A stretch of DNA of 64,000 nt, from assembly GCF_035084215.1 (NCBI RefSeq), contig NC_090338.1:15872001-15936000 (forward strand). Reading direction: 5' to 3'. The notes beneath the pieces are model-generated. The model worked only from the letters and a program-made list of their open reading frames with translations, had not been told where the DNA came from and did not search any database. Source of the DNA: Heptranchias perlo (Eukaryota). The translations under genes were made by a program, and so were the position numbers. Numbering within the stretch: the first letter of the stretch is position 1; each line of letters opens with the position of its first letter. Shown piece after piece: positions 1 through 64,000 of this stretch.

Positions 1-281
1 ATCCTTGGGGTGACAATTCGTATCCTCGGGCACTGGAGGGAGGTCTCCCCATATGAAAAACCGGTCTGGCTCGAGTACTGGGTCGGATGTGACCCCAGCC
101 ATCTGGGCCAGCTCCCCTCATGAGTGTACAAGGCAATTTCATCCGCCTCGCGTAGGCCACTCCCATCGTAGGCTAGGGGCGCCGTTTTTCCGGAGCATCC
201 GAAGATGTGGTGGTCCTCGGTGTCGCCCCTTCTCGCGAGGCTCAGCCCAGGCAGGGCGAGCAGGATCACGCCTCCGAACAT
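1..281 (-). CDS. Candidate env N-terminus (MFGGVILLALPGLSLA-RRGDTEDHH...), open to the window edge
   Basis: Acceptor tctttatcttttacag| (exon starts 294), ATG at 281, signal-peptide-like start, 93 codons without a stop, located after pol. Confidence 0.55.
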   Translation of the reverse strand, partial: MFGGVILLALPGLSLARRGDTEDHHIFGCSGKTAPLAYDGSGLREADEIALYTHEGSWPRWLGSHPTQYSSQTGFSYGETSLQCPRIRIVTPR

Positions 282-522
282 TCCCTTTAATTCTCTGTAA
301 AAGATAAAGAACATCTGGCCGGGCCCCCTATAGGCTTCCTGGCTCGGGTGAAGTGTGAGCGGGTCCCTCGACCTCGGCTCACGTAGACAACACTGGAACG
401 GTTCCATCTTAAAATTACACTACGGTTCCACACCTTATAATTAACCTAAACATCTTAACTTAAAACTGCAAACTTAACTGCTAAGGTTATATACATCCGC
501 CGCCCGTCTCCGAGCGGCCAGC

Positions 523-3500
523 TCAAATTCTGTCAGGACTGCTGCAGGCTGCTCCCTGCGGCGTGGCTGTACTGAGCTTTACTTCCGGTCCCTCACAGCC
601 CACGACTGCTGGCTGAGGACCTTTGTCTTTCGACTTAACTTTAACGCGGGAGGTAGCCCTTTTAAACTGGGGAGCCGGCGACCATGCCTTCCTAGGCTGG
701 GGTGTCCGAGGGGACCTCCTAGAAAGTGCTGTTGGTGGGGCTACCCTGGCGAGCGGACCCTTGCTGTGGGTCGCAGTCCTCGCTGGCTGGGGGCTTTTCC
801 CCTGTGGCTCCTCCCTTCCCAAATCTGAGCTGGGGACAGGCAACCCTTCGCTGCCTGCTGCCGGTGGCTGAGAGTCTTCCTCTCCAGGTTCAAAACCTGG
901 GTCGGGGGCGGGGCTACCTGCCTCGGGCTCCTCCTCCTCTCCACCTGAGTCCCAGAAGAGAGGGGGAATGGTTTGGACAGGGGCCTGGGTGACTCCTCCC
1001 CTGACGCACGTGACTGTGCCTGCGTGTGCTGCCTGTGAGCTGTGACCTGCTGGGAGCTGGGGATTTCTAACCTCGGGTTGGATCCCAGCTGCCTGCTTTT
1101 TCGCCTCCGATCTAAACAGCTTACATTGGTTTATATGAAACCATTTCGTCCGCCGGGGCAATTTTACAGCATAAACCATGGGGCTGGCTTTATCTACTAT
1201 GCTATAGGGTCCCATGTACAGTGGCTCCAAACTCCCCACTCGGGCGTTGTATCTCACCATTACCTGGTCCCCTATCTCCCACTGATGACTTTTGTTAGGC
1301 TTGAGCAGCAGTCAGTTATTCCGATGCTGCTTCCCCATACTACCTGCTGCCTGTTCGTAAATCTGCTTCAGGCGCTCGAGGAGTGTTCGGGCGAATTTAT
1401 CTCGGTTTACCTCCTGAAGCCGCCCTTCAGTAAGACCTGGGGCTAGGACATGGGTGGGGGTTCTCATGACCCTACCGGTCATGAGCTCATGCGGGGAATA
1501 CCCCGTACTCTTTGACTGACTGGCCTGGATCCCCATGAGGACGAGAGGCAGGATCTCTGCCCATTTTTGGAGCGAGTCCGCTGTCTCCTTCCTCAGCCTT
1601 TCTTTGATGGTACGGTTCATGCGTTCCACAATCCCTGAGGACTGTGGATTGTGGGCTACATGCCACTTCCCCTGAATACCGAGCAGCATAAGTGTATTCT
1701 GCATGACCTGGATGGTGAAGTTGCTTCCCTGGTCGGACTCCACAAACTGGGGTAGCCCCCACCGCGAGAACACCTCCAGTACCAAGATCCTTGCAGTCCC
1801 TAATGCTGTGGCTTTTCTACAGGGGAAGGCCTCGACCCACTTGGAAAACACGTCCACCAGGACGAGGCAGTATTTGTAGCCTCCCTGGGCGGTGGGTAGG
1901 GGCCCGATGTAGTCGATCTGGATCGACTGCCATGGTCCCTCTACCCTCCTAACGTGTCCCATGGGCACCTTCCTTCTGCGGGGGTCGGGGTTATTTGCAG
2001 CGTACACAAGACAGCTAGCGCAGAACTCGCGGACATCTTCCCGGAGTCCTGGCCACCATCACGCCTGCTCCACCCGCTGCCAGGTGGCCTCAGGCCCGGG
2101 GTGTCCTGCTCCCGGCCCTTCATGGGCCAGTTGAAGGAACTCCCTCCGGTGATGCTGGGGTACTACCCACTGTCCTTCCCTGAACAGCATGCCCTCTCTT
2201 ATGGAGAGGGCTGCCCCGCCGTAAGGGCCTTCTATCCTCCTACCCTCGCTCACTGCGCTAGTGACGGTTTTCAGGACAGGGTCCTGGGCTTGGACTGTTT
2301 TAAGATCCGGGGCTAATGCTACCCCTAAGCTGCTCTGGATCCCACCCCTGCCTCTAACTGTCGCCACGGGCCCGGACCCATAGGGGTCCCAGAAAATGCC
2401 GGTGTGGGCACCCTCCTTGGCCAGCGTGTCGGCTTGCTGGTTGCCCTGGCTGCGGGGTTCTGTGGAGGAGTGGGCCTTCACTTTGTGGATGAAGACTTCA
2501 CCTTCCTCCCCCACGGCTGCCAGGATTTTCTCCAGCAGGGGTTTTACTGTTAAGGGCCTCCCGTCGGCGGAGGTATATCCGCGATGGGACCAGATTGCCA
2601 GGTATTCCGTGCACAAGTTGCAAGTGAACATACTGTCAGAGCAACTCGTGTATGGGGTGGGGAAGATTTCGGGGTGGGTAACCACGTACACCACCACGGA
2701 CATTTCAGCCTGCTGGGCGCTCATGGTGCTGGGGAGCTTGATCGCCAAGGCAATGTTAGCCGATGGGTCATAGACTCCACATCCCGTGAGACGTTCACCA
2801 GCGGATACCATGCTGGAACCGTCTACATAGATCTCACGGCCTGTGGGATGTATCCCGGCCCGTAGTCCAATGTTCGCCTCCCACACCCCTTCTATGGAAC
2901 ACTGATGGGCTGTTCCAGGATATACCATGTTAGCCGCGAGCTCTGGCTCGCAAAGGCCCCTCACCCTCAGATCCATCTGGGAAAGGAGTAGGGTCCAGCG
3001 TGCAATGCGGGCACTGCTGACTGTCCCATCTTTGATCCACCCATCCCGAAGCATCTGGGTGGGCGTGTGATGTGTGAGGAGGGTGATAGGAGAGGTGCCT
3101 GTGAAGATCGAGGATCTTTTCACAGCCCAGTACGTGGCCAAAAGGTGCCGCTCGCAAATTGAGTAGCTCTTTTCCACGTCAGTGAGTACTCTGGAGGAGT
3201 AGACCACGGGTCTTAGCCTGCCGTGCCGCTCCTGGAGCAGCACAGCACTGAGATTATCCCCGCTGGCCGCTACCTCCAGAAAGAACTCTCTCCCTCCATC
3301 TATCGCTCCCAGGGCTGGTGCGGTCTGCAGGTCCCTCTTGAGCTGGACAAATGCTGCCTGGCACCCCTCATCCCAAGACCACTCCACTCCCTTGCGTAGG
3401 AGTTGGAGCAGAGGGGCTGCCGTGGCTGCATAATCCTCAATAAAATCTCTGCAGTACCCCGTTAGCCCTAAGAAGGACCTCACACCCCTCACAGTACTGG

Positions 3501-4764
3501 GGACCGGTAGCTCTTGGACCGCTTCCCTCCTAGCCTTGTCTATGGCTCGTTCCCCTGCGCGGACGGTCAGGCCCAGGAATTTCACCTCCTGCTGGCCGAT
3601 CTGCGCTTTCCTAGGGTTCACTTTAAAACCTTTCCTCTGCAACAGCTCCAGCAATTCGGCCAGTAGCGGGCCATGCTCCCCGACTGAGTCGGTAAACAAG
3701 AGCAGGTCGTCTACATACTGCACCAATTGCCTGGGCTGGCTAAATTCCTTTAAACTACTCGCCATGCACTGGTGAAAGATGCTAGGGCTGTTATGAAAAC
3801 CTTGCGGCAAACAGTTCCAAGTATACTGTTGCCCCTTAAAAGTAAAAGCGAACTGATACTGGTCTTCCCTCCTTAAGGGGATTGACCAAAACCCATTCGA
3901 AATACCCAGCACCGTGAACGTAGTCGCAGATGCTGGAATGCTTCCGATGAGGTCGGCAACTGCTGCCACTGTGGGGGCACACGCGGGGATATTGCTGTTG
4001 AGCACCCGATAGTCCACCGTGGCTCTCCATGAATTGTCTGGTTTCTTGACCGGCCAAAGCGGAGAATTAACATGAGTGGCTATGGGCCTCAGCACTCCCT
4101 GCTGCACCAACGAGGATATGGCCATCTCCATATCGGGCTCTGCTTCTCTAGGAAAGTTATACTGCTTCTGGGGCCAGGTCATGGGGTCTCCGTCTACCCT
4201 GACCTCAAACCCGGTGACCCTCCCGCAGTCGTGTTTGTGCATGGCGAACGCAGCTGGGTGAGCCTGCACGAATGCTTTAAATTCCTCCGGGACACCCTCC
4301 ATCATGAGCCCGAGGTCGTATCCTCCTTTCGGCTTCACAGTACACAGGGTTCCCTTCCCTTCTTTTCCTGGGATAACGACCACGCCATTCTCCTCACCCG
4401 TGTCGGCTCCCCAAAGGCAATGGTTGCGGAGATCCACAAGGATACCGTGGCCCACGATGAAGTCGGCCCCTAGGATCCCCTTTCCTCCCTCCACTTCCCA
4501 CCTTGCCTGGAGTGGGCCCAGGCAGATTGAGAGCGGCTTGGAGAATGCTCCCGCCTGTTCCTTGCCGGTGAACCCCGATAGAACGTATGGAACTCCGCTA
4601 GACAGAGGTGAGGTGGTGGGATTAGCTGCGTGGATCACGGTGCATGATACCCCCGTATCCAGAAGATAAGTCCCTTTAACCTTCTCTACCTCCATCTGCA
4701 CGAGCGGTCTCTTCCATCCATCATACCGGAGAGCACACAGGTGGACAGGCTGCGCGGGCTCTAG
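523..4764 (-). pseudogene. pol: pol: protease (LLDTG), RT (LPQGFHNSP, YVDD), tether, RNase H, integrase (IDYIGPLP, SDQG, VERMN)
   Basis: ORFs 2059-4701, 1312-2007 and 523-1260 share one frame, separated by single TGA stops; first RT Asp mutated (FTVLG). Confidence 0.92.
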
Positions 4765-6595
4765 TCATTTCAGGGCGTCATCAGAGGGGGCTGAGGGAGC
4801 TACCACACCGGTAGTGGCTGCTATTTTTCCCTGGCTGGCCATAAAAGATTGCATGGCCTCAAAAAATGCCTCCATGGCAGCGGGGGCAATTCCTGTCTCT
4901 GCCTCCCCCGTCGCTGCCTTTTGGGCTGGGGCGGTGGGATTCTTTCCCTTGGTGTCCTTCCAGGGGTTTTTACAATCTTTGCGCCAGTGGCCGTCCTTCC
5001 CGCACCCATAGCAGTTTAACTTAGCCTGGGCGGGACGATTCCCTTCCTGGTGCCATTCCCTTTTATGCTGGGCCCCTGGTTTAACCTCGTGGACTTTCCC
5101 CTTGGGTTGGGGCATCTCGATACCCCTGATATTTTTAAATGCTATCATGAGCTGGCGGATCACCGTTTCCTCGGTGGTCTGGGGGCTACGGGGGTCAAAC
5201 GAGTTCGAATTTGGGGCAGGCGGTTTGCCATGAGACAGCGGAGCCAGTGGGCCGATTGGTCTCTGTTCAGGAATGCCCGCCCTAGCATTCCCGGGCATGC
5301 GCTCCGGTAGACTGGCCACAGCCTGTCTGTGAACACCTGTGGGGACTCCCCGGGGAGCTGTACCGTTTTTTCCACCCGGGCGAACGGACTCCCGTCATTG
5401 AGTCCCATGGCCTCCAATATCTCATCCCTTAAACCCTCGTAATCTTACTGCCCCCTTTTGTACTCATCTGATAAGGTTTGGAGGAGGTCACCACCCAGAG
5501 AAAACAGCAGCATTTTTGCTTGTTCTGCTTCATCGCGGTCATTAACGCACGCTGCCTGCTCTATCTCACGGAAGTGTAGAGAGGGGTCTCCCTTCACTGT
5601 AAGCTTAGGGATATGGCGAACCATGGCCCTGAGCTGTTGGGTGCCCTGCGGCACTACAAACTGGTTCTGGATGGCCCCTAGGTCCTCGCCATCGGCGGGC
5701 GGGCCGTACCTTCGTTGTCAGAGGGGGTACACTGGTCCCGGTCCTGGTCTATCTACCAGGGCTTGCTGGGTCTCCCCTAATGCTTCATCCTCCACCACCC
5801 CCCTTGCTGCCAGACCTCCTGAAAATTCGGGGCAATGGGTGGTGGCCGTGAAGCCTCTGGTTCCCTAACCAGTGTCGTTCTGGGAGCTGCCTGTGGGACT
5901 TCCCTGCTTGGGTTGCCGGTAAAATCCGATTGGCCCACCTTCGGGCTAAGGAGGCATACCATGCCCTTCGCCCTCGCTAAGGCCATGCCCAAGCTTTCTA
6001 TTTCTTGCCTACAGGGGCCATGATCTGCGTCTTCAAACCTCTGGGCGCAGGCCAGCTTATCTGTTGCCTTTACCTCGCCTACTTTCTCCTCCTGTTCTTT
6101 TAGTTCTTGCGTGAGGCTGTGGATCTTATGAATTAACCTAGCCTCACTGCCTCTCGCCTCTCTGACCTGGTATTCCAGGTGTTCCATTCTACCTCTAGCG
6201 CTACTTTTGAGCTCAGTGATCTGGTATTCCAGGCGCTCTACCTTTGCCTGGTGGTCCCTTGCCATCTGTGCCCTTTCTTGGCTTATTGCCTGGAGCGCTG
6301 CTACCCCTTTCTCTTCGGCTGCTGTCTTTTCCTGCAGCTCTCGGGTCAACTGCTTAATCTTGGCTGCTTGCACTGCTACAGCACGGTCTAGTACTAAGAC
6401 CTGCTTTTTAAAACACAAGAGCCAGACCGCCTTCTCAATACCCTTCTTATACTGTTTACTTGCTGTCCACTGGATGGCTGCATCTATGGGACGCTCGGCC
6501 TTTAACCATTTTTTCGTGATATTTACCTTGCCGCACACATCGGCAGACAACCTTTCCTCCATTGCGGATTCCTCCTCCGCACCACTGTCTGCCAT
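4765..6595 (-). pseudogene. gag: gag (frameshifted): coiled-coil N-terminus, capsid-like region, CYGCGKDGHWRKDC zinc knuckle
   Basis: ORF pieces 5777-6634, 5445-5654, 5160-5417, 4765-5319; likely ATG at 6595. Confidence 0.8.
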
Positions 6596-6615
6596 GTTAC
6601 ACACTTTCGCCTGAG

Positions 6616-6633
6616 CTCCTGCCTGACTCGTCA
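6616..6633 (-). promoter_or_regulatory. Primer-binding site, tRNA-Arg(ACG)-like
   Basis: Minus strand TGACGAGTCAGGCAGGAG, 4 nt inside the LTR; 15/18 match to TGGCGAGCCAGCCAGGAG, the complement of the vertebrate tRNA-Arg(ACG) 3' end as recalled. Confidence 0.7.
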
Positions 6634-6637
6634 TTTC

Positions 6638-7673
6638 TGTAAGGGGTTTTGTTTCCGGGGCTTATTGTAGGTCAGCCAGTTATGTTTTCCTGAGCTGCCC
6701 TGCCCACTGTGTGGTTTTGAATCGCTTTCCCCTTCCTCATTCTGAGCTCAGGACTTATCGAGCGGAAATAAGGACAGACGAACAGACCAGTGGATTGGTG
6801 CAAGGAAAACCAATGTTTATTAATAAGAAAACTAAAACTACAAGGTAAACAGTATTATACAGAAGATAAAAGGAATCGCTATGGATGCAATACAGTCTTA
6901 CACTTAACGGGGTGGAAGAAACGGACACATCGAGGGAAAATTCTAAAATCACAATTTTAGCAATACCCCTTTAACTCCCACCCTTACACCTAGCTAGGTT
7001 GTCTTGTGATGGCCAGAAAAAAAATAATGCTCACCGGTGAAGCAGATGAAAAGGCCTGGCCCCTGTGCCCTGCTGCTGCCGTCGACATGTGGTTGCGATG
7101 GATACTGGATGGCCTTCCTTCTTGGTTGCTAGCAGGCAAGCAGGACGCTGGGCCGAGGTGAAGAGAAAGAGGGGGAGAGGTTCTGGGTTGCCCCCAGTTA
7201 TACCCTCCAGGTAATGGGTTATTTTCGCGCCTCATTAGTTTGCTCCATTGTCCGATTTGGGCTGAAAACGTAAGACAAAAGGGGTCCCGATCTTGGCCCA
7301 TTTACATTAATGGCTGGTACCTGTACTGATCTGTTCCATAACTGCTTTCCATTGTTCCGAATGTTCCTTAATGGGTCTCCTTAGTCTTGGGATTATTCCT
7401 GCTCGAATTTTGATTGTGTAGGCCGGCAACGTTGATGGCTTGCCTCAGGGCGTGAATGCAACTGCATTGTTCAAAGAGCCCTGTCTGAAACACGAAGCCT
7501 GCCAAGCTGTCCGAGAATCCAATTTCAAATGCTGCAGGCCCTTGGCCATGTGTCTGACCGCAGCCATTTTGAGAGACTCTGGATTTTTTAAAACACAGTC
7601 ACACCAGGGTTTCTTTAATAACTCCAATAAATCTTCGGCGGGGGGGACATGTGAAATTTTGCGAATCCCTTCA
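6638..7673 (-). repeat. 5' LTR (TG...CA)
   Basis: Boundaries defined by homology with the solo LTR at 51383-52438; PBS abuts it. Confidence 0.9.
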
Positions 7674-7759
7674 GACTGCCCCTACTTTTGGTTCAGCTGC
7701 TCCAGTGAATAAGACACAGGAAAAATCAGAAGCTCCAATTGACCTAAGGATCTGCCTGA

Positions 7760-8597
7760 AACTCATTACCTTCTAATTGAGCTTGGAAAACACAGCAATT
7801 ATACCTTGCAGTCTTAAATCATCACATTGGGTTATCATAGATTCCTGGCTCTTCTTCTTACTCTTCTCCTTGCACCTCCTCCTCTCCCATTTCCTCCTCC
7901 TCCTCCTCTTTTGAGGCTGCATTTGGGGCTGCAGCAGTTGACAAATTTCAGTCATGACCTCTTTTGTGAACCAAAGGAATCTGATGCATTGGTTATCACT
8001 GAAGTTGAGGTCAGACAATTGCTCCCTGAAGTCCACTGTGGATATGGCCTCCTGCTGAGTGCCCTGCTCCTCCTCCTCCCCCCAATTCTAGCAGCTTGGC
8101 CTCTCTCCATTCCCCCAGTCATGTTCAATTCCCAGAGGAAGCCCTAGCAGGCAACCCATGTCTGGAATCAACTTTTTTCTGCACAATATTTTAAATGACA
8201 CAAAAAGTACTGTAAGACCATCCAGATTACTCACTTAAACTTTAACCATATATAGAAAACCTCCAAAAATACGTACAATTGCAACAACAGCCAGAAGAAA
8301 TAATCCAGCAACATCCCTGTAAGTACTTCATGATCCCTTTAAATAGCGCTGGTGTAGGATCCTTCTTGTGGTTTAACATCATGTTCAGCTGTGTGAGGTT
8401 AAGACAATGCATTGGGTGGAGTGTGGAGGAACATAATGGCATTGGTGGCTTCAAATCAGCGTTGCACACTGATTCACATCATGATCTCCCTACTCTACAT
8501 GCTGCCGGCAGTTGTTAGGTCCACCCATTTATCAAGATGGCGTCCTGCGCCAAACAAATGGGTGCTACACGGTCCAATTTATCGCTCAATGTGTCTC
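7760..8597 (-). mobile_element. Harbinger remnant (transposase N-terminus + right end)
   Basis: FSDNQCIRFLWFTKEVMTEICQLLQPQ resembles 49989-50294; terminal ccaatttatcgctc. Confidence 0.65.
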
Positions 8598-8599
8598 TC

Positions 8600-9048
8600 G
8601 TGGGTCACTGGTAGCAGTATCGTCTCTGAGCCAGAAGATTGTTGGTTAAAGTCCCACTCCAGAGACTTGACCACATAATCTAGGCTGATATTTCAATATT
8701 TCAGTGCAGTACTGAGGGAGTGCTGAACTGTCGGAGGTGCGGTCTTTCGGATGAGACGTTAAACTGATATCCTGTCTGCCCTCTCAGGCAAATGTTAAAG
8801 TTCCCAATGCACTATTCGTAGGAGAGCAGTGGTGTTCTCCTCATGTCCTGGTGATCACTTGTCCCTCAACCAACAAGAAAAACAGATACTCTGGTCACTT
8901 ATTTAATTGGTTTGTGGGAATTTGCTGTGCACAAATTGGCTGCTGCATTTCCTACATTACAACAGTGACTACATTTCAAAAAGTACCTTATTGGCTGTAA
9001 AGCGCTTTGGGATGTCGTAAGGTCTTGAAAGGCGCTACATAAATGCTA
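8600..9048 (+). mobile_element. tRNA-headed SINE (shark DeuSINE/SacSINE1-like)
   Basis: tRNA-like head, caaattggctgctgcatttcctacattaca core, gaaaggcgctacataaatgc tail; repeated in the window. Confidence 0.75.
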
Positions 9049-10042
9049 CAGGTATGGTTGAGGCAGAATGTTCTAGCAAAGTGCTGCTCCAGTCAAGACG
9101 GGCTAAATTCTTCCCAGATGTAATCTTCAATGGCTCTATAAAAAGGAGGGATGGCATTGACGATTATAGTGAGCAATTACCTTTGTATCCATCCGGAAGA
9201 GCCCAACCCTGGAGGTAGTCATTTAATTATGAAGATTTTGCCTGAGATGCAGAGGAACAAGAAGTACTGCTGAGAGAACAAACACAAAGACAGAAAACTT
9301 GTGGAAGGAATGGTGTCTCTTCAACATCATTCCAACCCAGGTTCACATGCACACACACATACAGAAACACACACATGTGCATGTGCAAACATATTAGACA
9401 GAAAGAACTTGTATTTATATACTGCCCTTCACATCAAGGCAGCATTCAACCGAGTGCAGCACCAAGGAGCCCTAGTAAAACTGCAGTCAATGGGGATGAG
9501 GGTAATACTCTCCAGCGACTGCAGTCATGTCTGACACAAAGGAAGTTGGTTGTGGTCATTGGAGGCCAATCATCTCAACCTCAGGACATCGCTGCCCGCC
9601 ATATTGGAAGCTTAGGAGGCCATTTAGTGGACATAAAATGGGCGCTGAGCCGTCGAATTTCTAAGTCTCGAAGCCACAGCCTGAAGACAGACTATTTCCA
9701 ACTCCAGGCTGCTGATTTCAATCATGTAGAATCTGATTTACAAAGAATTTCATAACTTAATACAGAGTGTACCAGCTGCCAAATAGATCACACAACTGAC
9801 TTACAAAATGTAGTGGTGCACAGGTGCGATGGAACGAAGTTGACTCTGATTTGGCTCAGTTTCAGTGACAAACACACCAAGGCTTACCTTTTTGTAACCA
9901 GTTATTTTAACCCTAATCCTGACCTGTAGCTTATATTACTTTACATCGGGCTGTGAGATGATATCCTGTAATATCCTTTCACTAGGCGGCAAAACAGCCT
10001 GGTAAAGGTCTTTCAAAAAGGCACAACAAACATTTTTTTGTA

Positions 10043-10730
10043 ATTCATTCTTGGGATATGGGCGTCGCTGGCAAGGCTGGCATTTTTGCCCAACCCTAGT
10101 TGCCCTTGGAAAGGTGGTGGTGGGCCTTCTTCTTGAACCACTGCAGTCCATGTGGTGAAGATACTCCCACAATGCTGTTAGGTAGGGAATTCCAGGAGTT
10201 TGACTGAGCAAAGATGAAGTAACGACGATATATTTCCAAGTCGGGATGGTGTGTGACTTGGCGAGCACCTTGGAGGTGATGGTATTCCCACGCACCTGCT
10301 GCCCTCGTCCTTCTAGGTGGTGGAGGTCATAGGTTTCGGCAGTGCTGCCGACGAAGCCTTGGCGAGTTGCTGCAAAGCATCCTGTAGATAGGACACACTG
10401 CAGCCACGGTGTGCCGGTGGTGGAGGGAATGAATGTTTAAGGTGGTGGATGGGTTGCTTTGTCCTGGATGCCATTGACCTTCTTGAGTGTTGTTGCAGCT
10501 GCACTCATCCTTACAAGTGGAGACTATTCTATCAAACTCCTGATTGTGCGATGTAGGTGATGGAGAGACTTTGGGGAGTCAGGAGGCGAGCCACTCGCCA
10601 CAGAATACCCAGCCTCTGACCTGCTCTAGTAGCCACGGCTTATATATGGCTGGTACAGTTGAATTTCTGGTAAATGGCGACCCCCAGGATGTTGATGGTG
10701 GGGGATTTGGTGATGATAATGCCGTTGAAA
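10043..10730 (-). mobile_element. Non-LTR retrotransposon 3' fragment (Jockey/CR1-L2 group, distinct family)
   Basis: Homologous to 39416-40161. Confidence 0.75.
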
Positions 10731-10992
10731 GCATGTTATTATATCGACATGATCAATAAATGGAGCAACATTGAATAAGAAAATGTTAATTGCTGTTATT
10801 TCGTACCCTCAGTTATATGAAATTCATAAGTTTTCTGATTAATTTTATTTAACTATGTTTAAGTGAAAATTATGGTGGAGAAGTCTTTTGCAAGTGCCTC
10901 ATATTTACTTTTGATGGTTTTCTGGTACTATATCTATATATCTATATATCTATATGTATATTTCTTACAGGCAAAGAGACTGAATCTGCAAA

Positions 10993-11080
10993 ATGAGTCT
11001 CCCATTCTTCGGCAGCAAAATGTCAGCTGGTTTGATGTTCAGTTTCTTTGTGTTTCTACTTCGGTCTGTTTTCGCTCAGA
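10993..11080 (+). CDS. Leader exon (signal peptide [29 protein letters not shown])
   Basis: Acceptor ttcttacag ends at 10970, ATG at 10993, hydrophobic core ending VFA-Q, donor A|gtaagt (phase 1). The acceptor implies an upstream non-coding exon that I could not locate. Confidence 0.8.
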
Positions 11081-14000
11081 GTAAGTGCCTTTTTTCCACC
11101 AATCACATTCATATTGTTTGACTTTATCATCGTGTTTAATGAAATCACGCACCTACTATTCAGAAAGCAAGTAAGGTCTTTATTTTCATGTCCCTGCTCC
11201 TTTAAACAGGATGAGGAAGTTTTCTTTTCAGATTCAATCAATGGAACAACTTAATAAAATAAAAAATGTTAACATATTTCTCATTGCTCTTCATCTCCTT
11301 TTCCCGATCTATCGATCACTCTGTTTATCCATTCATCTGTCCATCTACTCTTACATATCGCAAACTTCATCACACAGCAAGTTGTCACATTTCAAAGTGT
11401 CACACTCACTCTGTGAAGCACTTTCTATATTCCATGATATTTGATAATTCAACAGCCTAACAGATTGGATGTGATATAGAATGGTTTCAAAAAGAATAAC
11501 TATATTTAAATGTCAATGAATGTTTATAAAATCAGGAATAATTGAGAATCGTTTGTTGTTTGAGCCTGGACAACTCACAGCTACAGTTTGATCAAACATA
11601 ATTTGTAAAAGTCTAAGAATGTTTGTCAATGTTGCTCACTTTGGGTTACATTTGGATTTACTGTCCAAACTTTGTGTTTAAACTTTACTGTTAATACAGT
11701 CTGCACGGAGCCATTTGTTTTTGATGTGATGTGAGTTGCTATTTAATCAAGACATGTGGGGGGAATTTTAACCTCCTAGAACGGGTGGGTTGGGAACGGG
11801 TGGGATGTTAAAATAATAGAAATTTGCAGCGCGATCGCAACCCGGCTCCAACGCGGCTACTTCCGAGTTTAAGGGAGGCGGGTCGGGAGAGGGAGACCAA
11901 CCTGCTCTCAGGAGGCGGGTCAGTCAGTAAAAGCTTTCAATGAGGCTGCGTGTCTCCTTTTTACCGAATTTTCATTTTTAACCCACGGAGGCCGGGTTTC
12001 GCGGGCCGCAGGATTCCCGGCAGATAAAAGGAGGGGAGAAAGGCTGGATCCATGAGGTAAGTGCATTTAAATCACCGCTAGGGGGCCAGGAGGAGCAGGA
12101 GTGCTTCCCACAGCACTCCCAAAGCTCCCCGCAGTTTCTCTCCCACGAGATCCTCTCCATCCTGATACTGCCCCCTGTAGAGCAGGAGTTGCAAGGAAAT
12201 GTGGAGCCTTTATTTTCTGTAACATGGGATTCAGCCTTGTCCTCTCTTTTTATTTAGAAACATAGAAACATGGAAAATAGGAGCAGGAGTAGGCCATTCG
12301 GCCCTTTGAGCCTGCTCCGCCGTTCAATATGATCATGGCTGATCCTCTATCTTAATACCATATTCCTGCTCTCTCCCCATACCCCTTGATGCCTTTTGTG
12401 TCTTGAAATCTCGCTCGCTCCTTCATAAATATATTCAGTCTGTCTAGCCCTGTCAGAATTTTATATGTTTCAAGGAGATCCCCTCTCATTCTTCTAAACT
12501 CGAGTGAATACAGGCCGAGTCGACCCAATCTCTCCTCATACGAGAGTCCTGCCATCCCAGGAATCAGTCTGGTGAACCTTCACTGCAGTCCCTTTATTGC
12601 AAGTATATCCTTTCTTAGGTAAGGATTTGATTATTTTTTGTAGTAATGTTGTATGTTCTGATAACTAGGAATAGATACACTGAATGTATAATGGAATTGT
12701 TCTGTTTTTCTCTGTAACACTGCCTGCAGTGAAGGCGACATGATACAGTGCTTCCTCCTTGTGTATTAGTGCATCATTGTAACCTTCTCTGCACTGAACT
12801 CCTCAATGAAGGAGCCTTGCCGATCTTTTGGGATCATAATGGGAGAGGATTCTGCTCTCCCTTCTTGCCCAATTTTGGATAGATTGTGGTCGGCAGAGTC
12901 AGAAAGTGGGGGTGTGGTTCCGACGGCCTGCTCCCTGCAGATTGTCATCACTTCACTGAATATATGGACCGAAATATGGACAGGTTTATTCAAAGAGCGT
13001 GGAGTGACCAAGTGTTATCTGATGTTACATTCTCCATCAATACTGCCACAGCGATGCTGGATCACAAAGGACAGCAGCATGTTCCCAGCATCCAGCGTTG
13101 CAATGGTGTGTGGGAGGGGAATTAAGTTTCAAAGATCTTTCTGAAGCAAGTCAATTGATCATGAGGTGATCAATCACACGGCCAAATTTGTAATTTTGCA
13201 AAAGTTGCCCCTCCTCCTCTGCTGCCTCACAGGTATTCAGTCCTGATCTGCTGCATGCACTTGAGACCTACAGCAATCATCTTCCTCCCTCTCCCAGGTG
13301 GGTTCCTCGGATCAAAGCACGAATCCTGCTGGGAGCCGCCATAATTATGGAAATTAGGCTGGCCTGAGAAAATTCCCTGGGGTTTGCGGTGGGGGAAGAC
13401 AGAGTCTGTCACGCTGACCTACAGCCAGATTATGGCAAAATGGAAAATCCTGCCTCCCTTTGTTATAGGTAGTCCTGTGGGTAGCCTGGTCACCGGTGGT
13501 CCAGGAGAAGCAACAACTTACTGTGCATTGCACAAGAGGAGAGGTCACTGACTGGAGAGTCTAGAACTAGGGGTCATAGTCTCAGGATAAGGGGTGAGCG
13601 ATTTAGTACTGAGGTGAGGAGGAATTTCTTCACTCAGAGGGTGGTGAATCTTTGGAATTCTCTACCCGAGGGCTGTGGATGCTGAGTCACTGAGTACATT
13701 CAAAACAGAGATCAACAGATTTCTAGATATTAAAGGCACCAAGGGATATGGGGATCGGGCAGGGAAGTAGAGTTGAGATCGAAGATCAGCTATGATCTTA
13801 TTAAATGGCAGATCAGGCTCAAGAGGCTGTATGACCTACTCCTGCTCCTATTTCTTATGTTCTTATGTAGACCACTTTTAAAGATCGTTGTCCTGATTTT
13901 TGAGCCAGAATTGATATGACTGCATCAGTACTGAATTCAATTTTAGGAGAATGCTGATTATTGCGACAGTATTTCAAATTTCTTAACAATATGGGAGGAA

Positions 14001-17000
14001 CGATTCCCCTTCCGCACTCCCAGCAAATGCTGGAAATACATATTGTGAAATTGGACACCACCAGCCCATGAGGTCAGAGTGCAGTGGCCGAAATTTACCC
14101 TCTAATGTCTTAAAGTATCACTGGATTAGGCCTGATTATTCCAGACAGACAGCTCTACACAGGGGCGTGTCTGTGTCATTGCTGAATCCATTGAATATAA
14201 AAATATGACTGAAAATATATGAAGTCCAATATTAATAATTACAAACATGCGACTAAGGAGTTGCGATTTGATATTAAAATGTTTACATTGTTCCTCTTTC
14301 TCGCAGGAAACCCAAATCATATTTATTTTTTGGACAAGAGAAATGACTTTCCACTAAAAGGACCAGACAATCCTGGAAATGGCCCTGTTGTCTGGGAATG
14401 GAAACCACACTCAGGGCAACCAATCCAGCGGCTGGTTACTTTTTACAAAGATTATTATGGCCGGTGGAATGTACAATGGAGCGATCACTTTAGAAACAAT
14501 GACTTGTACTCGATGATACAGCGGGATCCGGGTACCATTAATCTGAGAATTCGAAATCCCACCTTTGAACTTGCGGGATTGTTCACCTGGACTCAGACAC
14601 AGCCCAGAAATAAAATCCGGAAACAGTACGAAATATTTGGGATCAAAGGTGAGTGGGACAAAGACTAGAAAAGGTTCAATAAATTTATTCTCTGTAAATA
14701 ATTTCATGTGTAAAGATAAGAGATTGACATGATTACGTGAGATTTATATCACCCAGTGCAGAGTGCATCTCTCATTAAAACAACCAGGGGAAAGATTTTG
14801 TTCATTATTTCCCCTGAAATGGTCAACATGAGTGAAAGCATTTTGACAATTTCACCACAAGTAGCAAAATGAGAAAATCACCCTTTCCAGAGAGTATTCT
14901 GATCTATACACTGATGGACTCTCTGTAAAATGTAATGAATTCTGTTATGAAACCAATAGTTCACTTGTAGTAGTAGGCCCCAGTAACCTGGGACAGGTAT
15001 AAGTTTGGCCAGTATATTGCTATCCAGTGAACCTATTCGATGTGTCACTTAGTTGAGGTTCAAGAGTATGTCAAGTGTCCGGAGAACTTGTCCTCTGCCA
15101 AGGAGTTAACACCTTCAGGAAATGAAGGAGAAACATGGCAGAGAAAAATAGATAAATTGCATCAACTCAATTGTACTTAAAACCATTAGTACAAATAAAT
15201 CATAATCTTTAGAGTCTGCCAACTAAGCATATTGCTAAACAGCGACATACCCTGATTGGTTGATGTGTTTTAACATCTAAATGAGGCTAAGGTCACTGTC
15301 AAATGAATTTGATACAAAATATAATCCAATCATGAAGTGTCACAGAGACCAAAATATGATCCTGACTGTACTTGCCCTGGACCAGTGCTTCTGAGGTTTT
15401 GGCCCCAACTGCACCAGAATGAGTTGACCATAATAGAAAATCAACTAATTTACATTTTTTAGTGATGCTCATGGTACACAGTGCATGGTACACGGGGAAT
15501 GCCACCTGGGTTCTGTACCAGAGTGTTAGGCATCAGCAGCCAATGGATGCCATCATTATTTTCACCTGGCGTTCAAAACAAAGTCCCTGTTGAAGATTTG
15601 ATTATTACTTGCCATGTTGTTGCTGGGACTGAAAGTAAGGTTGGGCATTTTCGAACACGCAGTTCCTGAAGTGCCGTTCCTCATGAATACTCAATGATTG
15701 GGGCCCTGCACAGATGCATTTCAGGAGCCCCATAATTTTACTAACCTCTGGGGCTGTACTTTTGATGTGGATTTTGTGCACATGCTCCCTGTGCATGTGT
15801 TGGTTGGTCTTACTGAAGTGTGCTAGGCACATTGAGAACACAATATGCCATGAGCTTATTCCATGTCTGATAATATGGGCACTACATTTCCAGCACACCC
15901 TCCTCTGGTGAGTTTCCATCACCTGTCTATTGAGGGGTGGGCATCCACAAATGCCATCCAGACTATGTAACCATGACCTGACCCCGGATATTCCCACAGG
16001 GTCAGCAATAAAGCCCTGCTCTGCCTCACTTAGAATTTTTGGCCTCACTATCATATTCTACGGCTGAGATGCACTTGTGTGTAATCTGGTCTGATTCTTT
16101 AATGAAACAAGGTACAATAATGAGCTCATCCTAAGGTCAGTTAGAACCTAATTGTTCTAGAATGCAACTACTTACAGTAAACTGTACTACAATTTATTTA
16201 TCTGTTTTCACAGTTGAGTCAAGTCCACAGCATGCTGTGGTGGGCAGTGACGTTATACTCAGCTGTACCATCTCCAAACTCTCAGATACAGTCAGTCTTC
16301 AATGGAAACAAAGGGACTCATCTCAGCAGAACAGGAGGAACACTGATCATATCCGAATAAAGAACACAGTCTATCTGATAATCAAACATGTTAAAGTAGA
16401 GGATAAGGAGTTGTATGTGTGTGAAGTGCAGGAAAATGGATCCATTATTCTCACAGGAAAAGCAGATTTTCCTGTGACCCAGGGTAGGTGCAGTTACCTC
16501 ACAGTAGATATTAAACAGTTACTAATGTAAAACTGTTACATACAAAGTGGAGTCATACATGTCAAACATCAACACTTCATGCTTACAGTCAGCATGTGGG
16601 GGCCTGGTGCACATGTCAACATTGAACAAAATACTGGCCGCTCTCCCCTCAGTGCCACTCCTAACCGAGTGCTGCTGCTATTTCAAGTACTCACTGGACA
16701 ATAAGTAAAGTATTCCCAACCTTCTCACTTTGTTAGCTGCCAAGTTGTATTGCAGCAGCAATTAAAAAGACTGTGGGATAGTCTTGTTTAGCAAATTGAA
16801 GGATTTAGCAGAAGTAGAAAGCACAGGTATAAACTCTGTGCAAAATGTTACATATAGGAGACAGATGTTCACTGTGAAATAACCTACAAGTTGTCAACAA
16901 CTCAAACAACAGTGACCTTACTTTAAGGATTATGTTAAAGTGGGCCAAGCCCATGGAGCTGACATGTGCCCATTTTACATGGGTGAGGTGAGCACTGGAG

Positions 17001-20000
17001 GCAGAATTTTTCAAACACTTGTGAAATTCTGCATGGGCCCTTTTTTGAATAATTATTCCATATAAATGAGGATTGTACTTGCCTGAAGGAAACCATATTT
17101 GGGTCAGCAAAATGGATCCGTGCAAAACTTTAGTTCTACACAACCTGCAGCCGCCACCTGCAGGACTCCATGTTACTGACTGAATCTCATAACACTGGGC
17201 CTGTGATGTCATGGTGTCTTCAATAGCACAAAAATCTCATCATATTAAAAATCAAAAAGGTTTCATTGTTTAAACATTTCTGTGGTCTGATGGGAATTGA
17301 ATTCTTCGAAGCTGTAAAATTCTTAAACAGTTCATATCTTTAACAACACTTTAAAAAATGATGTAATGATGATCAAAGCACAAAATAGTTTTATATAATT
17401 GTGGCCAGTAATTATTCCGGGTTTTCTCTGTATCTCGGGACCTGTAAAATTCTAACACTTTGTTCTCTGTCTCTCTCTTGCAGATTTATATGATAAAAGT
17501 TACACACTTTATCGGTCAGGCACAGATCACAGTGAACTCTACCTGATTTGCTATGATTATTATCATTATTATGTTTATTCTTACAATACTGCTGCATGGG
17601 CCTGGAGGTCACATCATCTTCAGAATCAGGAGAAAGAAATAGCATCTGCTTCGAAATCTGAGCACATCAATGTAAACAGGACCTACTTTGGGAATCGACT
17701 GGTTCCCACAATGGCAAATTTTAATGGCGAGAACTTCAGTCTCAGGATTGTCCCTGTACTGTTTGAAGATGCCGGAGTTTACACATGTTCTCTGGGATCA
17801 TATGAATATGTGACCATTAAACTAATCACAGTTAAAGGTAGGAGACAGATTGTTGCCGTTGTTTTCAGTAATAAAGTCATTGTTTAAAATCTAAATGATT
17901 TTCTTGTTTACACAGTCACAGCTGAACCATCTGATGCAGTGACTGAGGGAGACACCGTTACCCTGACCTGCTCTGTCTCTGATGTCACTGAATCAATCAG
18001 ACTTGTTTGGATAAATAGTGATGGCAAAACTGTTGGAGAAAAAACATTGAATGGATGGAATGGGGAAGAGAAATCATTGAGACTGAATATTCAGAAAGTT
18101 GACAGAGGCAAAGAGAACTGGATATGTGCTTTGTTTTTTCAAAATAGGCCCCAGGTTTTCGTCCCGTACTATCTGGAGCCCAGTGGTGAGTGACATATGG
18201 TTTGATCTTTATAGTTATAACCTCGATAGAATATTCTTGTCACTTATTGGTCTTTTTGCCAGAAGTAACCCATCCTTTATATCCTGTGTGTGAGGCTCTA
18301 CCAGTGCTGCAGAGCCTCAGAAAATTTACCCTGTGATAACTCAGCAAAGCCTGGGATCGAGACTGGAAATTTCCTGGTCTGTATGTCTCAGCTACGTTCT
18401 TGGTAAAAACGCAGAGCCAGGGTAAGACCTTTTTTTTTGACAGCAAATTTGTTCAGGAGCCGTTTCCATTGGGTTCCTTATCCAAAATCAATCAGAATGT
18501 CGTGGCAGAATACCCAAAAAAAATCACAGCAAAATGTAATTCCCAGCTGCAAAAATTGCAATTGAGACTCTCCACTCTTCAGGCTCTGAAAAATTCTTCT
18601 TTTCTGCCTGTCCCAGCTGATCCTGGAAACAACTGTTTCTCATCACTGTCATTCTAATTTCGGGCTGGTGCATTGTGAGTGCAAAAGCAGGAAACTCGAG
18701 CCTGCAGAGTCATTGGCCCTCATTATTGCATATATTACATAGAATTTACAGCATAGAAACAGGCCATTTGGCCCAACTGGTCTATGCCAGTGTTTATGCT
18801 CCACAAGAGCCTCTTTGCCCGTTACTTCATCCAACCCTACACGCATATCCTTCTATTCCTTGCTCCCTTATATACTTATTTCGTTTTCCCTTAAAGGCAT
18901 CTGTGCTATTCGCCTCAACTACTCCAATTGGTAGCAAGTTTCACGTTCCAGCAACTCTCTGGGTTAAGAAGTTTCTCCTCAACTTTTTATTGCATTAATG
19001 AGTGACTATATCTTGTACTTATGGCCCCTAATTTTGAACATCCCCCTAAGTGGAAACATCTTCTCTACATTTATCCTATCAAAGTCCTTTATAATTTCAA
19101 AGATCTGTAAAAGGTCAGCTCTTTGCCTTCACTTTTCTAGAGAAAAGAGCCCCAGCCTGTTCGATCTTTCCTGATAGTTATAACCTCTCTGTTCTGGTAT
19201 CATCCTTGTAAATCTTTTTCGTATCTTCTCAAGTGCCTCCATATCTATTTTGTAATATGGAGATTTTTGAGCTCCTCCTTTTGAGGAGATTACAAGGAGG
19301 GGCGATGAGGATAGCGTATTTGATGTAATCTACTTAGCAAGGCTTTTGACAAGGTCCCACATGGCAGATTGGTCAGAAAAGTAAAAGCCCATGGGATCCA
19401 AGGGAAAGTGACAAATTGAATCCAAAATTGGCTCAGTGGCAGGCAGCAAAGGGTAATGGTTAACGGGTGTTTTTGTGACTGGAAGGCTGTTTCCAGTGGG
19501 GTTCCACAGGGTTCAGTACTAGGTCCCTTGCTTTTTTGGTATATATTAATGATTTAGACCGAAATGCAAGGGGCATGATTAAGAAGTTTGCAGATGATAC
19601 AAAAATTGGCCATGTGGTTGATAGTGAGGAGGAAAGCTGTAGACTGCAGGAAGATATCAATGGATTAGTCAGGTGGGCAGAAAAATGGGAAATGGAATTC
19701 AATCTGGAGAACAGGCTATTTTAGATCTAATATTGAGCAATGAGAAAGGGCTAATTAATAATCTTGTTGTATAGGAGCCCTTAGGAAAGAGTGACCACAA
19801 TATGATAGAATTCTTCATTAAGTTTGAAAGTGATGTAGTTCAATCTGAAACTAGGGTCATAAATCCAAACAAAGGAAATTACAAAAGTATAAGGTGCAAG
19901 TTGGTGATGGTTGATTGGGGAACTACAATAAAAGGTATGATGGTGGACAGGCAATGGCTAGCATTTAAAGAATTAATACATAATTTGCAACAAATATATA

Positions 20001-23000
20001 TACCTTTAAGGCACAAAAATCCAACAGGAAAAGTGGTCCAACTATGGCTAACAAGAGAAATTAAAGAGAATATTAAATCAAAGGAAGAGGCATATAAAGT
20101 TGCCAGAAAAAGCAGTAAATCTGAGGATTGGGAGCATTTTAGAATTCAGCAAAGGAGGATCAAGAAATTGATAAAGAAAGGGAAAATAGAATGAGAGTAA
20201 ACTAGTGAGAAACATAAAAGCGGACTGTAAAAGCTTCTATAGGTATGTAAAAAGGAAAAGACTGGCGAAGGCAAATGTGGGTCCCTTACAGACACAGACA
20301 GGAGAATTTATAATGGGGAATAAGGAAATGGCAGAGAAATTAAACAAATACTTTGGGCTCGATTTTTGGACCTCTGAGCCGGCAGGTTCGTGGCTGGGGA
20401 GGGCTCCGAAAATCGGGGATTCCCGGGGCGGGTCCGGAGCCCGGCTCCAAGCGTCCCACTTCCGGGTTCCCCAGTGATGCGCTGACATGGACGCGCAGCC
20501 CCCGCATGTGGGACTCCCGCCAGCAATTAAAGCCGGCGGGATGCCACTTAAACTAATTAAGTAGGTACTTCAGGTCATTTGCAGACCTGATTGATATGAT
20601 ATTTTAGGAGGGGTGGGATTTTCCAAACAACTGAGACTGTTTCCCGTACTGGGGGAAACACTCCCAGTTGAAATGGATGTGTTGCAGCCACCAGCCTGTG
20701 GCAGCTGCAAAGGTCCATTTGACAGGTGGGGAGGGGGGAGCCCTCACTCATTGCAGGAGGCCACTCTGACAAAATTTGGCCTCCTCCACCCTCCTTCTGA
20801 CAATCAAAGTCACCAACTTGCAACCTCAACCCCGGTGTACAAACACATTTACCTACCTTGCGGACCCCCTCAAACGTACATCATCCGGATGGGGGACGCC
20901 ATAGCTGCAGTCATGACCTCCTCGGAGGACGAACAGCATCACTGGTCACACCGTCCACCTCTGACACGTGGAGCTCCACAACACAGTGCTGTGACACATC
21001 CACCTGCACAGCAGGTGGGAGGGCAACCGCAGAGAGAGATGCGTCGCAGAAGGTACTACCCTCGCCACAGGGTCTACAGACCAAGGCTCAGCTTCCTAGA
21101 CCTCTCTGAGCAGTAGTGCACATGGAGGCTCAGAGTCACTCGACTTATACTCATGGACATCTGCAGCCTCCTTCATGCCGAGCTGCTCCCAGCTGGCTCG
21201 AGCACCATCTTCTTACCTGTCGCTGTCAAAGTCACCACTGCCCTCAACAACTTCTCCTCCACATCCTTCCAGGGTGCCACCGGGGACATCGCCGACGTCT
21301 CTCAGTCGTCTGCACAAAAGAGCCCTGAAAATACACCTACAACCACTCTGCAGTGACACAATGGGTGGCATCAGTTGCGAGTCTTCATACTGATCCTCAG
21401 GAAAGGGCATTATTGCACAAACCAGACACGATTTGCAAAGATGTGGCAGTAGTGGTGCCAATATAATATGTAATGTGAGTTGATCAGAAATCAAATATGA
21501 GTAAAAACCATGACAAACCCTCAAACACCCTTGTGCATTCCCTTCATGCTCATGAAACATTTGCCTTACGCTTCCTACTGCACATATGTGATGCATGACC
21601 TGTGGATGCAGCACAGGTAGTGGCAGGTTGAGTGAGGCTGACCATGAAAGAGATGCATCAGAGAGTGAGTATGAGACAGAGCCATGAGATTGTATGAGGA
21701 TTGGGTTGAGTGGTAGTGGTGGGATGAGTACTGGCGAGGTGAGTAACTGCAGGTAAGATGCGGATGAGCTTTGAGTGGGTTTGAGGGGTGATGTGATAGA
21801 GTAGTGTTCGCAGTGCAGAAGGAGATGTGGGGTGGGGGCGGTGATGTGGCAGATGGAGTGTAGGGGAGTGAGTAAGTGTACTCACTTTGGCTGACCTACT
21901 TAGGTCATTGAAGCGCCTCCTGCACTGTATGCAGGTGCGTGATATGTTGGTGGTGCTGGTGACCTCCTCTGCCACCTCGAGCCAAGCCTCCCTGGTGGCA
22001 GAGGCAGGCCACTTCCTCCCATCCACTGGGGAGAAGATCTCTGTCCTCCCCCTCCTCCTCACCCCATCCAGTAAGACCTGGAGTAAGGCATCATGAAACC
22101 TGAGAGCAGCCTTTCCCTTGGGCGCTCCATGCTGTAATTTTGCATATTTTCTGCCGCATCATTCAATGCAGGACTGCCCCTTTAAATAGGGCTTCTCCAG
22201 CTGACAACCTATGATGCGCTTGCGCAGTCCGCCCGCTGAGCAGCTTTCCAGCGTGAAACCTGGAAGCAAAGGTAAGTGCCTTCAATTAGTCTGCAATTGC
22301 CCACGCGCCCAGTTGACCCCCCGCTGCTAACCCGCCTCCCTCCTAATATCGGGCCCTTTGTGTCTGTCTTCATGGAAGAAGACACAAAAAAACTCCCAGA
22401 AATACTAGAGAACCAAGGGTCTGGCAAGAATGAGGAACTGAAGGAAATTAGTATTAGTAAAAAAATAGTCGTAGAGAAATTAATGGGACTGAAAGTCGAT
22501 AAATCCCAAAAACCGGATGATCGACATCCCAGGGTTTTGAAAGAGATGGCTATAGAGATAGTGGATGCTTTGGTTGTCATCTTCCAAAATTCTTTTGATT
22601 CTGGAACGGTTCCTGCAGATTGGAGGGTAGCAAATGTAACCCCACTATTTAAGAAAGGAAGGAGAGCGAAAACAGGGAACCACAGACCTGTTAGCCTGAC
22701 ATCTGCACTAGGGAAAATACTAGAATCTATTCTAAAGGATGTGATAACAGGACACTTAGAAAATAATAATAGGATTTGGCAGAGTCAACATGGATTTATG
22801 AAAAGGAAATCATGTTGAACAAACCTATTGGAATTCTTTGAGAATGGAACGATTAGAATAGATAAGGGAGAACCAGTGGATGTGGTGTATTTGGATTTTC
22901 AGAAAGTTTTTGATAAGGTCCCACACAGGAGGTTGGTGAACAAAGTTAGAGCACATGGAATTGGAGGTAATATACTGGCATGGATTGAGAATTGGTTAAT

Positions 23001-26000
23001 GGACAGAAAACAGAGAGTAGCCATAAACGGGTCTTTTTCAGGTCGGCAGACTGTGACTCATGGGGTACCGCAGGGATCGGTGCTTGGGCCCCAGCTATTC
23101 ACAATCTATAACAATGATTTGGATGAGGGGACCAAATGTAATATTTCCAAGTTTGCTGATGACACAAAACTGGGTGGGAATGTGAGTTGTGAGGAGGATG
23201 CAAAGAGGCTTCAAGGGGAGGCTAAGTGAATGGGCAAGAACATGGAAGATGGAATATCATGTGGACAAATGTGAAGTTATCCACATTTGTAGGAAAAACA
23301 GAAATGCAGAGTATTATTTAAATGGTAAGAGATTGGGAAATGTTGATGTTCAAAGGGACCTGGGTGTCCTTGTACATGAGTCACTGAAAGCTAACATGCA
23401 GGTGCAGCAAGCAATTAGGAAGGCAAATGGTATGTTGGCCTTTATTACAAGAGGATTTGAGTACAGAAGTAAAGATGTCTTACTACAATTATATAGGGCC
23501 TTGGTGAGACCGCACCTGGAGTATTGTGTACAATTTTGGTCTCCTTACCTAAGAAAGAATATACTTGCCATAGAGAGAATGCAACAAAGGTTCACTAGAC
23601 TGATTCCTGGGATGGCGGGATTGTCGTATGAGGAGAGATTGAGTAGACTAGGCCTGTATTCTCTAGAGTTTAGGAGAATGAGAGGTGATCTCATTGAAAC
23701 ATACAAAATTCTTACAGGGCTCGACAGGGTAGATGCAAGGAGGATGTTTCCCCTGGCTGGGGAACCGAGAACCAGGGGTCACATTCTCAGAATAAAGGGT
23801 AGGCCGTTTAGGACTGAGATGAGGAGAAATTTCTTCACTCAGAGGGTGGTAAATCTTTGGAATTCTCTACCCCAGACGGTTGTGGAGGCTCAGTCATTGA
23901 GTACATTCAAATCAGAGATCAATAGATTTCTAGATATTAAAGGTATTAAGGGATATGGGGATAGTACAGGAAAATGGCTTTGAGGTAGAAGATCAGCCAT
24001 GATTTTGTTGAATGGCGGAGCAGGCTCAAGGGGCTGGATGGCCTACTCCTGCTCTTATTTCTTATGTTCTTATGTTCTTAAGTGTGAGGGAATGCATTTG
24101 GAGAGGGCAAACAAAGAAACAGAATTCAAAATAAATGGGAAGATACTGGGAGGTGCAGAGGAATAGAGGGACTTTGGAGTGCATGTCCACAGATCCCTGA
24201 AGGTAGCAGGACAGGTACTTTTCTTTAGAATATAAGAGTAGGGAGGTTATGCTAGAACTGTATAAAACACTAGTTAGACCACAGCTTGAGTACTGCATAC
24301 AGTTCGGGTCACCACATTACAGGAAAGATGTGATTGAACGAGAGAGGGTGCAGAGGAGATTTACGAGGATGTTGCCAAGAATGGAGAATTTTAGCTATGA
24401 GGAAAGATGGGATAGGCTGGGGTTGTTTTCATTGGAACAGAGGAGTGAGGGGTGATTTAATTGAGGTGTACAAAATTATGAGGGGCCAAGGTAGAGTGAA
24501 TAGGAAGGACCTATTTCCCTTAGCAGAGGGCTCAGTGACCAGGGGGCATGGGTTTCAGATTATTAAGTAGAAGGATTAGAGGGGAGCTGAGGAGAAATGT
24601 TTTCACCCAGAAGGTGGTGGGGGTTTGGAACTCACTGCCTGAAAGGGTGGTAGAGGCAGAAATACTCAACTCATTTAAAAAGTACTTAGATGTGCACTTG
24701 AAGTGCTGTAACCTACAGGGCTACGGACCAAGTGCTGGAAAGTGGGATTAAGCTGGATAGCTCTTTCTCGGCCGGTATAGACATGATGGGCCAAATGGCC
24801 ACCTTCTAAGCCATAACTTTCTATGATTCTAGAACTGTGTGCTGTCCTCCAAGTGTGGTCTAACCAAGGTTCTATACAAGTTCAACATAACTTCTCTGCT
24901 TTTCAATTCTATCGATCTAGAAATGAACCCCAAATGCTTTGTTTGCTTTTTTAAGGCCTTTTAACCTGCTTCGCTATTTTTAGTGATTTGTGTATCTATA
25001 CCCCCGGATCCCTCTGCTCCTCTATCCCATTTAGACTCTTATTTTCCAATAAGTATGTGGCCTCCTTATTCCTCCTACCAAAATGCACCACCTCACTCTT
25101 ATGTGGATTGAAATTCATTTGCCATTTACACGCCCATTCTGCAAGTTTATTTATGTCTTCTTATATTTTGTCGCAGTCTTTCTCAGTATTAACTATACCT
25201 ACCAATTTAGTGTGATCCTCAAATTTTAAAATTGTACTTCCGATTCCCGAGTCCAAATCATTTCTGTAAACGGCGAACAGCACTGATCCCTGCAGAACAC
25301 CACTTCCCACCGTCCGCCAGTCTGAGTAAATGGGCGCTAAATTGGGCCGTGTAGCGCCCGTTGTTTCTGCGCTACACGGCCTCTCCGACATCCAAGATGG
25401 CGACTTGGATGCGCACGCACGTTTCCTGCGTGATGTGCGCCAGACGCCAACTTGATATAGGAGTTTGCGCAGGCGCAGATAAGAAACGCTGGAATCATGT
25501 AAAGTAGGGAGAAAATGGTTTCAATCAGTGTGCAACGCTGATTTAAAGTGAAAGACACCATTTTGGGACTTAACTCAATGCACAATCTTAACCCCAACCA
25601 TCTGAACGTGTCTTAGAATGTCTGGAGGACACCCCACCAGTGCAGGATTTACAGGTTAGTGGCGGGATTATTGCCTCTGGCTGCTGTGCATTTGCGAATG
25701 TTTTTGTGGGAGAAGTTTGGAGAGCTGTTCTGCATATGGCAGTTGATGCTAGCTCAATTGTGAAGCATTTTAAAGCAGAGATTGATGGATTTCTGTGAAC
25801 CAAGGGTATTAAGGGATATTGACTAAGGCTGGTATATGGAGTTAGGTCACAGGTCAACAATGATCTTCTTGAATGGCAGAACAAGCTTGAGAGGCTGAAT
25901 GCCACTGCCACTTGCTGCCTCCTGATAAGCGCCACCTTCTCCTGCAAGAAAGCGGGAGGTGTGCCTGGGTGATGTGCCTATCATGGTTGAATAGCTGCCA

Positions 26001-29000
26001 GAGTGCGCAGCTTGCAACAGTGATAATGTGTGACGGTGAGAGGAAGCATCTGATTGGAAGATTCGAGCACTGATTGAAAGAGTTTGATGGTATGTGGGTG
26101 ATGGGAGTGTAGTGCGTGGAGCAATGGATGTGGCTAGTGGGGCATTGGTAGGAGATGGCACTTGAGAGTTGACTTCACTCAGCTTGATCATTCATGTCAA
26201 AGCATTGAACTTCTTCCTGCACTGCATTCATGTTCGTGATGCTATGCAGCTGGCATGGACTTCGCCCCCTACTGCCTCCCACTGCCTTTTGAGCATATAA
26301 CTAGAGGGCCACTTGCCCCCTCCCCTGGGCAGATGTAGGGTGCCCCTCCTTCTGTCGACTTCTTGCACCAAGACTTCTCGTGCATCATCAGCGAACCGTG
26401 GTGGACACACTCTCACAAGTCTGGTACCAACTCAAACTGGCAGATTGGTGAAGTCCGGCATGCAGATTGGAGGATGTGGGATTTAGTGGTACACAAGCTT
26501 TATTCAATGTTTTAACATAACTCAACAGTTTGTAAGCATAGGGATGGGACCTGCATCTGTGATTTATGTGTGTGATGTCTGATCTCCGTTCAGACTCTGT
26601 GCAGACAGAAGACTGTTATTTGCAGCAAATAACAAGTACCAGCAACCTTTAAGAGCTTTCTAAGAAACAGCCTCCCTTTAAGAGATTGAGCTCCCTCTGG
26701 TGGTGGAAAGTGCAGATTGCATTGATTCCATGTGCAAGGCCTGGAACGGAACGTTGATTGCAGGCAAGTGCTCTGGTGGGTCCAAATTTGCATCATGCAT
26801 GCGCAGGGGTCATTGGGCACGGGGTACGAGCGCATCGCGCTGCTTGCATCCAAAAACGACCCCTATCGAATGTTTTCCCCAATGTCTTTAACCACTGCTC
26901 TTTGTTTTCTGTTTTGCAGCCAGCTTGCTATCCATTCTGCTACTTGTCCCCTGATCCACATGCTGTGACCTTAGACATGAGACTACTCTGTGGTAACTTA
27001 TCGAAGGCCTTTTGAAAATCCAAGTATATTACATCTACTACATTACCCTTGTCTACTCTTTCTGCTCCTTCTTCAAAGAATTCAATAAGGTTGGTCAAGC
27101 ATGACCTTTCCTTTTGAAATCCATGTTAACAATACTTTATTATTTTTTCGGTTTCTAGATGTTTTTCTATTACATCTTTGAGTAAAGGTGACACCATTAT
27201 CGTTCCGACCACCAACATTAAGCTAAAAGGTCTATATTTCCCTGGACTTGTTCTATCTCCCTTTTTAAATCTAGGAATAACATTAGCTGTCCCATACATA
27301 TATAGTATATGTAAATTAGCTCATCTGTGGACAGATCCCAGAGCAGATCATGGGAAGGGTAAAAAAAAGTGAAGGAAATTCGGGCGGATAGGTTTTGGGG
27401 TGGAAAACCAAAGGAAACAGTTTTTTTCCCATTTCGCTGTCAAAATAAATTACACTGGGAGTACGGAATTGCTGAATTTACTCAGAGTCAGTGAACTCTG
27501 GTTGGGAGGTCCCCTTTAGGTACAAATCTGTTCACATGTGCAGTCTTCAGTAAGCAGATACAAAAGAGACATATGCTGGAATTGGGAAAAGCAGAGACAA
27601 TGCCACCCTAGTGCCAAACCTAGCAACCACTTTATGTGAGTGTGTGGACACGCAGTATGCAGATATCTTGTGTTGGCAGCATGCTCGATTGTACAATGTT
27701 TTTGTACATTTGGAAAGTGGGTGAACAGTTGTCAGAGAGTTGGGCATTTTCCCACCTTGATGCTCCATCAAGCTTGCAGTGAAATGCTGATAGCATGAAT
27801 TGGAAAGTAAGATTGTAAAAGAAGGCAAAGTGTGAGCACACTTATCTTAGCTACCCTTGGGAGATCAGCAAATGTCTTCCTCATCTAAGCCTAGGACCAC
27901 TAATGGTGTGTAAGATGGAGGAGAGAAGGGAGCAGAGGAGGCAGAGGCTGCCTTGATTTTGGACAAAAATGTCCATGAACTCTTTGCATTTGTTATCAAA
28001 GATCACAATGGAGGCTCTGGGGCCGAACATACAAACATACAAACATATGAAATTGACGGGCAGGAAATGACCAGCTGGCCAATCAAGCCTGCCCCAGACC
28101 ATGGTGGCTGGATCACCATGGCGAAATACTTCTTCCCTCCCCCGACCTCCCTCCCTCACACCCACCCCCACAGCCATGTAAACTCCTGGGAGAGGCAAAA
28201 ACAGAAAAAAACCAGGGTCAATATAGAATCATAGAATCATAGAAGTTTACAACATGGAAACAGGCCCTTCGGCCCAACATGTCCATGTCGCCCAGTTTAT
28301 ACCACTAAGCTAGTCACAGTTGCCTGCACTTGGCCCATATCCCTCTATACCCATCTTACCCATGTAACTGTCCAAATGCTTTTTAAAAGACAAAATTGTA
28401 CCCGCCTCTACTACTGCCTCTGGCAGCTCGTTCCAGACACTCACCACCCTTTGAGTGAAAAAATTGCCCCTCTGGACCCTTTTGTATCTCTCCCCTCGCA
28501 CCTTAAATCTATGCCCCCTCGCTATAGACTCCCCTACCTTTGGGAAAAGATTTTGACTATCTACCTTATCTACGCCCCTCATTATTTTAGAGACTTCTAT
28601 AAGATCACTCCTAAACCTCCTACTCTCCAGGGAAAAAAGTCTCAGTCTATCCAACCTCTCCGTATAAGTCAAACCATCATGTCCCGGTAGCATCCTAGTA
28701 AATCTTTTCTGCACTCTTTCTAGTTTAATAATATCCTTTCTATAATAGGGTGACCAGAACTGTAGACAATGTTCCCAGTGTGGCCTTACTAATGTCTTGT
28801 ACAACTTCAACAAGACATCCCAACTCCTGCATTCAATGTTCTGACCAATGAAACCAAGCATGCCGAATGCCTTCTTCACCACCCTATCCACCTGTGACTC
28901 CACTTTCAAGGAGCTATGAACCTGTACTCCTAGATCTCTTTGTTCTCTAACTCTCCCCAACGCCCTACCATTAACGGAGTAGGTCCTGGCCCGATTCGAT

Positions 29001-32000
29001 CTACCAAAATGCATCACCTCACATTTATCTAAATTAAAATCAATCTGCCATTCATCGGCCCATTGGCCCAATTTATCAAGATCCCGTTGCAATCCTAGAT
29101 AACCTTCTTCACTGTCCACAATTTCACCAATCTTGGTGTCATCTGCAAAATACTAACCATGCCTCCTAAATTCTCATCCAAATCATTAATATAAATAACA
29201 AATAACAGCGGACCCAGCACCGATCCCTGAGGCACACCACTGGTCACAGGCCTCCAATTTGAAAAACAACCCTCCACAACCACCCTCTGTCTTCTGTCAT
29301 CAATCCAATTTTGTATCCAATTGGCTACCTCACCTTGGATCCCGTGAGATCTAACCTTATGTAACAACCTACCATGTGGTACCTTGTCAAAGGCTTTGCT
29401 AAAGTCCATGTAGACCACATCTACTGCACAGCCCTCATCTTTTTGTTGGTTACCCCTTCAAAAAACTCAATCAAATTTGTGAGACATGATTTTCCTTTCA
29501 CAAAACCATGCTGACTGCTCCTAATCAGTCCCTGCCTCTCCAAATGCCTGTAGATCCTGTCTCTCAGAATACCCTCTGACAACTTACCCACTACAGATGT
29601 CAGGCTCACCGGTCTGTAGTTCCCAGGCTTTTCCCTGCCGCCCTTCTTAAACAAAGGCACAACATTTGCGACCCTCCAATCTTCAGGCACCTCACCTGTA
29701 GCTGTCGATGATTCAAATATCTCTGCTAGGGGACCCGCAATTTCCTCCCTAACCTCCCATAACGTCCTGGGATACATTTCATCAGGTCCCGGAGATTTAT
29801 CTACCTTGATGCGCGTTAAGACTTCCAGCACCTCCCTCTCTGTAATATGTACACTCCTCAAGACATCACTATTTATTTCCCCAAGTTCCCTAACATCCAT
29901 GCCTTTCTCAACCGTAAATACCGATGTGAAATATTCATTTAGGATCTCACCCATCTCTTGTGGTTCCGCACATAGATGACCTTGTTGATCCTTAAGAGGC
30001 CCTACTCTCTCCCTAGTTACTCTTTTGCCCTTTATGTATTTGTCGAAGCTCTTTGGATTCACCTTTGCCTTATCTGCCAAAGCAATCTCATGTCCCCTTT
30101 TTGCCCTCCTGATTTCTCTCTTAACTCTACTCCGGCAATCTCTATACTCTTCAAGGGATCCACTTGATCCCAGCTGCCTATGCATGTCATATGCCTCCTT
30201 CTTCTTTCTGACTAGAGCCTCAATCTCCCGAGTCATCCAAGGTTCCCTACTTCTACCAGCCTTGCCCTTCACTTTATAAGGAATGTGCTTACCCTGAACC
30301 CTGGTTAACACACTTTTGAAGGCCTCCCACTTACCAGACGTCCCTTTGCCTGCCATCAGACTCTCCCAATCAACTTCTGAAAGTTCCTGTCTAATACCAT
30401 CAAAATTGGCCTTTCCCCAATTTAGAATTTTAACTTTTGGGCCAGACCTATCATTCTCCATAGCTATCTTAAAACTAATTTCCCAAGAGGAGGTCAAGTT
30501 TTGCCCCTCTCTAGTCGGGCCATCCACATACTGAATGAGAAATTCCTCCTGAATACACTCAACAAATTTCTCTCCATCCAAGCCCCTAATGCTATGGCTG
30601 TCCCAGTCAATGTTGGGAAAGTTAAAGTACCCTACTATTACCACCCTATTTTTCTTGCAGCTGTCTGTAATCTCCTTACATATTTGCTCCTCAATTTCTC
30701 ATTGACTATTTGGGGGTCTGTAGTACAATCCTATCAAAGTGATCTCTCCCTTCTTATTTTTCAGTTCTACCCATATAGACTCAGTGGGCGAACCCTCGGA
30801 TATATCCCCTCTCACTACTGCCGTGATGTTCTCCCTAATCAAGAACGCAACTCCCCCTCCTCTCTTACCTCCTGCTCTATCTTTCCTATAGCATCTGTAC
30901 CCTGGAACATTGAGCTGCCAGTCCTGCCCCTCCCTTAGCCATGTTTCAGTAATAGCTATAACATCCCAGTCCCATGTACCCATCCATGCCCTGAGTTCAT
31001 CTACCTTCCCCATCAGACTTCTTGCATTGAAATAAATGCAGTTTAATCTAGACTTCCCTTGGTCTTTGCCCTGCTTTCTCAGACCATCTGTCCGGTCATG
31101 TTTTGTACACTCTCCCTTACTGCCTTTTGTTTCTGTCACCACTTTACTTCCCACTGACTTCCTGCATCGGTTCCCATCCCCCTGCCACTTTAGTTTAAAC
31201 CCTCCCTAACAGCACTAGCAAAAACTCCCCCTAGGACATTGGTTCCAGTCCTGCCCAGATGCAGACCATCCAATTTGTACTGGTTCCACCTCCCCCAGAA
31301 CCGGTTCCAATGTCCCTGGAATTTGAATCCCTCCCTCTGGCACCATCTCTCAAGCCACGTATTCATCCTAGCTATCCTGTCATTCCTACTCTGACTAGCC
31401 CGTGGCACTGGTAGCAATCCTGAGATTACTACCTTTGAGGTCCTACTTTTTAGTTTAACTCCTAAGTCCCTAAATTCAGCTTGTAGGACCTCATCCCGTT
31501 TTTTACCTATATCGTTGGTACCTATATGCACCACGACAACTGGCTGTTCACCCTCCCCCTCCAGAATGCCCTGCAGCCGCTCCGAGACATCCCTGACCCT
31601 TGCACCAGGGAGGCAACATACCATCCTGGAGTCTCGGTTGCGTCCGCAGAAAAGTCTGTCTATTCCCCTTACAATCGAGTCCCCTATCACTATAGCTCGG
31701 CCACTCTTTTTCCTGCCCTCCTGTGCAGCAGAGCCAGCCACGGTGCCATGAACCTGGCCGCTGCCACCTTCCCCTGGTGAGCCATCTCCCCCAACAGTAT
31801 CCAAAACGGTATACCTGTTTGAGAGGGGGATGGCCACAGGGGACCCCTGCACTACCTGCCTGCACCTCTTACTCTGCCTGGTGGTCACCCATTCACTTCC
31901 TGCCTGTACTCCCTTTACCTGGGAAAAAAAAGTCTGTAAAATTCCTCTTCTACCCCCTCAAGCAATCGAAACCAGTCCAGAAGATCACATGGACCAAGTG

Positions 32001-35000
32001 TTATCTATAAAAACACTAACCTTCTAAATGATACATTCTCTGCCCCAGTCAGGAACCAGTCCAGCTGCCTCTTGAAGGCAGAGAGTCAGCACTCACCACA
32101 ACACCAGCTCGCAATATATTCCAGAGGCTCACAATTCTCTGGGAAAAGAAGAACCACCTAACATTCAGTCTATTCCTGCTCTTCCATAGTTTAAACTCAT
32201 GTGCCCTGGTCCTCCCCGACCTGTTAAACAGGAATAATCTATCAATAGGGACACTATCCAGCCCTTTACTTATTTTATAGACCTCTATCAGGTCACCTCT
32301 GAGTCTACACTGCTCTAAAGTAAATAGACAAAAGTCCCTGAGCCTATCTGAGTAGCTGAGGTTCTTTAACCTTGGAATCATTCTCGTAGGTCTCCTCTCA
32401 ATCTTTTCCAAGGTCACTAAATCACCCACCATGTGGGGGGACCAAAATTGGGCACAGTTCTCTATGTGCAGTCTGACCAGTGACCTGTATAGTGTCAAAA
32501 TGGTGTCCTTTGATTTATAATGAATGGGTCGATTAATACAACCCAATTCCTTATTAGCTTTAGCTACAGTTTCTCTACATTGGTCATGAACCTTTAGTGA
32601 TCTGTGTACAATAACACCAAGATCTTTTTGTCGCTCAATCTCTTTCAGTATTGTTTGTTCCCTGAAAATGATACATGTATTCAGTGTTGACCCTACCAAC
32701 ATGCATGACATTACATTTATCTCAATCAAACAACATTTGCCAATGTGTGGCCCATTCCCTCAGCACATCTAACCCTTTTTAAATTTGATTGCATTCCTCT
32801 ACCATCTTAACCCTTGCACAGATTTTGGTGTCATCTGCAAACTTACTTACCATACTCCCCACACCACTGTCCAGGTCATTAATAAAGACCGTGAAGAGTA
32901 GCAGGCCTAGGACCGATCCCTGGGGGACAACACTAGTAACATGTCTCCAAGCTGAACCATATCTGTTAACTACAACCTTTTGGTTGCGGGATTGGAGCCC
33001 ATTCCTAATCCAGCTCTTCAAATTTCTACTGGTACCACAAGATTCTATCTTGTGAATTAACAGGCTTTTGGAAAGTCCAGGTAGGCAATGTCGACCGGAT
33101 CACCCTCATCCACTACCCTAGTGACTTCCTCAAAAAACTTCTTCAAATTTGTTAGGCACGGCCTATTTTTTCAGAAGCCATGTTGAGAATTTCTAATGGC
33201 CCCTTTCCTTTCCCAGTGATCATAAAGGGCATCTTTTATGATCCCTTGTAGCATCTTCCTAATAATTGATGTCAGGCTGATAGGCCTGTAGTTCACTGAC
33301 TCTGATTTGCCCCCTTTTTTAAAAATAGGAACTACATGAGCTAGCTTTCAGTCTAAGGGAACTACCCTTACTCTATTGAACTATTAAAGATACGGGCAAG
33401 GGACTCACAGAGCACCTGTCCCAACTCTTTAATCTCCTTGGATGAATATTATCCGGACGTGGAGCCCTATCAATTTTGAGCTTTCCTGACCTATCCAAGA
33501 GGACGTTACTATCTATTTTAATATTAATAACGCTATTCAATACCAAGCACCCCTTATCTGGAACATAAGCATCGTCGACAGGAGTATAGACTGATGCTAA
33601 ATAGTCATTTAGCAACTCTCCCATAACCCGAGAATCAGTTTGAATCTGCCCTACAGTATCCTTTAGTGGCCTGATGTGGTCCTTTATGGTCTTCTGACGA
33701 CTGACAATACTGAAAAAGGTTTTCCTGTTACTGCCACAATTACCGCACCTTCTTCTTTTCCAGAGATCTCTTGGCTAATCTTATGGCTGTTTTTGTCTTC
33801 CTTAATTGCATGCAATATTTTTTCCTGTCCTCCTGCGAGTTAAATGCAGTAAGTCTGTAGAATGCCGTCTGTTTCGATCGAATTTGCCTCTGTACATTTC
33901 TCGTCAACCAAAATGGTTTTGTTTTACCATTTGCCCTTCTTTTAACCATTGGGACATCTATGGCTTTATTCTGTTTGAGAATGGTTTTAAATTGAACCCA
34001 TTTCTCCTCAGTACTTGATTGCCTATCTAGGAGAGTTGCCCAGTTAACTTTTGCCAGTTCTTCAGCCATTTTTTTAAAGTCGGTCCTCTTGAAATCTGGG
34101 ACCAGCATTAGATTGTCTGCAACCTTGGATTGGCCAATAAGATTAAACTTAACGATATTATGATCAGAGCTGGCCAGGTGTTTCCCACACAGAGGTTTGA
34201 TACAGCACCAGGGTCGCTGCTAAACACCTGATTGAGAATTTGTTTATCCCTAGTTGCCTCACCAACATGCTGTGTAAGGAAACAATCAGTTATGGGGCTC
34301 GATATTGCCAGGGCTGCGGGTTCGCGGCGGGGGGACGATTGGGTAACCCGCCCGGCGAAATCAGTCTGCCCCGCACGCGATCGCAGCCTAATTGGATCCA
34401 CTTACCTGTTGTCCTGGGTTCCCCGCTGCTGAGCTGCGCGTCGGGCAGACTGCGCATGCGCAGTAAGGTCTGTCAGCGGGAGGAGCTCTATTTAAAGGGG
34501 CAATCCTCCACTGACAGATGCTGCAACAAATAGGAAAAATTACAGCATGGAGCAGCCCAGGGGGAAGACTGCTCCCAGTGTAATGATGCCTCACTCCAGG
34601 TATTATTGGATGGGGTGAGGAGGAGGGGGAGGATAGAGATCTCCCCCCCGGCGGGCGGGAGGAAGCGGCCTGCCTCTGCCACCAGGAAGGCCTGGCTCGA
34701 GGTGGCAGAGGAGGTCACCTGCACCACCAACATATCGCCCACCTGCATACAGTGCAGGAGGCGTTGCAATGCCCTAAGTAGGTCAGCCAAAGTGAGTACA
34801 CTTACTCATTCCCCTACACTCCGTCTGCCACATCACCGCCCCCACCGCACATCTCCTTCTGCACTGCCAACACTACTCTGTCACATCACCCCTCACACCC
34901 ACTGAAACCTCATCCTCATCTTACCTGCACCTACTCACCTCGCCAGTACTCATCCCGCCACTACCACTCAACCCAATCCTCATACAATCTCATGGCTCTA

Positions 35001-38000
35001 TCTCGTACTCACCCTCTCATGCATCTCTTTCACGGTCAGCCTCACTCAACCTGCCACTACCTGTGCTGCAGCCACAGGGCATGCATCAGATATGTGCAAT
35101 GGGAAGCGTAAGGCAAACGTGTTTTGAGCATGAAGGGGATGCACAAGGGTGTTTGAGGGTTTGTCATGGTTTTTACTTATATTTAATTTCTGAGCAACTC
35201 ACATCACATATTATATTGGCACCACTACTGCCACGTCTTTGCGAAACTTGTCTGGTTTGTGCAATAATGCCCTTTCCTGAGGATCACAATGAAGACCCAC
35301 AACTGATGCCACCCATTGTGTCACTGCAGAGTGGGTGTAGGTGTATTTGCAGGGCTCTTTTGTGCAGACGACTGAGACACGTCGGCGATGTCCCCGGTGG
35401 CACCCTGGAAGGATGCGAAGGAGAAGTTGTTGAGGGCAGTGGTGATGTTGACAGCGACAGGTAAGAGGATATTGCTCGGGCCAGCTGGGAGCAGCTCGGC
35501 ATGAAGGAGGCTGCAGATGTCCACGACTACATGTCGAGTGACTCTGAGCCTCCGTGTGCACTGCTGCTCAGAGAGGTCCAGGAAGCTGAGCCTCGGCCTC
35601 GGTCTGTGGACCCTGTGGCGAGGGTAATGCCCCCTGTGACGCATCTCTCTCTGCGGTTGCCCTCCCTCCTGCTGTGCAGGTGGATGTGTCACAGCACTCT
35701 GTTGTGGAGCTCCACGTGTAAGAGGTGGACGGTTAGGCCGGCGAGGCTGTTGATGCTGTTCGCCCTCCGAGGAGGTCATGACTGCAGCTACGGCGGCCCC
35801 CATCCAGAAGATGTACATCTGAGGGGGTCCGCAAGGTAGGTACATGTCTCTGGACCCCGGGGTAAGTGTGCAAGTTGGTGAATTTGATTGTCAGGAGGAG
35901 GGTGGTGGAGGCCAAACATTGTCCCAAGTGACAGAGTGGCCTCCTGCAATGAGTGGGGGTCTTCCCCCCCACCCCCCGACCTGTCAAATGGACCTTTGCA
36001 GCTGCCACAGGCTGATAGCTGCAACACGTCCATTTCAACTGGGAGTGTTTCCCCCAGTATGGGAAACAGTCTCAGTTGATTGGAAAATCCCACCCCTCCT
36101 GACATATTCACTTAATCAGGTCTGTTAATGACCTGAAATGACAAGATAAATACTGTTAAGTGGCACCCAGCTGGCTTTAATTGCCGGTGGGAGTCCCACA
36201 TGCGGGGGCTCCGCGCGCACGTCGGCGCGTCTGTGGGGAACCCGGAAGTGTACGGGTTGGAGCCGGGCTCCCGACCCGCTCCTGGATTCCCCGATTTTCA
36301 GAGCCCCCCCGCCAGGATCGCACCCGATAGCGGGTGCTGATATCGAGCCCATGGTGTCTACAAAATTCTCATCTACTCTCCCCACTACACTAGATGGTTC
36401 CACCATCAGATCATTTAAAACAAAGAAAGTGGAAATCTCCCATAATGCAAGTTGGGTCCAGGCGAGAAGCCTCAGCAATTTGTGAATAAAGTTTCTCATC
36501 AGCCAGGGATGCCTGTCCTGGAGGTCTATAACAGGTGCCAATCATAAACCTGGGGCCATTGGCTTGGACTAATTGAAACCAAACAGCTTCAGCTCCTGCT
36601 GATGTGCTAATATCTCTTGCCATGGGAGACAGATTATTTCTGACAAATAAGGCTACACCACTTCCCTTCTGACCTATTCTATCTTTCCTAAAACAGTGAT
36701 ACCCTGCGATATGGCATTCAGCACCATCATTTAAATCTAGCCATATCTCAGTAACACCGATAACATCTGGGTTTTCTAATGTTGCGTAAGATTGTAGTTC
36801 CAGCAGTTTATTTCTAAGACTTCTTGCATTAACATAGAAGCATTTCAATGGTTTGTCAGTTAGCTGACTCTGAGTACCATTTACTTTCTGTGCTTTACCT
36901 TTAGAAAATCAAGGTAGTCTATTATTGCTACCTACCCCAGTAAAACTACTGGCTGGTTTATCTAATCTTGGCTCAAATAGTTTAAATACTCTTCAGAGGC
37001 TACCTCAAAATTCTCAGTCAACATCTGTGCACCCAGAAAGTTAAGATGGAGGCCATCCCTCCTAATGAGTGAACCTTGCCGCTGAAAGGTCTGAAGAGGT
37101 GGTACATGGTGGAGGAGGAGAGTTTGCAGTGTTCCAGTATGACCCTGGAGTGTTGGGGATATTTGCTCACAAGGCGATGATATGAAATGGCCCAGAATAT
37201 GCTCTCCACCATATGGAGGGTGAAAAGGTTCACCTAAAGTTCTGCAGCTTTTCTCTGCCCTTGTTACCTGAACAGACCAAATACCTGTGGAAAAGGAAAA
37301 ATGACGAGGTTGAAAAAGGCAGCAGGTTGTTTCCAAGTATATATTTCCCTCCTCATCCTTATCTACTCGCTGCTCCTTGATGACATCACGCACAGGGTCA
37401 ACTTCCATGTGTATGATGAGCACACCCAGCTCTCCCTCTCCTCTATTTCCCTCAATCCCATGACTACCATTAATGGGAGAGCCTTCATCCACTGTCTGTA
37501 ATTATCACAAAATCTCTTCAGCTCTCCATTTCTTCGTGCTGCTTTTAAAATCTTCTCCAAGCACAATATTTTGAATGTTCAGTGATTTCTCCTAACTTGC
37601 ACATCATTGCATCTTGTCTTTAATCCTTTTATCTATTTTCCCCTCTTTGTAAAGAGCTTTGGAATGTTTTCTTCATTAAAAGTGCCATATAAATGTAAGT
37701 TTTTGTTTTTGTTCAATTTTTGAGGGGTAAGGGAATGTCTGAGAAACAAGAATCTATTATAATGGGTCTATCTATAGGAAAGTTTTTTATCTCTATACAG
37801 CTCCTTACTGGGGTGTGTTTGTGTTGTGTCACTTCTGAAATGAATGATAACTAACAACTTACTGAAAACAAATTCTCCACAGTATTAATAATTACACAGA
37901 TCGGATTGAGGAGATTGCTATCTGATTTTAAAATGTTTGTTCTCCTTTCTTGCAGGATGCCAGAATTATATTTATTTTTTCCATCAGGAAGGCAACTTTG

Positions 38001-41000
38001 TATTTAAAGGGCCAGATAATCCTGGAAATGGCCCCATTGTCTGGGAATGGAGACCTCACTCAGGGCAACAAACTACAAAGCAATTGGGTACTTTTCACAG
38101 AGAAGACCAGTGGTGGGCTGTACGATGGAGTGATGATTACAATAAGATACCAGGCATTTCTCAGAGGATACATGAGGACTGGGGTACCCTTAATCTGAGA
38201 ATCAGAAACCCCACCTTTGAACTTGCGGGATTGTTCACCTGGACTCAGACGCAGCCCAGTAATAAAATCCTGAAACAGTGTGAAATATTTGGGATCAAAG
38301 GTAAGTGGGACAAAGTCTAGAAAAGGTTCAATAATGTGATTTTCTGTGAGCAATTGCACATATATTTCTAATAGAATTTTGGGATCATGTCATTATCCTC
38401 CAGTTCTATCACCTATTCCAAAATGAATCTCTCTTTAAAATCAGCTGGTTGTGTAAAAATCCTTTGTGCATTAGAACTAGTTTTTGCACTCAGGGCGAGT
38501 AATCTTGAATGTGAACATCAGCATTTGTTTGCAAATTTTTGCCCATCCTCCTAAAATTCTGAGACACTGACCAGGGAAGAAGTTGGAGTTGGTGATTAGC
38601 ATTTATCTGACTGTATCTGTAGTAAAAAGAAAATTCTGAATGCAATTGTTCAGAAAGTTTACATTTATGGAAAACTATATTACACGTTATTTATCTCTTT
38701 TTACAGTTGAGACAGATTCACAGAAGCCTGTAATGGGCAGTGACATCACCCTCAGTTGTACCATCTCCAGACTCTCAGATACAGTCAGTCTTCACTGGAA
38801 ACAAAGAGACTCATCTCAGCAGAACAGGAGGAACAACACTGATGAGATCCATCTGAATAACACAGTGTATCTGATAGTCAGACACGTTGGAGCAGAAAAT
38901 CAGAATTTGTATACGTGGGAAGTGCAGGAAAATGGATCCATTGTTCTCACTGGAAATATAAATATTGATATGGATCATTGTAAGTCAAAAGCTACGTTGC
39001 AGTATGTATTAAATAGTTGCTGATATAAAACTGTTGCACGCAAAATAGAGGGAGCACAGAAACCGTGTAGGATTTTACTGCAGAATGTAGTCCTTGTTTT
39101 TGCCCTGGAACGTGGGTGCATATATAAAATGGTAACATTAAGAACTGATGTAACCAACCAGTAAATGCAATGGATTCATTTTGATTCACATGTATTCATC
39201 AAAAAGAATGAAATCCATTGATCTATAATAGCAACTGTTATTTCAGTCTATTTTGGAATGGAGAAATACAAACAAATTAAAGGTACCCAATACATGTGTT
39301 ACAAGGTTATGGTCTTTCCTTAGATATTCTCTTGGGTAGAATGGTACTAGTCACTCATAAAAGTGGTCTGAGTGGCTTACATTTAGGGATGTTCTCATAC
39401 TATCCAATATCTGACTTTTTTTTATTCCTTCATGGGATGTGGGCATCACTGGCAAGGCCAGTATTTATTGCCCATCCCGAATTGCCCTTGAGAAGGTGGT
39501 GGTGAGCCACCTTCTTGAACCGCTGCAGTCCGTGTGGTGAAGGTTCTCCCACAGTGCTGTTGGGTAGGCAGTTCCAGGATTTTGACCCAGTGACGATGAA
39601 GGAACGGCGATATATTTCCAAGTCGGGATGGTGTGTGACTTGGAGGGGAACATGGAGGTGGTGTTGTTCCCATGTGCCTGCTGCCCTTGTCCTTCTAGGT
39701 GGTAGAGGTCGCGGGTTTGGGAGGTTCTGTTGAAGAAGCCTTGGCAAGTTGCTGCAGTGCATCCTGTGGATGGTACACACTGCAGCCACGGTGTGCCGGT
39801 GGTGAAGGGAGTCAATTTTCAGGGTGGTGGATGGGGTGCCAATCAAGCAGGCTGCTTTGTCCTGGATGGTGTCGAGCTTCTTGAGTGTTGTTGGAGCTGC
39901 ACTCATCCAGGCAAGTGGAGAGTATTCCATCACACTCCTGACCTGTGCCTTGTAGATGGTGGAAAGGCTTTGGGGAGTCAGGAGGTGAGTCACTCGCTGC
40001 AGAATACCCAGCCTTTGACAGTATTTATATGGCTGGTCCAGTTAAGTTTCTGGTCAATGGTGATCCTCAGGATGTTGGTGGTGTGGGATTCGGCGATGGT
40101 AATGCCATTGAATGTCAACGGGAGGTGGTTAGACTCTCTCTTGTTGGAGATGGTCATTGCCTGATTAAATAACCTAGGGGTGTAAGAATAAGACCCCCTT
40201 GTGAACTGAATTGGATATTCATGTCCATCGCACTTAGATCAATCAGTGCAAGTTGTCTTTGTATAGAAATGAACACCCTATACTTTCCCACTCTAGTGGA
40301 TCAACTACATGACTTAAACAAATTAACTACTGACTACCCTCCTACATATAAAACTTGTGAGCCTGGCCAAAGCAAACCCTTGCAGGTTTCTGTTTCAAGC
40401 CAGACTGACTTTGCAGACTTTGATGGACCTGCCTGTCTGCCTAAGTCTCTGTCCATATTTTATCTCCTTCTGTTAATAACCCGAGGGGACCAGATGCCCC
40501 CAACTCAATGGGTATGAGGTATTTATTAATTATCGATTGCTGAGGCAGTGCAACAAATTGGTTATGATCTACAGTCCACAGGGAAACAACATCAAAATTA
40601 ACTGGACAGCATTTTGACCATCTATATTTTATTTTAACTTGTATGAATACACTTTGCTTTAAAACCCAAGATTTAAAAGTAACTCTTTTTTCCAAACCAT
40701 TTTGTGGAAGAATGGTCAAAGAATCCCAAAATGCAACAACATCATTATCTGTCTTGAACAAATTTTAATCACAATTAACTAAGAATCAACACTGTGCTTA
40801 CCTCTTGTTGCTTTATAATATCTCTTTTGCTCTATTCTAACACTTCTTTATGCCATGCAATGGTCTGGGTTCTGTGATGTAGATGGCTCCTGACCTTCAG
40901 AATGAACCTTTAGGATAAGAGATGGGCCTCCTCTCGGGACTGCTGAGTCCTAGAATGGACCCACCACAAATTGCTTATCTGGGATTGGATCCTCAGCAGT

Positions 41001-44000
41001 CTGAGTCTGCAGAGTAACTCTTACTAATGAAGACATTTGAGAGGACAGTCCTGAGAGTTCCCCTGAGCTGCTGTCATGAGGGAGAATCCGCTCCTGGGAG
41101 CAGTATCTTGCTATTCCTCTGAAAGTAGGGTCAGAAGGCTGATGATTGCTGTGGGTGAATAGACTGATTGGAATCATTAGTATCTTCAAACCCCTGACAG
41201 AGAGTGTACCTGATATCCTTCAAACACTCCGAGAAGCTGCTCTGTGGAAATCTGAATCTGGTAGTCAATGATCTCTCCATTAGGTCCCCCAAGGCCTGCA
41301 AGTCATTATTAAATGCTTCTACATCAGAGACACTCAGTGGCCGAGAAGCCTCCTTGTTAAGGGGGCACATGCAGATATCAACATCCTTTTCTTCACAGCA
41401 TTCTTCCTGAGATAATCATTTATTCACTTTGGAGGCAAGGACTGACTTTTCCTTAGCCTCCACTCAGGAACATCAGGTTTTATGACATGCAGTGCAAAAT
41501 TGTCTCAGTGATTTTATGGTATCAATTAATCCTGCCACATAGCTGGCACGGCACCTACCTTTTCTTCTGTTGTCAGATTATTAAATGAAAGAAAGACTTG
41601 CATTTATATAGTACCTGTCATGATCTCTGAACATCCCAAAGAGCTTTACAACCAATGAAGTAGTTTTGAAATGTAGTCACCGATGTAATGTAGGAAACAT
41701 GGCAGCCAATTTGCGCACAGCAAGGTCCCATTAGCAGCAACATGATAATGACCAGATAATCTGTTTTTAGTGATGTAGTTTGAGGGATAAATATTGGCCA
41801 GGACACCAGAGAGAACTCCACTGTTCTTCAACACTGTCTTGTAACATTGCTGGAACCGTGTAGCAAAAGCTATTTGGATGATAGTGGGATTGGCAGCAAG
41901 TGGAAGATCTCTTGCTATATGGTTGGAGTAAGAGATCTTCCACATGCAGCCAAGCCCATTATCTTCCAAATAGCACTTGCTACACAGTTTGCAGGCTTTT
42001 TGCCTCTAACTCTCTCTGATATTGGGGGCCAGGTTTGGGGCAGATAGACCGTGTACCACAACCAGACCTTAAAACAATAGGCAGCCTGGGCCGCCAGCCA
42101 GTGTATCCAGGTCCCAGACCAAATGCTGGAATCCCAGCCAAATTATATCAGGAGGGCGCTGTTTGGCCCTGTGGAAATTCAGAACATCTGTATCTCAGTA
42201 GTTATAAAGATCTAACACCTTGTTTCCTGTCTCTCTATTGCAGATTTATATGATAAGAGATACACACTTTATCGGTCAGGCACAGATCACAGTGAACTCT
42301 ACCTGATTTGTAAAGCTCAAGCTGAGAACACTAAAACTAAATGGACTTGGAGGTCACATCATTTTCAGAATCAAGAGAAAGAAATAGCTTCTACTTTCAG
42401 ATCTCAGCCTTTGAAACTAAACAGGACCTACTTTGGGAATCGACTGGTTCCCACAATGGCAAATTTTAATGGCAAGAACTTCAGTGTGAGGATTGTCCCT
42501 GTACTGTTTGAAGATGCCGGAGTTTACACATGTTCTCTGGGATCATATAAATTTGTGACCATTAAACTAATCACAGTTAAAGGTATGAGACAGAATATTG
42601 CCGTTGTTTTCAGTGATAAAGTCATTGTTTAAAATCTAAATGATTTTCTTGTTTACACAGTCACAGCTGAACCATCTGATGCAGTGACTGAGGGAGACAC
42701 CGTTACCCTGACCTGCTCTGTCTCTGATGTCACTGAATCAATGAGACTTGTTTGGATCAATAGTGATGGCAAAACTGTTGGAGAAAAAACATTGAATGGA
42801 AGGAATGGGGAAGAGAAATCATTGAGACTGAATATTCAGAAAGTTGACAGAGGCAGAGGGAACTGGATATGTGTTTTGTTTTATCAAAACAGGCCCCTGG
42901 TTTTAGTCCCGTACTATCTGGAGTCCAGTGGTAAGTGACTCAGGGTTTGCTCTTTTTACTTATTATCACAATAGAATATTCATGTCACTTATTGTTCTTT
43001 TTGCCAGAAGTAACCCCTCCTTTATATCCTGTGTGTGAGGCTCTACCAGTGGTGCAGAGCCTCAGAAAATTTACCCTGAGATAACTCAGCACAGCCTGGG
43101 ATCGAGCCTGGAAACTTCCTGGTCTGTATGTCTCACCTACGCTCTTGGTAAAAACACTGAGCCAGGGCAAGCATTTATTTTTGACAGCAAACTGGAACGG
43201 TTTCCATCGGTTTTCTGAGTCAAAATCAATCAGAATGCCGAGGCAGAATGTCCAAAAAAATCACAGCAAAATGTAATTCCCAGCTGTAAACATTGCAATT
43301 GAAACTCTCCACTCTTCAGGCTCAGAGAAACTCTTCTTTTCTGCCTGTCTCAGCTGATCCTGGGAACATCTGTGTCTCATCACTCTCATTCTAACTTAGG
43401 GCCAGTGCATTGTGAGTGTAAAAGCAGGAAACTCAAGGCTGCAGTGTTACTGGCTCTCATTATAATATAAATAAATGAGTTCATTTGGGAACTCCACAGG
43501 CAGATCGTGGAAAGGGTAAAAATGTTCAAGGATATTGAGGTAGATTGATTTTAGGGTGGATATCCAAAGGATCCAGCTTCTGCTGCATTTTGTTGTCAAA
43601 AGAAATTACACTGGGTGTGCAGAATTGCTGAATTTACTCTGAGTCAGTGAGCATGGGTGGTCCCATTTAGATACAAAGCTGTTTACAAAAGAGACATGCT
43701 GGAATTAGGAAAAGCAGAGACAATTCCACTCTAATGTCAAGCCTACCATCCAACTTTTGTGAGTCTGTGAACATACAGTGTGTAGATATTTTATGTTGGC
43801 AGCGTGTTAAATTTTACAATGTTTCTGTGCATTTGGAAAGTGGGTGAAGAGTTGCCAGAGAGCTGTGCATTGTCCCACCTTGAAGTGCTGATAGCATGAA
43901 TTGGAAGTAAGATTATAAAAGGAGGCAAACTGTGAGCACAATTACCTCAGCAACCCTTGGAAGATCAACAAATTTCTTCCTTATCTACTCCTAGGATCAC

Positions 44001-47000
44001 TGAGCAGTGTGTAAGATGGGGGACAGGAGGGAACAGAGGAGGCAGAGGCTGCCTTGATTTTGGACAAAAATGTCCATGAGCTCTTTGCATTTTTTATCAA
44101 AGATCACAATGGAGGCTGTGGGGAAGTGAAGTCTGAAGAGGTGGTATGTGCTGGAGGAGGAGAGTTTGCAGTGGTCCAGGATGACCTGGAGTGTTAGGGA
44201 TATTTGGTCACAGGACGATGGTGTGAAATGGCCCAGAATATGCTCCCCACCATATGGAGGGTAAGAAAGTCCACCTAAAGTTCTGGAGCTTTTCTCTGCC
44301 CTTGTTGCATGAACAGATCAAATACCTGTGGAAAAGCAAAAAATGGATTTGGTTGAAACAGGCAGCTGGTTATTGCCAAGTATATAGTTCCCTCCTCATC
44401 CTTATCTACATGCTGCTCCTCGGTGACATCATGCACAGGGTCACCTTCCATATGTATGTTGAGGACACCCAGCTCTCCCTCTCCACCACTTCCCTCAAAA
44501 CCATGACTACCATTGATGGGAGAGTCTTCAGTCACAGTCTGGAATTACCATAAAATCTCTTCACCTCTCCATTTCTCCGTGCTCCTTTAAAAACATTCTC
44601 AAGACCCATATTTTTGAACGTTCAGTTACATCTCATAATTTTCACATCATTGTTTGTTGTCTTTTTATCATTTTATCTATTTTTCCACTCTTTGTGAAGA
44701 GTCTTGGAACGTTTTTTTCATTAAATGTGCAATATAAATGTAAGTTTTTGTTTTTGTTGAAGCTATGGGGGCTGAGAAACAATAATCCTTTATAATAAGT
44801 GAAAGTCACTTTCTTCTATACAGCTCCTTACTGGGCTGTGTATGTGCTGAAATGAATGATAACTAACAACTTACTGAAAACAAATTCTCCACAGTATTAA
44901 TAATTACACAGATTGGATTGAGGAGATTGCTATCTAATTTTAAAATGTTTGTTCTCCTTTCTTGCAGGAAGCCAGAATTATATTTATTTTTTCCATCAGG
45001 AAGGCAACTTTGTAATTAAAGGGCCAGATAATCCTGGAAATGGCCCCATTGTCTGGGAATGGAGACCACACTCAGGACAACAAACTACAAAGCAATTGGG
45101 TACTTTTCACAGAGAAGGTCAGCGGTGGGCCGTACAATGGAGTGATGATTACAATAATATACCAGGCATTTCTCAGAGGATACGTGAGGACTGGGGTACC
45201 CTTAATCTGAGAATCAGAAACCCCACCTTTGAACTTGCGGGATTGTTCACCTGGACTCAGACACAGCCCAGTAACAAAACCCTGAAACAGTACGAAATAT
45301 TTGGGATCAAAGGTAAGTGGGACAAGGACTAGAGAGGGTTCAACATTATGATTTTCTGTGAGTAACTCCACATATATTCCTAACAGAATGTTGGGATCCT
45401 CTATCATCCAGCACAGAATGAAGATCTCAATAAAAACAGTCAGATGAGTATGAATCCTGTCAGCATTAGAACTAGCTTATGCACTAAGGGCTTGTAATTC
45501 TGATTGTTAGCATTAGCATTTGTTTGTAAATAATTGCCCAACTTGCTAAAATTCCTGAAACAATGGCTAGGGAGGGAGTTGGAGTTGATAGCGAGGGTAC
45601 GGAGGTCGTGAAGACGGTGGAATACGATGGCTTTGGTTCTCCCAATATTTAATTGGAAGAAATTGCAGCTCATCCAAGACTAGATGTTAGACAAGCGACT
45701 TGAGAGCATAGAAGCAGTGGAGTGTTCTCGAGAGGTGGTGGAGAAGTAGAGCTGGGTGTCATCAATATACATGTGGAAGCTGACCCAATGTCTTTGGATG
45801 ATGTTGCCAAGGAGCAGCATGTAAATGAGGAAGAGGAGGGGGCCAAGGGGGACAAGTGGACACTATCTGGGAAATGTTGATTGTCAGCACGAAGCACAGC
45901 TGCTTAGCATTTGTCTGACTCAGTCTGTTTGAAGTGAAAAGAAAATTCTGAATGCAATAGTTCAGAAAGTTTATATTTATGGAAAACTAAATCTTACTTC
46001 ATTTTTTTTTCACAGTTGAGACAGATTCACAGAGGCCTGTAATGGGCAATGACATCACCCTCAGTTGTACCATCTCCAGACTCTCAGATACAGTCAGTCT
46101 TCACTGGAAACAAAGAGTCTCATCTCAGCAGAACTGGAGGAACAACACTGATGAGATCCATCTGAATAACACAGTCTATCTGATAGTCAGTACAAAAAAT
46201 CAGAATTTGTATATGTGGGAAGTGCAGGAAAATGACTCCATTGTTCTCACTGGAAGCACAAATGTTGATGTGGATCAGGGTAAGTCCAAAGCTACCTTGC
46301 AGTATGTATTAAATAGTTACTGATATAAAACTGTTCCACACAAAGTACAGGGAGCACAGAGACCACTGTGGGATTTTCCTGCAGAATGGAGTCCTTGTTT
46401 TTGCCCTGGAAAATGGGTGTAAATAAAAATGGTGACATTAAGAGCTGATGTAACCAACCAGGTGGACTCAATGGATTCTCGTCGATTCACATGTATCAAT
46501 CAAAAAGAATAAAATCCATCAATCAATAATAGAAAATGCCATTCCAGTCTATATTGGAATGGAGAAATACAAACAAATTAAAGGTGCCCAATACATGTGT
46601 TACAAGGTTAGCGTCTTTCCTTAGATAGTCTCTTGGGTACAGTGGTGCTGGTCACTCACAAAAGTGGTCTTAGTGTCTTACATTTAGGGGTTTTCTCATA
46701 CTGCCCAATATCTGACTATATGATAACATAACCCAGGGGTGTAAGAATAAGACCCCCTTTCACGTGTACATCTTTAGCCAATTTGAAGGAGGACCAAAAA
46801 AAACCTTGGTGATACAATGTAAGTAATGAATTGTTACATTGTTTCATTTAACAGCGAGTGAACATACAGAGTAACAGATATGATCAGATTCACTTATTTC
46901 AATCAGTGCAACCTGACTATGTGTATGAGTTCACAATAATGAACATGCTACGCATTCCCACACCAGGGGGTCAACTACTTGCCTTAAACAAAATGGGAGT

Positions 47001-50000
47001 GAAATTGGATAAGGCACGAACCCGGGCGTGGGGACCACGATCTGCGACTAACCCGCGCCTGGTACTTCCTGCTCAGGCAGCACGTGAGCTTCCTGCTAAT
47101 TGGCATGAAAATCAGGAAACCCGAAATGGGGCGTGGCCAGCACTCGTCACAGGCAGCCTGCATCTCTTAAAGGTGCAGGTGCACATTTTAAATGGCAGGT
47201 GCACAGTCCACTGTGAGGAGTGAAAGATGACAGGAAGGATCGCTGGACCGTTTCGAGAGCACGCCCCATGCTTCTCCGACGATGCACTGGAGGCCCTGGT
47301 GGAAGGGGTGGACGAAAGGATGTCCATCCTGTACCCACAGGGTGGTAGAAGACCCTCCAGATTCGAGCTCTGCAGGCATTGGGAGGCTATGGCCCAGGAA
47401 GCCAACGCCAGGAGCACTGCACCATGCACGTGGGTGCAGTGCCATAAGAAATTCAATGATTTGACACGAGTGGTCAAGGTAAGCGAATGAAATTGTGAAA
47501 TGGCACATCCGACCAACTGCACCACTGCTCCACACACAACACCCCCCGTCATCCACCCACCAACAAATATTGCCCATCCATATGCAATGCTGCACTCGGC
47601 ATGCTGCATCTCACCCTCACATAGTACTACACTTGCAGGTCACACAACCACCACACACAGATCACACATACTGGCAACGATTCAACCATGACAGACACAT
47701 CACCCAGACACCTTGCAGGATATTCACTGACACACGGCCTTCTGTCTTGCAGGAGAAGGTGTTGCATAACAGCCAGCAGCAGGAGTGACCTGAGGGAGGA
47801 CGGGCACGCCTACATACCTTCACCCCCATGGAGGAGACCATGCTTCGGATCATTGGGCGGGCCGTCGCTGCAGCTGTGACCACATGCCGCACTGGAGGTC
47901 CCGATGAAGGGGGTCTCTGCGTATTTAATGCTCCTTCTCGTTTTCCACATCTCATCCTCCCACAATCTTTTCTGACTCAAGTGCTGCAGGTGCTGCCAGC
48001 ACAAAAATCTTATGTGCTCCTCACCAGGGTGCACATCTCAACCTGTTTCCCTTTGTCATTGCAGATACCCAAGAACAGGAGCCGGCACCATCTGAGGAGG
48101 AGGAGGACGAGAAAGCTGAAACCACACCGTCATTTGATCTGACACTCGCATCCACCAGCTCAGAGACTGACACTGTGCATCCTTTAGAGGCTAGGTTGGA
48201 GGAGGGATCTGCATGTGGTGAGACACCGACCACAGATGCTCAGGACCCGGAGCGGGGAGAACGAATACCACAGGTGCAAGCTCGCTGGAGGGCAAGGTCG
48301 TTCACTAGTTCTGCTGTAGAGGAGTCAGATGAGGACTTCGATGGGCTCGGCTACAGAAGACGGCTGATGGACATACAGAACCAGATGCTTAGTGCACTGG
48401 AAAGCCTGCCAGGAAGCCTGTGCACAATGTCAAGGGGCATGGAGGAGCTCCAACTTGGCACAGGGCTTTGCACAGAGCTTAGAGCCCATCCTTTCCCACA
48501 TGGAACGGGTGGTCACCTCCATCAGCACACCTGTGGAACCCACCATGATGCAGCGTCTGATGGCCGATGTCGCAGCTTCCATTGCAGAACAAAAGCTGCC
48601 ATTGCATCACTAAGCGATGTGATGAAAGGTCTGCAAGCTACGGTTGAAGCTCAGACTGCTGCTATCGTGACTCTGGGGACCACTATGGAACGGGCCTCCC
48701 AGGGCATCACAGCACTCCAGCAATCCGTTCTCCAGCTGATCACCAGGAGTGCTGAGGCTTCGCCCTGTGCGAGTGGCAGTGTCGCCATGGCAGTCGAAAC
48801 TGCTGCCCTCTCTCCGGGTGACAGCATTCTTGCTCCCACCCTTGCCTTGTTGTTGCCTATCAGCCCGGCCAGATTGCTGCAGCCTATGCCGAAACGGTGC
48901 AGTCGGAAGCCGGGCCCTCCCGGCCCAGAGCTGCTCAAGGTCGTCCTCCAAGGCCATCTGCATGCTCCTCAGTTGAAGGTCAGCAGCCTTCCACCACCCA
49001 TGCTCCAGCCAACTGGAGATGGACCTCATAGGAGCACTAGGACAGGTAAAGGCACATGAAGAACAGGCATTAAGGATATGCACAAGGGTGAATAGTCTCC
49101 TTTTGTTTGCATAATTTAATTTGTTAATTGATAAATGTGACTCTGAATTTGCATTTGGTGGTGGTTTTTATTTCTGCGATGAGCTGAGGGAGAAAGCAAT
49201 GTGTAATCAGATGGAGAGCGATTTGATGATCATGTGGGAGCAGACAGGTGGGGAGTGTAGGACTGTTGGTGACTTGGGAGATGTCGTTCACATTATTGAT
49301 ACTGAGCATGGATCAGGTGAGCACACAGAGCCCTTGCAGACAAGGCCCGTGTTCCTTGTTGTCCCTTTGCATCTTCCTCCACTTCCTCCTCAGCCTCTTC
49401 CTCCTTCTCCTCCTCTTTACCCTTTGGCTCAGGGTCTTGCCAGATAATTGGTGGCAAGGGCTGGTCCCTCATGATAGCGAGGCTGTGCAGTATGCAGCAT
49501 ACCACCACGAATCTTCCCACCCGCTCAGTGGAGTACTGCAGGGCTCCTCCAGAACAGTCCAGGCAGTGGAAGCGTGTCTTTACGTAGCCTATGGTATGCT
49601 CGATGAGGTTGCGTGTGGCCTCATGGCTATCGTTGTAGGCCTGCTCTGCACATGTGCGTGCATGCAGCATCGGAGTCATGAACCACCGCATGAGGGGATA
49701 ACCCTCATCACCCAGCAGCCAGCCTTTGACTTGCCGAGCCAGTTGAACGATAGCTGGCACATTAGAATGCTGCATAATGAAGGCATCGTGACTGTCCCCA
49801 GGATAGCGGGCATCGACCTCCATGATACGATGCGTGCGGTCACACACCAGCTGCACATTCAGGGAATGGAACCCCTTACGGTTCCTGAAGATGGCCGAGT
49901 TGATATGTGGAGCACTCAAGACAATACGCATGCAGTCAATGGCACTCTGCATCATGGGAAAGCCTGCAATGCGAGAAAACCCTCGTGCTCACTCGTTCTG

Positions 50001-53000
50001 CTTGTCCCTATCAGGAGAGAACATGATGAATCTGTTGCACATCTCATACAGTGCCTCTGTGACCTCCCTTATGCAGCACTGCACTGCAAACTGTGAGATG
50101 TTGCACAGATCGCCAGCAAAGGCCTGAAAGGATCCAGAGCCATAGAAGTTCAGTGCCACAGTTACCGTCACAGCCACAGGCAATGCTGTCCTTGCCCTGC
50201 TCTGAGGCTGTAGTTGCGGCTGCAGCAGGTGACATATCTCCATCGCAACCTCTTTGGTGAACCTCAGCCATCGGATGCCCTGATCTTCACTCATGTTGAG
50301 GTAAGGGTTTGATCTCTGAAGGTCCTAATGTGATATGGCCTCCTGTTCAGTGCCCTGCGCCTCCTCCCCATCCTCCCCCTCCTCCCTCTCCTCACAGTTT
50401 GACCTGCTCTCCGTGGCCTCTCTACATGATCCCAGTCATGTTCGATGTCCAACAGGAGCCCTCGCAGATGACCATGGTTGCCAGGTATCTTGTTCAACCA
50501 CTGTTGTAACTTTCCGAACCGTAAGGCAGTACCTGGCACAACACTCTCAAATATACCCTAACAACTCTCTGTAAGTATAGGGAGCTTCAACAAACACTTC
50601 CTATTCTATGAGCAATAATCCAGCAACTAACCTGCAACACCTGCATGATCTCTTTAATAGTGCTGGTTGGGGGGGTCCTCCAGTTACTCTAAGACATGTT
50701 CAGGTGTGCGTGGTTAAGACAGTGCGTTGAGTGGAGCGTTAAGTCACAAAATGGTGTGTATCACTTTAAATCAGCTTTGCACACTGATTGTACGCAGTTT
50801 CTCCCTACTTTAAATGATGCCGGCGTTCATTCTCTGCACATGTGCTGAACCCTTTACCAAGATGGCGTCTGGCACACGTGTGTGCGCATCCAAGACGCGC
50901 TACACGACCCAATTTAGGGCCCAATTTAGCGCCCAACAACTTCTATCTACCCTCCTGCATACTAAACTTCTGAGCCCGGCCAAAGCTTGCCCTTGCATCT
51001 TTCTGTTTCAGGTTTGACTGAAGTTGCAGTCTTTGATGGATCGGCCTGTCTGCCTATGTCTCTGTCTCTATATTATCACCTTCTGTTAATAACACGAGGG
51101 GACCAGAGGTGCCCAACACAATGGGTCTGAGGCATTTATTGCTTAACAAATTGATTATTGTCTATAGATCACGGAGAAAGAACATCAAAGTTTAACTGTA
51201 AATCATTTTGACTGCCTATGTTTTATTTTAACTTGTATGAATACACTTTGCTTTAAATCCTAACATTAAAGGTTACTCTTTTTTTCAAATCCTTTCTGTG
51301 GAAAAATGGTCAAAGAATCCCAAAATGTGACAACATCATTATCGGTCTTGAACAAATTTTAAACACAATTAACTAAGAATCATGTAAGGGGTTTCTTTTT
51401 TTTTACTGTTTCTCGGGCTTATAATAGGTCAGCCAGTTATGTTTTTCCTGAGCTGCCCTGCCCGCAGTGCGGTTGCGAATCGCTTACCCCTTCCTGATTC
51501 TGAGCTGAGGACTTATCGAGTGGTAACAAAGACAGACAAACAGACCAGTGGATTTGTACAAGGAAAACCAATGTTTATTAATAAGAAAACTAAAACTACA
51601 AGGTAAACAGTATAATACAGAAGATAAAAAGAAATCGCTATGGATGTAATACAGTCTTACACTTATCGGGTTGAAAGAAACAGACACATCGAGGGAAAAT
51701 TCTAAAATCACAAGTTTAGCAATATTCCTTTAACCCCCAACCTTACACTTATGCTAGGTTGTCTTGTGGCAGCCAGAAAATTAATGCTCACCGGTGAAAA
51801 CAGATGAAAAGGCCTGGCCCCTGTGCCTGCTGCTGCCGTCGACATGTGGTTGCGAGGTTTACTGGATGGCTTCCTTCTTAGTTGCTAGCAGACAGACAGG
51901 ACAGGGCCAAGAGGCGAAGAGAGCAGCTACTACTACTACTCAGAAATATACTGGGCAGCTTCAGTTATACCCTCTTGGTAACAGGTTTTTTCATACCTTA
52001 TCAGCTTGCTTCATTGTTTGATTTAAGCACGAAACGTAAGACAAAGGACCCCATCTCTGGCCCATTTACATTATGGCCGTTTCCTGTATCGATCTGTATG
52101 CTAACTGCTTTACCATTGTTCCGAATGTACCTTGATGGTTCACCTTTTGTCCTGCGATCACTTCCTGCTCGAATTTTGATGTGTTGACCGGCCATGTTGA
52201 TAGCTTGCCTCAGGGCTAGAATGCAGCTGCATTGTTTAAAGAAACCTGTCTAGACACGAAAACCTGCCAAGTTGTTGAAAAATGCAATTTCAAATCTGCC
52301 GGTCCTCGGCCATGTGTCTGACTGCAGCCATTTTGAGAGACCTTGGATTTTTTAAAACAGTCACACCAGGGTTTCTTTAATAACTCCAATAAATCTTCGG
52401 GGTGGGGGGGAACATGTGAAATTTTGCGAATCCCTTCAATCACCACTCTGCTTACCCCTTGTTGCTTTACAATATCTCTTTTGCCCTATTCTAACACTTC
52501 TACCTGCCACTCAAAGCCTTGGGTTCTGTGATGTAGATGGCTCCTGACCTTCAGAATGAACCTCTAGGACCAGAGGTTGACCTCCTCTCAGGACTGCTGA
52601 ATCTTAGGATGGACCCACCACAAATTGCTTCTCTGGGCTTGGATCCTCAGCAGTCTGGGTCTGCAGAGAAACTCTTAGTTATTTGAGAGGACAGTCCTGA
52701 GAGTTCCCCTGAGCTGCTGTCATGAGGGAGAATAGGCTCCTGGGAACTGTCTCTTGCGATTCCTCTGAAAGAAGGGTCAGAAGGCTGATGACTGCTGGTC
52801 TGTGGGTGAACAGACCGAATGGAATCTTTAGTATCTTCAAACCCCTGACAGAGAGTGCACCTGATATCCTCCAAACACTCCGAGAAGTTGCTCTGTGGAA
52901 ATCTGAATCTGGTTGTCAATGATCTCTCCATTAGGTCTCCATTAGTAAATGTTTCCATGTTGGACACGCTCAGTAGCCTAAAAACCTCCCTGTTAAGTGG

Positions 53001-56000
53001 ATATATGCAGATGTTAGCATCCTTTTCTTCATAGCAGGACTCCTAAGATCATCATCTATCCACTTTGGAGCCAAGGACTGACTTTCCTTAGCCTCCACTC
53101 AGGAACATCAGGTTTTACGATGTGCTCTTGTCGCAGTGATTTTATGATATGTATTAATCTAGCCACATAGCTGGCACAGCTCCTACCTTTGCTGTTGTTG
53201 TCAGACTATTGAATGAAAGAAAAACTTGCATTTATGTAGCGCCTTTCATGACCTCAGGACATCCCAAAGCACTTACAATCAATGAAATATTTTTGAAGTG
53301 TCGTCACTGTTGTAATGTAGGAAATGCATCAGCCAATTTGGGCACAGCAAGATCCCACAGATAGCAAAATGATAATGACCAGATAATCTTTTATTAGTGA
53401 AGTTGATTGAGGGATAAATATTGGCCAGGACACCAGAGCGAACTTCCCTGTTCTTGCAACAATGGGGCAGAAATTACTCCTGAAATAACAGAGGAGCTCA
53501 ACAGCACTCTCCATTTTTTACGGCAAAATGAAGGAGCAAGTTTCCGCGTTTGCATGTGTGCACTAATCGTGAACTTGATCCTATTGGTTCGCCGGTGATT
53601 TGACAGCTTCAACTTAAAGGGCCATCGCATTCTGCAATCATTGAAATCACTGAAATATCACAAACTTGCTCATCTGCCCAGCTGGAAAGTAACGAATTAC
53701 ACCACCAAACAGGTCCACTTAAAAATAACAGGTCTGAACTAAGTTTCAAAAGCGCGATAACGCTTTATGTCAGCCAAACAACTAAAAATTAAATTTTTTA
53801 AAATGTGGAGTCTCATACTACTCTTATTTTAATAGTTTTTGGTCATTAAAAAAAATTAAAAATTAAAAAGTAAAATCTTTTCTTTTACTTTTCCCTTCAG
53901 GCTCTAATTTAATTCAATTATTTCTTTGGCTTTTTATTAAAAAAATAACATTTTTGTTTACAATGACTTCCAGAATATTAATTTTAAATGAATGAAGTCT
54001 GCTTGCCTGCTTGTGGGCGTGACTTCTCTTCCTGACAGGTTTTGTGGGCGTGTCTTCTATTCTTACAGACTGTTCCATGCGCATCGATTTACGCTGCTCA
54101 GAGGCTGAGTAGACTGCGTGCAATTTTTCAAAACTTCAAAATCAAGCAAGTCGACGCCACTGAAGCTGCAGTAAATACATTTGTTAATTTAATTCACAGG
54201 AGCTGCAGCGATCGCTGTCACGCCGCTCGGCACAGATTCTGGCCATTGTCTTGCAACATTGTAACAGTGTCCTGAAGTAAGAGATCTTCCACTTGCTGCC
54301 AGTCCCACTATCTTCCACATAGCTCTTGCTACACAGTTTGCAGGCTTTTTGCCTCTAACTCTCTCTGATATTGGGGGCCATGTTTGGGGCAGATGGACTG
54401 TGAACCACAACCAGGCCTTTAAACAATGGGCAGACTGGGCTGGCAGCCAGTGTATCCCCAGCCGATTTTCCTGTCCCAATGCTGCAATCCCAGCTGACTT
54501 ATGCCAGGAAGACTCTGTTTGGCCCTGTGGAAATTCAAAAACATCTGTATCTCAGTAGTTAAAATCTAACAACTTGTTTCCTGTCTCTCTATTGCAGATT
54601 TAAATAATAAGAGTTACACACTTTATCGTTCAGGCACAGATCACAGTGAACTCTACCTGATTTGTGAAGCTCAATCTGAGTACATTAAAACTAAATGGAC
54701 CTGGAGGTCACATCATTTTCAGAATCAAGAGGAAGAAATAGCTTCTACTTTCAGATCTAAGCCTATCAGACTAAACAGGACCTACTTTGGGACTCGATTG
54801 GTTCCCACAATGGCAAATTTTAATCGCAAGAACTTCATTGTGAGGATTGTCCCTGTACTGTTCGAAGATGCCGGAGTTTACACATGTTCTCTGGGGCCAT
54901 ATCCATATGTGACCATTAAACTAATCACAGTTAAAGGTAGGAGACAGAATGTTGCCGCTGTTTTTAATAATATAGTCATTGTTTAAAATCTAAATGATTT
55001 CCTTGTTTACACAGTCAGAGCTGAACCATCTGATGCAGTGACTGAGGGAGACACCGTTACCCTGACCTGCTCTGTCTCGGATGTCACTGAATCAATGAGA
55101 CTTGTTTGGATCAATAGTGATGGCAAAACTGTTGAAGAGAAAACTTTTAAGGAACAGAAGCAGGAACAGAAATTTTTACGTCTGATTATTCAGAAAGCTG
55201 ATAGAGACAGAAGCAACTGGACATGTGTTTTGTTTCATCAAAACTCGCCCAAGGTTTTAATTCCATATTATCCAAAGGTTAACAGTAAGTGTCTCAGATT
55301 TTGCTCTTTGTAACCTCCATAGAAAGTTCTTCTCATTTATTGCTTTTTTATTATGATAACCTCTTACTTTTCATATCATGTTGCACTCAATATTATATTA
55401 ATAGTTCACAGTCATAGGTGTTCACATATAACAGTTTAACATCAAAAGTCAAACTGTAATGGAGAGAAGCTGAAGAGGAGTAAATTTTTAAACAATATTT
55501 GCGGTCCATTACACTCCTGTAAGGAGCATTTTAAATGTTAAATCCCCTCCTGCCCATTGTAATCAGACGAGATGTGAGAAAATGTGACACATGATGTCAC
55601 TCTGTCCCTGCAACTCATTTGAATATGACCCACACTTGACCAGTGTCACTTCTGACAGGAAATCCAGGAAGTGGCGCCGATTGGCCAGAGAATGATTGGC
55701 CGGGGAATGATTGGCCGGAGAATGATTGGTTAGGAATTATAGAATGACTGCCTGGCCGACTGACTGTCCCAGGTCCATGTGAAATGGGATTGGGAAGGGA
55801 GCAGAAATAACTTGCTTGCCATTTACTCTTGGAAATTTAACTTTATAGCTCTGGAAACTAGAGCTCCAGGTTTCTTGTTTCGGAGTAAATTTGCCTCTGA
55901 ATTACACCCATCAATAGAATAGGGAATCTGAGGGTACAGGTCACCGACACCCAGTTGCATGCAATTTATATTGTTCAACTAACTTCAGGGCCAACCACCT

Positions 56001-59000
56001 GAAAAACCAAACAGAAAATTCAGATGCAGTGCTATTCAGATGCAAAACAGGAGCACAGGATTTTCCTGTGCACAGTGCCCATTTTTCAGGTGTGATTTTG
56101 GGGCTAAGACCAGGTAAATCACCCCTTAAATGTTTAGGACAGAGTCTATGATAAGGAAAATTGTTCATGCTGTCTGGTCGAAGTGAGCTTAATGAGTTAA
56201 ATGGCCTTCTTTTGTATCACATGTTCTGCTATTATGCTGGTTAAAAAGTCTTCTGCAATTTCTTTACGTTCTTGTCGTGCGATCAAAGTCAGGAATAAAA
56301 ATTGCCAAATTTTGTAGTTAGTTGCAAAATCAGTTTTCAAAACATTCATCATATGGGCACAGTTACTTGGAATGAGTAATCTCGAATGAAATCATTTTTT
56401 TAGTCTGTATTTCCAACACCACAATCTATCACTATTTCTTTTGGTTTCATGTCTTTTGCACCATTTCCTACCTGAGTAGACAGGTGGCCTATTTCCAGGT
56501 CTCTACCAAAGTTACCCTCCAACCTGCCACAGGGAGGTGCATGAGAAAAGTATGAGGTGAGTTGTTGTCACTGTATTTTTTTCTCCCTCCCAGGGGAACG
56601 CTCATCCACACTTTTCCGACCTCCTTCTGAAACCTTGACTGAATCAGAGAATCTGGGGGCTAGAAATTTGGCCATGTAGCGCCCGTTGTTTTGGCGCGAC
56701 GCGGCCTCCCGAAGTTCCAAAATGACGTCCAGGATGCACGCGCACGCTTCTAGCATTACGTGCGCCGGACACCATCTTGGTTACGGATTTCGGGCACACG
56801 TAGATAACGAACGCCGGCAGCATGTAAAGTAGGGAGAATATGTGTTCGGTCATTGTGCAACGCTGATTTAAAGTGATAGTCATCTTTTTGGGACTTAACA
56901 CTCCACTCAACACATTGTCTTAAAAACAAAGACCTGAACATGTCTTAGACGGCCTGGAGGACCCCCCACCAGAGCTATTTAAAGGAACCATATAGGATTT
57001 ACACGTTAGTTGATGGATTATTGCTTTTGGCTGCTGATGCATTTGTACCTGTTTTTGGATGTCTCCTATACTTGAATACTAGGACGAGGGGGCATAGCCT
57101 AACATTTAGAGCCAGGACTTGCAGGAGTGAAGTTTGGAAATATTTCTACATGCAAAGGGTGGCAGAAGTTTGGAACACTCTTCTGCAAACAGCAGTTAAT
57201 GCTAGCTCAATTGTGAATTTCAAATCTGAGATTGATAGATTTCTGTGAACCAAGGGTATTATGGGATATGGGGCTAAGGCGGGTATAAGGAGTTAGATCA
57301 CAGATCAACCATGATCTTATTGAATAGCAGAACAGGCTCGAAGGGCTAAATGCCACAGCCACTTGCTGCCTCCTGTTATGCGCCATGTTCTCCTGCAAGA
57401 AAGCGAGAGGTGTGTCGATGAGTGTCCTGCAGGATGTCTGGGTGATGTGCCTGTCATGTTGAATTGCTGCTCGTGTGTGTGACCTGTGTGTTGCGGGTGT
57501 GCAGTTTGCCACAGTGGTAATGTGTGAGGGTAAAAGTAAGCTTCTGAATGGAAGAATTGAGTACTAATGGAAAGAGTTTGTTCATAGGTGGGTGATGGGG
57601 GGTGTAGAGCATTAAGCAGTGGATGCGGCTAGTGGTGCAGATGGTAGGAGACGCCACTTGACAGTTGGCCTCACTCACCTTGACCACTCGTGTCAAAGCA
57701 TTGAACTTCTTCCTGCACTGCCTCCAAGATCGTGGTGCTGTGCGCCTGGAATTGATTTAATCTCCCACTGTCTCTTGAGCACATGTCTGGAGGGTCTCTT
57801 GCCGCTCTCCCCCCCCCCCCACCTCCCGTGGATATAGGATGCCCCTCCTTTTGTCCACCTCATGCAGCAAGGCCTCGAGTGCATCAGCAGAGAACCTTGG
57901 TGCACGCACTATCGCAGGCCTGGTACAAACTCAGAGCGGCAGATTGGTGAGGTCTGCCATGCAGATTGGAGAATGTGGGATTTAGTAGTGCGCAACCTTT
58001 ATTCAATGTTTTAACATAACTCATCAGTTTGTAAATAGGGATGGGACCCAAATCCGTGTTTTGCCTGTGCGATGTCTGATCTCCGTTCAGACTCCGTGCG
58101 GACCCATATCTTTACTTTTGCAAATAAGAGGTGCAAGCTGCCTTTAAGAGGTGCAGATTACCTATAAGAGGTGCGAGCAAATCATGTGATATTTGGGCCC
58201 CCTCTGCTTGTGAGAAGTGCGAACCTGGTGCAAGGCCAGATTGCTGCTCTTCGAAGAGGGAAGTGAATGTCTCATGCTGCCTGCGTCGGAACCAACGGGT
58301 GTGGGTTCATCACAGACCCCAGTGCCCGCTCCCGGATTCGGGCCTTATTCAATTTAACCCCCATAGAATCATAGAATGGTTACAGCACAGAAGGAGGCCA
58401 TTCGACCCATCGAGCCCGTGCCAGCTCTTTGTAAGAGAAATCCAGTTAGTCCCATTCCCCCGCTCTTTCCCTGCAAATTTTTTCAATTCAAGTATTTGTC
58501 CAATTCCTTTTTGAAAACCACGATTGAATCTGTTTCCACCAGCCTTTCAGGCAGTGCATTCCAGACCATAACTACTCGCTGCATAAAAACATTTTTCCTC
58601 AGATCGCCATTCGTGCTGTTGCCAATCAGCTTAAATCTGTGTCCTTTGGTTCTCGACCCTTCTGCCAATGGGAACAGTTTCTCTGTATTTACTTTATCTA
58701 AACCCTTTGTGATTTTGAACACTTCTATCAAATCTCCTCTCTACCCTCTCTTTTCTAAGGAGAACAATCCCAACTTCTCCAGTCTATCCACATAACTGAA
58801 GTCCCTCATCCCTGAAACCATTCCAGTAAATCTTTTCTGCACCCTCACTAGGACCTTCACATCTTTCCTAAAGTGCAGTGCCCAGAATTGGACATAATTC
58901 TCCAGTTGTGGCCGAACTAATGTTGTATAAAGGTTCAAAATAACATCCTTACTTTTGTACTCTATGCCTCTATTTATAAAGCCCAGGATCCCAAATGCTT

Positions 59001-61058
59001 TTTTAACTGCTTTTTCAACCTGTCCTGTCACCTTCAAAGATTTGTGCACATATACCTCCAGGTCTCTCTGTTCCTGCACCCCCTTTAGAATTGTATCATT
59101 TAGTTTATATTGCCCCACCTCGTTCTTCCTGCCAAAATGTATCACTTCACACTTCTCTGCATTAAATTTCATTCATGTGTCCCCCCATTCCACCAGCCAG
59201 TCTGTGTCCTCTTGAAGTCTATTACTATCGTCTTCACTGTTCACTACACTTCCAAGTTTTGTATCATCTGCAAATTTTGAAATTGTGCCCTGTACAATCA
59301 AGTCCAAGATATTAATATATATCAAAAAAAGCAGTGGTTCTAGTACCGACCCCTGGGGAACACTACTGAATACCTTCCTCCAGTCCGAAAAACAACCGTT
59401 CACCACTACTCTCTGTTTACTGTCACTTAGCCAATTTCGTATCCATGCTGCCAATGCCCCTTTTATTCCATGGGCTTCAATTTTACTGACAAGCCTAGTG
59501 TGTGGCACTTTATCAGATGCCTTTTGAAAGTCCATACGTTCTACATGAATTGCATTGCCCTCATCAACCCACCCTGTTACCTCATCAAAAAACTGAATCA
59601 AGTTAGTTAAACACAATTTGCCTTTAACAAATCCATGCTGGCTTTCCTTTATTGATTCATACTTGTCCAAGTGACTATTAATTTTGACCCGGTTTATCGT
59701 TTCTAAAACCTTCCCCACCACCGAGGTTAAACTGACTGACCTGTAGTTGCCGGGTTTATCCTTAAACCCTTTTTTGAACAAGGGTGTAATATTTGAAATT
59801 CTCCAGTCCTCTGACACCACGCCCGTATCTTTGGATATTTGGAAGATTATGGCCAGCACCTCCACAATTTCTACCCTTACTTCCCTCGCATTGCATCCGA
59901 ACCGGGTGACTTATCTACTTTAAGCTCAGCCAGCCTTTCTAGTACATCCTCTTTATTAATTTTTACCCCATCCAGTATCTCAACTATCTCCCTTTTTACT
60001 GTGACTTTAGCAGCATCTTCTTCCTTGGTAAAGACAGATGCAAAGTACTCATTTAGTACCTCAGCCATGCCCTCTGTCTCCATGCGTAGACTAAGATTGG
60101 ATATTTGGTTTGTGGCACATCATGGTCACAAACTCATTCCATGATGGTGTCTTGCTGCTCTAATATGCATTGTGGTGCCATTACTTATGTTTCATTATTA
60201 AGGATTCATTCTTGCTAAATATTATGGCCATGAAGATACTGTATGAATTTTCTTTCCTAATTCTCTGCCAGTTTTCTCCTCTTTCCTCTTCTCCTCTCGT
60301 GTTCGGGTAGATCTTGACTTTGTGTAATTGTGTAAAATGGGCGATAGTCGGCAGCCCATTTTACATCTCTCCCCATTTTTATTTCCATCCATTTTACACT
60401 CGCACAAAGACAAGATCCACCCCATTGAATGCAGTTCTCATTCAAATAGACATTATTCAAGTATTAACCTAGACAATGAGTATCGTTGACCTATTGTACA
60501 TTTTCCACACTATTCACCTGAGGAAGGAGGAAGCCTCCGAAAGCTTGTGGAATTTAAAATAAATTTGTTGGACTATAACTTGGTGTTGTAAAATTGTTTA
60601 CTATTGTACATTGGAAGCATCACAGCTAAATCGCATCCTTTTCTTAACAGTCATTTGCACACATCTCCTTTACAGAAGGAATCCCTGGATTGTAACCAGG
60701 AATTAGAACCCTGTGTGATTTTTTTTCCCTGTCCCTAACTGAAGGGTCCTGAGGATAATTGTAGCACTCCTACATTCCTGAGTGAGGTCAGTTAACTTGG
60801 ATCATGAATTAAACCTAAGACCCTCTGGTCTGTACGCCTTAGTGGTAAATCAGGCAGTAGTTTTTTTTAATGGGTCATTAGGGGAGTTTTAAAAAAATGT
60901 TACATTAATCTATAAACTAAATGTGAAATCTATGCTTCTTCTTCTGACAGATGATTACACTTTTAAACATACCAATGTTGTTATTTTTGGGAGTCTGGCT
61001 CTTCTCCTCATCATTATCCTGGCAGTGGTGCTGTGTTTAAGAAAGTTCAAGGCAGCAG
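10993..61058 (+). CDS. Multi-exon type I membrane Ig-superfamily receptor, leader + 3x(V-C2-V-C2) + TM; CD4/LAG-3/G6F-like architecture; 3' end incomplete
   Basis: Exons 10993-11080, 14307-14648, 16214-16483, 17484-17837, 17916-18185, 37956-38300, 38707-38979, 42244-42582, 42661-42930, 44968-45312, 46016-46279, 54598-54936, 55015-55284, 60951-61058. All have AG/GT boundaries, all introns are phase 1, all internal exon lengths are multiples of 3, and there are no in-frame stops. Confidence 0.88.
12255..12625 (-). mobile_element. CR1 3' fragment
   Basis: [27 protein letters not shown]; tagaaaca tail. Confidence 0.85.
13548..13867 (+). mobile_element. CR1 3' fragment
   Basis: [16 protein letters not shown]-coding DNA; ttcttatg tail. 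Confidence 0.8.
14307..14648 (+). CDS. Ig exon A1, cysteine-less V-like domain
   Basis: tcgcag| ... |gtgagt; WEW C-strand, [19 protein letters not shown] strands. Confidence 0.85.
16214..16483 (+). CDS. Ig exon B1, C2-like domain
   Basis: cacag| ... |gtaggt; [19 protein letters not shown]. Confidence 0.9.
17484..17837 (+). CDS. Ig exon C1, V-set domain (absent from ORF track)
   Basis: ttgcag| ... |gtagga; [21 protein letters not shown]. Confidence 0.9.
17916..18185 (+). CDS. Ig exon D1, C2 domain with WxC motif
   Basis: 78-bp upstream intron; [16 protein letters not shown]; donor gtgagt. Confidence 0.9.
19712..24080 (+). mobile_element. CR1 LINE, 5'-truncated ORF2 with (ttcttatg)n tail
   Basis: ORFs 19802-20477 and 22276-23983 ([26 protein letters not shown]). 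Confidence 0.9.
20355..22356 (+). mobile_element. Non-autonomous Harbinger (internally deleted), copy 1
   Basis: TIR gggctcgatttt / aatatcgggccc, TSD ttt, interrupts a CR1 ORF2; keeps transposase and Myb 5' ends. Confidence 0.88.
25332..26880. mobile_element. Second non-autonomous Harbinger family with Myb remnant and internal CR1 3' fragment
   Basis: Starts gggcgctaaattgg, TSD aat/aat, minus-strand [23 protein letters not shown]. Confidence 0.75.
28223..31921 (-). mobile_element. CR1 LINE, near full-length: ORF1 SGNH esterase + ORF2 APE endonuclease/RT
   Basis: [19 protein letters not shown] (31190-31888); ITETWL (30699-31154); RT (28310-30644); (atagaatc)n tail. Confidence 0.92.
34295..36350 (-). 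mobile_element. Non-autonomous Harbinger, copy 2 (inverted)
   Basis: Perfect 11-bp TIR gggctcgatat, TSD atg, interrupts a CR1 endonuclease. Confidence 0.9.
37956..38300 (+). CDS. Ig exon A2
   Basis: Paralogue of A1 and A3; ttgcag| ... |gtaagt. Confidence 0.88.
38707..38979 (+). CDS. Ig exon B2 (F-strand Cys replaced by Trp)
   Basis: ttacag| ... |gtaagt; ITLSC ... LYTWEV. Confidence 0.87.
39416..40161 (-). mobile_element. Non-LTR retrotransposon 3' fragment, same family
   Basis: [24 protein letters not shown]; absent from the paralogous site at about 46715. Confidence 0.8.
41587..41830 (-). mobile_element. SINE 3' half (paralogous copy at about 53215-53455)
   Basis: Same core and tail as 8600-9048; shared by units 2 and 3. 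Confidence 0.7.
42244..42582 (+). CDS. Ig exon C2, V-set
   Basis: ttgcag| ... |gtatga; [17 protein letters not shown]. Confidence 0.9.
42661..42930 (+). CDS. Ig exon D2, C2 with WxC
   Basis: 78-bp intron; NWIC; donor gtaagt. Confidence 0.9.
44968..45312 (+). CDS. Ig exon A3
   Basis: Near-identical to A2; canonical splice sites. Confidence 0.88.
46016..46279 (+). CDS. Ig exon B3 (Cys to Trp, 9 bp shorter than B2, in frame)
   Basis: cacag| ... |gtaagt; LYMWEV. Confidence 0.85.
47227..49059 (+). pseudogene. Myb/SANT-like DNA-binding protein of the Harbinger element (spliced, disrupted)
   Basis: [33 protein letters not shown]; donor after VVK; second exon has a stop. Confidence 0.8.
49293..50500 (-). 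pseudogene. HARBI1-like DDE transposase of the Harbinger element
   Basis: AIDC..., [43 protein letters not shown]; frameshifted; 5' end approximate. Confidence 0.88.
51383..52438 (-). mobile_element. Solo LTR of the same retroviral family
   Basis: Colinear with 6638-7673; 4-bp TSD ATCA; empty site in the paralogous intron at about 40781-40800. Confidence 0.92.
53465..54244. mobile_element. MITE-like insertion
   Basis: Imperfect TIR gggcagaaatt / agattctggcc; absent from the paralogous site at about 41821-41850. Confidence 0.6.
54598..54936 (+). CDS. Ig exon C3, V-set
   Basis: ttgcag| ... |gtagga; [17 protein letters not shown]. Confidence 0.9.
55015..55284 (+). CDS. Ig exon D3, membrane-proximal C2 with WxC
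   Basis: 78-bp intron; NWTC; donor gtaagt. Confidence 0.9.
55678..55737. repeat. 15-bp minisatellite (GAATGATTGGCCRGR), about 4 copies
   Basis: gattggccagagaat gattggccggggaat gattggccggagaat gattggttaggaat. Confidence 0.8.
56655..58362. mobile_element. Related copy of the second non-autonomous Harbinger family
   Basis: Colinear with 25332-26700 including the CR1 fragment; ends approximate. Confidence 0.7.
58363..60090 (-). mobile_element. CR1 LINE 3' part
   Basis: RT ORFs 58483-59865; atagaatc tail. Confidence 0.88.
60503..60600 (+). mobile_element. Penelope-like retroelement 3' fragment
   Basis: Flanked by 12-bp direct repeat CTATTGTACATT (60491-60502, 60601-60612); contains a hammerhead and AATAAA. 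Confidence 0.7.
60512..60553 (+). ncRNA. Minimal type I hammerhead ribozyme
   Basis: Stem I AUUCAC / GUG(G)AAU, CUGAGGA core, stem II GGAGG-aag-CCUCC, GAAA, palindromic AAGCUU helix III. Confidence 0.7.
60951..61058 (+). CDS. Transmembrane exon ([27 protein letters not shown])
   Basis: ctgacag| ... |gtaaga; about 21 uncharged hydrophobic residues followed by a basic stop-transfer; phase 1-1. Confidence 0.85.
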
Positions 61059-61312
61059 GTAAGATTTGTAAATTGCTGCAACTAATTTCAGGTTTCATCC
61101 ATGTAAGAAAATGTGAATGTGGCTCATAATTCCAAAAATTAGGAATGACAATTATATCTTTGTTTGAAATTAAATGATATAATCCACTAGGATTAGAGAA
61201 ATAGATGTGTTTGTGTTTCGATGTGTCAAACAGTCTAGGACGGCAATGGTTCCTGAATTGCTGGAATGATGGAAGTTCTGCACTAGGCTATGCAATTGGT
61301 CAAAAATGAATA

Positions 61313-61722
61313 ACAACAACTTGCATTTATATAGCGCCTTTAACACAGTAAAACGCCCCAAGGCTATTCACAGGAGCGTTATCAAACTAAATTTGACATC
61401 AAGCCACGTGAGGAGATATTAGGACAGGTGACCAAAAACTTTGTCAAAGAGTTAGGTTTTAAGGAGCGTCTTATAGGAGGAGAGAGAGGTAGAGAGGCAG
61501 AGAGGTTTGAGGAGGGAATTCCTGAGCTTAGGGTCTAAGCAGCTGAAGGCACAGTGGAGCGATGAAAATCAGGGATGCGTAAGAGGCCAGAATCAGAGGA
61601 GCACAGAGAACCTCGGTGGGTTGTAGGGCTGGAGGAGGTTACAGAGATAGGGAGCGGTGAGGCCATGGAGGGATTTCAAAACAAGGATGAGAATTTTAAA
61701 ATCGAGGCATTGCCGGACCGGG
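61313..61722 (-). mobile_element. L2-like LINE 3' end
   Basis: aacaacaacttgcatttatatagcgccttt tail shared with the SINEs. Confidence 0.65.
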
Positions 61723-62325
61723 CATAGTTTAGGTTACAAGGTTAGATGGGTGTTGTGGATATTTCTCAGTTATCTTTGAAACCAGGGAAACATAATTTGG
61801 GACATTTAGTAAGTCGAGTGAATTTCACAATAGAACCATCAATACATGGTCTACAGGAGGAATGGGTTTAATGGGCTGAATGATCTTCATATTCCATACA
61901 TTTTTTACTTATGTTGGTTATATCTGGTCATGAAAAGCTTTGAAGGGCACGGGGATAAGCCAATATATTATAATATATAGAGCTCCATTCATTTTCTGAC
62001 TGCAGGAATTTGACCCGTGAAATGTAACATGTTGACTTGAATAATAATGATTAAGTCCTAGAGTTTTTTAGAGCAGATTGCCTCGAAGGAAGTTCAGTTT
62101 TCTTTTCTCGAAATATTACCTATTCATCTCAAGATAGAGAGAGGTGGACAAAATAAATTATAGATAGTTTACGGGAGTTATAAACTGTGCCTAATGCATT
62201 GGATGGAGGAAACTTGATTCTCTGAATGACCTCTTCTGTACTTTTTAAAAGCTTTATGCTTAAAAGCTAATATTGTATCTCTCCAATGACTCAGTGTTTC
62301 AGAGTGTAGTAAATGAGCTGTACTG

Positions 62326-62748
62326 AAAGAAAGACTTGCATTTATATAGCACCTTTCACGACCTCAGGAGGTCCAAAAGCCAATGAAGTACTTCTGGAGC
62401 ATTGTTGCAGCAACCAATTTGCGCACTGCAAGTCCCCACAAACAGCAATGAAATAAATGACCAGATCATCCGTTTTTTAGATATTAGTTGAGGTAGAAGT
62501 GTTGGCCAGGATACCAAGAGCACTCCCCTACTCTTCTTCGAATAGTGCCATGGGATCTTTTACATCTATCTGAGAGGCCAGACGGGGCCTTGGTTTAACG
62601 TCTCATCTGAAAGATGTCACCTCCAACAGTGCAGCACTTCCTCAACACTGCAGCGTCAGTCTAGATTTTGTGCTAAAGTCCTTGGAGTGGGACTTCAACT
62701 CACAACCTCCTGATTCAGAAGTGAGTGTGCTACCACTGAGCCATGGCT
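62326..62748 (-). mobile_element. tRNA-headed SINE
   Basis: Full-length reverse copy. Confidence 0.75.
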
Positions 62749-63602
62749 GACATTTACAGGTACAGACCAGGAAGGCCTTTAGATTGTCTTGTCCTACCCC
62801 TGAGGTAGTGACGGAAACACGTTTCCCATACTTGCTCATTATCTTATAACCCCTGCTGGAAAATAAGTATATGTGCATATTTGTTCAGAAGAGGATTGGG
62901 CTCAATTGTGATGCCAACTTTTTCTCTCTGGGTTCACACAAAGGCTGGTTGCTTAGGTGAACAGGCTTCCCAGGGAGACAGTGGAAGCACATAGTGTTGA
63001 TTCATTTAAATGCAAATGAGCAAGATTTCTTTCAGAAACTAATATTTTGGAATGCAGTATGTGTGTAATTTGAGACATATCATATGGTAAGTGTAGCACG
63101 CTTGGGAGGAAAAGGTAACTTTGGACCTATGGTTCCCAAAGCTCTCCACCACTGGGGTTTTTCTCATATCATGTCTAGGTCTGTTGTAGACTTATTGATA
63201 GAGATTGATTGTTATGATTAGTCAACAAATCTATAATTGTATCATGCAACTACCAGAATAGTAGAAAGTGAACAATATTTTTTTTAACTGAATACAAATT
63301 CTCAAACTGCCATGGGTGGGATTTGAACATACATTCTCCGGAGTTTTAGTCCAAGCCTCTGGATCACTAGTCCAGCAAGACACTATCATGTCCTCCAGAT
63401 GCCCTATAGCATTTCACAGCCAATAAATTACTTTTGAAGTGCAGTTACTGTTGTTAACCAGGCAAATATAGCAATCAAATTTAACAAATGAAGATCCTAC
63501 AACAGCAAATGAGATCACTTGGACTGTTTTTTTGTTGGTGTTGGCTGACAGAGAAATTTTGACCAGGACACTAGAAGAGCTCTGTTGATGTTTGAACTTT
63601 AA

Positions 63603-63970
63603 TTTCGCCTCTGAGTCAAAAGGTTGTAAGTTCAAGTCCCACTCCAGGGGACGTTAAAACCGAAGGCCCACCTGCCCTCTCAGGCAGATGTAAAAGATTC
63701 CTTGGCACTATTTCTAAGAAGAGCAGGGGAATTCTCCCCGGTGCCCAGGCCAACATTTATCCCTCAACCAACATCACTAAAACAGATTATCTGGTGAATA
63801 TCACATTGCTGTTTGGGGGACCTTGCGGTACGCAAATTGGCTGCCACATTTCCTACATTAAAGCAAAGACTACACTGCAAAAAAGTACTTCATTGGCTGT
63901 AAAGTGCTTTGGGGCATTCTGAGGTCATGAAAGGTGCTATATAAATACAAGTCTTTCTTTCTTTCTTTTA
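63603..63970 (+). mobile_element. tRNA-headed SINE
   Basis: Head ggttgtaagttcaagtcccactcc, same core, (ttct)n tail. Confidence 0.75.
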
Positions 63971-64000
63971 CATCCAACTGAACAGGCAGACAGAGTCTCG

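What the first reader, a model, noticed from the sequence alone, without database searches (positions are those of the whole stretch)
523..7673. Retrovirus-like element with tether plus second RNase H, not an ordinary Gypsy
Seen: RT has NSPLWPVKKPD, LPQGFHNSP and QYVDDLL. It is followed by a degenerate RNase H (FFLEVAASG..YSICERHLLA) and a second RNase H (IYVDGS..SAQQAE..SDS..KVKAH..GNQQADTLAK). Integrase has IDYIGPLP and gag has one CCHC knuckle. Established: tether plus acquired RNase H marks vertebrate retroviruses and their lokiretrovirus sister group, and foamy virus Gag lacks zinc knuckles. Inference: a lokiretrovirus-like endogenous element in a cartilaginous fish.
Basis: partly seen in the sequence, partly recalled or inferred. 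Interest (0 to 1): 0.72.

Follow-up and report, generated by a model that had tools for sequence, protein, structure and literature searches.

The report
Shark retrovirus with F-type envelope
This is a broken copy of an abundant endogenous retrovirus, likely of a shark; its polymerase groups with ordinary retroviruses (likely the snakehead-fish retrovirus group) and not with lokiretroviruses, yet its envelope is predicted to fold like the fusion protein of measles-type viruses, which suggests that this kind of envelope is widespread among early-branching retroviruses.

Summary
It is not a lokiretrovirus: RT sits inside canonical retroviruses with coelacanth and amphibian ERVs, and a forced window-plus-loki clade is rejected (p-AU 0.00017). 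By hand count RT is closest to snakehead retrovirus (68/132; loki 49/132), so it most likely belongs to the SnRV clade, known from elephant shark. Unusual: the family's Env is predicted to have the paramyxo/pneumovirus F fold, whereas the published elephant-shark relative carries a gamma-type Env; gag and pol are separated by a conserved UGA-CUAG, a likely readthrough site. This copy is dead; at least 150 env-bearing copies exist. The scan noted the same kind of element in four other genomes. Separately, two degraded lokiretrovirus-type RT scraps lie elsewhere in this genome, although the published screen found none in six cartilaginous fish.

The parts
7674..7677 (.). 4-bp target-site duplication (second copy at L011 2519-2522, beside the 3' LTR)
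6638..7673 (-). 5' LTR, 1036 bp, TG...CA; partner 3' LTR of 1035 bp lies outside the window at G000:C14:15868523-15869557 (L011 2523-3557), preceded by a short purine run
   Evidence: 39 substitutions in 1033 columns, K2P 0.039
6616..6633 (-). primer-binding site for tRNA-Arg(ACG), 15 of 18 matching in this copy, 4 nt after the LTR end
4765..6595 (-). gag, broken (frame changes near 5800 and 5200, in-frame stops in the middle piece); long heptad-rich N-terminal part; one CCHC knuckle at 4972-5013
4761..4767 (-). in-frame UGA-CUAG between gag and pro-pol; likely readthrough site
   Evidence: TGA in 30 of 30 loci, TGACTAG in 28 of 30
4405..4716 (-). protease (DTG at 4651-4659)
   Evidence: RVP E 0.13, below cut-off; motif and position
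3355..4170 (-). reverse transcriptase; a catalytic motif-A position (3904-3906) is substituted in this copy
2977..3291 (-). tether (degenerate Ty3-type RNase H)
2407..2835 (-). second RNase H with its acidic residues
523..2163 (-). integrase: HHCC, core, SH3/GPY domain, then a low-complexity tail of about 200 aa; in-frame stops at 2059-2061 and 1312-1314
1..281 (-). start of env (signal-like hydrophobic start); the gene goes on outside the window to L011 3968, with an RQRR cleavage site, one C-terminal membrane anchor, three in-frame stops and two frame changes in this copy

Best explanation
The element is a complete but dead provirus (LTR-gag-pro-pol-env-LTR) of a high-copy endogenous retrovirus family whose RT falls among canonical retroviruses, likely in the snakehead-retrovirus (SnRV, clade Huo) group, in a likely shark host, with an envelope predicted to have the paramyxo/pneumovirus F fold. 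How the parent virus likely worked: tRNA-Arg(ACG) primed reverse transcription (PBS match shown, priming inferred); the second RNase H did the cutting while the first domain served as tether (domain order and lost residues shown, roles inferred from retroviruses); Gag-Pol was made by reading through a UGA in the CUAG context (conservation shown, readthrough inferred); integrase made 4-bp duplications (shown for this copy); Env was cut at RQRR and refolded like an F protein to fuse membranes (fold predicted for another copy of the family, function inferred). This copy has stops or frame changes in gag, integrase and env and a substituted RT catalytic position, so it cannot replicate by itself.
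For: Anatomy. RT trees: window in a 17-row clade 97/99 (80 rows) and a 14-row clade 98/99 (50 rows) with coelacanth, amphibian and same-genome ERVs; loki-type rows outside canonical retroviruses; p-AU 0.00017. Hand count over RT positions 1-132 on rows printed in the Wang and Han supplement: SnRV 68, feline foamy virus 52, WDSV about 51, Loki-Lca 49. P0022, a member of the window's clade, matches my hand translation of elephant-shark CmiERV lineage I at 107 of 139 RT positions, and Han 2015 groups that lineage with SnRV. Tether and RNase H also score highest with that clade (bits: tether 84-125 against loki 43; RNase H 45-87 against 44). Env: Foldseek best hit hPIV3 F, E 2.5e-11, and every listed PDB row is a paramyxo/pneumovirus F; VIA-align ranks 1-15 of 48,161 chains are all F proteins or foamy Env (Z 10.9, rmsd 18.7, 346 aligned; foamy Z 8.8), first unrelated row Z 5.4; no CX6CC or immunosuppressive-domain motif.
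Against: SnRV, foamy, Odin and class II sequences were not in my trees; the SnRV assignment rests on hand counts and one proxy. Only one full loki reference (P0021, labelled by likeness to the printed Loki-Aro row) and one fragment were present. The base of the canonical clade is unresolved. The Env model is middling (mean pLDDT 60, pTM 0.45, TM-scores up to about 0.5 with large rmsd), is of another copy, and Pfam gives no F0 match. No stable structure downstream of the stop in 125 nt (z +1.3). SnRV itself has UAG at the junction, a 136-aa Env tail and accessory ORFs; this family has UGA, a tail of about 28 aa and no sense ORF of 70 aa between env and the LTR. Host is inferred from homologue names only.
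Confidence: 0.85

Rival explanations
1. It is a lokiretrovirus.
For: Tether plus RNase H; F-like Env, a published loki trait; heptad-rich Gag N-terminus.
Against: Forced clade rejected, p-AU 0.00017. All 24 printed loki RT rows have PFG where the window has LPQG. RT 38% to P0021 against 44-53% to six named-clade proteins. Loki-type RT from the same genome is 48% to P0021 and 28% to the window. The printed Loki-Xtr Env has no long N-terminal extension; this one has about 220 aa.
Confidence: 0.03
2. It is a canonical retrovirus of an unnamed early branch, near SnRV only by shared ancestral likeness.
For: SnRV was not in the tree; relations among the early canonical branches are drawn open; junction codon, Env tail and accessory genes differ from SnRV.
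Against: 68/132 identity to SnRV, 16 or more above the other references counted; P0022 proxy for CmiERV-I inside the clade; clade hosts (coelacanth, amphibians) match those reported for SnRV-like ERVs (PMC4977317).
Confidence: 0.1
3. It is a recombinant: an SnRV-type gag-pol that took its env recently from a lokiretrovirus or a mononegavirus.
For: CmiERV-I, in the same pol clade, has a gamma-type env (hand translation), so env swaps happen; loki-type scraps exist in this genome.
Against: Homologous env pieces lie behind the pol of other, distant families in this genome (24% and 29% identity, E 1e-17 and 4e-17; a similar piece) and in sharks, a skate and frogs, so the acquisition is old. A direct Env tree with loki Env could not be made.
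Confidence: 0.15
4. It is a foamy-like ERV or an env-bearing Ty3/Gypsy element.
For: Foamy Env is a structural hit (Z 8.8); F-type env occurs in errantiviruses.
Against: Zinc knuckle, in-frame gag-pol junction, 52/132 to FFV against 68/132 to SnRV; Gypsy rows are excluded at 100/99; dual RNase H.
Confidence: 0.02

Closest known systems
CmiERV lineage I of the elephant shark (Han 2015, PMC4422223)
   Same: Same RT clade by proxy (P0022, 107/139 by hand); by my hand reading of its printed sequence also one knuckle, a heptad-rich Gag start and an in-frame UGA before the protease.
   Different: Its Env carries the LQNRxALD and CX6CC motifs of gamma-type Env and its primer site differs (hand reading); this family has a predicted F-type Env and a tRNA-Arg(ACG) site.
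Snakehead retrovirus (SnRV) and the SnRV clade / clade Huo (PMC6001957, PMC12193657, PMC1224870)
   Same: Highest RT identity counted (68/132); similar RNase H motifs; one knuckle; gag/pol readthrough stop; provirus about 11.2 kb.
   Different: UGA-CUAG instead of UAG-GGC; short Env tail; no accessory ORFs seen; SnRV Env fold not tested.
Lokiretroviruses (Wang and Han 2021, PMC7947760)
   Same: Dual RNase H; F-like Env with signal, RXXR site, heptad helix and one C-terminal anchor.
   Different: RT outside the clade; LPQG instead of PFG; Env has an extra N-terminal region of about 220 aa.
Foamy virus Env and paramyxo/pneumovirus F, class Ib fusogens (PMC11468914)
   Same: Predicted core fold over Env residues about 245-650.
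   Different: Extra region sits at the N-terminus, not between the subunits as in foamy Env; 8-16% identity; prediction only.

Membership tests
Lokiretroviruses | RT inside the loki clade, sister to canonical retroviruses | tested here: not met
   p-AU 0.00017 with two loki-type rows
Lokiretroviruses | PFG in RT motif B (24 of 24 printed rows) | tested here: not met
Lokiretroviruses | tether plus second RNase H | tested here: met
Lokiretroviruses | Env related to Mononegavirales F | tested here: met
   fold searches; no Pfam F0 hit
Lokiretroviruses | integrase grouping with CGIN1 | not tested
   P0021 integrase is cut short; the supplement held ends before Dataset S7
SnRV clade (clade Huo) | RT monophyly with SnRV | tested here: inconclusive
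   SnRV not obtainable as a tool sequence; hand count 68/132 and proxy P0022 for CmiERV-I favour it
SnRV clade (clade Huo) | inside canonical retroviruses but outside class I (gamma/epsilon) and ERV-L/S clades | tested here: met
   group labels are mine, from motifs, Pfam and host names
SnRV clade (clade Huo) | single NC knuckle, as in SnRV | tested here: met
   one knuckle in each of the 20 of 29 other loci with an intact motif
SnRV clade (clade Huo) | in-frame stop between gag and pol | tested here: met
   30 of 30 loci; SnRV trait
Foamy viruses | Gag without zinc knuckle | tested here: not met
Foamy viruses | RT in the spuma clade | tested here: inconclusive
   no foamy row in my trees; hand count 52/132 to FFV
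Ty3/Gypsy | RT in Metaviridae; single active RNase H | tested here: not met
Odin retrotransposons | dual RNase H but no env | tested here: not met
   env present; definition
ERV3/ERV4 as tabulated in PMC4299795 | 5-bp TSD, no knuckle, no GPY/F motif | tested here: not met
   4-bp TSD, one knuckle, GPY motif in the integrase tail
Gamma-type Env | CX6CC and immunosuppressive domain in TM | tested here: not met

The most novel reading that the evidence does not exclude
The F-type (class Ib) fusogen is the ancestral retroviral envelope: it is kept in lokiretroviruses, foamy viruses, this SnRV-clade group of sharks, rays and frogs, and probably the walleye epsilonretroviruses (BFVD hits E 7e-11 and 1e-7), and was replaced by gamma-type Env several times, once even inside this pol clade in cartilaginous fish (CmiERV-I). 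That would choose among the four env-origin scenarios that Wang and Han left open.
Probability: 0.4. Interest if true: 0.75.

Novelty: new variant of a known kind. Interest (0 to 1): 0.48.

Why it matters
SnRV-like and class III ERVs are already known to be common in cartilaginous fish, so the element as such is ordinary. What adds something: (1) an F-type Env on a canonical, non-foamy retrovirus, which I did not find described in five literature searches; F-like Env therefore does not diagnose lokiretroviruses; (2) two different Env classes on one pol clade in cartilaginous fish, a test case for the direction of env replacement; (3) a UGA-CUAG junction, the context that a 2026 review lists for alphaviruses and not among its retroviral examples in the passages I saw; (4) separate loki-type fossils in the same genome, which would extend that group to cartilaginous fish.

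Tried and rejected
IMG/VR scan for relatives: none. Three protein searches did not return SnRV, foamy or Odin proteins (the last stopped at 2000 aa). Pfam and PDB sequence searches of Env gave no fusion-protein hit; one of 21 homologues scanned touched Baculo_F at E 0.001. The protein atlas gave no answer. The N-terminal Env region modelled alone was unusable (pLDDT 36), so the Ig-like reading (Pfam Ig_3 E 0.33-0.66; 3 of 42 members, best 0.0085) stays open. No stem-loop signal in the 125 nt after the stop; longer-range pairing not tested. Sequencing runs: no holder on record as RNA; two runs laid cover all 30 bins with related contigs but say nothing on expression. My first reading of the top hits (coelacanth, turtle, frog) as lokiretroviruses was dropped once the printed loki rows were seen. 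My recollection that SnRV has one open gag-pol frame was contradicted. A third tree with four more same-genome loci was not computed. L076 was interrupted by LINE sequence and showed no env; L079 was fetched but not examined. Hart 1996 (SnRV genome) and Wang, Chen and Cui 2023 (cartilaginous-fish foamy virus) were not held.
Full report
Observation. Read with X at its two stops, the 1413-codon frame 4764-526 carries RVT_1, RT_RNaseH, RNase_H, Integrase_H2C2, rve and a weak SH3 match.

Boundaries. The window lies at G000:C14:15872001 in a 3.25-Gb genome. The LTR search scored 40 of 1343 candidates, all 91-100% identical; one lies on the same strand about 10 kb downstream. The provirus is 11,151 bp. 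With the two rates used in the cited papers (2.2e-9 and 2.2e-10 per site per year) the insertion is about 9 or about 90 million years old; the rate is not known. Four bases after the LTR there is a primer site that matches the 3' end of tRNA-Arg(ACG) at 15 of 18: the exact 18-mer occurs 141 times in the genome against 0 for the reversed control, 2 of the 4 places inspected follow this family's LTR end, and the two places found with a T-loop pattern are tRNA-Arg(ACG) genes.

Env. Between integrase and the 3' LTR lies an env gene that starts at window 281. In this copy it has three in-frame stops and two frame changes. Its C-terminal piece matched all 150 scored candidates (of 2576) at 93-100%, and 15 of these 150 lie in open frames of 790 aa or more, so at least 150 env-bearing copies exist. 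A natural open frame from another copy (780 aa from the first Met) has one RQRR site, one strongly hydrophobic anchor near 732-752, and no CX6CC or immunosuppressive motif. Fifty relatives were found among 1.84 billion representatives; of 10 looked up, 8 are named: skate, sawshark (twice), smooth-hound, bamboo shark and three frogs, the closest being the cartilaginous fish (60-68%). That is the basis for the host inference. A model built with 39 of the 50 hits plus two cluster members has mean pLDDT 60, mostly above 70 over much of residues 240-640 and below 50 over most of 1-233. Foldseek against PDB gives hPIV3 F first (E 2.5e-11, TM 0.29/0.48, rmsd 24) and only paramyxo/pneumovirus F among the listed rows. 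VIA-align ranks F proteins and foamy Env in places 1-15 of 48,161, with the first unrelated chain at Z 5.4. BFVD adds baculovirus F, lispivirus glycoproteins, two walleye-virus Envs and feline foamy Env; SnRV Env is not among the named rows. The large rmsd values fit a monomer model with mixed conformations but limit the claim to the fold class. The first 220 residues remain unexplained.

Phylogeny. I chose 76 of 248 stored RT-bearing proteins to span the motif classes (one more was dropped for coverage), added three same-genome loci, and built an 80-row tree and a 50-row tree with a loki-type fragment. P0021 serves as the lokiretrovirus reference because it nearly repeats the printed Loki-Aro row. 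Both trees reproduce the published order: Gypsy, then loki, then canonical retroviruses (100/99 and 100/98). The window sits with coelacanth, amphibian and same-genome ERVs (97/99; 98/99), apart from the YIDD (ERV-L/S-like) and class I groups. Holding the window's group together with the two loki rows costs 53 log-likelihood units, p-AU 0.00017. The trees lack SnRV, foamy, Odin and class II rows, and the base of the canonical clade is open. To bridge this I counted identities by hand over RT positions 1-132 against rows printed in the Wang and Han supplement: SnRV 68, feline foamy 52, WDSV about 51, Loki-Lca 49; these counts come from no tool. All 24 printed loki rows have PFG where the window has LPQG. 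P0022, inside the window's clade and 47% identical to it, matches my hand translation of elephant-shark CmiERV lineage I at 107 of 139 positions; Han 2015 groups that lineage with SnRV. Tether and RNase H give the same ranking by pairwise score, though narrowly at the low end for RNase H.

Gag-pol junction. The gag frame ends in UGA in frame with the protease. The stop is present in 30 of 30 fetched loci (of 40 matches; the window's own copy is one of them) and is followed by CUAG in 28, so it is a family trait. UGA-CUA is the readthrough context of several alphaviruses; SnRV uses UAG-GGC and some aquatic retroviruses use other UGA contexts (PMC13517186). Readthrough is inferred, and no local stem-loop was detected.

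State of this copy. Gag has two frame changes and internal stops, integrase two stops, env five breaks, and an RT catalytic position is substituted, unlike in the 25 of 29 other loci where the motif could be read. It is a fossil.

Env type within the clade. Two further families in this genome carry homologous env pieces (three of four loci examined; the fourth was interrupted by LINE DNA). In contrast, the printed CmiERV lineage I env reads by hand as gamma-type, with the immunosuppressive motif and CX6CC. One pol clade thus carries two Env classes in cartilaginous fish; the direction of replacement is not shown.

Comparison with print. SnRV-related ERVs in cartilaginous fish are known (PMC4422223; clade Huo in PMC6001957; clade III is the majority of their RT loci in PMC11089739). 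F-like Env is published for lokiretroviruses (PMC7947760), foamy viruses (PMC11468914) and errantiviruses. I found no paper describing it for SnRV-clade ERVs, and none reporting loki in cartilaginous fish; subscription papers and Repbase were not searchable. The scan's own notes describe the same kind of element in four other genomes; my reading was fixed before I saw them and they are not independent support.

What I saw of each paper. PMC7947760: main text parts 1-3 of 4, supplement parts 8, 67, 68 and search passages (the file is cut before the integrase alignments). PMC9040795: part 1 of 4, no supplements. PMC4422223: part 1 of 2 and supplement 1 part 1 of 3. Passages only: PMC6001957, PMC11468914, PMC13709493, 10.1101/2023.10.26.564294, PMC4977317, PMC13517186, PMC4299795, PMC1224870, PMC12583693, PMC9967133, PMC11089739, PMC12193657. 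Unread supplements of PMC9040795, PMC6001957 and PMC12583693 could hold shark loki records or F-type retroviral Envs and so bear on the novelty claims.

Verdict. A real, complete, dead provirus of a known retroviral group, misfiled as a lokiretrovirus, with a predicted F-type envelope and a likely UGA readthrough as its distinguishing traits. New variant of a known kind; interest 0.48. The boldest reading not excluded, an ancestral F-type retroviral envelope replaced repeatedly by gamma-type Env, has probability 0.4 and would merit 0.75.

Noticed in passing
L055/L069 (G000:C6:98784700-98785296, minus) and L070 (G000:C5:87752211-87752612, minus): Two degraded RT scraps of lokiretrovirus type: L055 is 48% identical to P0021 and 28% to the window, groups with P0021 at 100/99 and has the PFG and SRW motifs; L070 is 52% to L055 and 40-42% to P0021, with a frame change. 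No other retroviral domain was found in about 18 kb around L055 with six queries. Wang and Han report 0 of 6 cartilaginous-fish genomes; PMC11089739 notes that loki was not in its probe set.
   Followed up: partly
L056-L060, L075 (e.g. G000:C26:24125827 onward): A second high-copy family, sister to the window's in the RT tree (95/95 and 97/96), also has env pieces homologous to the F-type Env (24%, E 1e-17).
   Followed up: partly
L071-L074, L077, L078: A third, more decayed family with RT motifs like P0022/P0114 and env pieces homologous to the F-type Env (29%, E 4e-17 for L078; similar piece in L077); not placed in a tree.
   Followed up: partly
BFVD rows 8 and 29: Predicted Env of walleye epidermal hyperplasia virus 1 and walleye dermal sarcoma virus match the F-type model (E 6.8e-11, 1.2e-7; low TM-scores); PMC9967133 only says that these Envs lack gamma-type hallmarks.
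   Followed up: no
window 6634-6637: Four bases separate the LTR-terminal CA from the primer site, also in other copies; two is the usual retroviral spacing (recalled).
   Followed up: no
window 6000-6400, minus: Gag has a heptad-rich stretch of over 100 aa before the capsid region; a similar stretch is seen by eye in CmiERV-I Gag.
   Followed up: no
window 523-1120, minus: Integrase ends in an open, proline/serine/glutamate-rich tail of about 200 aa with no Pfam match.
   Followed up: no
P0256, P0257, P0260, P0283: Env pieces of this family sit inside annotated host gene models (Niban-like, zinc finger, cadherin-related, F-box), probably annotation fusions or exonised insertions.
   Followed up: no
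window 22200-24000, 28300-30700, 32049-32759, 39430-40041, 59173-59910; 49293-49988: The rest of the window holds several LINE-type RT/endonuclease pieces and a Harbinger-like transposase piece (labels recalled from the translations, not tested).
   Followed up: no

What the first reader, a model, noticed from the sequence alone, without database searches (positions are those of the whole stretch)
10993..61058. One receptor gene with a triplicated CD4/LAG-3-like V-C2-V-C2 cassette (12 Ig domains)
Seen: one leader exon, 12 Ig exons in the order A-B-C-D three times, and one TM exon. All are phase 1 and stop-free (about 1292 aa to the juxtamembrane) although the introns took many TE insertions, which suggests purifying selection. 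Each D domain has WxC in place of YxC. Established: V-C2-V-C2 with a WxC F-strand is the CD4/LAG-3 signature, and teleost G6F-like proteins also have four Ig domains. Inference: this is a greatly elongated member of that wider family in a cartilaginous fish. It is probably not CD4 itself, because domain 1 is not split by an intron and has no cysteines, and B1 has YxC. I do not recognise a described 12-domain form.
Basis: partly seen in the sequence, partly recalled or inferred. Interest (0 to 1): 0.9.

Follow-up and report, generated by a model that had tools for sequence, protein, structure and literature searches.

The report
Shark 12-Ig CD4/LAG-3-type inhibitory receptor
A sevengill-type shark gene really encodes a membrane receptor with twelve immunoglobulin domains; it arose when one unequal crossover added a third four-domain unit to an eight-domain receptor of a large, unnamed shark and ray family whose outer part is built like CD4 and LAG-3.

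Summary
Transcript contigs from four runs of one sample join C2-D2, D-A3, A3-B3 and B3-C3 at GT..AG sites, so the units are spliced into one mRNA. One contig joins D1 directly to A3, so an 8-Ig form lacking unit 2 probably also exists.

The cassette is of the CD4/LAG-3 type. Three results support this: a family profile against PDB, Foldseek and VIA-align on an AlphaFold model (CD4 Z 15-18), and modelled strands that run across both V-to-C2 borders. It is neither CD4 nor LAG-3.

It belongs to a multigene family annotated only as "uncharacterized protein" in sharks, rays, chimaera, sturgeon, bichir and eel. Members have 2, 4 or 8 Ig domains, and one catshark model has at least 15. Long forms carry YxN/ITIM tails; short forms often carry a membrane lysine.

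Unit 2 is a chimera: proximal-type A, B and half of C, then distal-type C end and D. That is the signature of one unequal crossover in the conserved 8-Ig gene.

Selection evidence is moderate (dN/dS 0.77; exons diverge less than half as fast as introns). The scan also noted an 8-Ig relative 372 kb upstream (s1-882952).

The parts
10993..11080 (+). Leader (signal peptide) exon; ATG at 10993; donor A|GTAAGT; phase 1
   Evidence: Read. It is the only place in the window that matches family leader peptides (tblastn E 5e-9).
14307..14648 (+). A1: cysteine-less V-set Ig domain, distal unit
   Evidence: AlphaFold pLDDT 89. V-set matches: Z 13.7 to NITR11, Foldseek 2B4. No Pfam hit.
16214..16483 (+). 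B1: C2-type Ig domain with YxC
17484..17837 (+). C1: V-set Ig domain with a Tyr-rich loop
   Evidence: It lies among the unit-1 C domains of other sharks and outside the 96*-supported proximal clade; its own fork is unresolved.
17916..18185 (+). D1: C2-type Ig domain with WxC; follows a 78-nt intron
   Evidence: D1-type 3' ends are joined to an A exon in transcript contigs.
18186..37955 (+). D1-A2 intron (19.8 kb). It is homologous to the 2.0-kb D2-A3 intron but swollen by transposon insertions at about 18727-27296 and 28023-37088
   Evidence: blastn. RVT_1 and GDSL ORF1 hits. Inverted 1.9-kb repeat pair 20391-22300 / 34377-36314.
37956..38300 (+). A2: V-set domain of the proximal (unit-2) type, 95.4% nt identical to A3
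38707..38979 (+). B2: C2-type domain with YxW (F-strand Cys replaced by Trp)
   Evidence: YxW is shared by the proximal B domain of nearly all elasmobranch 8-Ig relatives.
42244..42582 (+). C2: chimeric V-set exon, proximal-type at its 5' end and distal-type at its 3' end. The crossover zone lies at about 42417-42509
   Evidence: Informative sites. Contigs identical to C2 in runs X1 and X2.
42661..42930 (+). D2: C2-type domain with WxC, 95.9% nt identical to D1
   Evidence: Joint 42930/44968 appears in contigs of X1, X3 and X4.
44968..45312 (+). A3: V-set domain
   Evidence: Contigs join it to a D exon and to B3.
46016..46279 (+). B3: C2-type domain with YxW and a 3-residue deletion
   Evidence: The A3-B3 joint is in all four runs. 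The same deletion is in Heptranchias P0044.
54598..54936 (+). C3: V-set domain
   Evidence: A contig joins B3 to a C exon whose 24 mismatches to C2 equal the number of C2/C3 differences; all 20 that the tool listed carry the C3 letter.
55015..55284 (+). D3: membrane-proximal C2-type domain with WxC
   Evidence: It lies in the 98*-supported clade of proximal D domains of sharks and rays.
60951..61058 (+). Stalk plus transmembrane exon with no charged residue; ends in phase 1. The tail exons lie beyond the window
   Evidence: 97% identical to the TM of Heptranchias P0085/P0078, which carry YxN and ITIM tails. No tail exon was found in 61059-64000.

Best explanation
This is one transcribed gene for a type I membrane receptor. 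Its ectodomain is three CD4/LAG-3-type V-C2-V-C2 units, twelve Ig domains in all.

Shown:
- The exon set, its phases and its open frames.
- Splicing of D exons onto A exons, and the B3-C3-D3 chain.
- A single leader and a single TM exon.
- Membership of a large multigene family, unnamed in the databases, found in chondrichthyans and some early-branching ray-finned fishes. Its members combine the four domain types as AB, CD, ABD, ABCD and ABCDABCD.
- Unit 2 is a chimera of the proximal unit (A, B, 5' part of C) and the distal unit (3' part of C, D, and the following intron).

Inferred:
- The gene arose from the conserved 8-Ig inhibitory member by one unequal homologous crossover between the two C exons. 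This kept frame and phase.
- Each V-C2 pair forms a rigid rod through a strand that runs across the domain border, as in CD4. The ectodomain would then be six rods joined by hinges.
- The tail, which lies outside the window, carries the YxN and ITIM motifs seen in its closest relatives. Ligand binding would then recruit SH2 phosphatases or Grb2 and dampen the cell.
- The short family members with a membrane lysine would be the activating partners.
- The ligand is unknown.
- Unit 2 is probably left out of some transcripts.
For: - Exons, phases and open frames.
- Transcript contigs. Intron depth is about 0. GT..AG joints are seen at 42582/42661 (four runs), 42930/44968 (three runs) and 45312/46016 (four runs). 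B3 is joined to a C3-type exon and then to a D exon. Both C2-identical and C3-identical contigs are present. D2-type and D1-type 3' ends both join an A exon.
- No second leader or TM exon.
- Family census.
- Window TM is 97% identical to ITIM-tailed Heptranchias proteins.
- Chimeric unit 2: one search gives an informative-site pattern 3333...1111 that switches at about 42417-42509. One search gives D1/D2 95.9% against D2/D3 83.7%, and C2/C3 92.9% against C1/C2 88.2%. In the trees, C2 and C3 fall in the proximal clade (96*), D3 in the proximal clade (98*), and D1 and D2 with the distal D domains.
- CD4/LAG-3-type build.
- Duplicate introns d = 0.12-0.15 against exon dS 0.074 and dN 0.057.
Against: - No single molecule spanning all 12 domains was seen. 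The evidence is short de Bruijn contigs from one sample, and the tool only guesses that the runs are RNA.
- The D1-A2 joint was not tested, because A2 lay outside the stretch that was laid.
- One 295-nt contig joins D1-type sequence to A3-type sequence, so an 8-Ig product exists and may be the commoner one.
- The cytoplasmic tail is inferred from relatives, not read in the window.
- dN/dS of 0.77 is close to neutral.
- Profiles built from the window's own single B and D domains do not pick out CD4 or LAG-3.
- The structural likeness rests on an AlphaFold model of a relative (P0007), and AlphaFold was trained on CD4 structures.
Confidence: 0.72

Rival explanations
1. The usual product has 8 Ig domains (unit 1 plus unit 3). 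Unit 2 is a cassette that is included only sometimes, or it is absent from one haplotype of the sampled animal.
For: X3 record 17 (295 nt) consists of 104 nt with all 8 D1-specific letters, followed by 191 nt of A3 with 1 mismatch; A2 and A3 differ at 9 of those 191 sites. In X3 and X4 only C3-type contigs were laid on C2. The closest Heptranchias model, P0044, runs B1-C1-D-A3-B3-C3-D3.
Against: C2-identical contigs exist in X1 and X2 at depths similar to the C3-type contigs. D2-type 3' ends are joined to an A exon. Unit 2 has no leader of its own, so it must be spliced in from upstream. Contigs drop rare variants, so the absence in X3 and X4 is weak evidence.
Confidence: 0.3
2. The cassette is a generic V-C2 Ig-superfamily receptor, like the CEACAM, nectin, SLAM or FcRL families. 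Its likeness to CD4/LAG-3 would then be convergence or model bias.
For: pIgR and CEA score slightly above LAG-3 in the profile search. Single-domain profiles give only PD-1, CD276, CD22 and LAIR1. The B domain has YxC or YxW, not WxC. The A domain alone is closest to 2B4, NTB-A and NITR.
Against: LAG-3 and CD4 have only four domains, yet they rank at or near the top in three different searches. The HMM alignment runs from the end of a V domain through a whole C2 domain and puts WxC on WxC. Both two-domain rods superpose on CD4 D1D2/D3D4 at about 3 A over about 170 residues. Border-crossing strands are rare among Ig proteins (PMC10768021, section 3.6).
Confidence: 0.25
3. The family is the cartilaginous-fish counterpart of teleost G6F-like / tetrapod G6F. 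That is a platelet or thrombocyte receptor with four Ig domains and a YxN tail, itself said to resemble CD4/LAG-3.
For: The ESM atlas puts two 'g6f-like' clusters at ranks 2 and 3 (score 0.97). Many family tails carry YxN, and the sturgeon member P0028 ends in YDNV..YENC. G6fL has four Ig domains and a YxN (PMC3528668).
Against: No ITAM was found in the tails I inspected (no dedicated ITAM scan was run); ITIM-type motifs are there instead. G6F-like is described as one gene, whereas this is a multigene family with paired forms. No G6F sequence could be fetched, so nothing was aligned.
Confidence: 0.15
4. Units 2 and 3 are separate genes, dead exon relics or an assembly duplication.
For: None beyond the repeated layout.
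Against: D-to-A joints occur in transcripts. There is no extra leader or TM exon. The units differ by 4-7% in exons and 12-25% in introns, far too much for an assembly artefact. Both C2 and C3 versions are transcribed. All frames are intact.
Confidence: 0.03

Closest known systems
LAG-3 (CD223)
   Same: Type I membrane protein with V-C2-V-C2 order and WxC in the last C2 domain. V-to-C2 borders are crossed by one strand. The tail of relatives is inhibitory in type. Sharks have no intron inside D1. LAG-3 is the best Foldseek match and ranks 3-8 in the profile search.
   Different: The B (D2-like) domain has YxC or YxW, not WxC. No (F/Y)xxL(D/E) motif was seen in the relatives' tails. This is a multigene family with activating-type partners. 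It has 8, 12 or more domains. True shark LAG-3 exists separately (PMC10768021).
CD4
   Same: Four-domain build of two rigid V-C2 rods. VIA-align Z 15-18 to full CD4. CD4 D1D2 and D3D4 superpose on the model's A-B and C-D at rmsd 2.8-3.5 A over about 170 residues.
   Different: No Cx(C/H) LCK-binding motif in the relatives' tails. The first V domain has no cysteines. It is not a single-copy gene. True shark CD4 exists separately (PMC10768021).
Teleost G6F-like / tetrapod G6F
   Same: Four Ig domains, one TM and a YxN in the tail (PMC3528668). Nearest named clusters in the ESM atlas.
   Different: ITIM-type motifs instead of an ITAM. Multigene and modular.
Paired activating/inhibitory Ig receptor families (KIR/LILR, CEACAM, NITR, skate MDIR)
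   Same: Clustered multigene family. Long-tailed ITIM forms sit beside short forms with a basic TM residue. Domain number varies through exon-block duplication.
   Different: The domain types and their CD4-like pairing differ. MDIR domains are reported to resemble CD300/pIgR/TREM (my recollection of Cannon et al. 2006, not checked here).
Scyliorhinus canicula XP_038652085 (P0001, 'uncharacterized protein LOC119965406', 1710 aa)
   Same: Same family, same TM and ITIM tail type. More than two units in one predicted protein: BCD followed by three ABCD units.
   Different: It is an independent expansion. Its extra units carry distal-type B, C and D domains. It is a computer model only.

Membership tests
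CD4/LAG-3-type ectodomain (wider family) | Type I membrane protein with Ig domains in V-C2-V-C2 order | tested here: met
   A and C are V-set; B and D are short C2/I-type. The order is repeated three times, with one leader and one TM exon.
CD4/LAG-3-type ectodomain (wider family) | WxC in beta-strand F of D4 | tested here: met
   WIC, WIC and WTC in D1-D3. W is present in every D domain of the relatives listed except one (Leucoraja u2, 'HRC'), and the profile aligns it on the LAG-3 'WGC'.
CD4/LAG-3-type ectodomain (wider family) | WxC in beta-strand F of D2 | tested here: not met
   B1 has YVC; B2 and B3 have YTW and YMW. The same holds across the family.
CD4/LAG-3-type ectodomain (wider family) | One continuous strand across the V-to-C2 borders, giving rigid rods | tested here: met
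   In the AlphaFold model of relative P0007, strands 132-147 and 336-350 cross the A|B (143/144) and C|D (347/348) borders. The rods superpose on CD4. This is a model, not an experimental structure.
CD4 | Cx(C/H) LCK-binding motif in the tail | tested here: not met
   The motif is absent from the tails of the closest relatives P0135, P0085, P0044 and P0133. The window's own tail is outside the window.
LAG-3 | (F/Y)xxL(D/E) motif in the tail | tested here: not met
   The relatives' tails hold LYSNA, IHYASV and VIYAQI instead.
CD4 / LAG-3 | Genomic position beside CD4/LAG-3 neighbours | not testable with these tools
G6F-like | Four Ig domains plus a tail with YxN and an ITAM split over two exons; thrombocyte expression | tested here: inconclusive
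   YxN is present in many relatives, but I saw no ITAM in the tails I inspected (no dedicated scan). The atlas hit is a lead only. No sequence or expression data were available.
Paired inhibitory/activating Ig receptor family | ITIM-tailed and basic-TM short-tailed members with like ectodomains, in gene clusters | tested here: met
   Census. Runs of neighbouring LOC numbers on the same contigs in several species. A scan note records an 8-Ig relative 372 kb upstream.

The most novel reading that the evidence does not exclude
This family is a third, expanded branch of the CD4/LAG-3 lineage that has kept an older way of life: a clustered set of paired inhibitory and activating receptors. On this reading the single-copy MHC class II co-receptors CD4 and LAG-3 descend from such a family, and the shark receptors may themselves bind MHC class II or MHC-like ligands. 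The number of units (8, 12, 16 domains) would tune reach or valency.
Probability: 0.15. Interest if true: 0.85.

Novelty: new variant of a known kind. Interest (0 to 1): 0.6.

Why it matters
CD4 and LAG-3 are treated as a two-member family of uncertain origin (PMC10768021). This result points to a large receptor family with the same rare two-rod ectodomain. It is found in sharks, rays, chimaera and some early-branching ray-finned fishes, has inhibitory and activating-type members, and I found no paper describing it.

The family gives comparative immunologists a concrete outgroup for asking how the MHC class II co-receptors arose. It also gives a clean example of how one in-frame unequal crossover between exons lengthens a receptor by a whole four-domain unit.

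The 12-domain gene on its own is a lineage-specific curiosity. The family is the more valuable part.

Tried and rejected
- PDB sequence searches with single exons A1 and C1, and with the window-only D and B profiles, gave only generic or chance matches.
- An ESM atlas search with the TM and tail of P0135 scored 0.81 (C1orf162, LST1, SCIMP). That is chance level.
- tblastn with the tails of relatives found no cytoplasmic exon in 61059-64000, and no lysine-type TM exon.
- P0006 (2398 aa, 29 partial matches) is a bacterial repeat protein, so it is a false hit.
- The search with sturgeon P0028 found only unnamed sturgeon, paddlefish and bichir proteins and no named G6F-like.
- Paper searches for MDIR, for 'obscurin-like' in nurse shark and for shark paired Ig receptors found no description of this family. 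The G6F-like founding paper is not held.
- A phage-collection search with the upstream retroelement was pointless and empty.
Full-length natural relatives from the databases were used instead.


Full report
**Observation.** The region has ordinary vertebrate composition, 39-54% G+C per 2-kb bin, and no N runs. Stop-to-stop frames on the + strand show twelve long open stretches that fall into four sequence types, in the order A-B-C-D three times.

Each stretch has a polypyrimidine-AG acceptor and a GT donor in phase 1:
- Unit 1: A1 14307-14648, B1 16214-16483, C1 17484-17837, D1 17916-18185.
- Unit 2: A2 37956-38300, B2 38707-38979, C2 42244-42582, D2 42661-42930.
- Unit 3: A3 44968-45312, B3 46016-46279, C3 54598-54936, D3 55015-55284.

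The C-D intron is 78 nt in all three units. A leader exon (10993-11080, ending A|GTAAGT) and a stalk/TM exon (60951-61058) complete the set.

The split codons at the junctions give residues found in relatives: Q-R-NPNH after the leader, PSG-S/C-QNY at D to A, and KVN-N-DYTF at D3 to TM. This is my reading.

Pfam scores B, C and D as Ig domains. A has no Pfam hit. The A1 exon alone, folded with an alignment of family members, gives a confident V-set Ig fold (pLDDT 89, pTM 0.82). Its matches are 2B4 and NITR10 by Foldseek and NITR11 (Z 13.7) and NTB-A (Z 13.2) by VIA-align. So all twelve exons encode Ig domains.

**One gene or three?** blastn with the leader and TM regions finds no second copy. 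tblastn with 93 family leader peptides hits only 10993-11082 (E 5e-9).

Four runs of one sample (X1-X4, kept as Logan contigs, 'RNA' being the tool's guess) were laid on 41500-47000. Depth is about zero in the introns, which is what RNA gives.

Contigs skip exactly 42583-42660 (C2-D2, four runs), 42931-44967 (D-A3, three runs) and 45313-46015 (A3-B3, four runs), always with GT..AG ends. A 'goes back' joint links the end of B3 to a C exon. That C exon has 24 mismatches to C2, the same number by which C2 and C3 differ, and all 20 mismatches that the tool listed carry the C3 letter. The contig then continues into a D exon. This is the B3-C3-D3 chain.

Contigs identical to C2 are also present (X1, X2). 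Both copies are therefore real and transcribed, which excludes an assembly duplicate.

Two kinds of D 3' end are joined to an A exon. One is D2-type. The other carries all eight D1-specific letters. One 295-nt contig is D1-type followed by 191 nt that match A3 with one mismatch, whereas A2 and A3 differ at nine of those sites. A transcript or allele that goes from D1 straight to A3, giving 8 Ig domains, therefore very probably exists beside forms that contain unit 2.

The D1-A2 joint and a full-length 12-domain molecule remain inferred.

**Family.** A profile of the three A exons, searched against 1.84 billion representative proteins, found 38 proteins. Further searches with a four-domain relative (P0007) and with a 30-sequence profile (A5) found more than a hundred.

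All of them are 'uncharacterized protein' or carry incidental names. They come from sharks, rays and Callorhinchus, with more distant members in sturgeon, paddlefish, bichir and eel. One nurse-shark entry, V9NJF3, is called 'obscurin-like'.

Using HMMs built from the window's own exons, I read their architectures:
- AB, CD and ABD in some members.
- ABCD in many members.
- ABCDABCD in about thirty members, in nearly every elasmobranch, 850-994 aa long.
- BCD followed by three ABCD units in one catshark RefSeq model of 1710 aa (P0001).

Long forms end in tails with YxN and I/VxYxxI/V/L motifs. Many short forms have a lysine in the membrane span. Runs of neighbouring LOC numbers on the same contigs point to gene clusters. 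This is the pattern of a paired inhibitory/activating receptor family.

Most of the window's exons are 90-97% identical to their best-matching Heptranchias perlo protein; the best matches of A1 (77%), C1 (87%) and C2 (84%) are lower. An earlier follow-up in this scan calls the genome a sevengill shark. Another note records an 8-Ig 'doubled CD4/LAG-3-type' receptor 372 kb upstream. I did not check that note.

The window's TM exon is 97% identical to that of ITIM-tailed Heptranchias proteins. The tail exons are not in the last 2.9 kb of the window.

**How the third unit arose.** Unit 2 and unit 3 are alike through their introns (84-88%). The D1-A2 and D2-A3 introns are homologous; the first is swollen from 2.0 to 19.8 kb by transposons.

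Exon identities are mosaic:

| Pair | Identity |
|---|---|
| A2/A3 | 95.4% |
| C2/C3 | 92.9% |
| C1/C2 | 88.2% |
| D1/D2 | 95.9% |
| D2/D3 | 83.7% |

At the sites where unit 1 and unit 3 differ, unit 2 follows unit 3 up to about 42417-42488, inside the C exon. It follows unit 1 from about 42439-42509 onward, through D2 and beyond.

Trees of C and D domains agree. C2 and C3 fall in the clade of membrane-proximal C domains of sharks and rays (SH-aLRT 96). D3 falls in the proximal D clade (98). D1 and D2 group with the distal D domains.

The YxW of B2 and B3 is likewise the conserved mark of the proximal B domain in nearly all elasmobranch 8-Ig proteins. It is not a sign of decay.

The simplest history is this. 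The 8-Ig gene is older than the shark-ray split. One unequal crossover between its proximal and distal C exons then inserted a chimeric unit, keeping frame and phase. The catshark gene expanded independently, and so did the chimaera duplication.

The duplicates differ by d = 0.12-0.15 in most introns, with extremes of 0.05 and 0.25, so the event is old.

**Selection.** For the young pairs (A2/A3, B2/B3, C2/C3, D1/D2), pooled dS is 0.074, dN is 0.057 and dN/dS is 0.77. Taken alone this is close to neutral, as is common for immune receptors.

Both values are less than half the intron divergence, however, and all frames and splice sites are intact. There is either constraint on the exons or exon-limited gene conversion.

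**Comparison with CD4, LAG-3 and G6F.** The 30-sequence family profile was searched against 177,635 distinct PDB sequences. It ranks LAG-3 at 3, 4, 5 and 8, just below pIgR and CEA, and lists many CD4 chains.

The LAG-3 alignments run from the end of a V domain through a whole C2 domain, and they put the family's WxC on the 'WGC' of LAG-3 D2.

An AlphaFold model of the four-domain relative P0007 (pLDDT 80) has single strands crossing both the A|B and C|D borders. This is a rare feature that is taken as a hallmark of CD4 and LAG-3 (PMC10768021, section 3.6).

Foldseek ranks LAG-3 at 1 and 3 and CD4 at 5-9. VIA-align ranks CD4 at 1-5 (Z 15.4-18.0). Rat CD4 D3D4 superposes on the model's C-D at rmsd 2.8 A over 170 residues. 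CD4 D1D2 superposes on either rod at 3.0-3.5 A. LAG-3 D3D4 gives Z 13.2 at 22% identity.

The ESM atlas lists 'g6f-like' clusters at ranks 2 and 3 and CD4 clusters at ranks 5 and 8. That is a lead only.

On the other side:
- B has YxC or YxW, not WxC.
- The tails of relatives lack both the CD4 Cx(C/H) motif and the LAG-3 (F/Y)xxL(D/E) motif.
- Single-domain profiles from the window alone find nothing specific.
- True shark CD4 and LAG-3 are known separately, and they too lack an intron in D1 (PMC10768021).

G6F-like shares four Ig domains and a YxN but has an ITAM (PMC3528668). I could not fetch a G6F sequence, so that link remains untested.

**Likely working.** The following is inferred from the anatomy and from what is known of ITIM receptors and of CD4. 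The protein is a long, jointed rod of six V-C2 pairs on a single membrane span. If each unit measures about what the four domains of CD4 do, the rod would be three times the length of CD4.

It presents three A-type and three C-type V domains. The A domains differ most between the distal and proximal units (dN about 0.3). The distal C domain carries a Tyr-rich loop. These are the likeliest ligand-contacting parts.

Ligand binding would bring the ITIM/YxN tail to Src-family kinases and then to SH2 phosphatases or Grb2, which lowers activation. The short lysine-TM relatives would signal the opposite way through ITAM adaptors.

The ligand and the cell type are both unknown.

**Limits.** The tail exons lie outside the window. 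The transcript evidence is contigs from one sample. 

Noticed in passing
window 17552-17584 (C1 exon): The Tyr-rich loop of C1 ([11 protein letters not shown]), which another reader ascribed to a TAT microsatellite, has counterparts in the distal C domain of other sharks: Heptranchias YDYYNNYVYSY, nurse shark HDYSGHYYYPS and white shark YSYYEY. It is an old feature of that domain type and not a new expansion.
   Followed up: partly
window 20391-22300 (+) and 34377-36314 (-): Two 1.9-kb copies of one element, 88% alike, lie in opposite orientation inside the D1-A2 intron and flank a block of LINE fragments.
   Followed up: no
window 47200-50300: The B3-C3 intron holds a Harbinger/PIF-type transposon: a DDE_Tnp_4 transposase ORF at 49293-49955 (-), E 9e-30, beside a 294-aa ORF at 48175-49059 (+) with no Pfam match.
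   Followed up: partly
window 28310-31888 (-): A LINE with a GDSL-esterase-type ORF1 (31190-31888) and reverse-transcriptase pieces (29421-30644, 28310-29119) lies in the D1-A2 intron. Further RT fragments are at 22276-23983 (+) and 58741-59865 (-).
   Followed up: partly
window 42859 and 45184: All transcript contigs of X1, X3 and X4 read A instead of G at 42859 (D2). Many read A instead of G at 45184 (A3). These are probably allelic differences between the sampled animal and the assembly.
   Followed up: no
window 1-8000: This G+C-rich stretch (57% up to 6 kb) lies upstream of the gene. Other readers noted a retrovirus-like element at 523-7673. It is not part of this gene.
   Followed up: no
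P0016 / P0029 (Anguilla rostrata models): Eel relatives are predicted as ABC(D) blocks strung together with internal TM segments. They look like several tandem genes fused by the gene predictor, or a real eel expansion of the same family.
   Followed up: no
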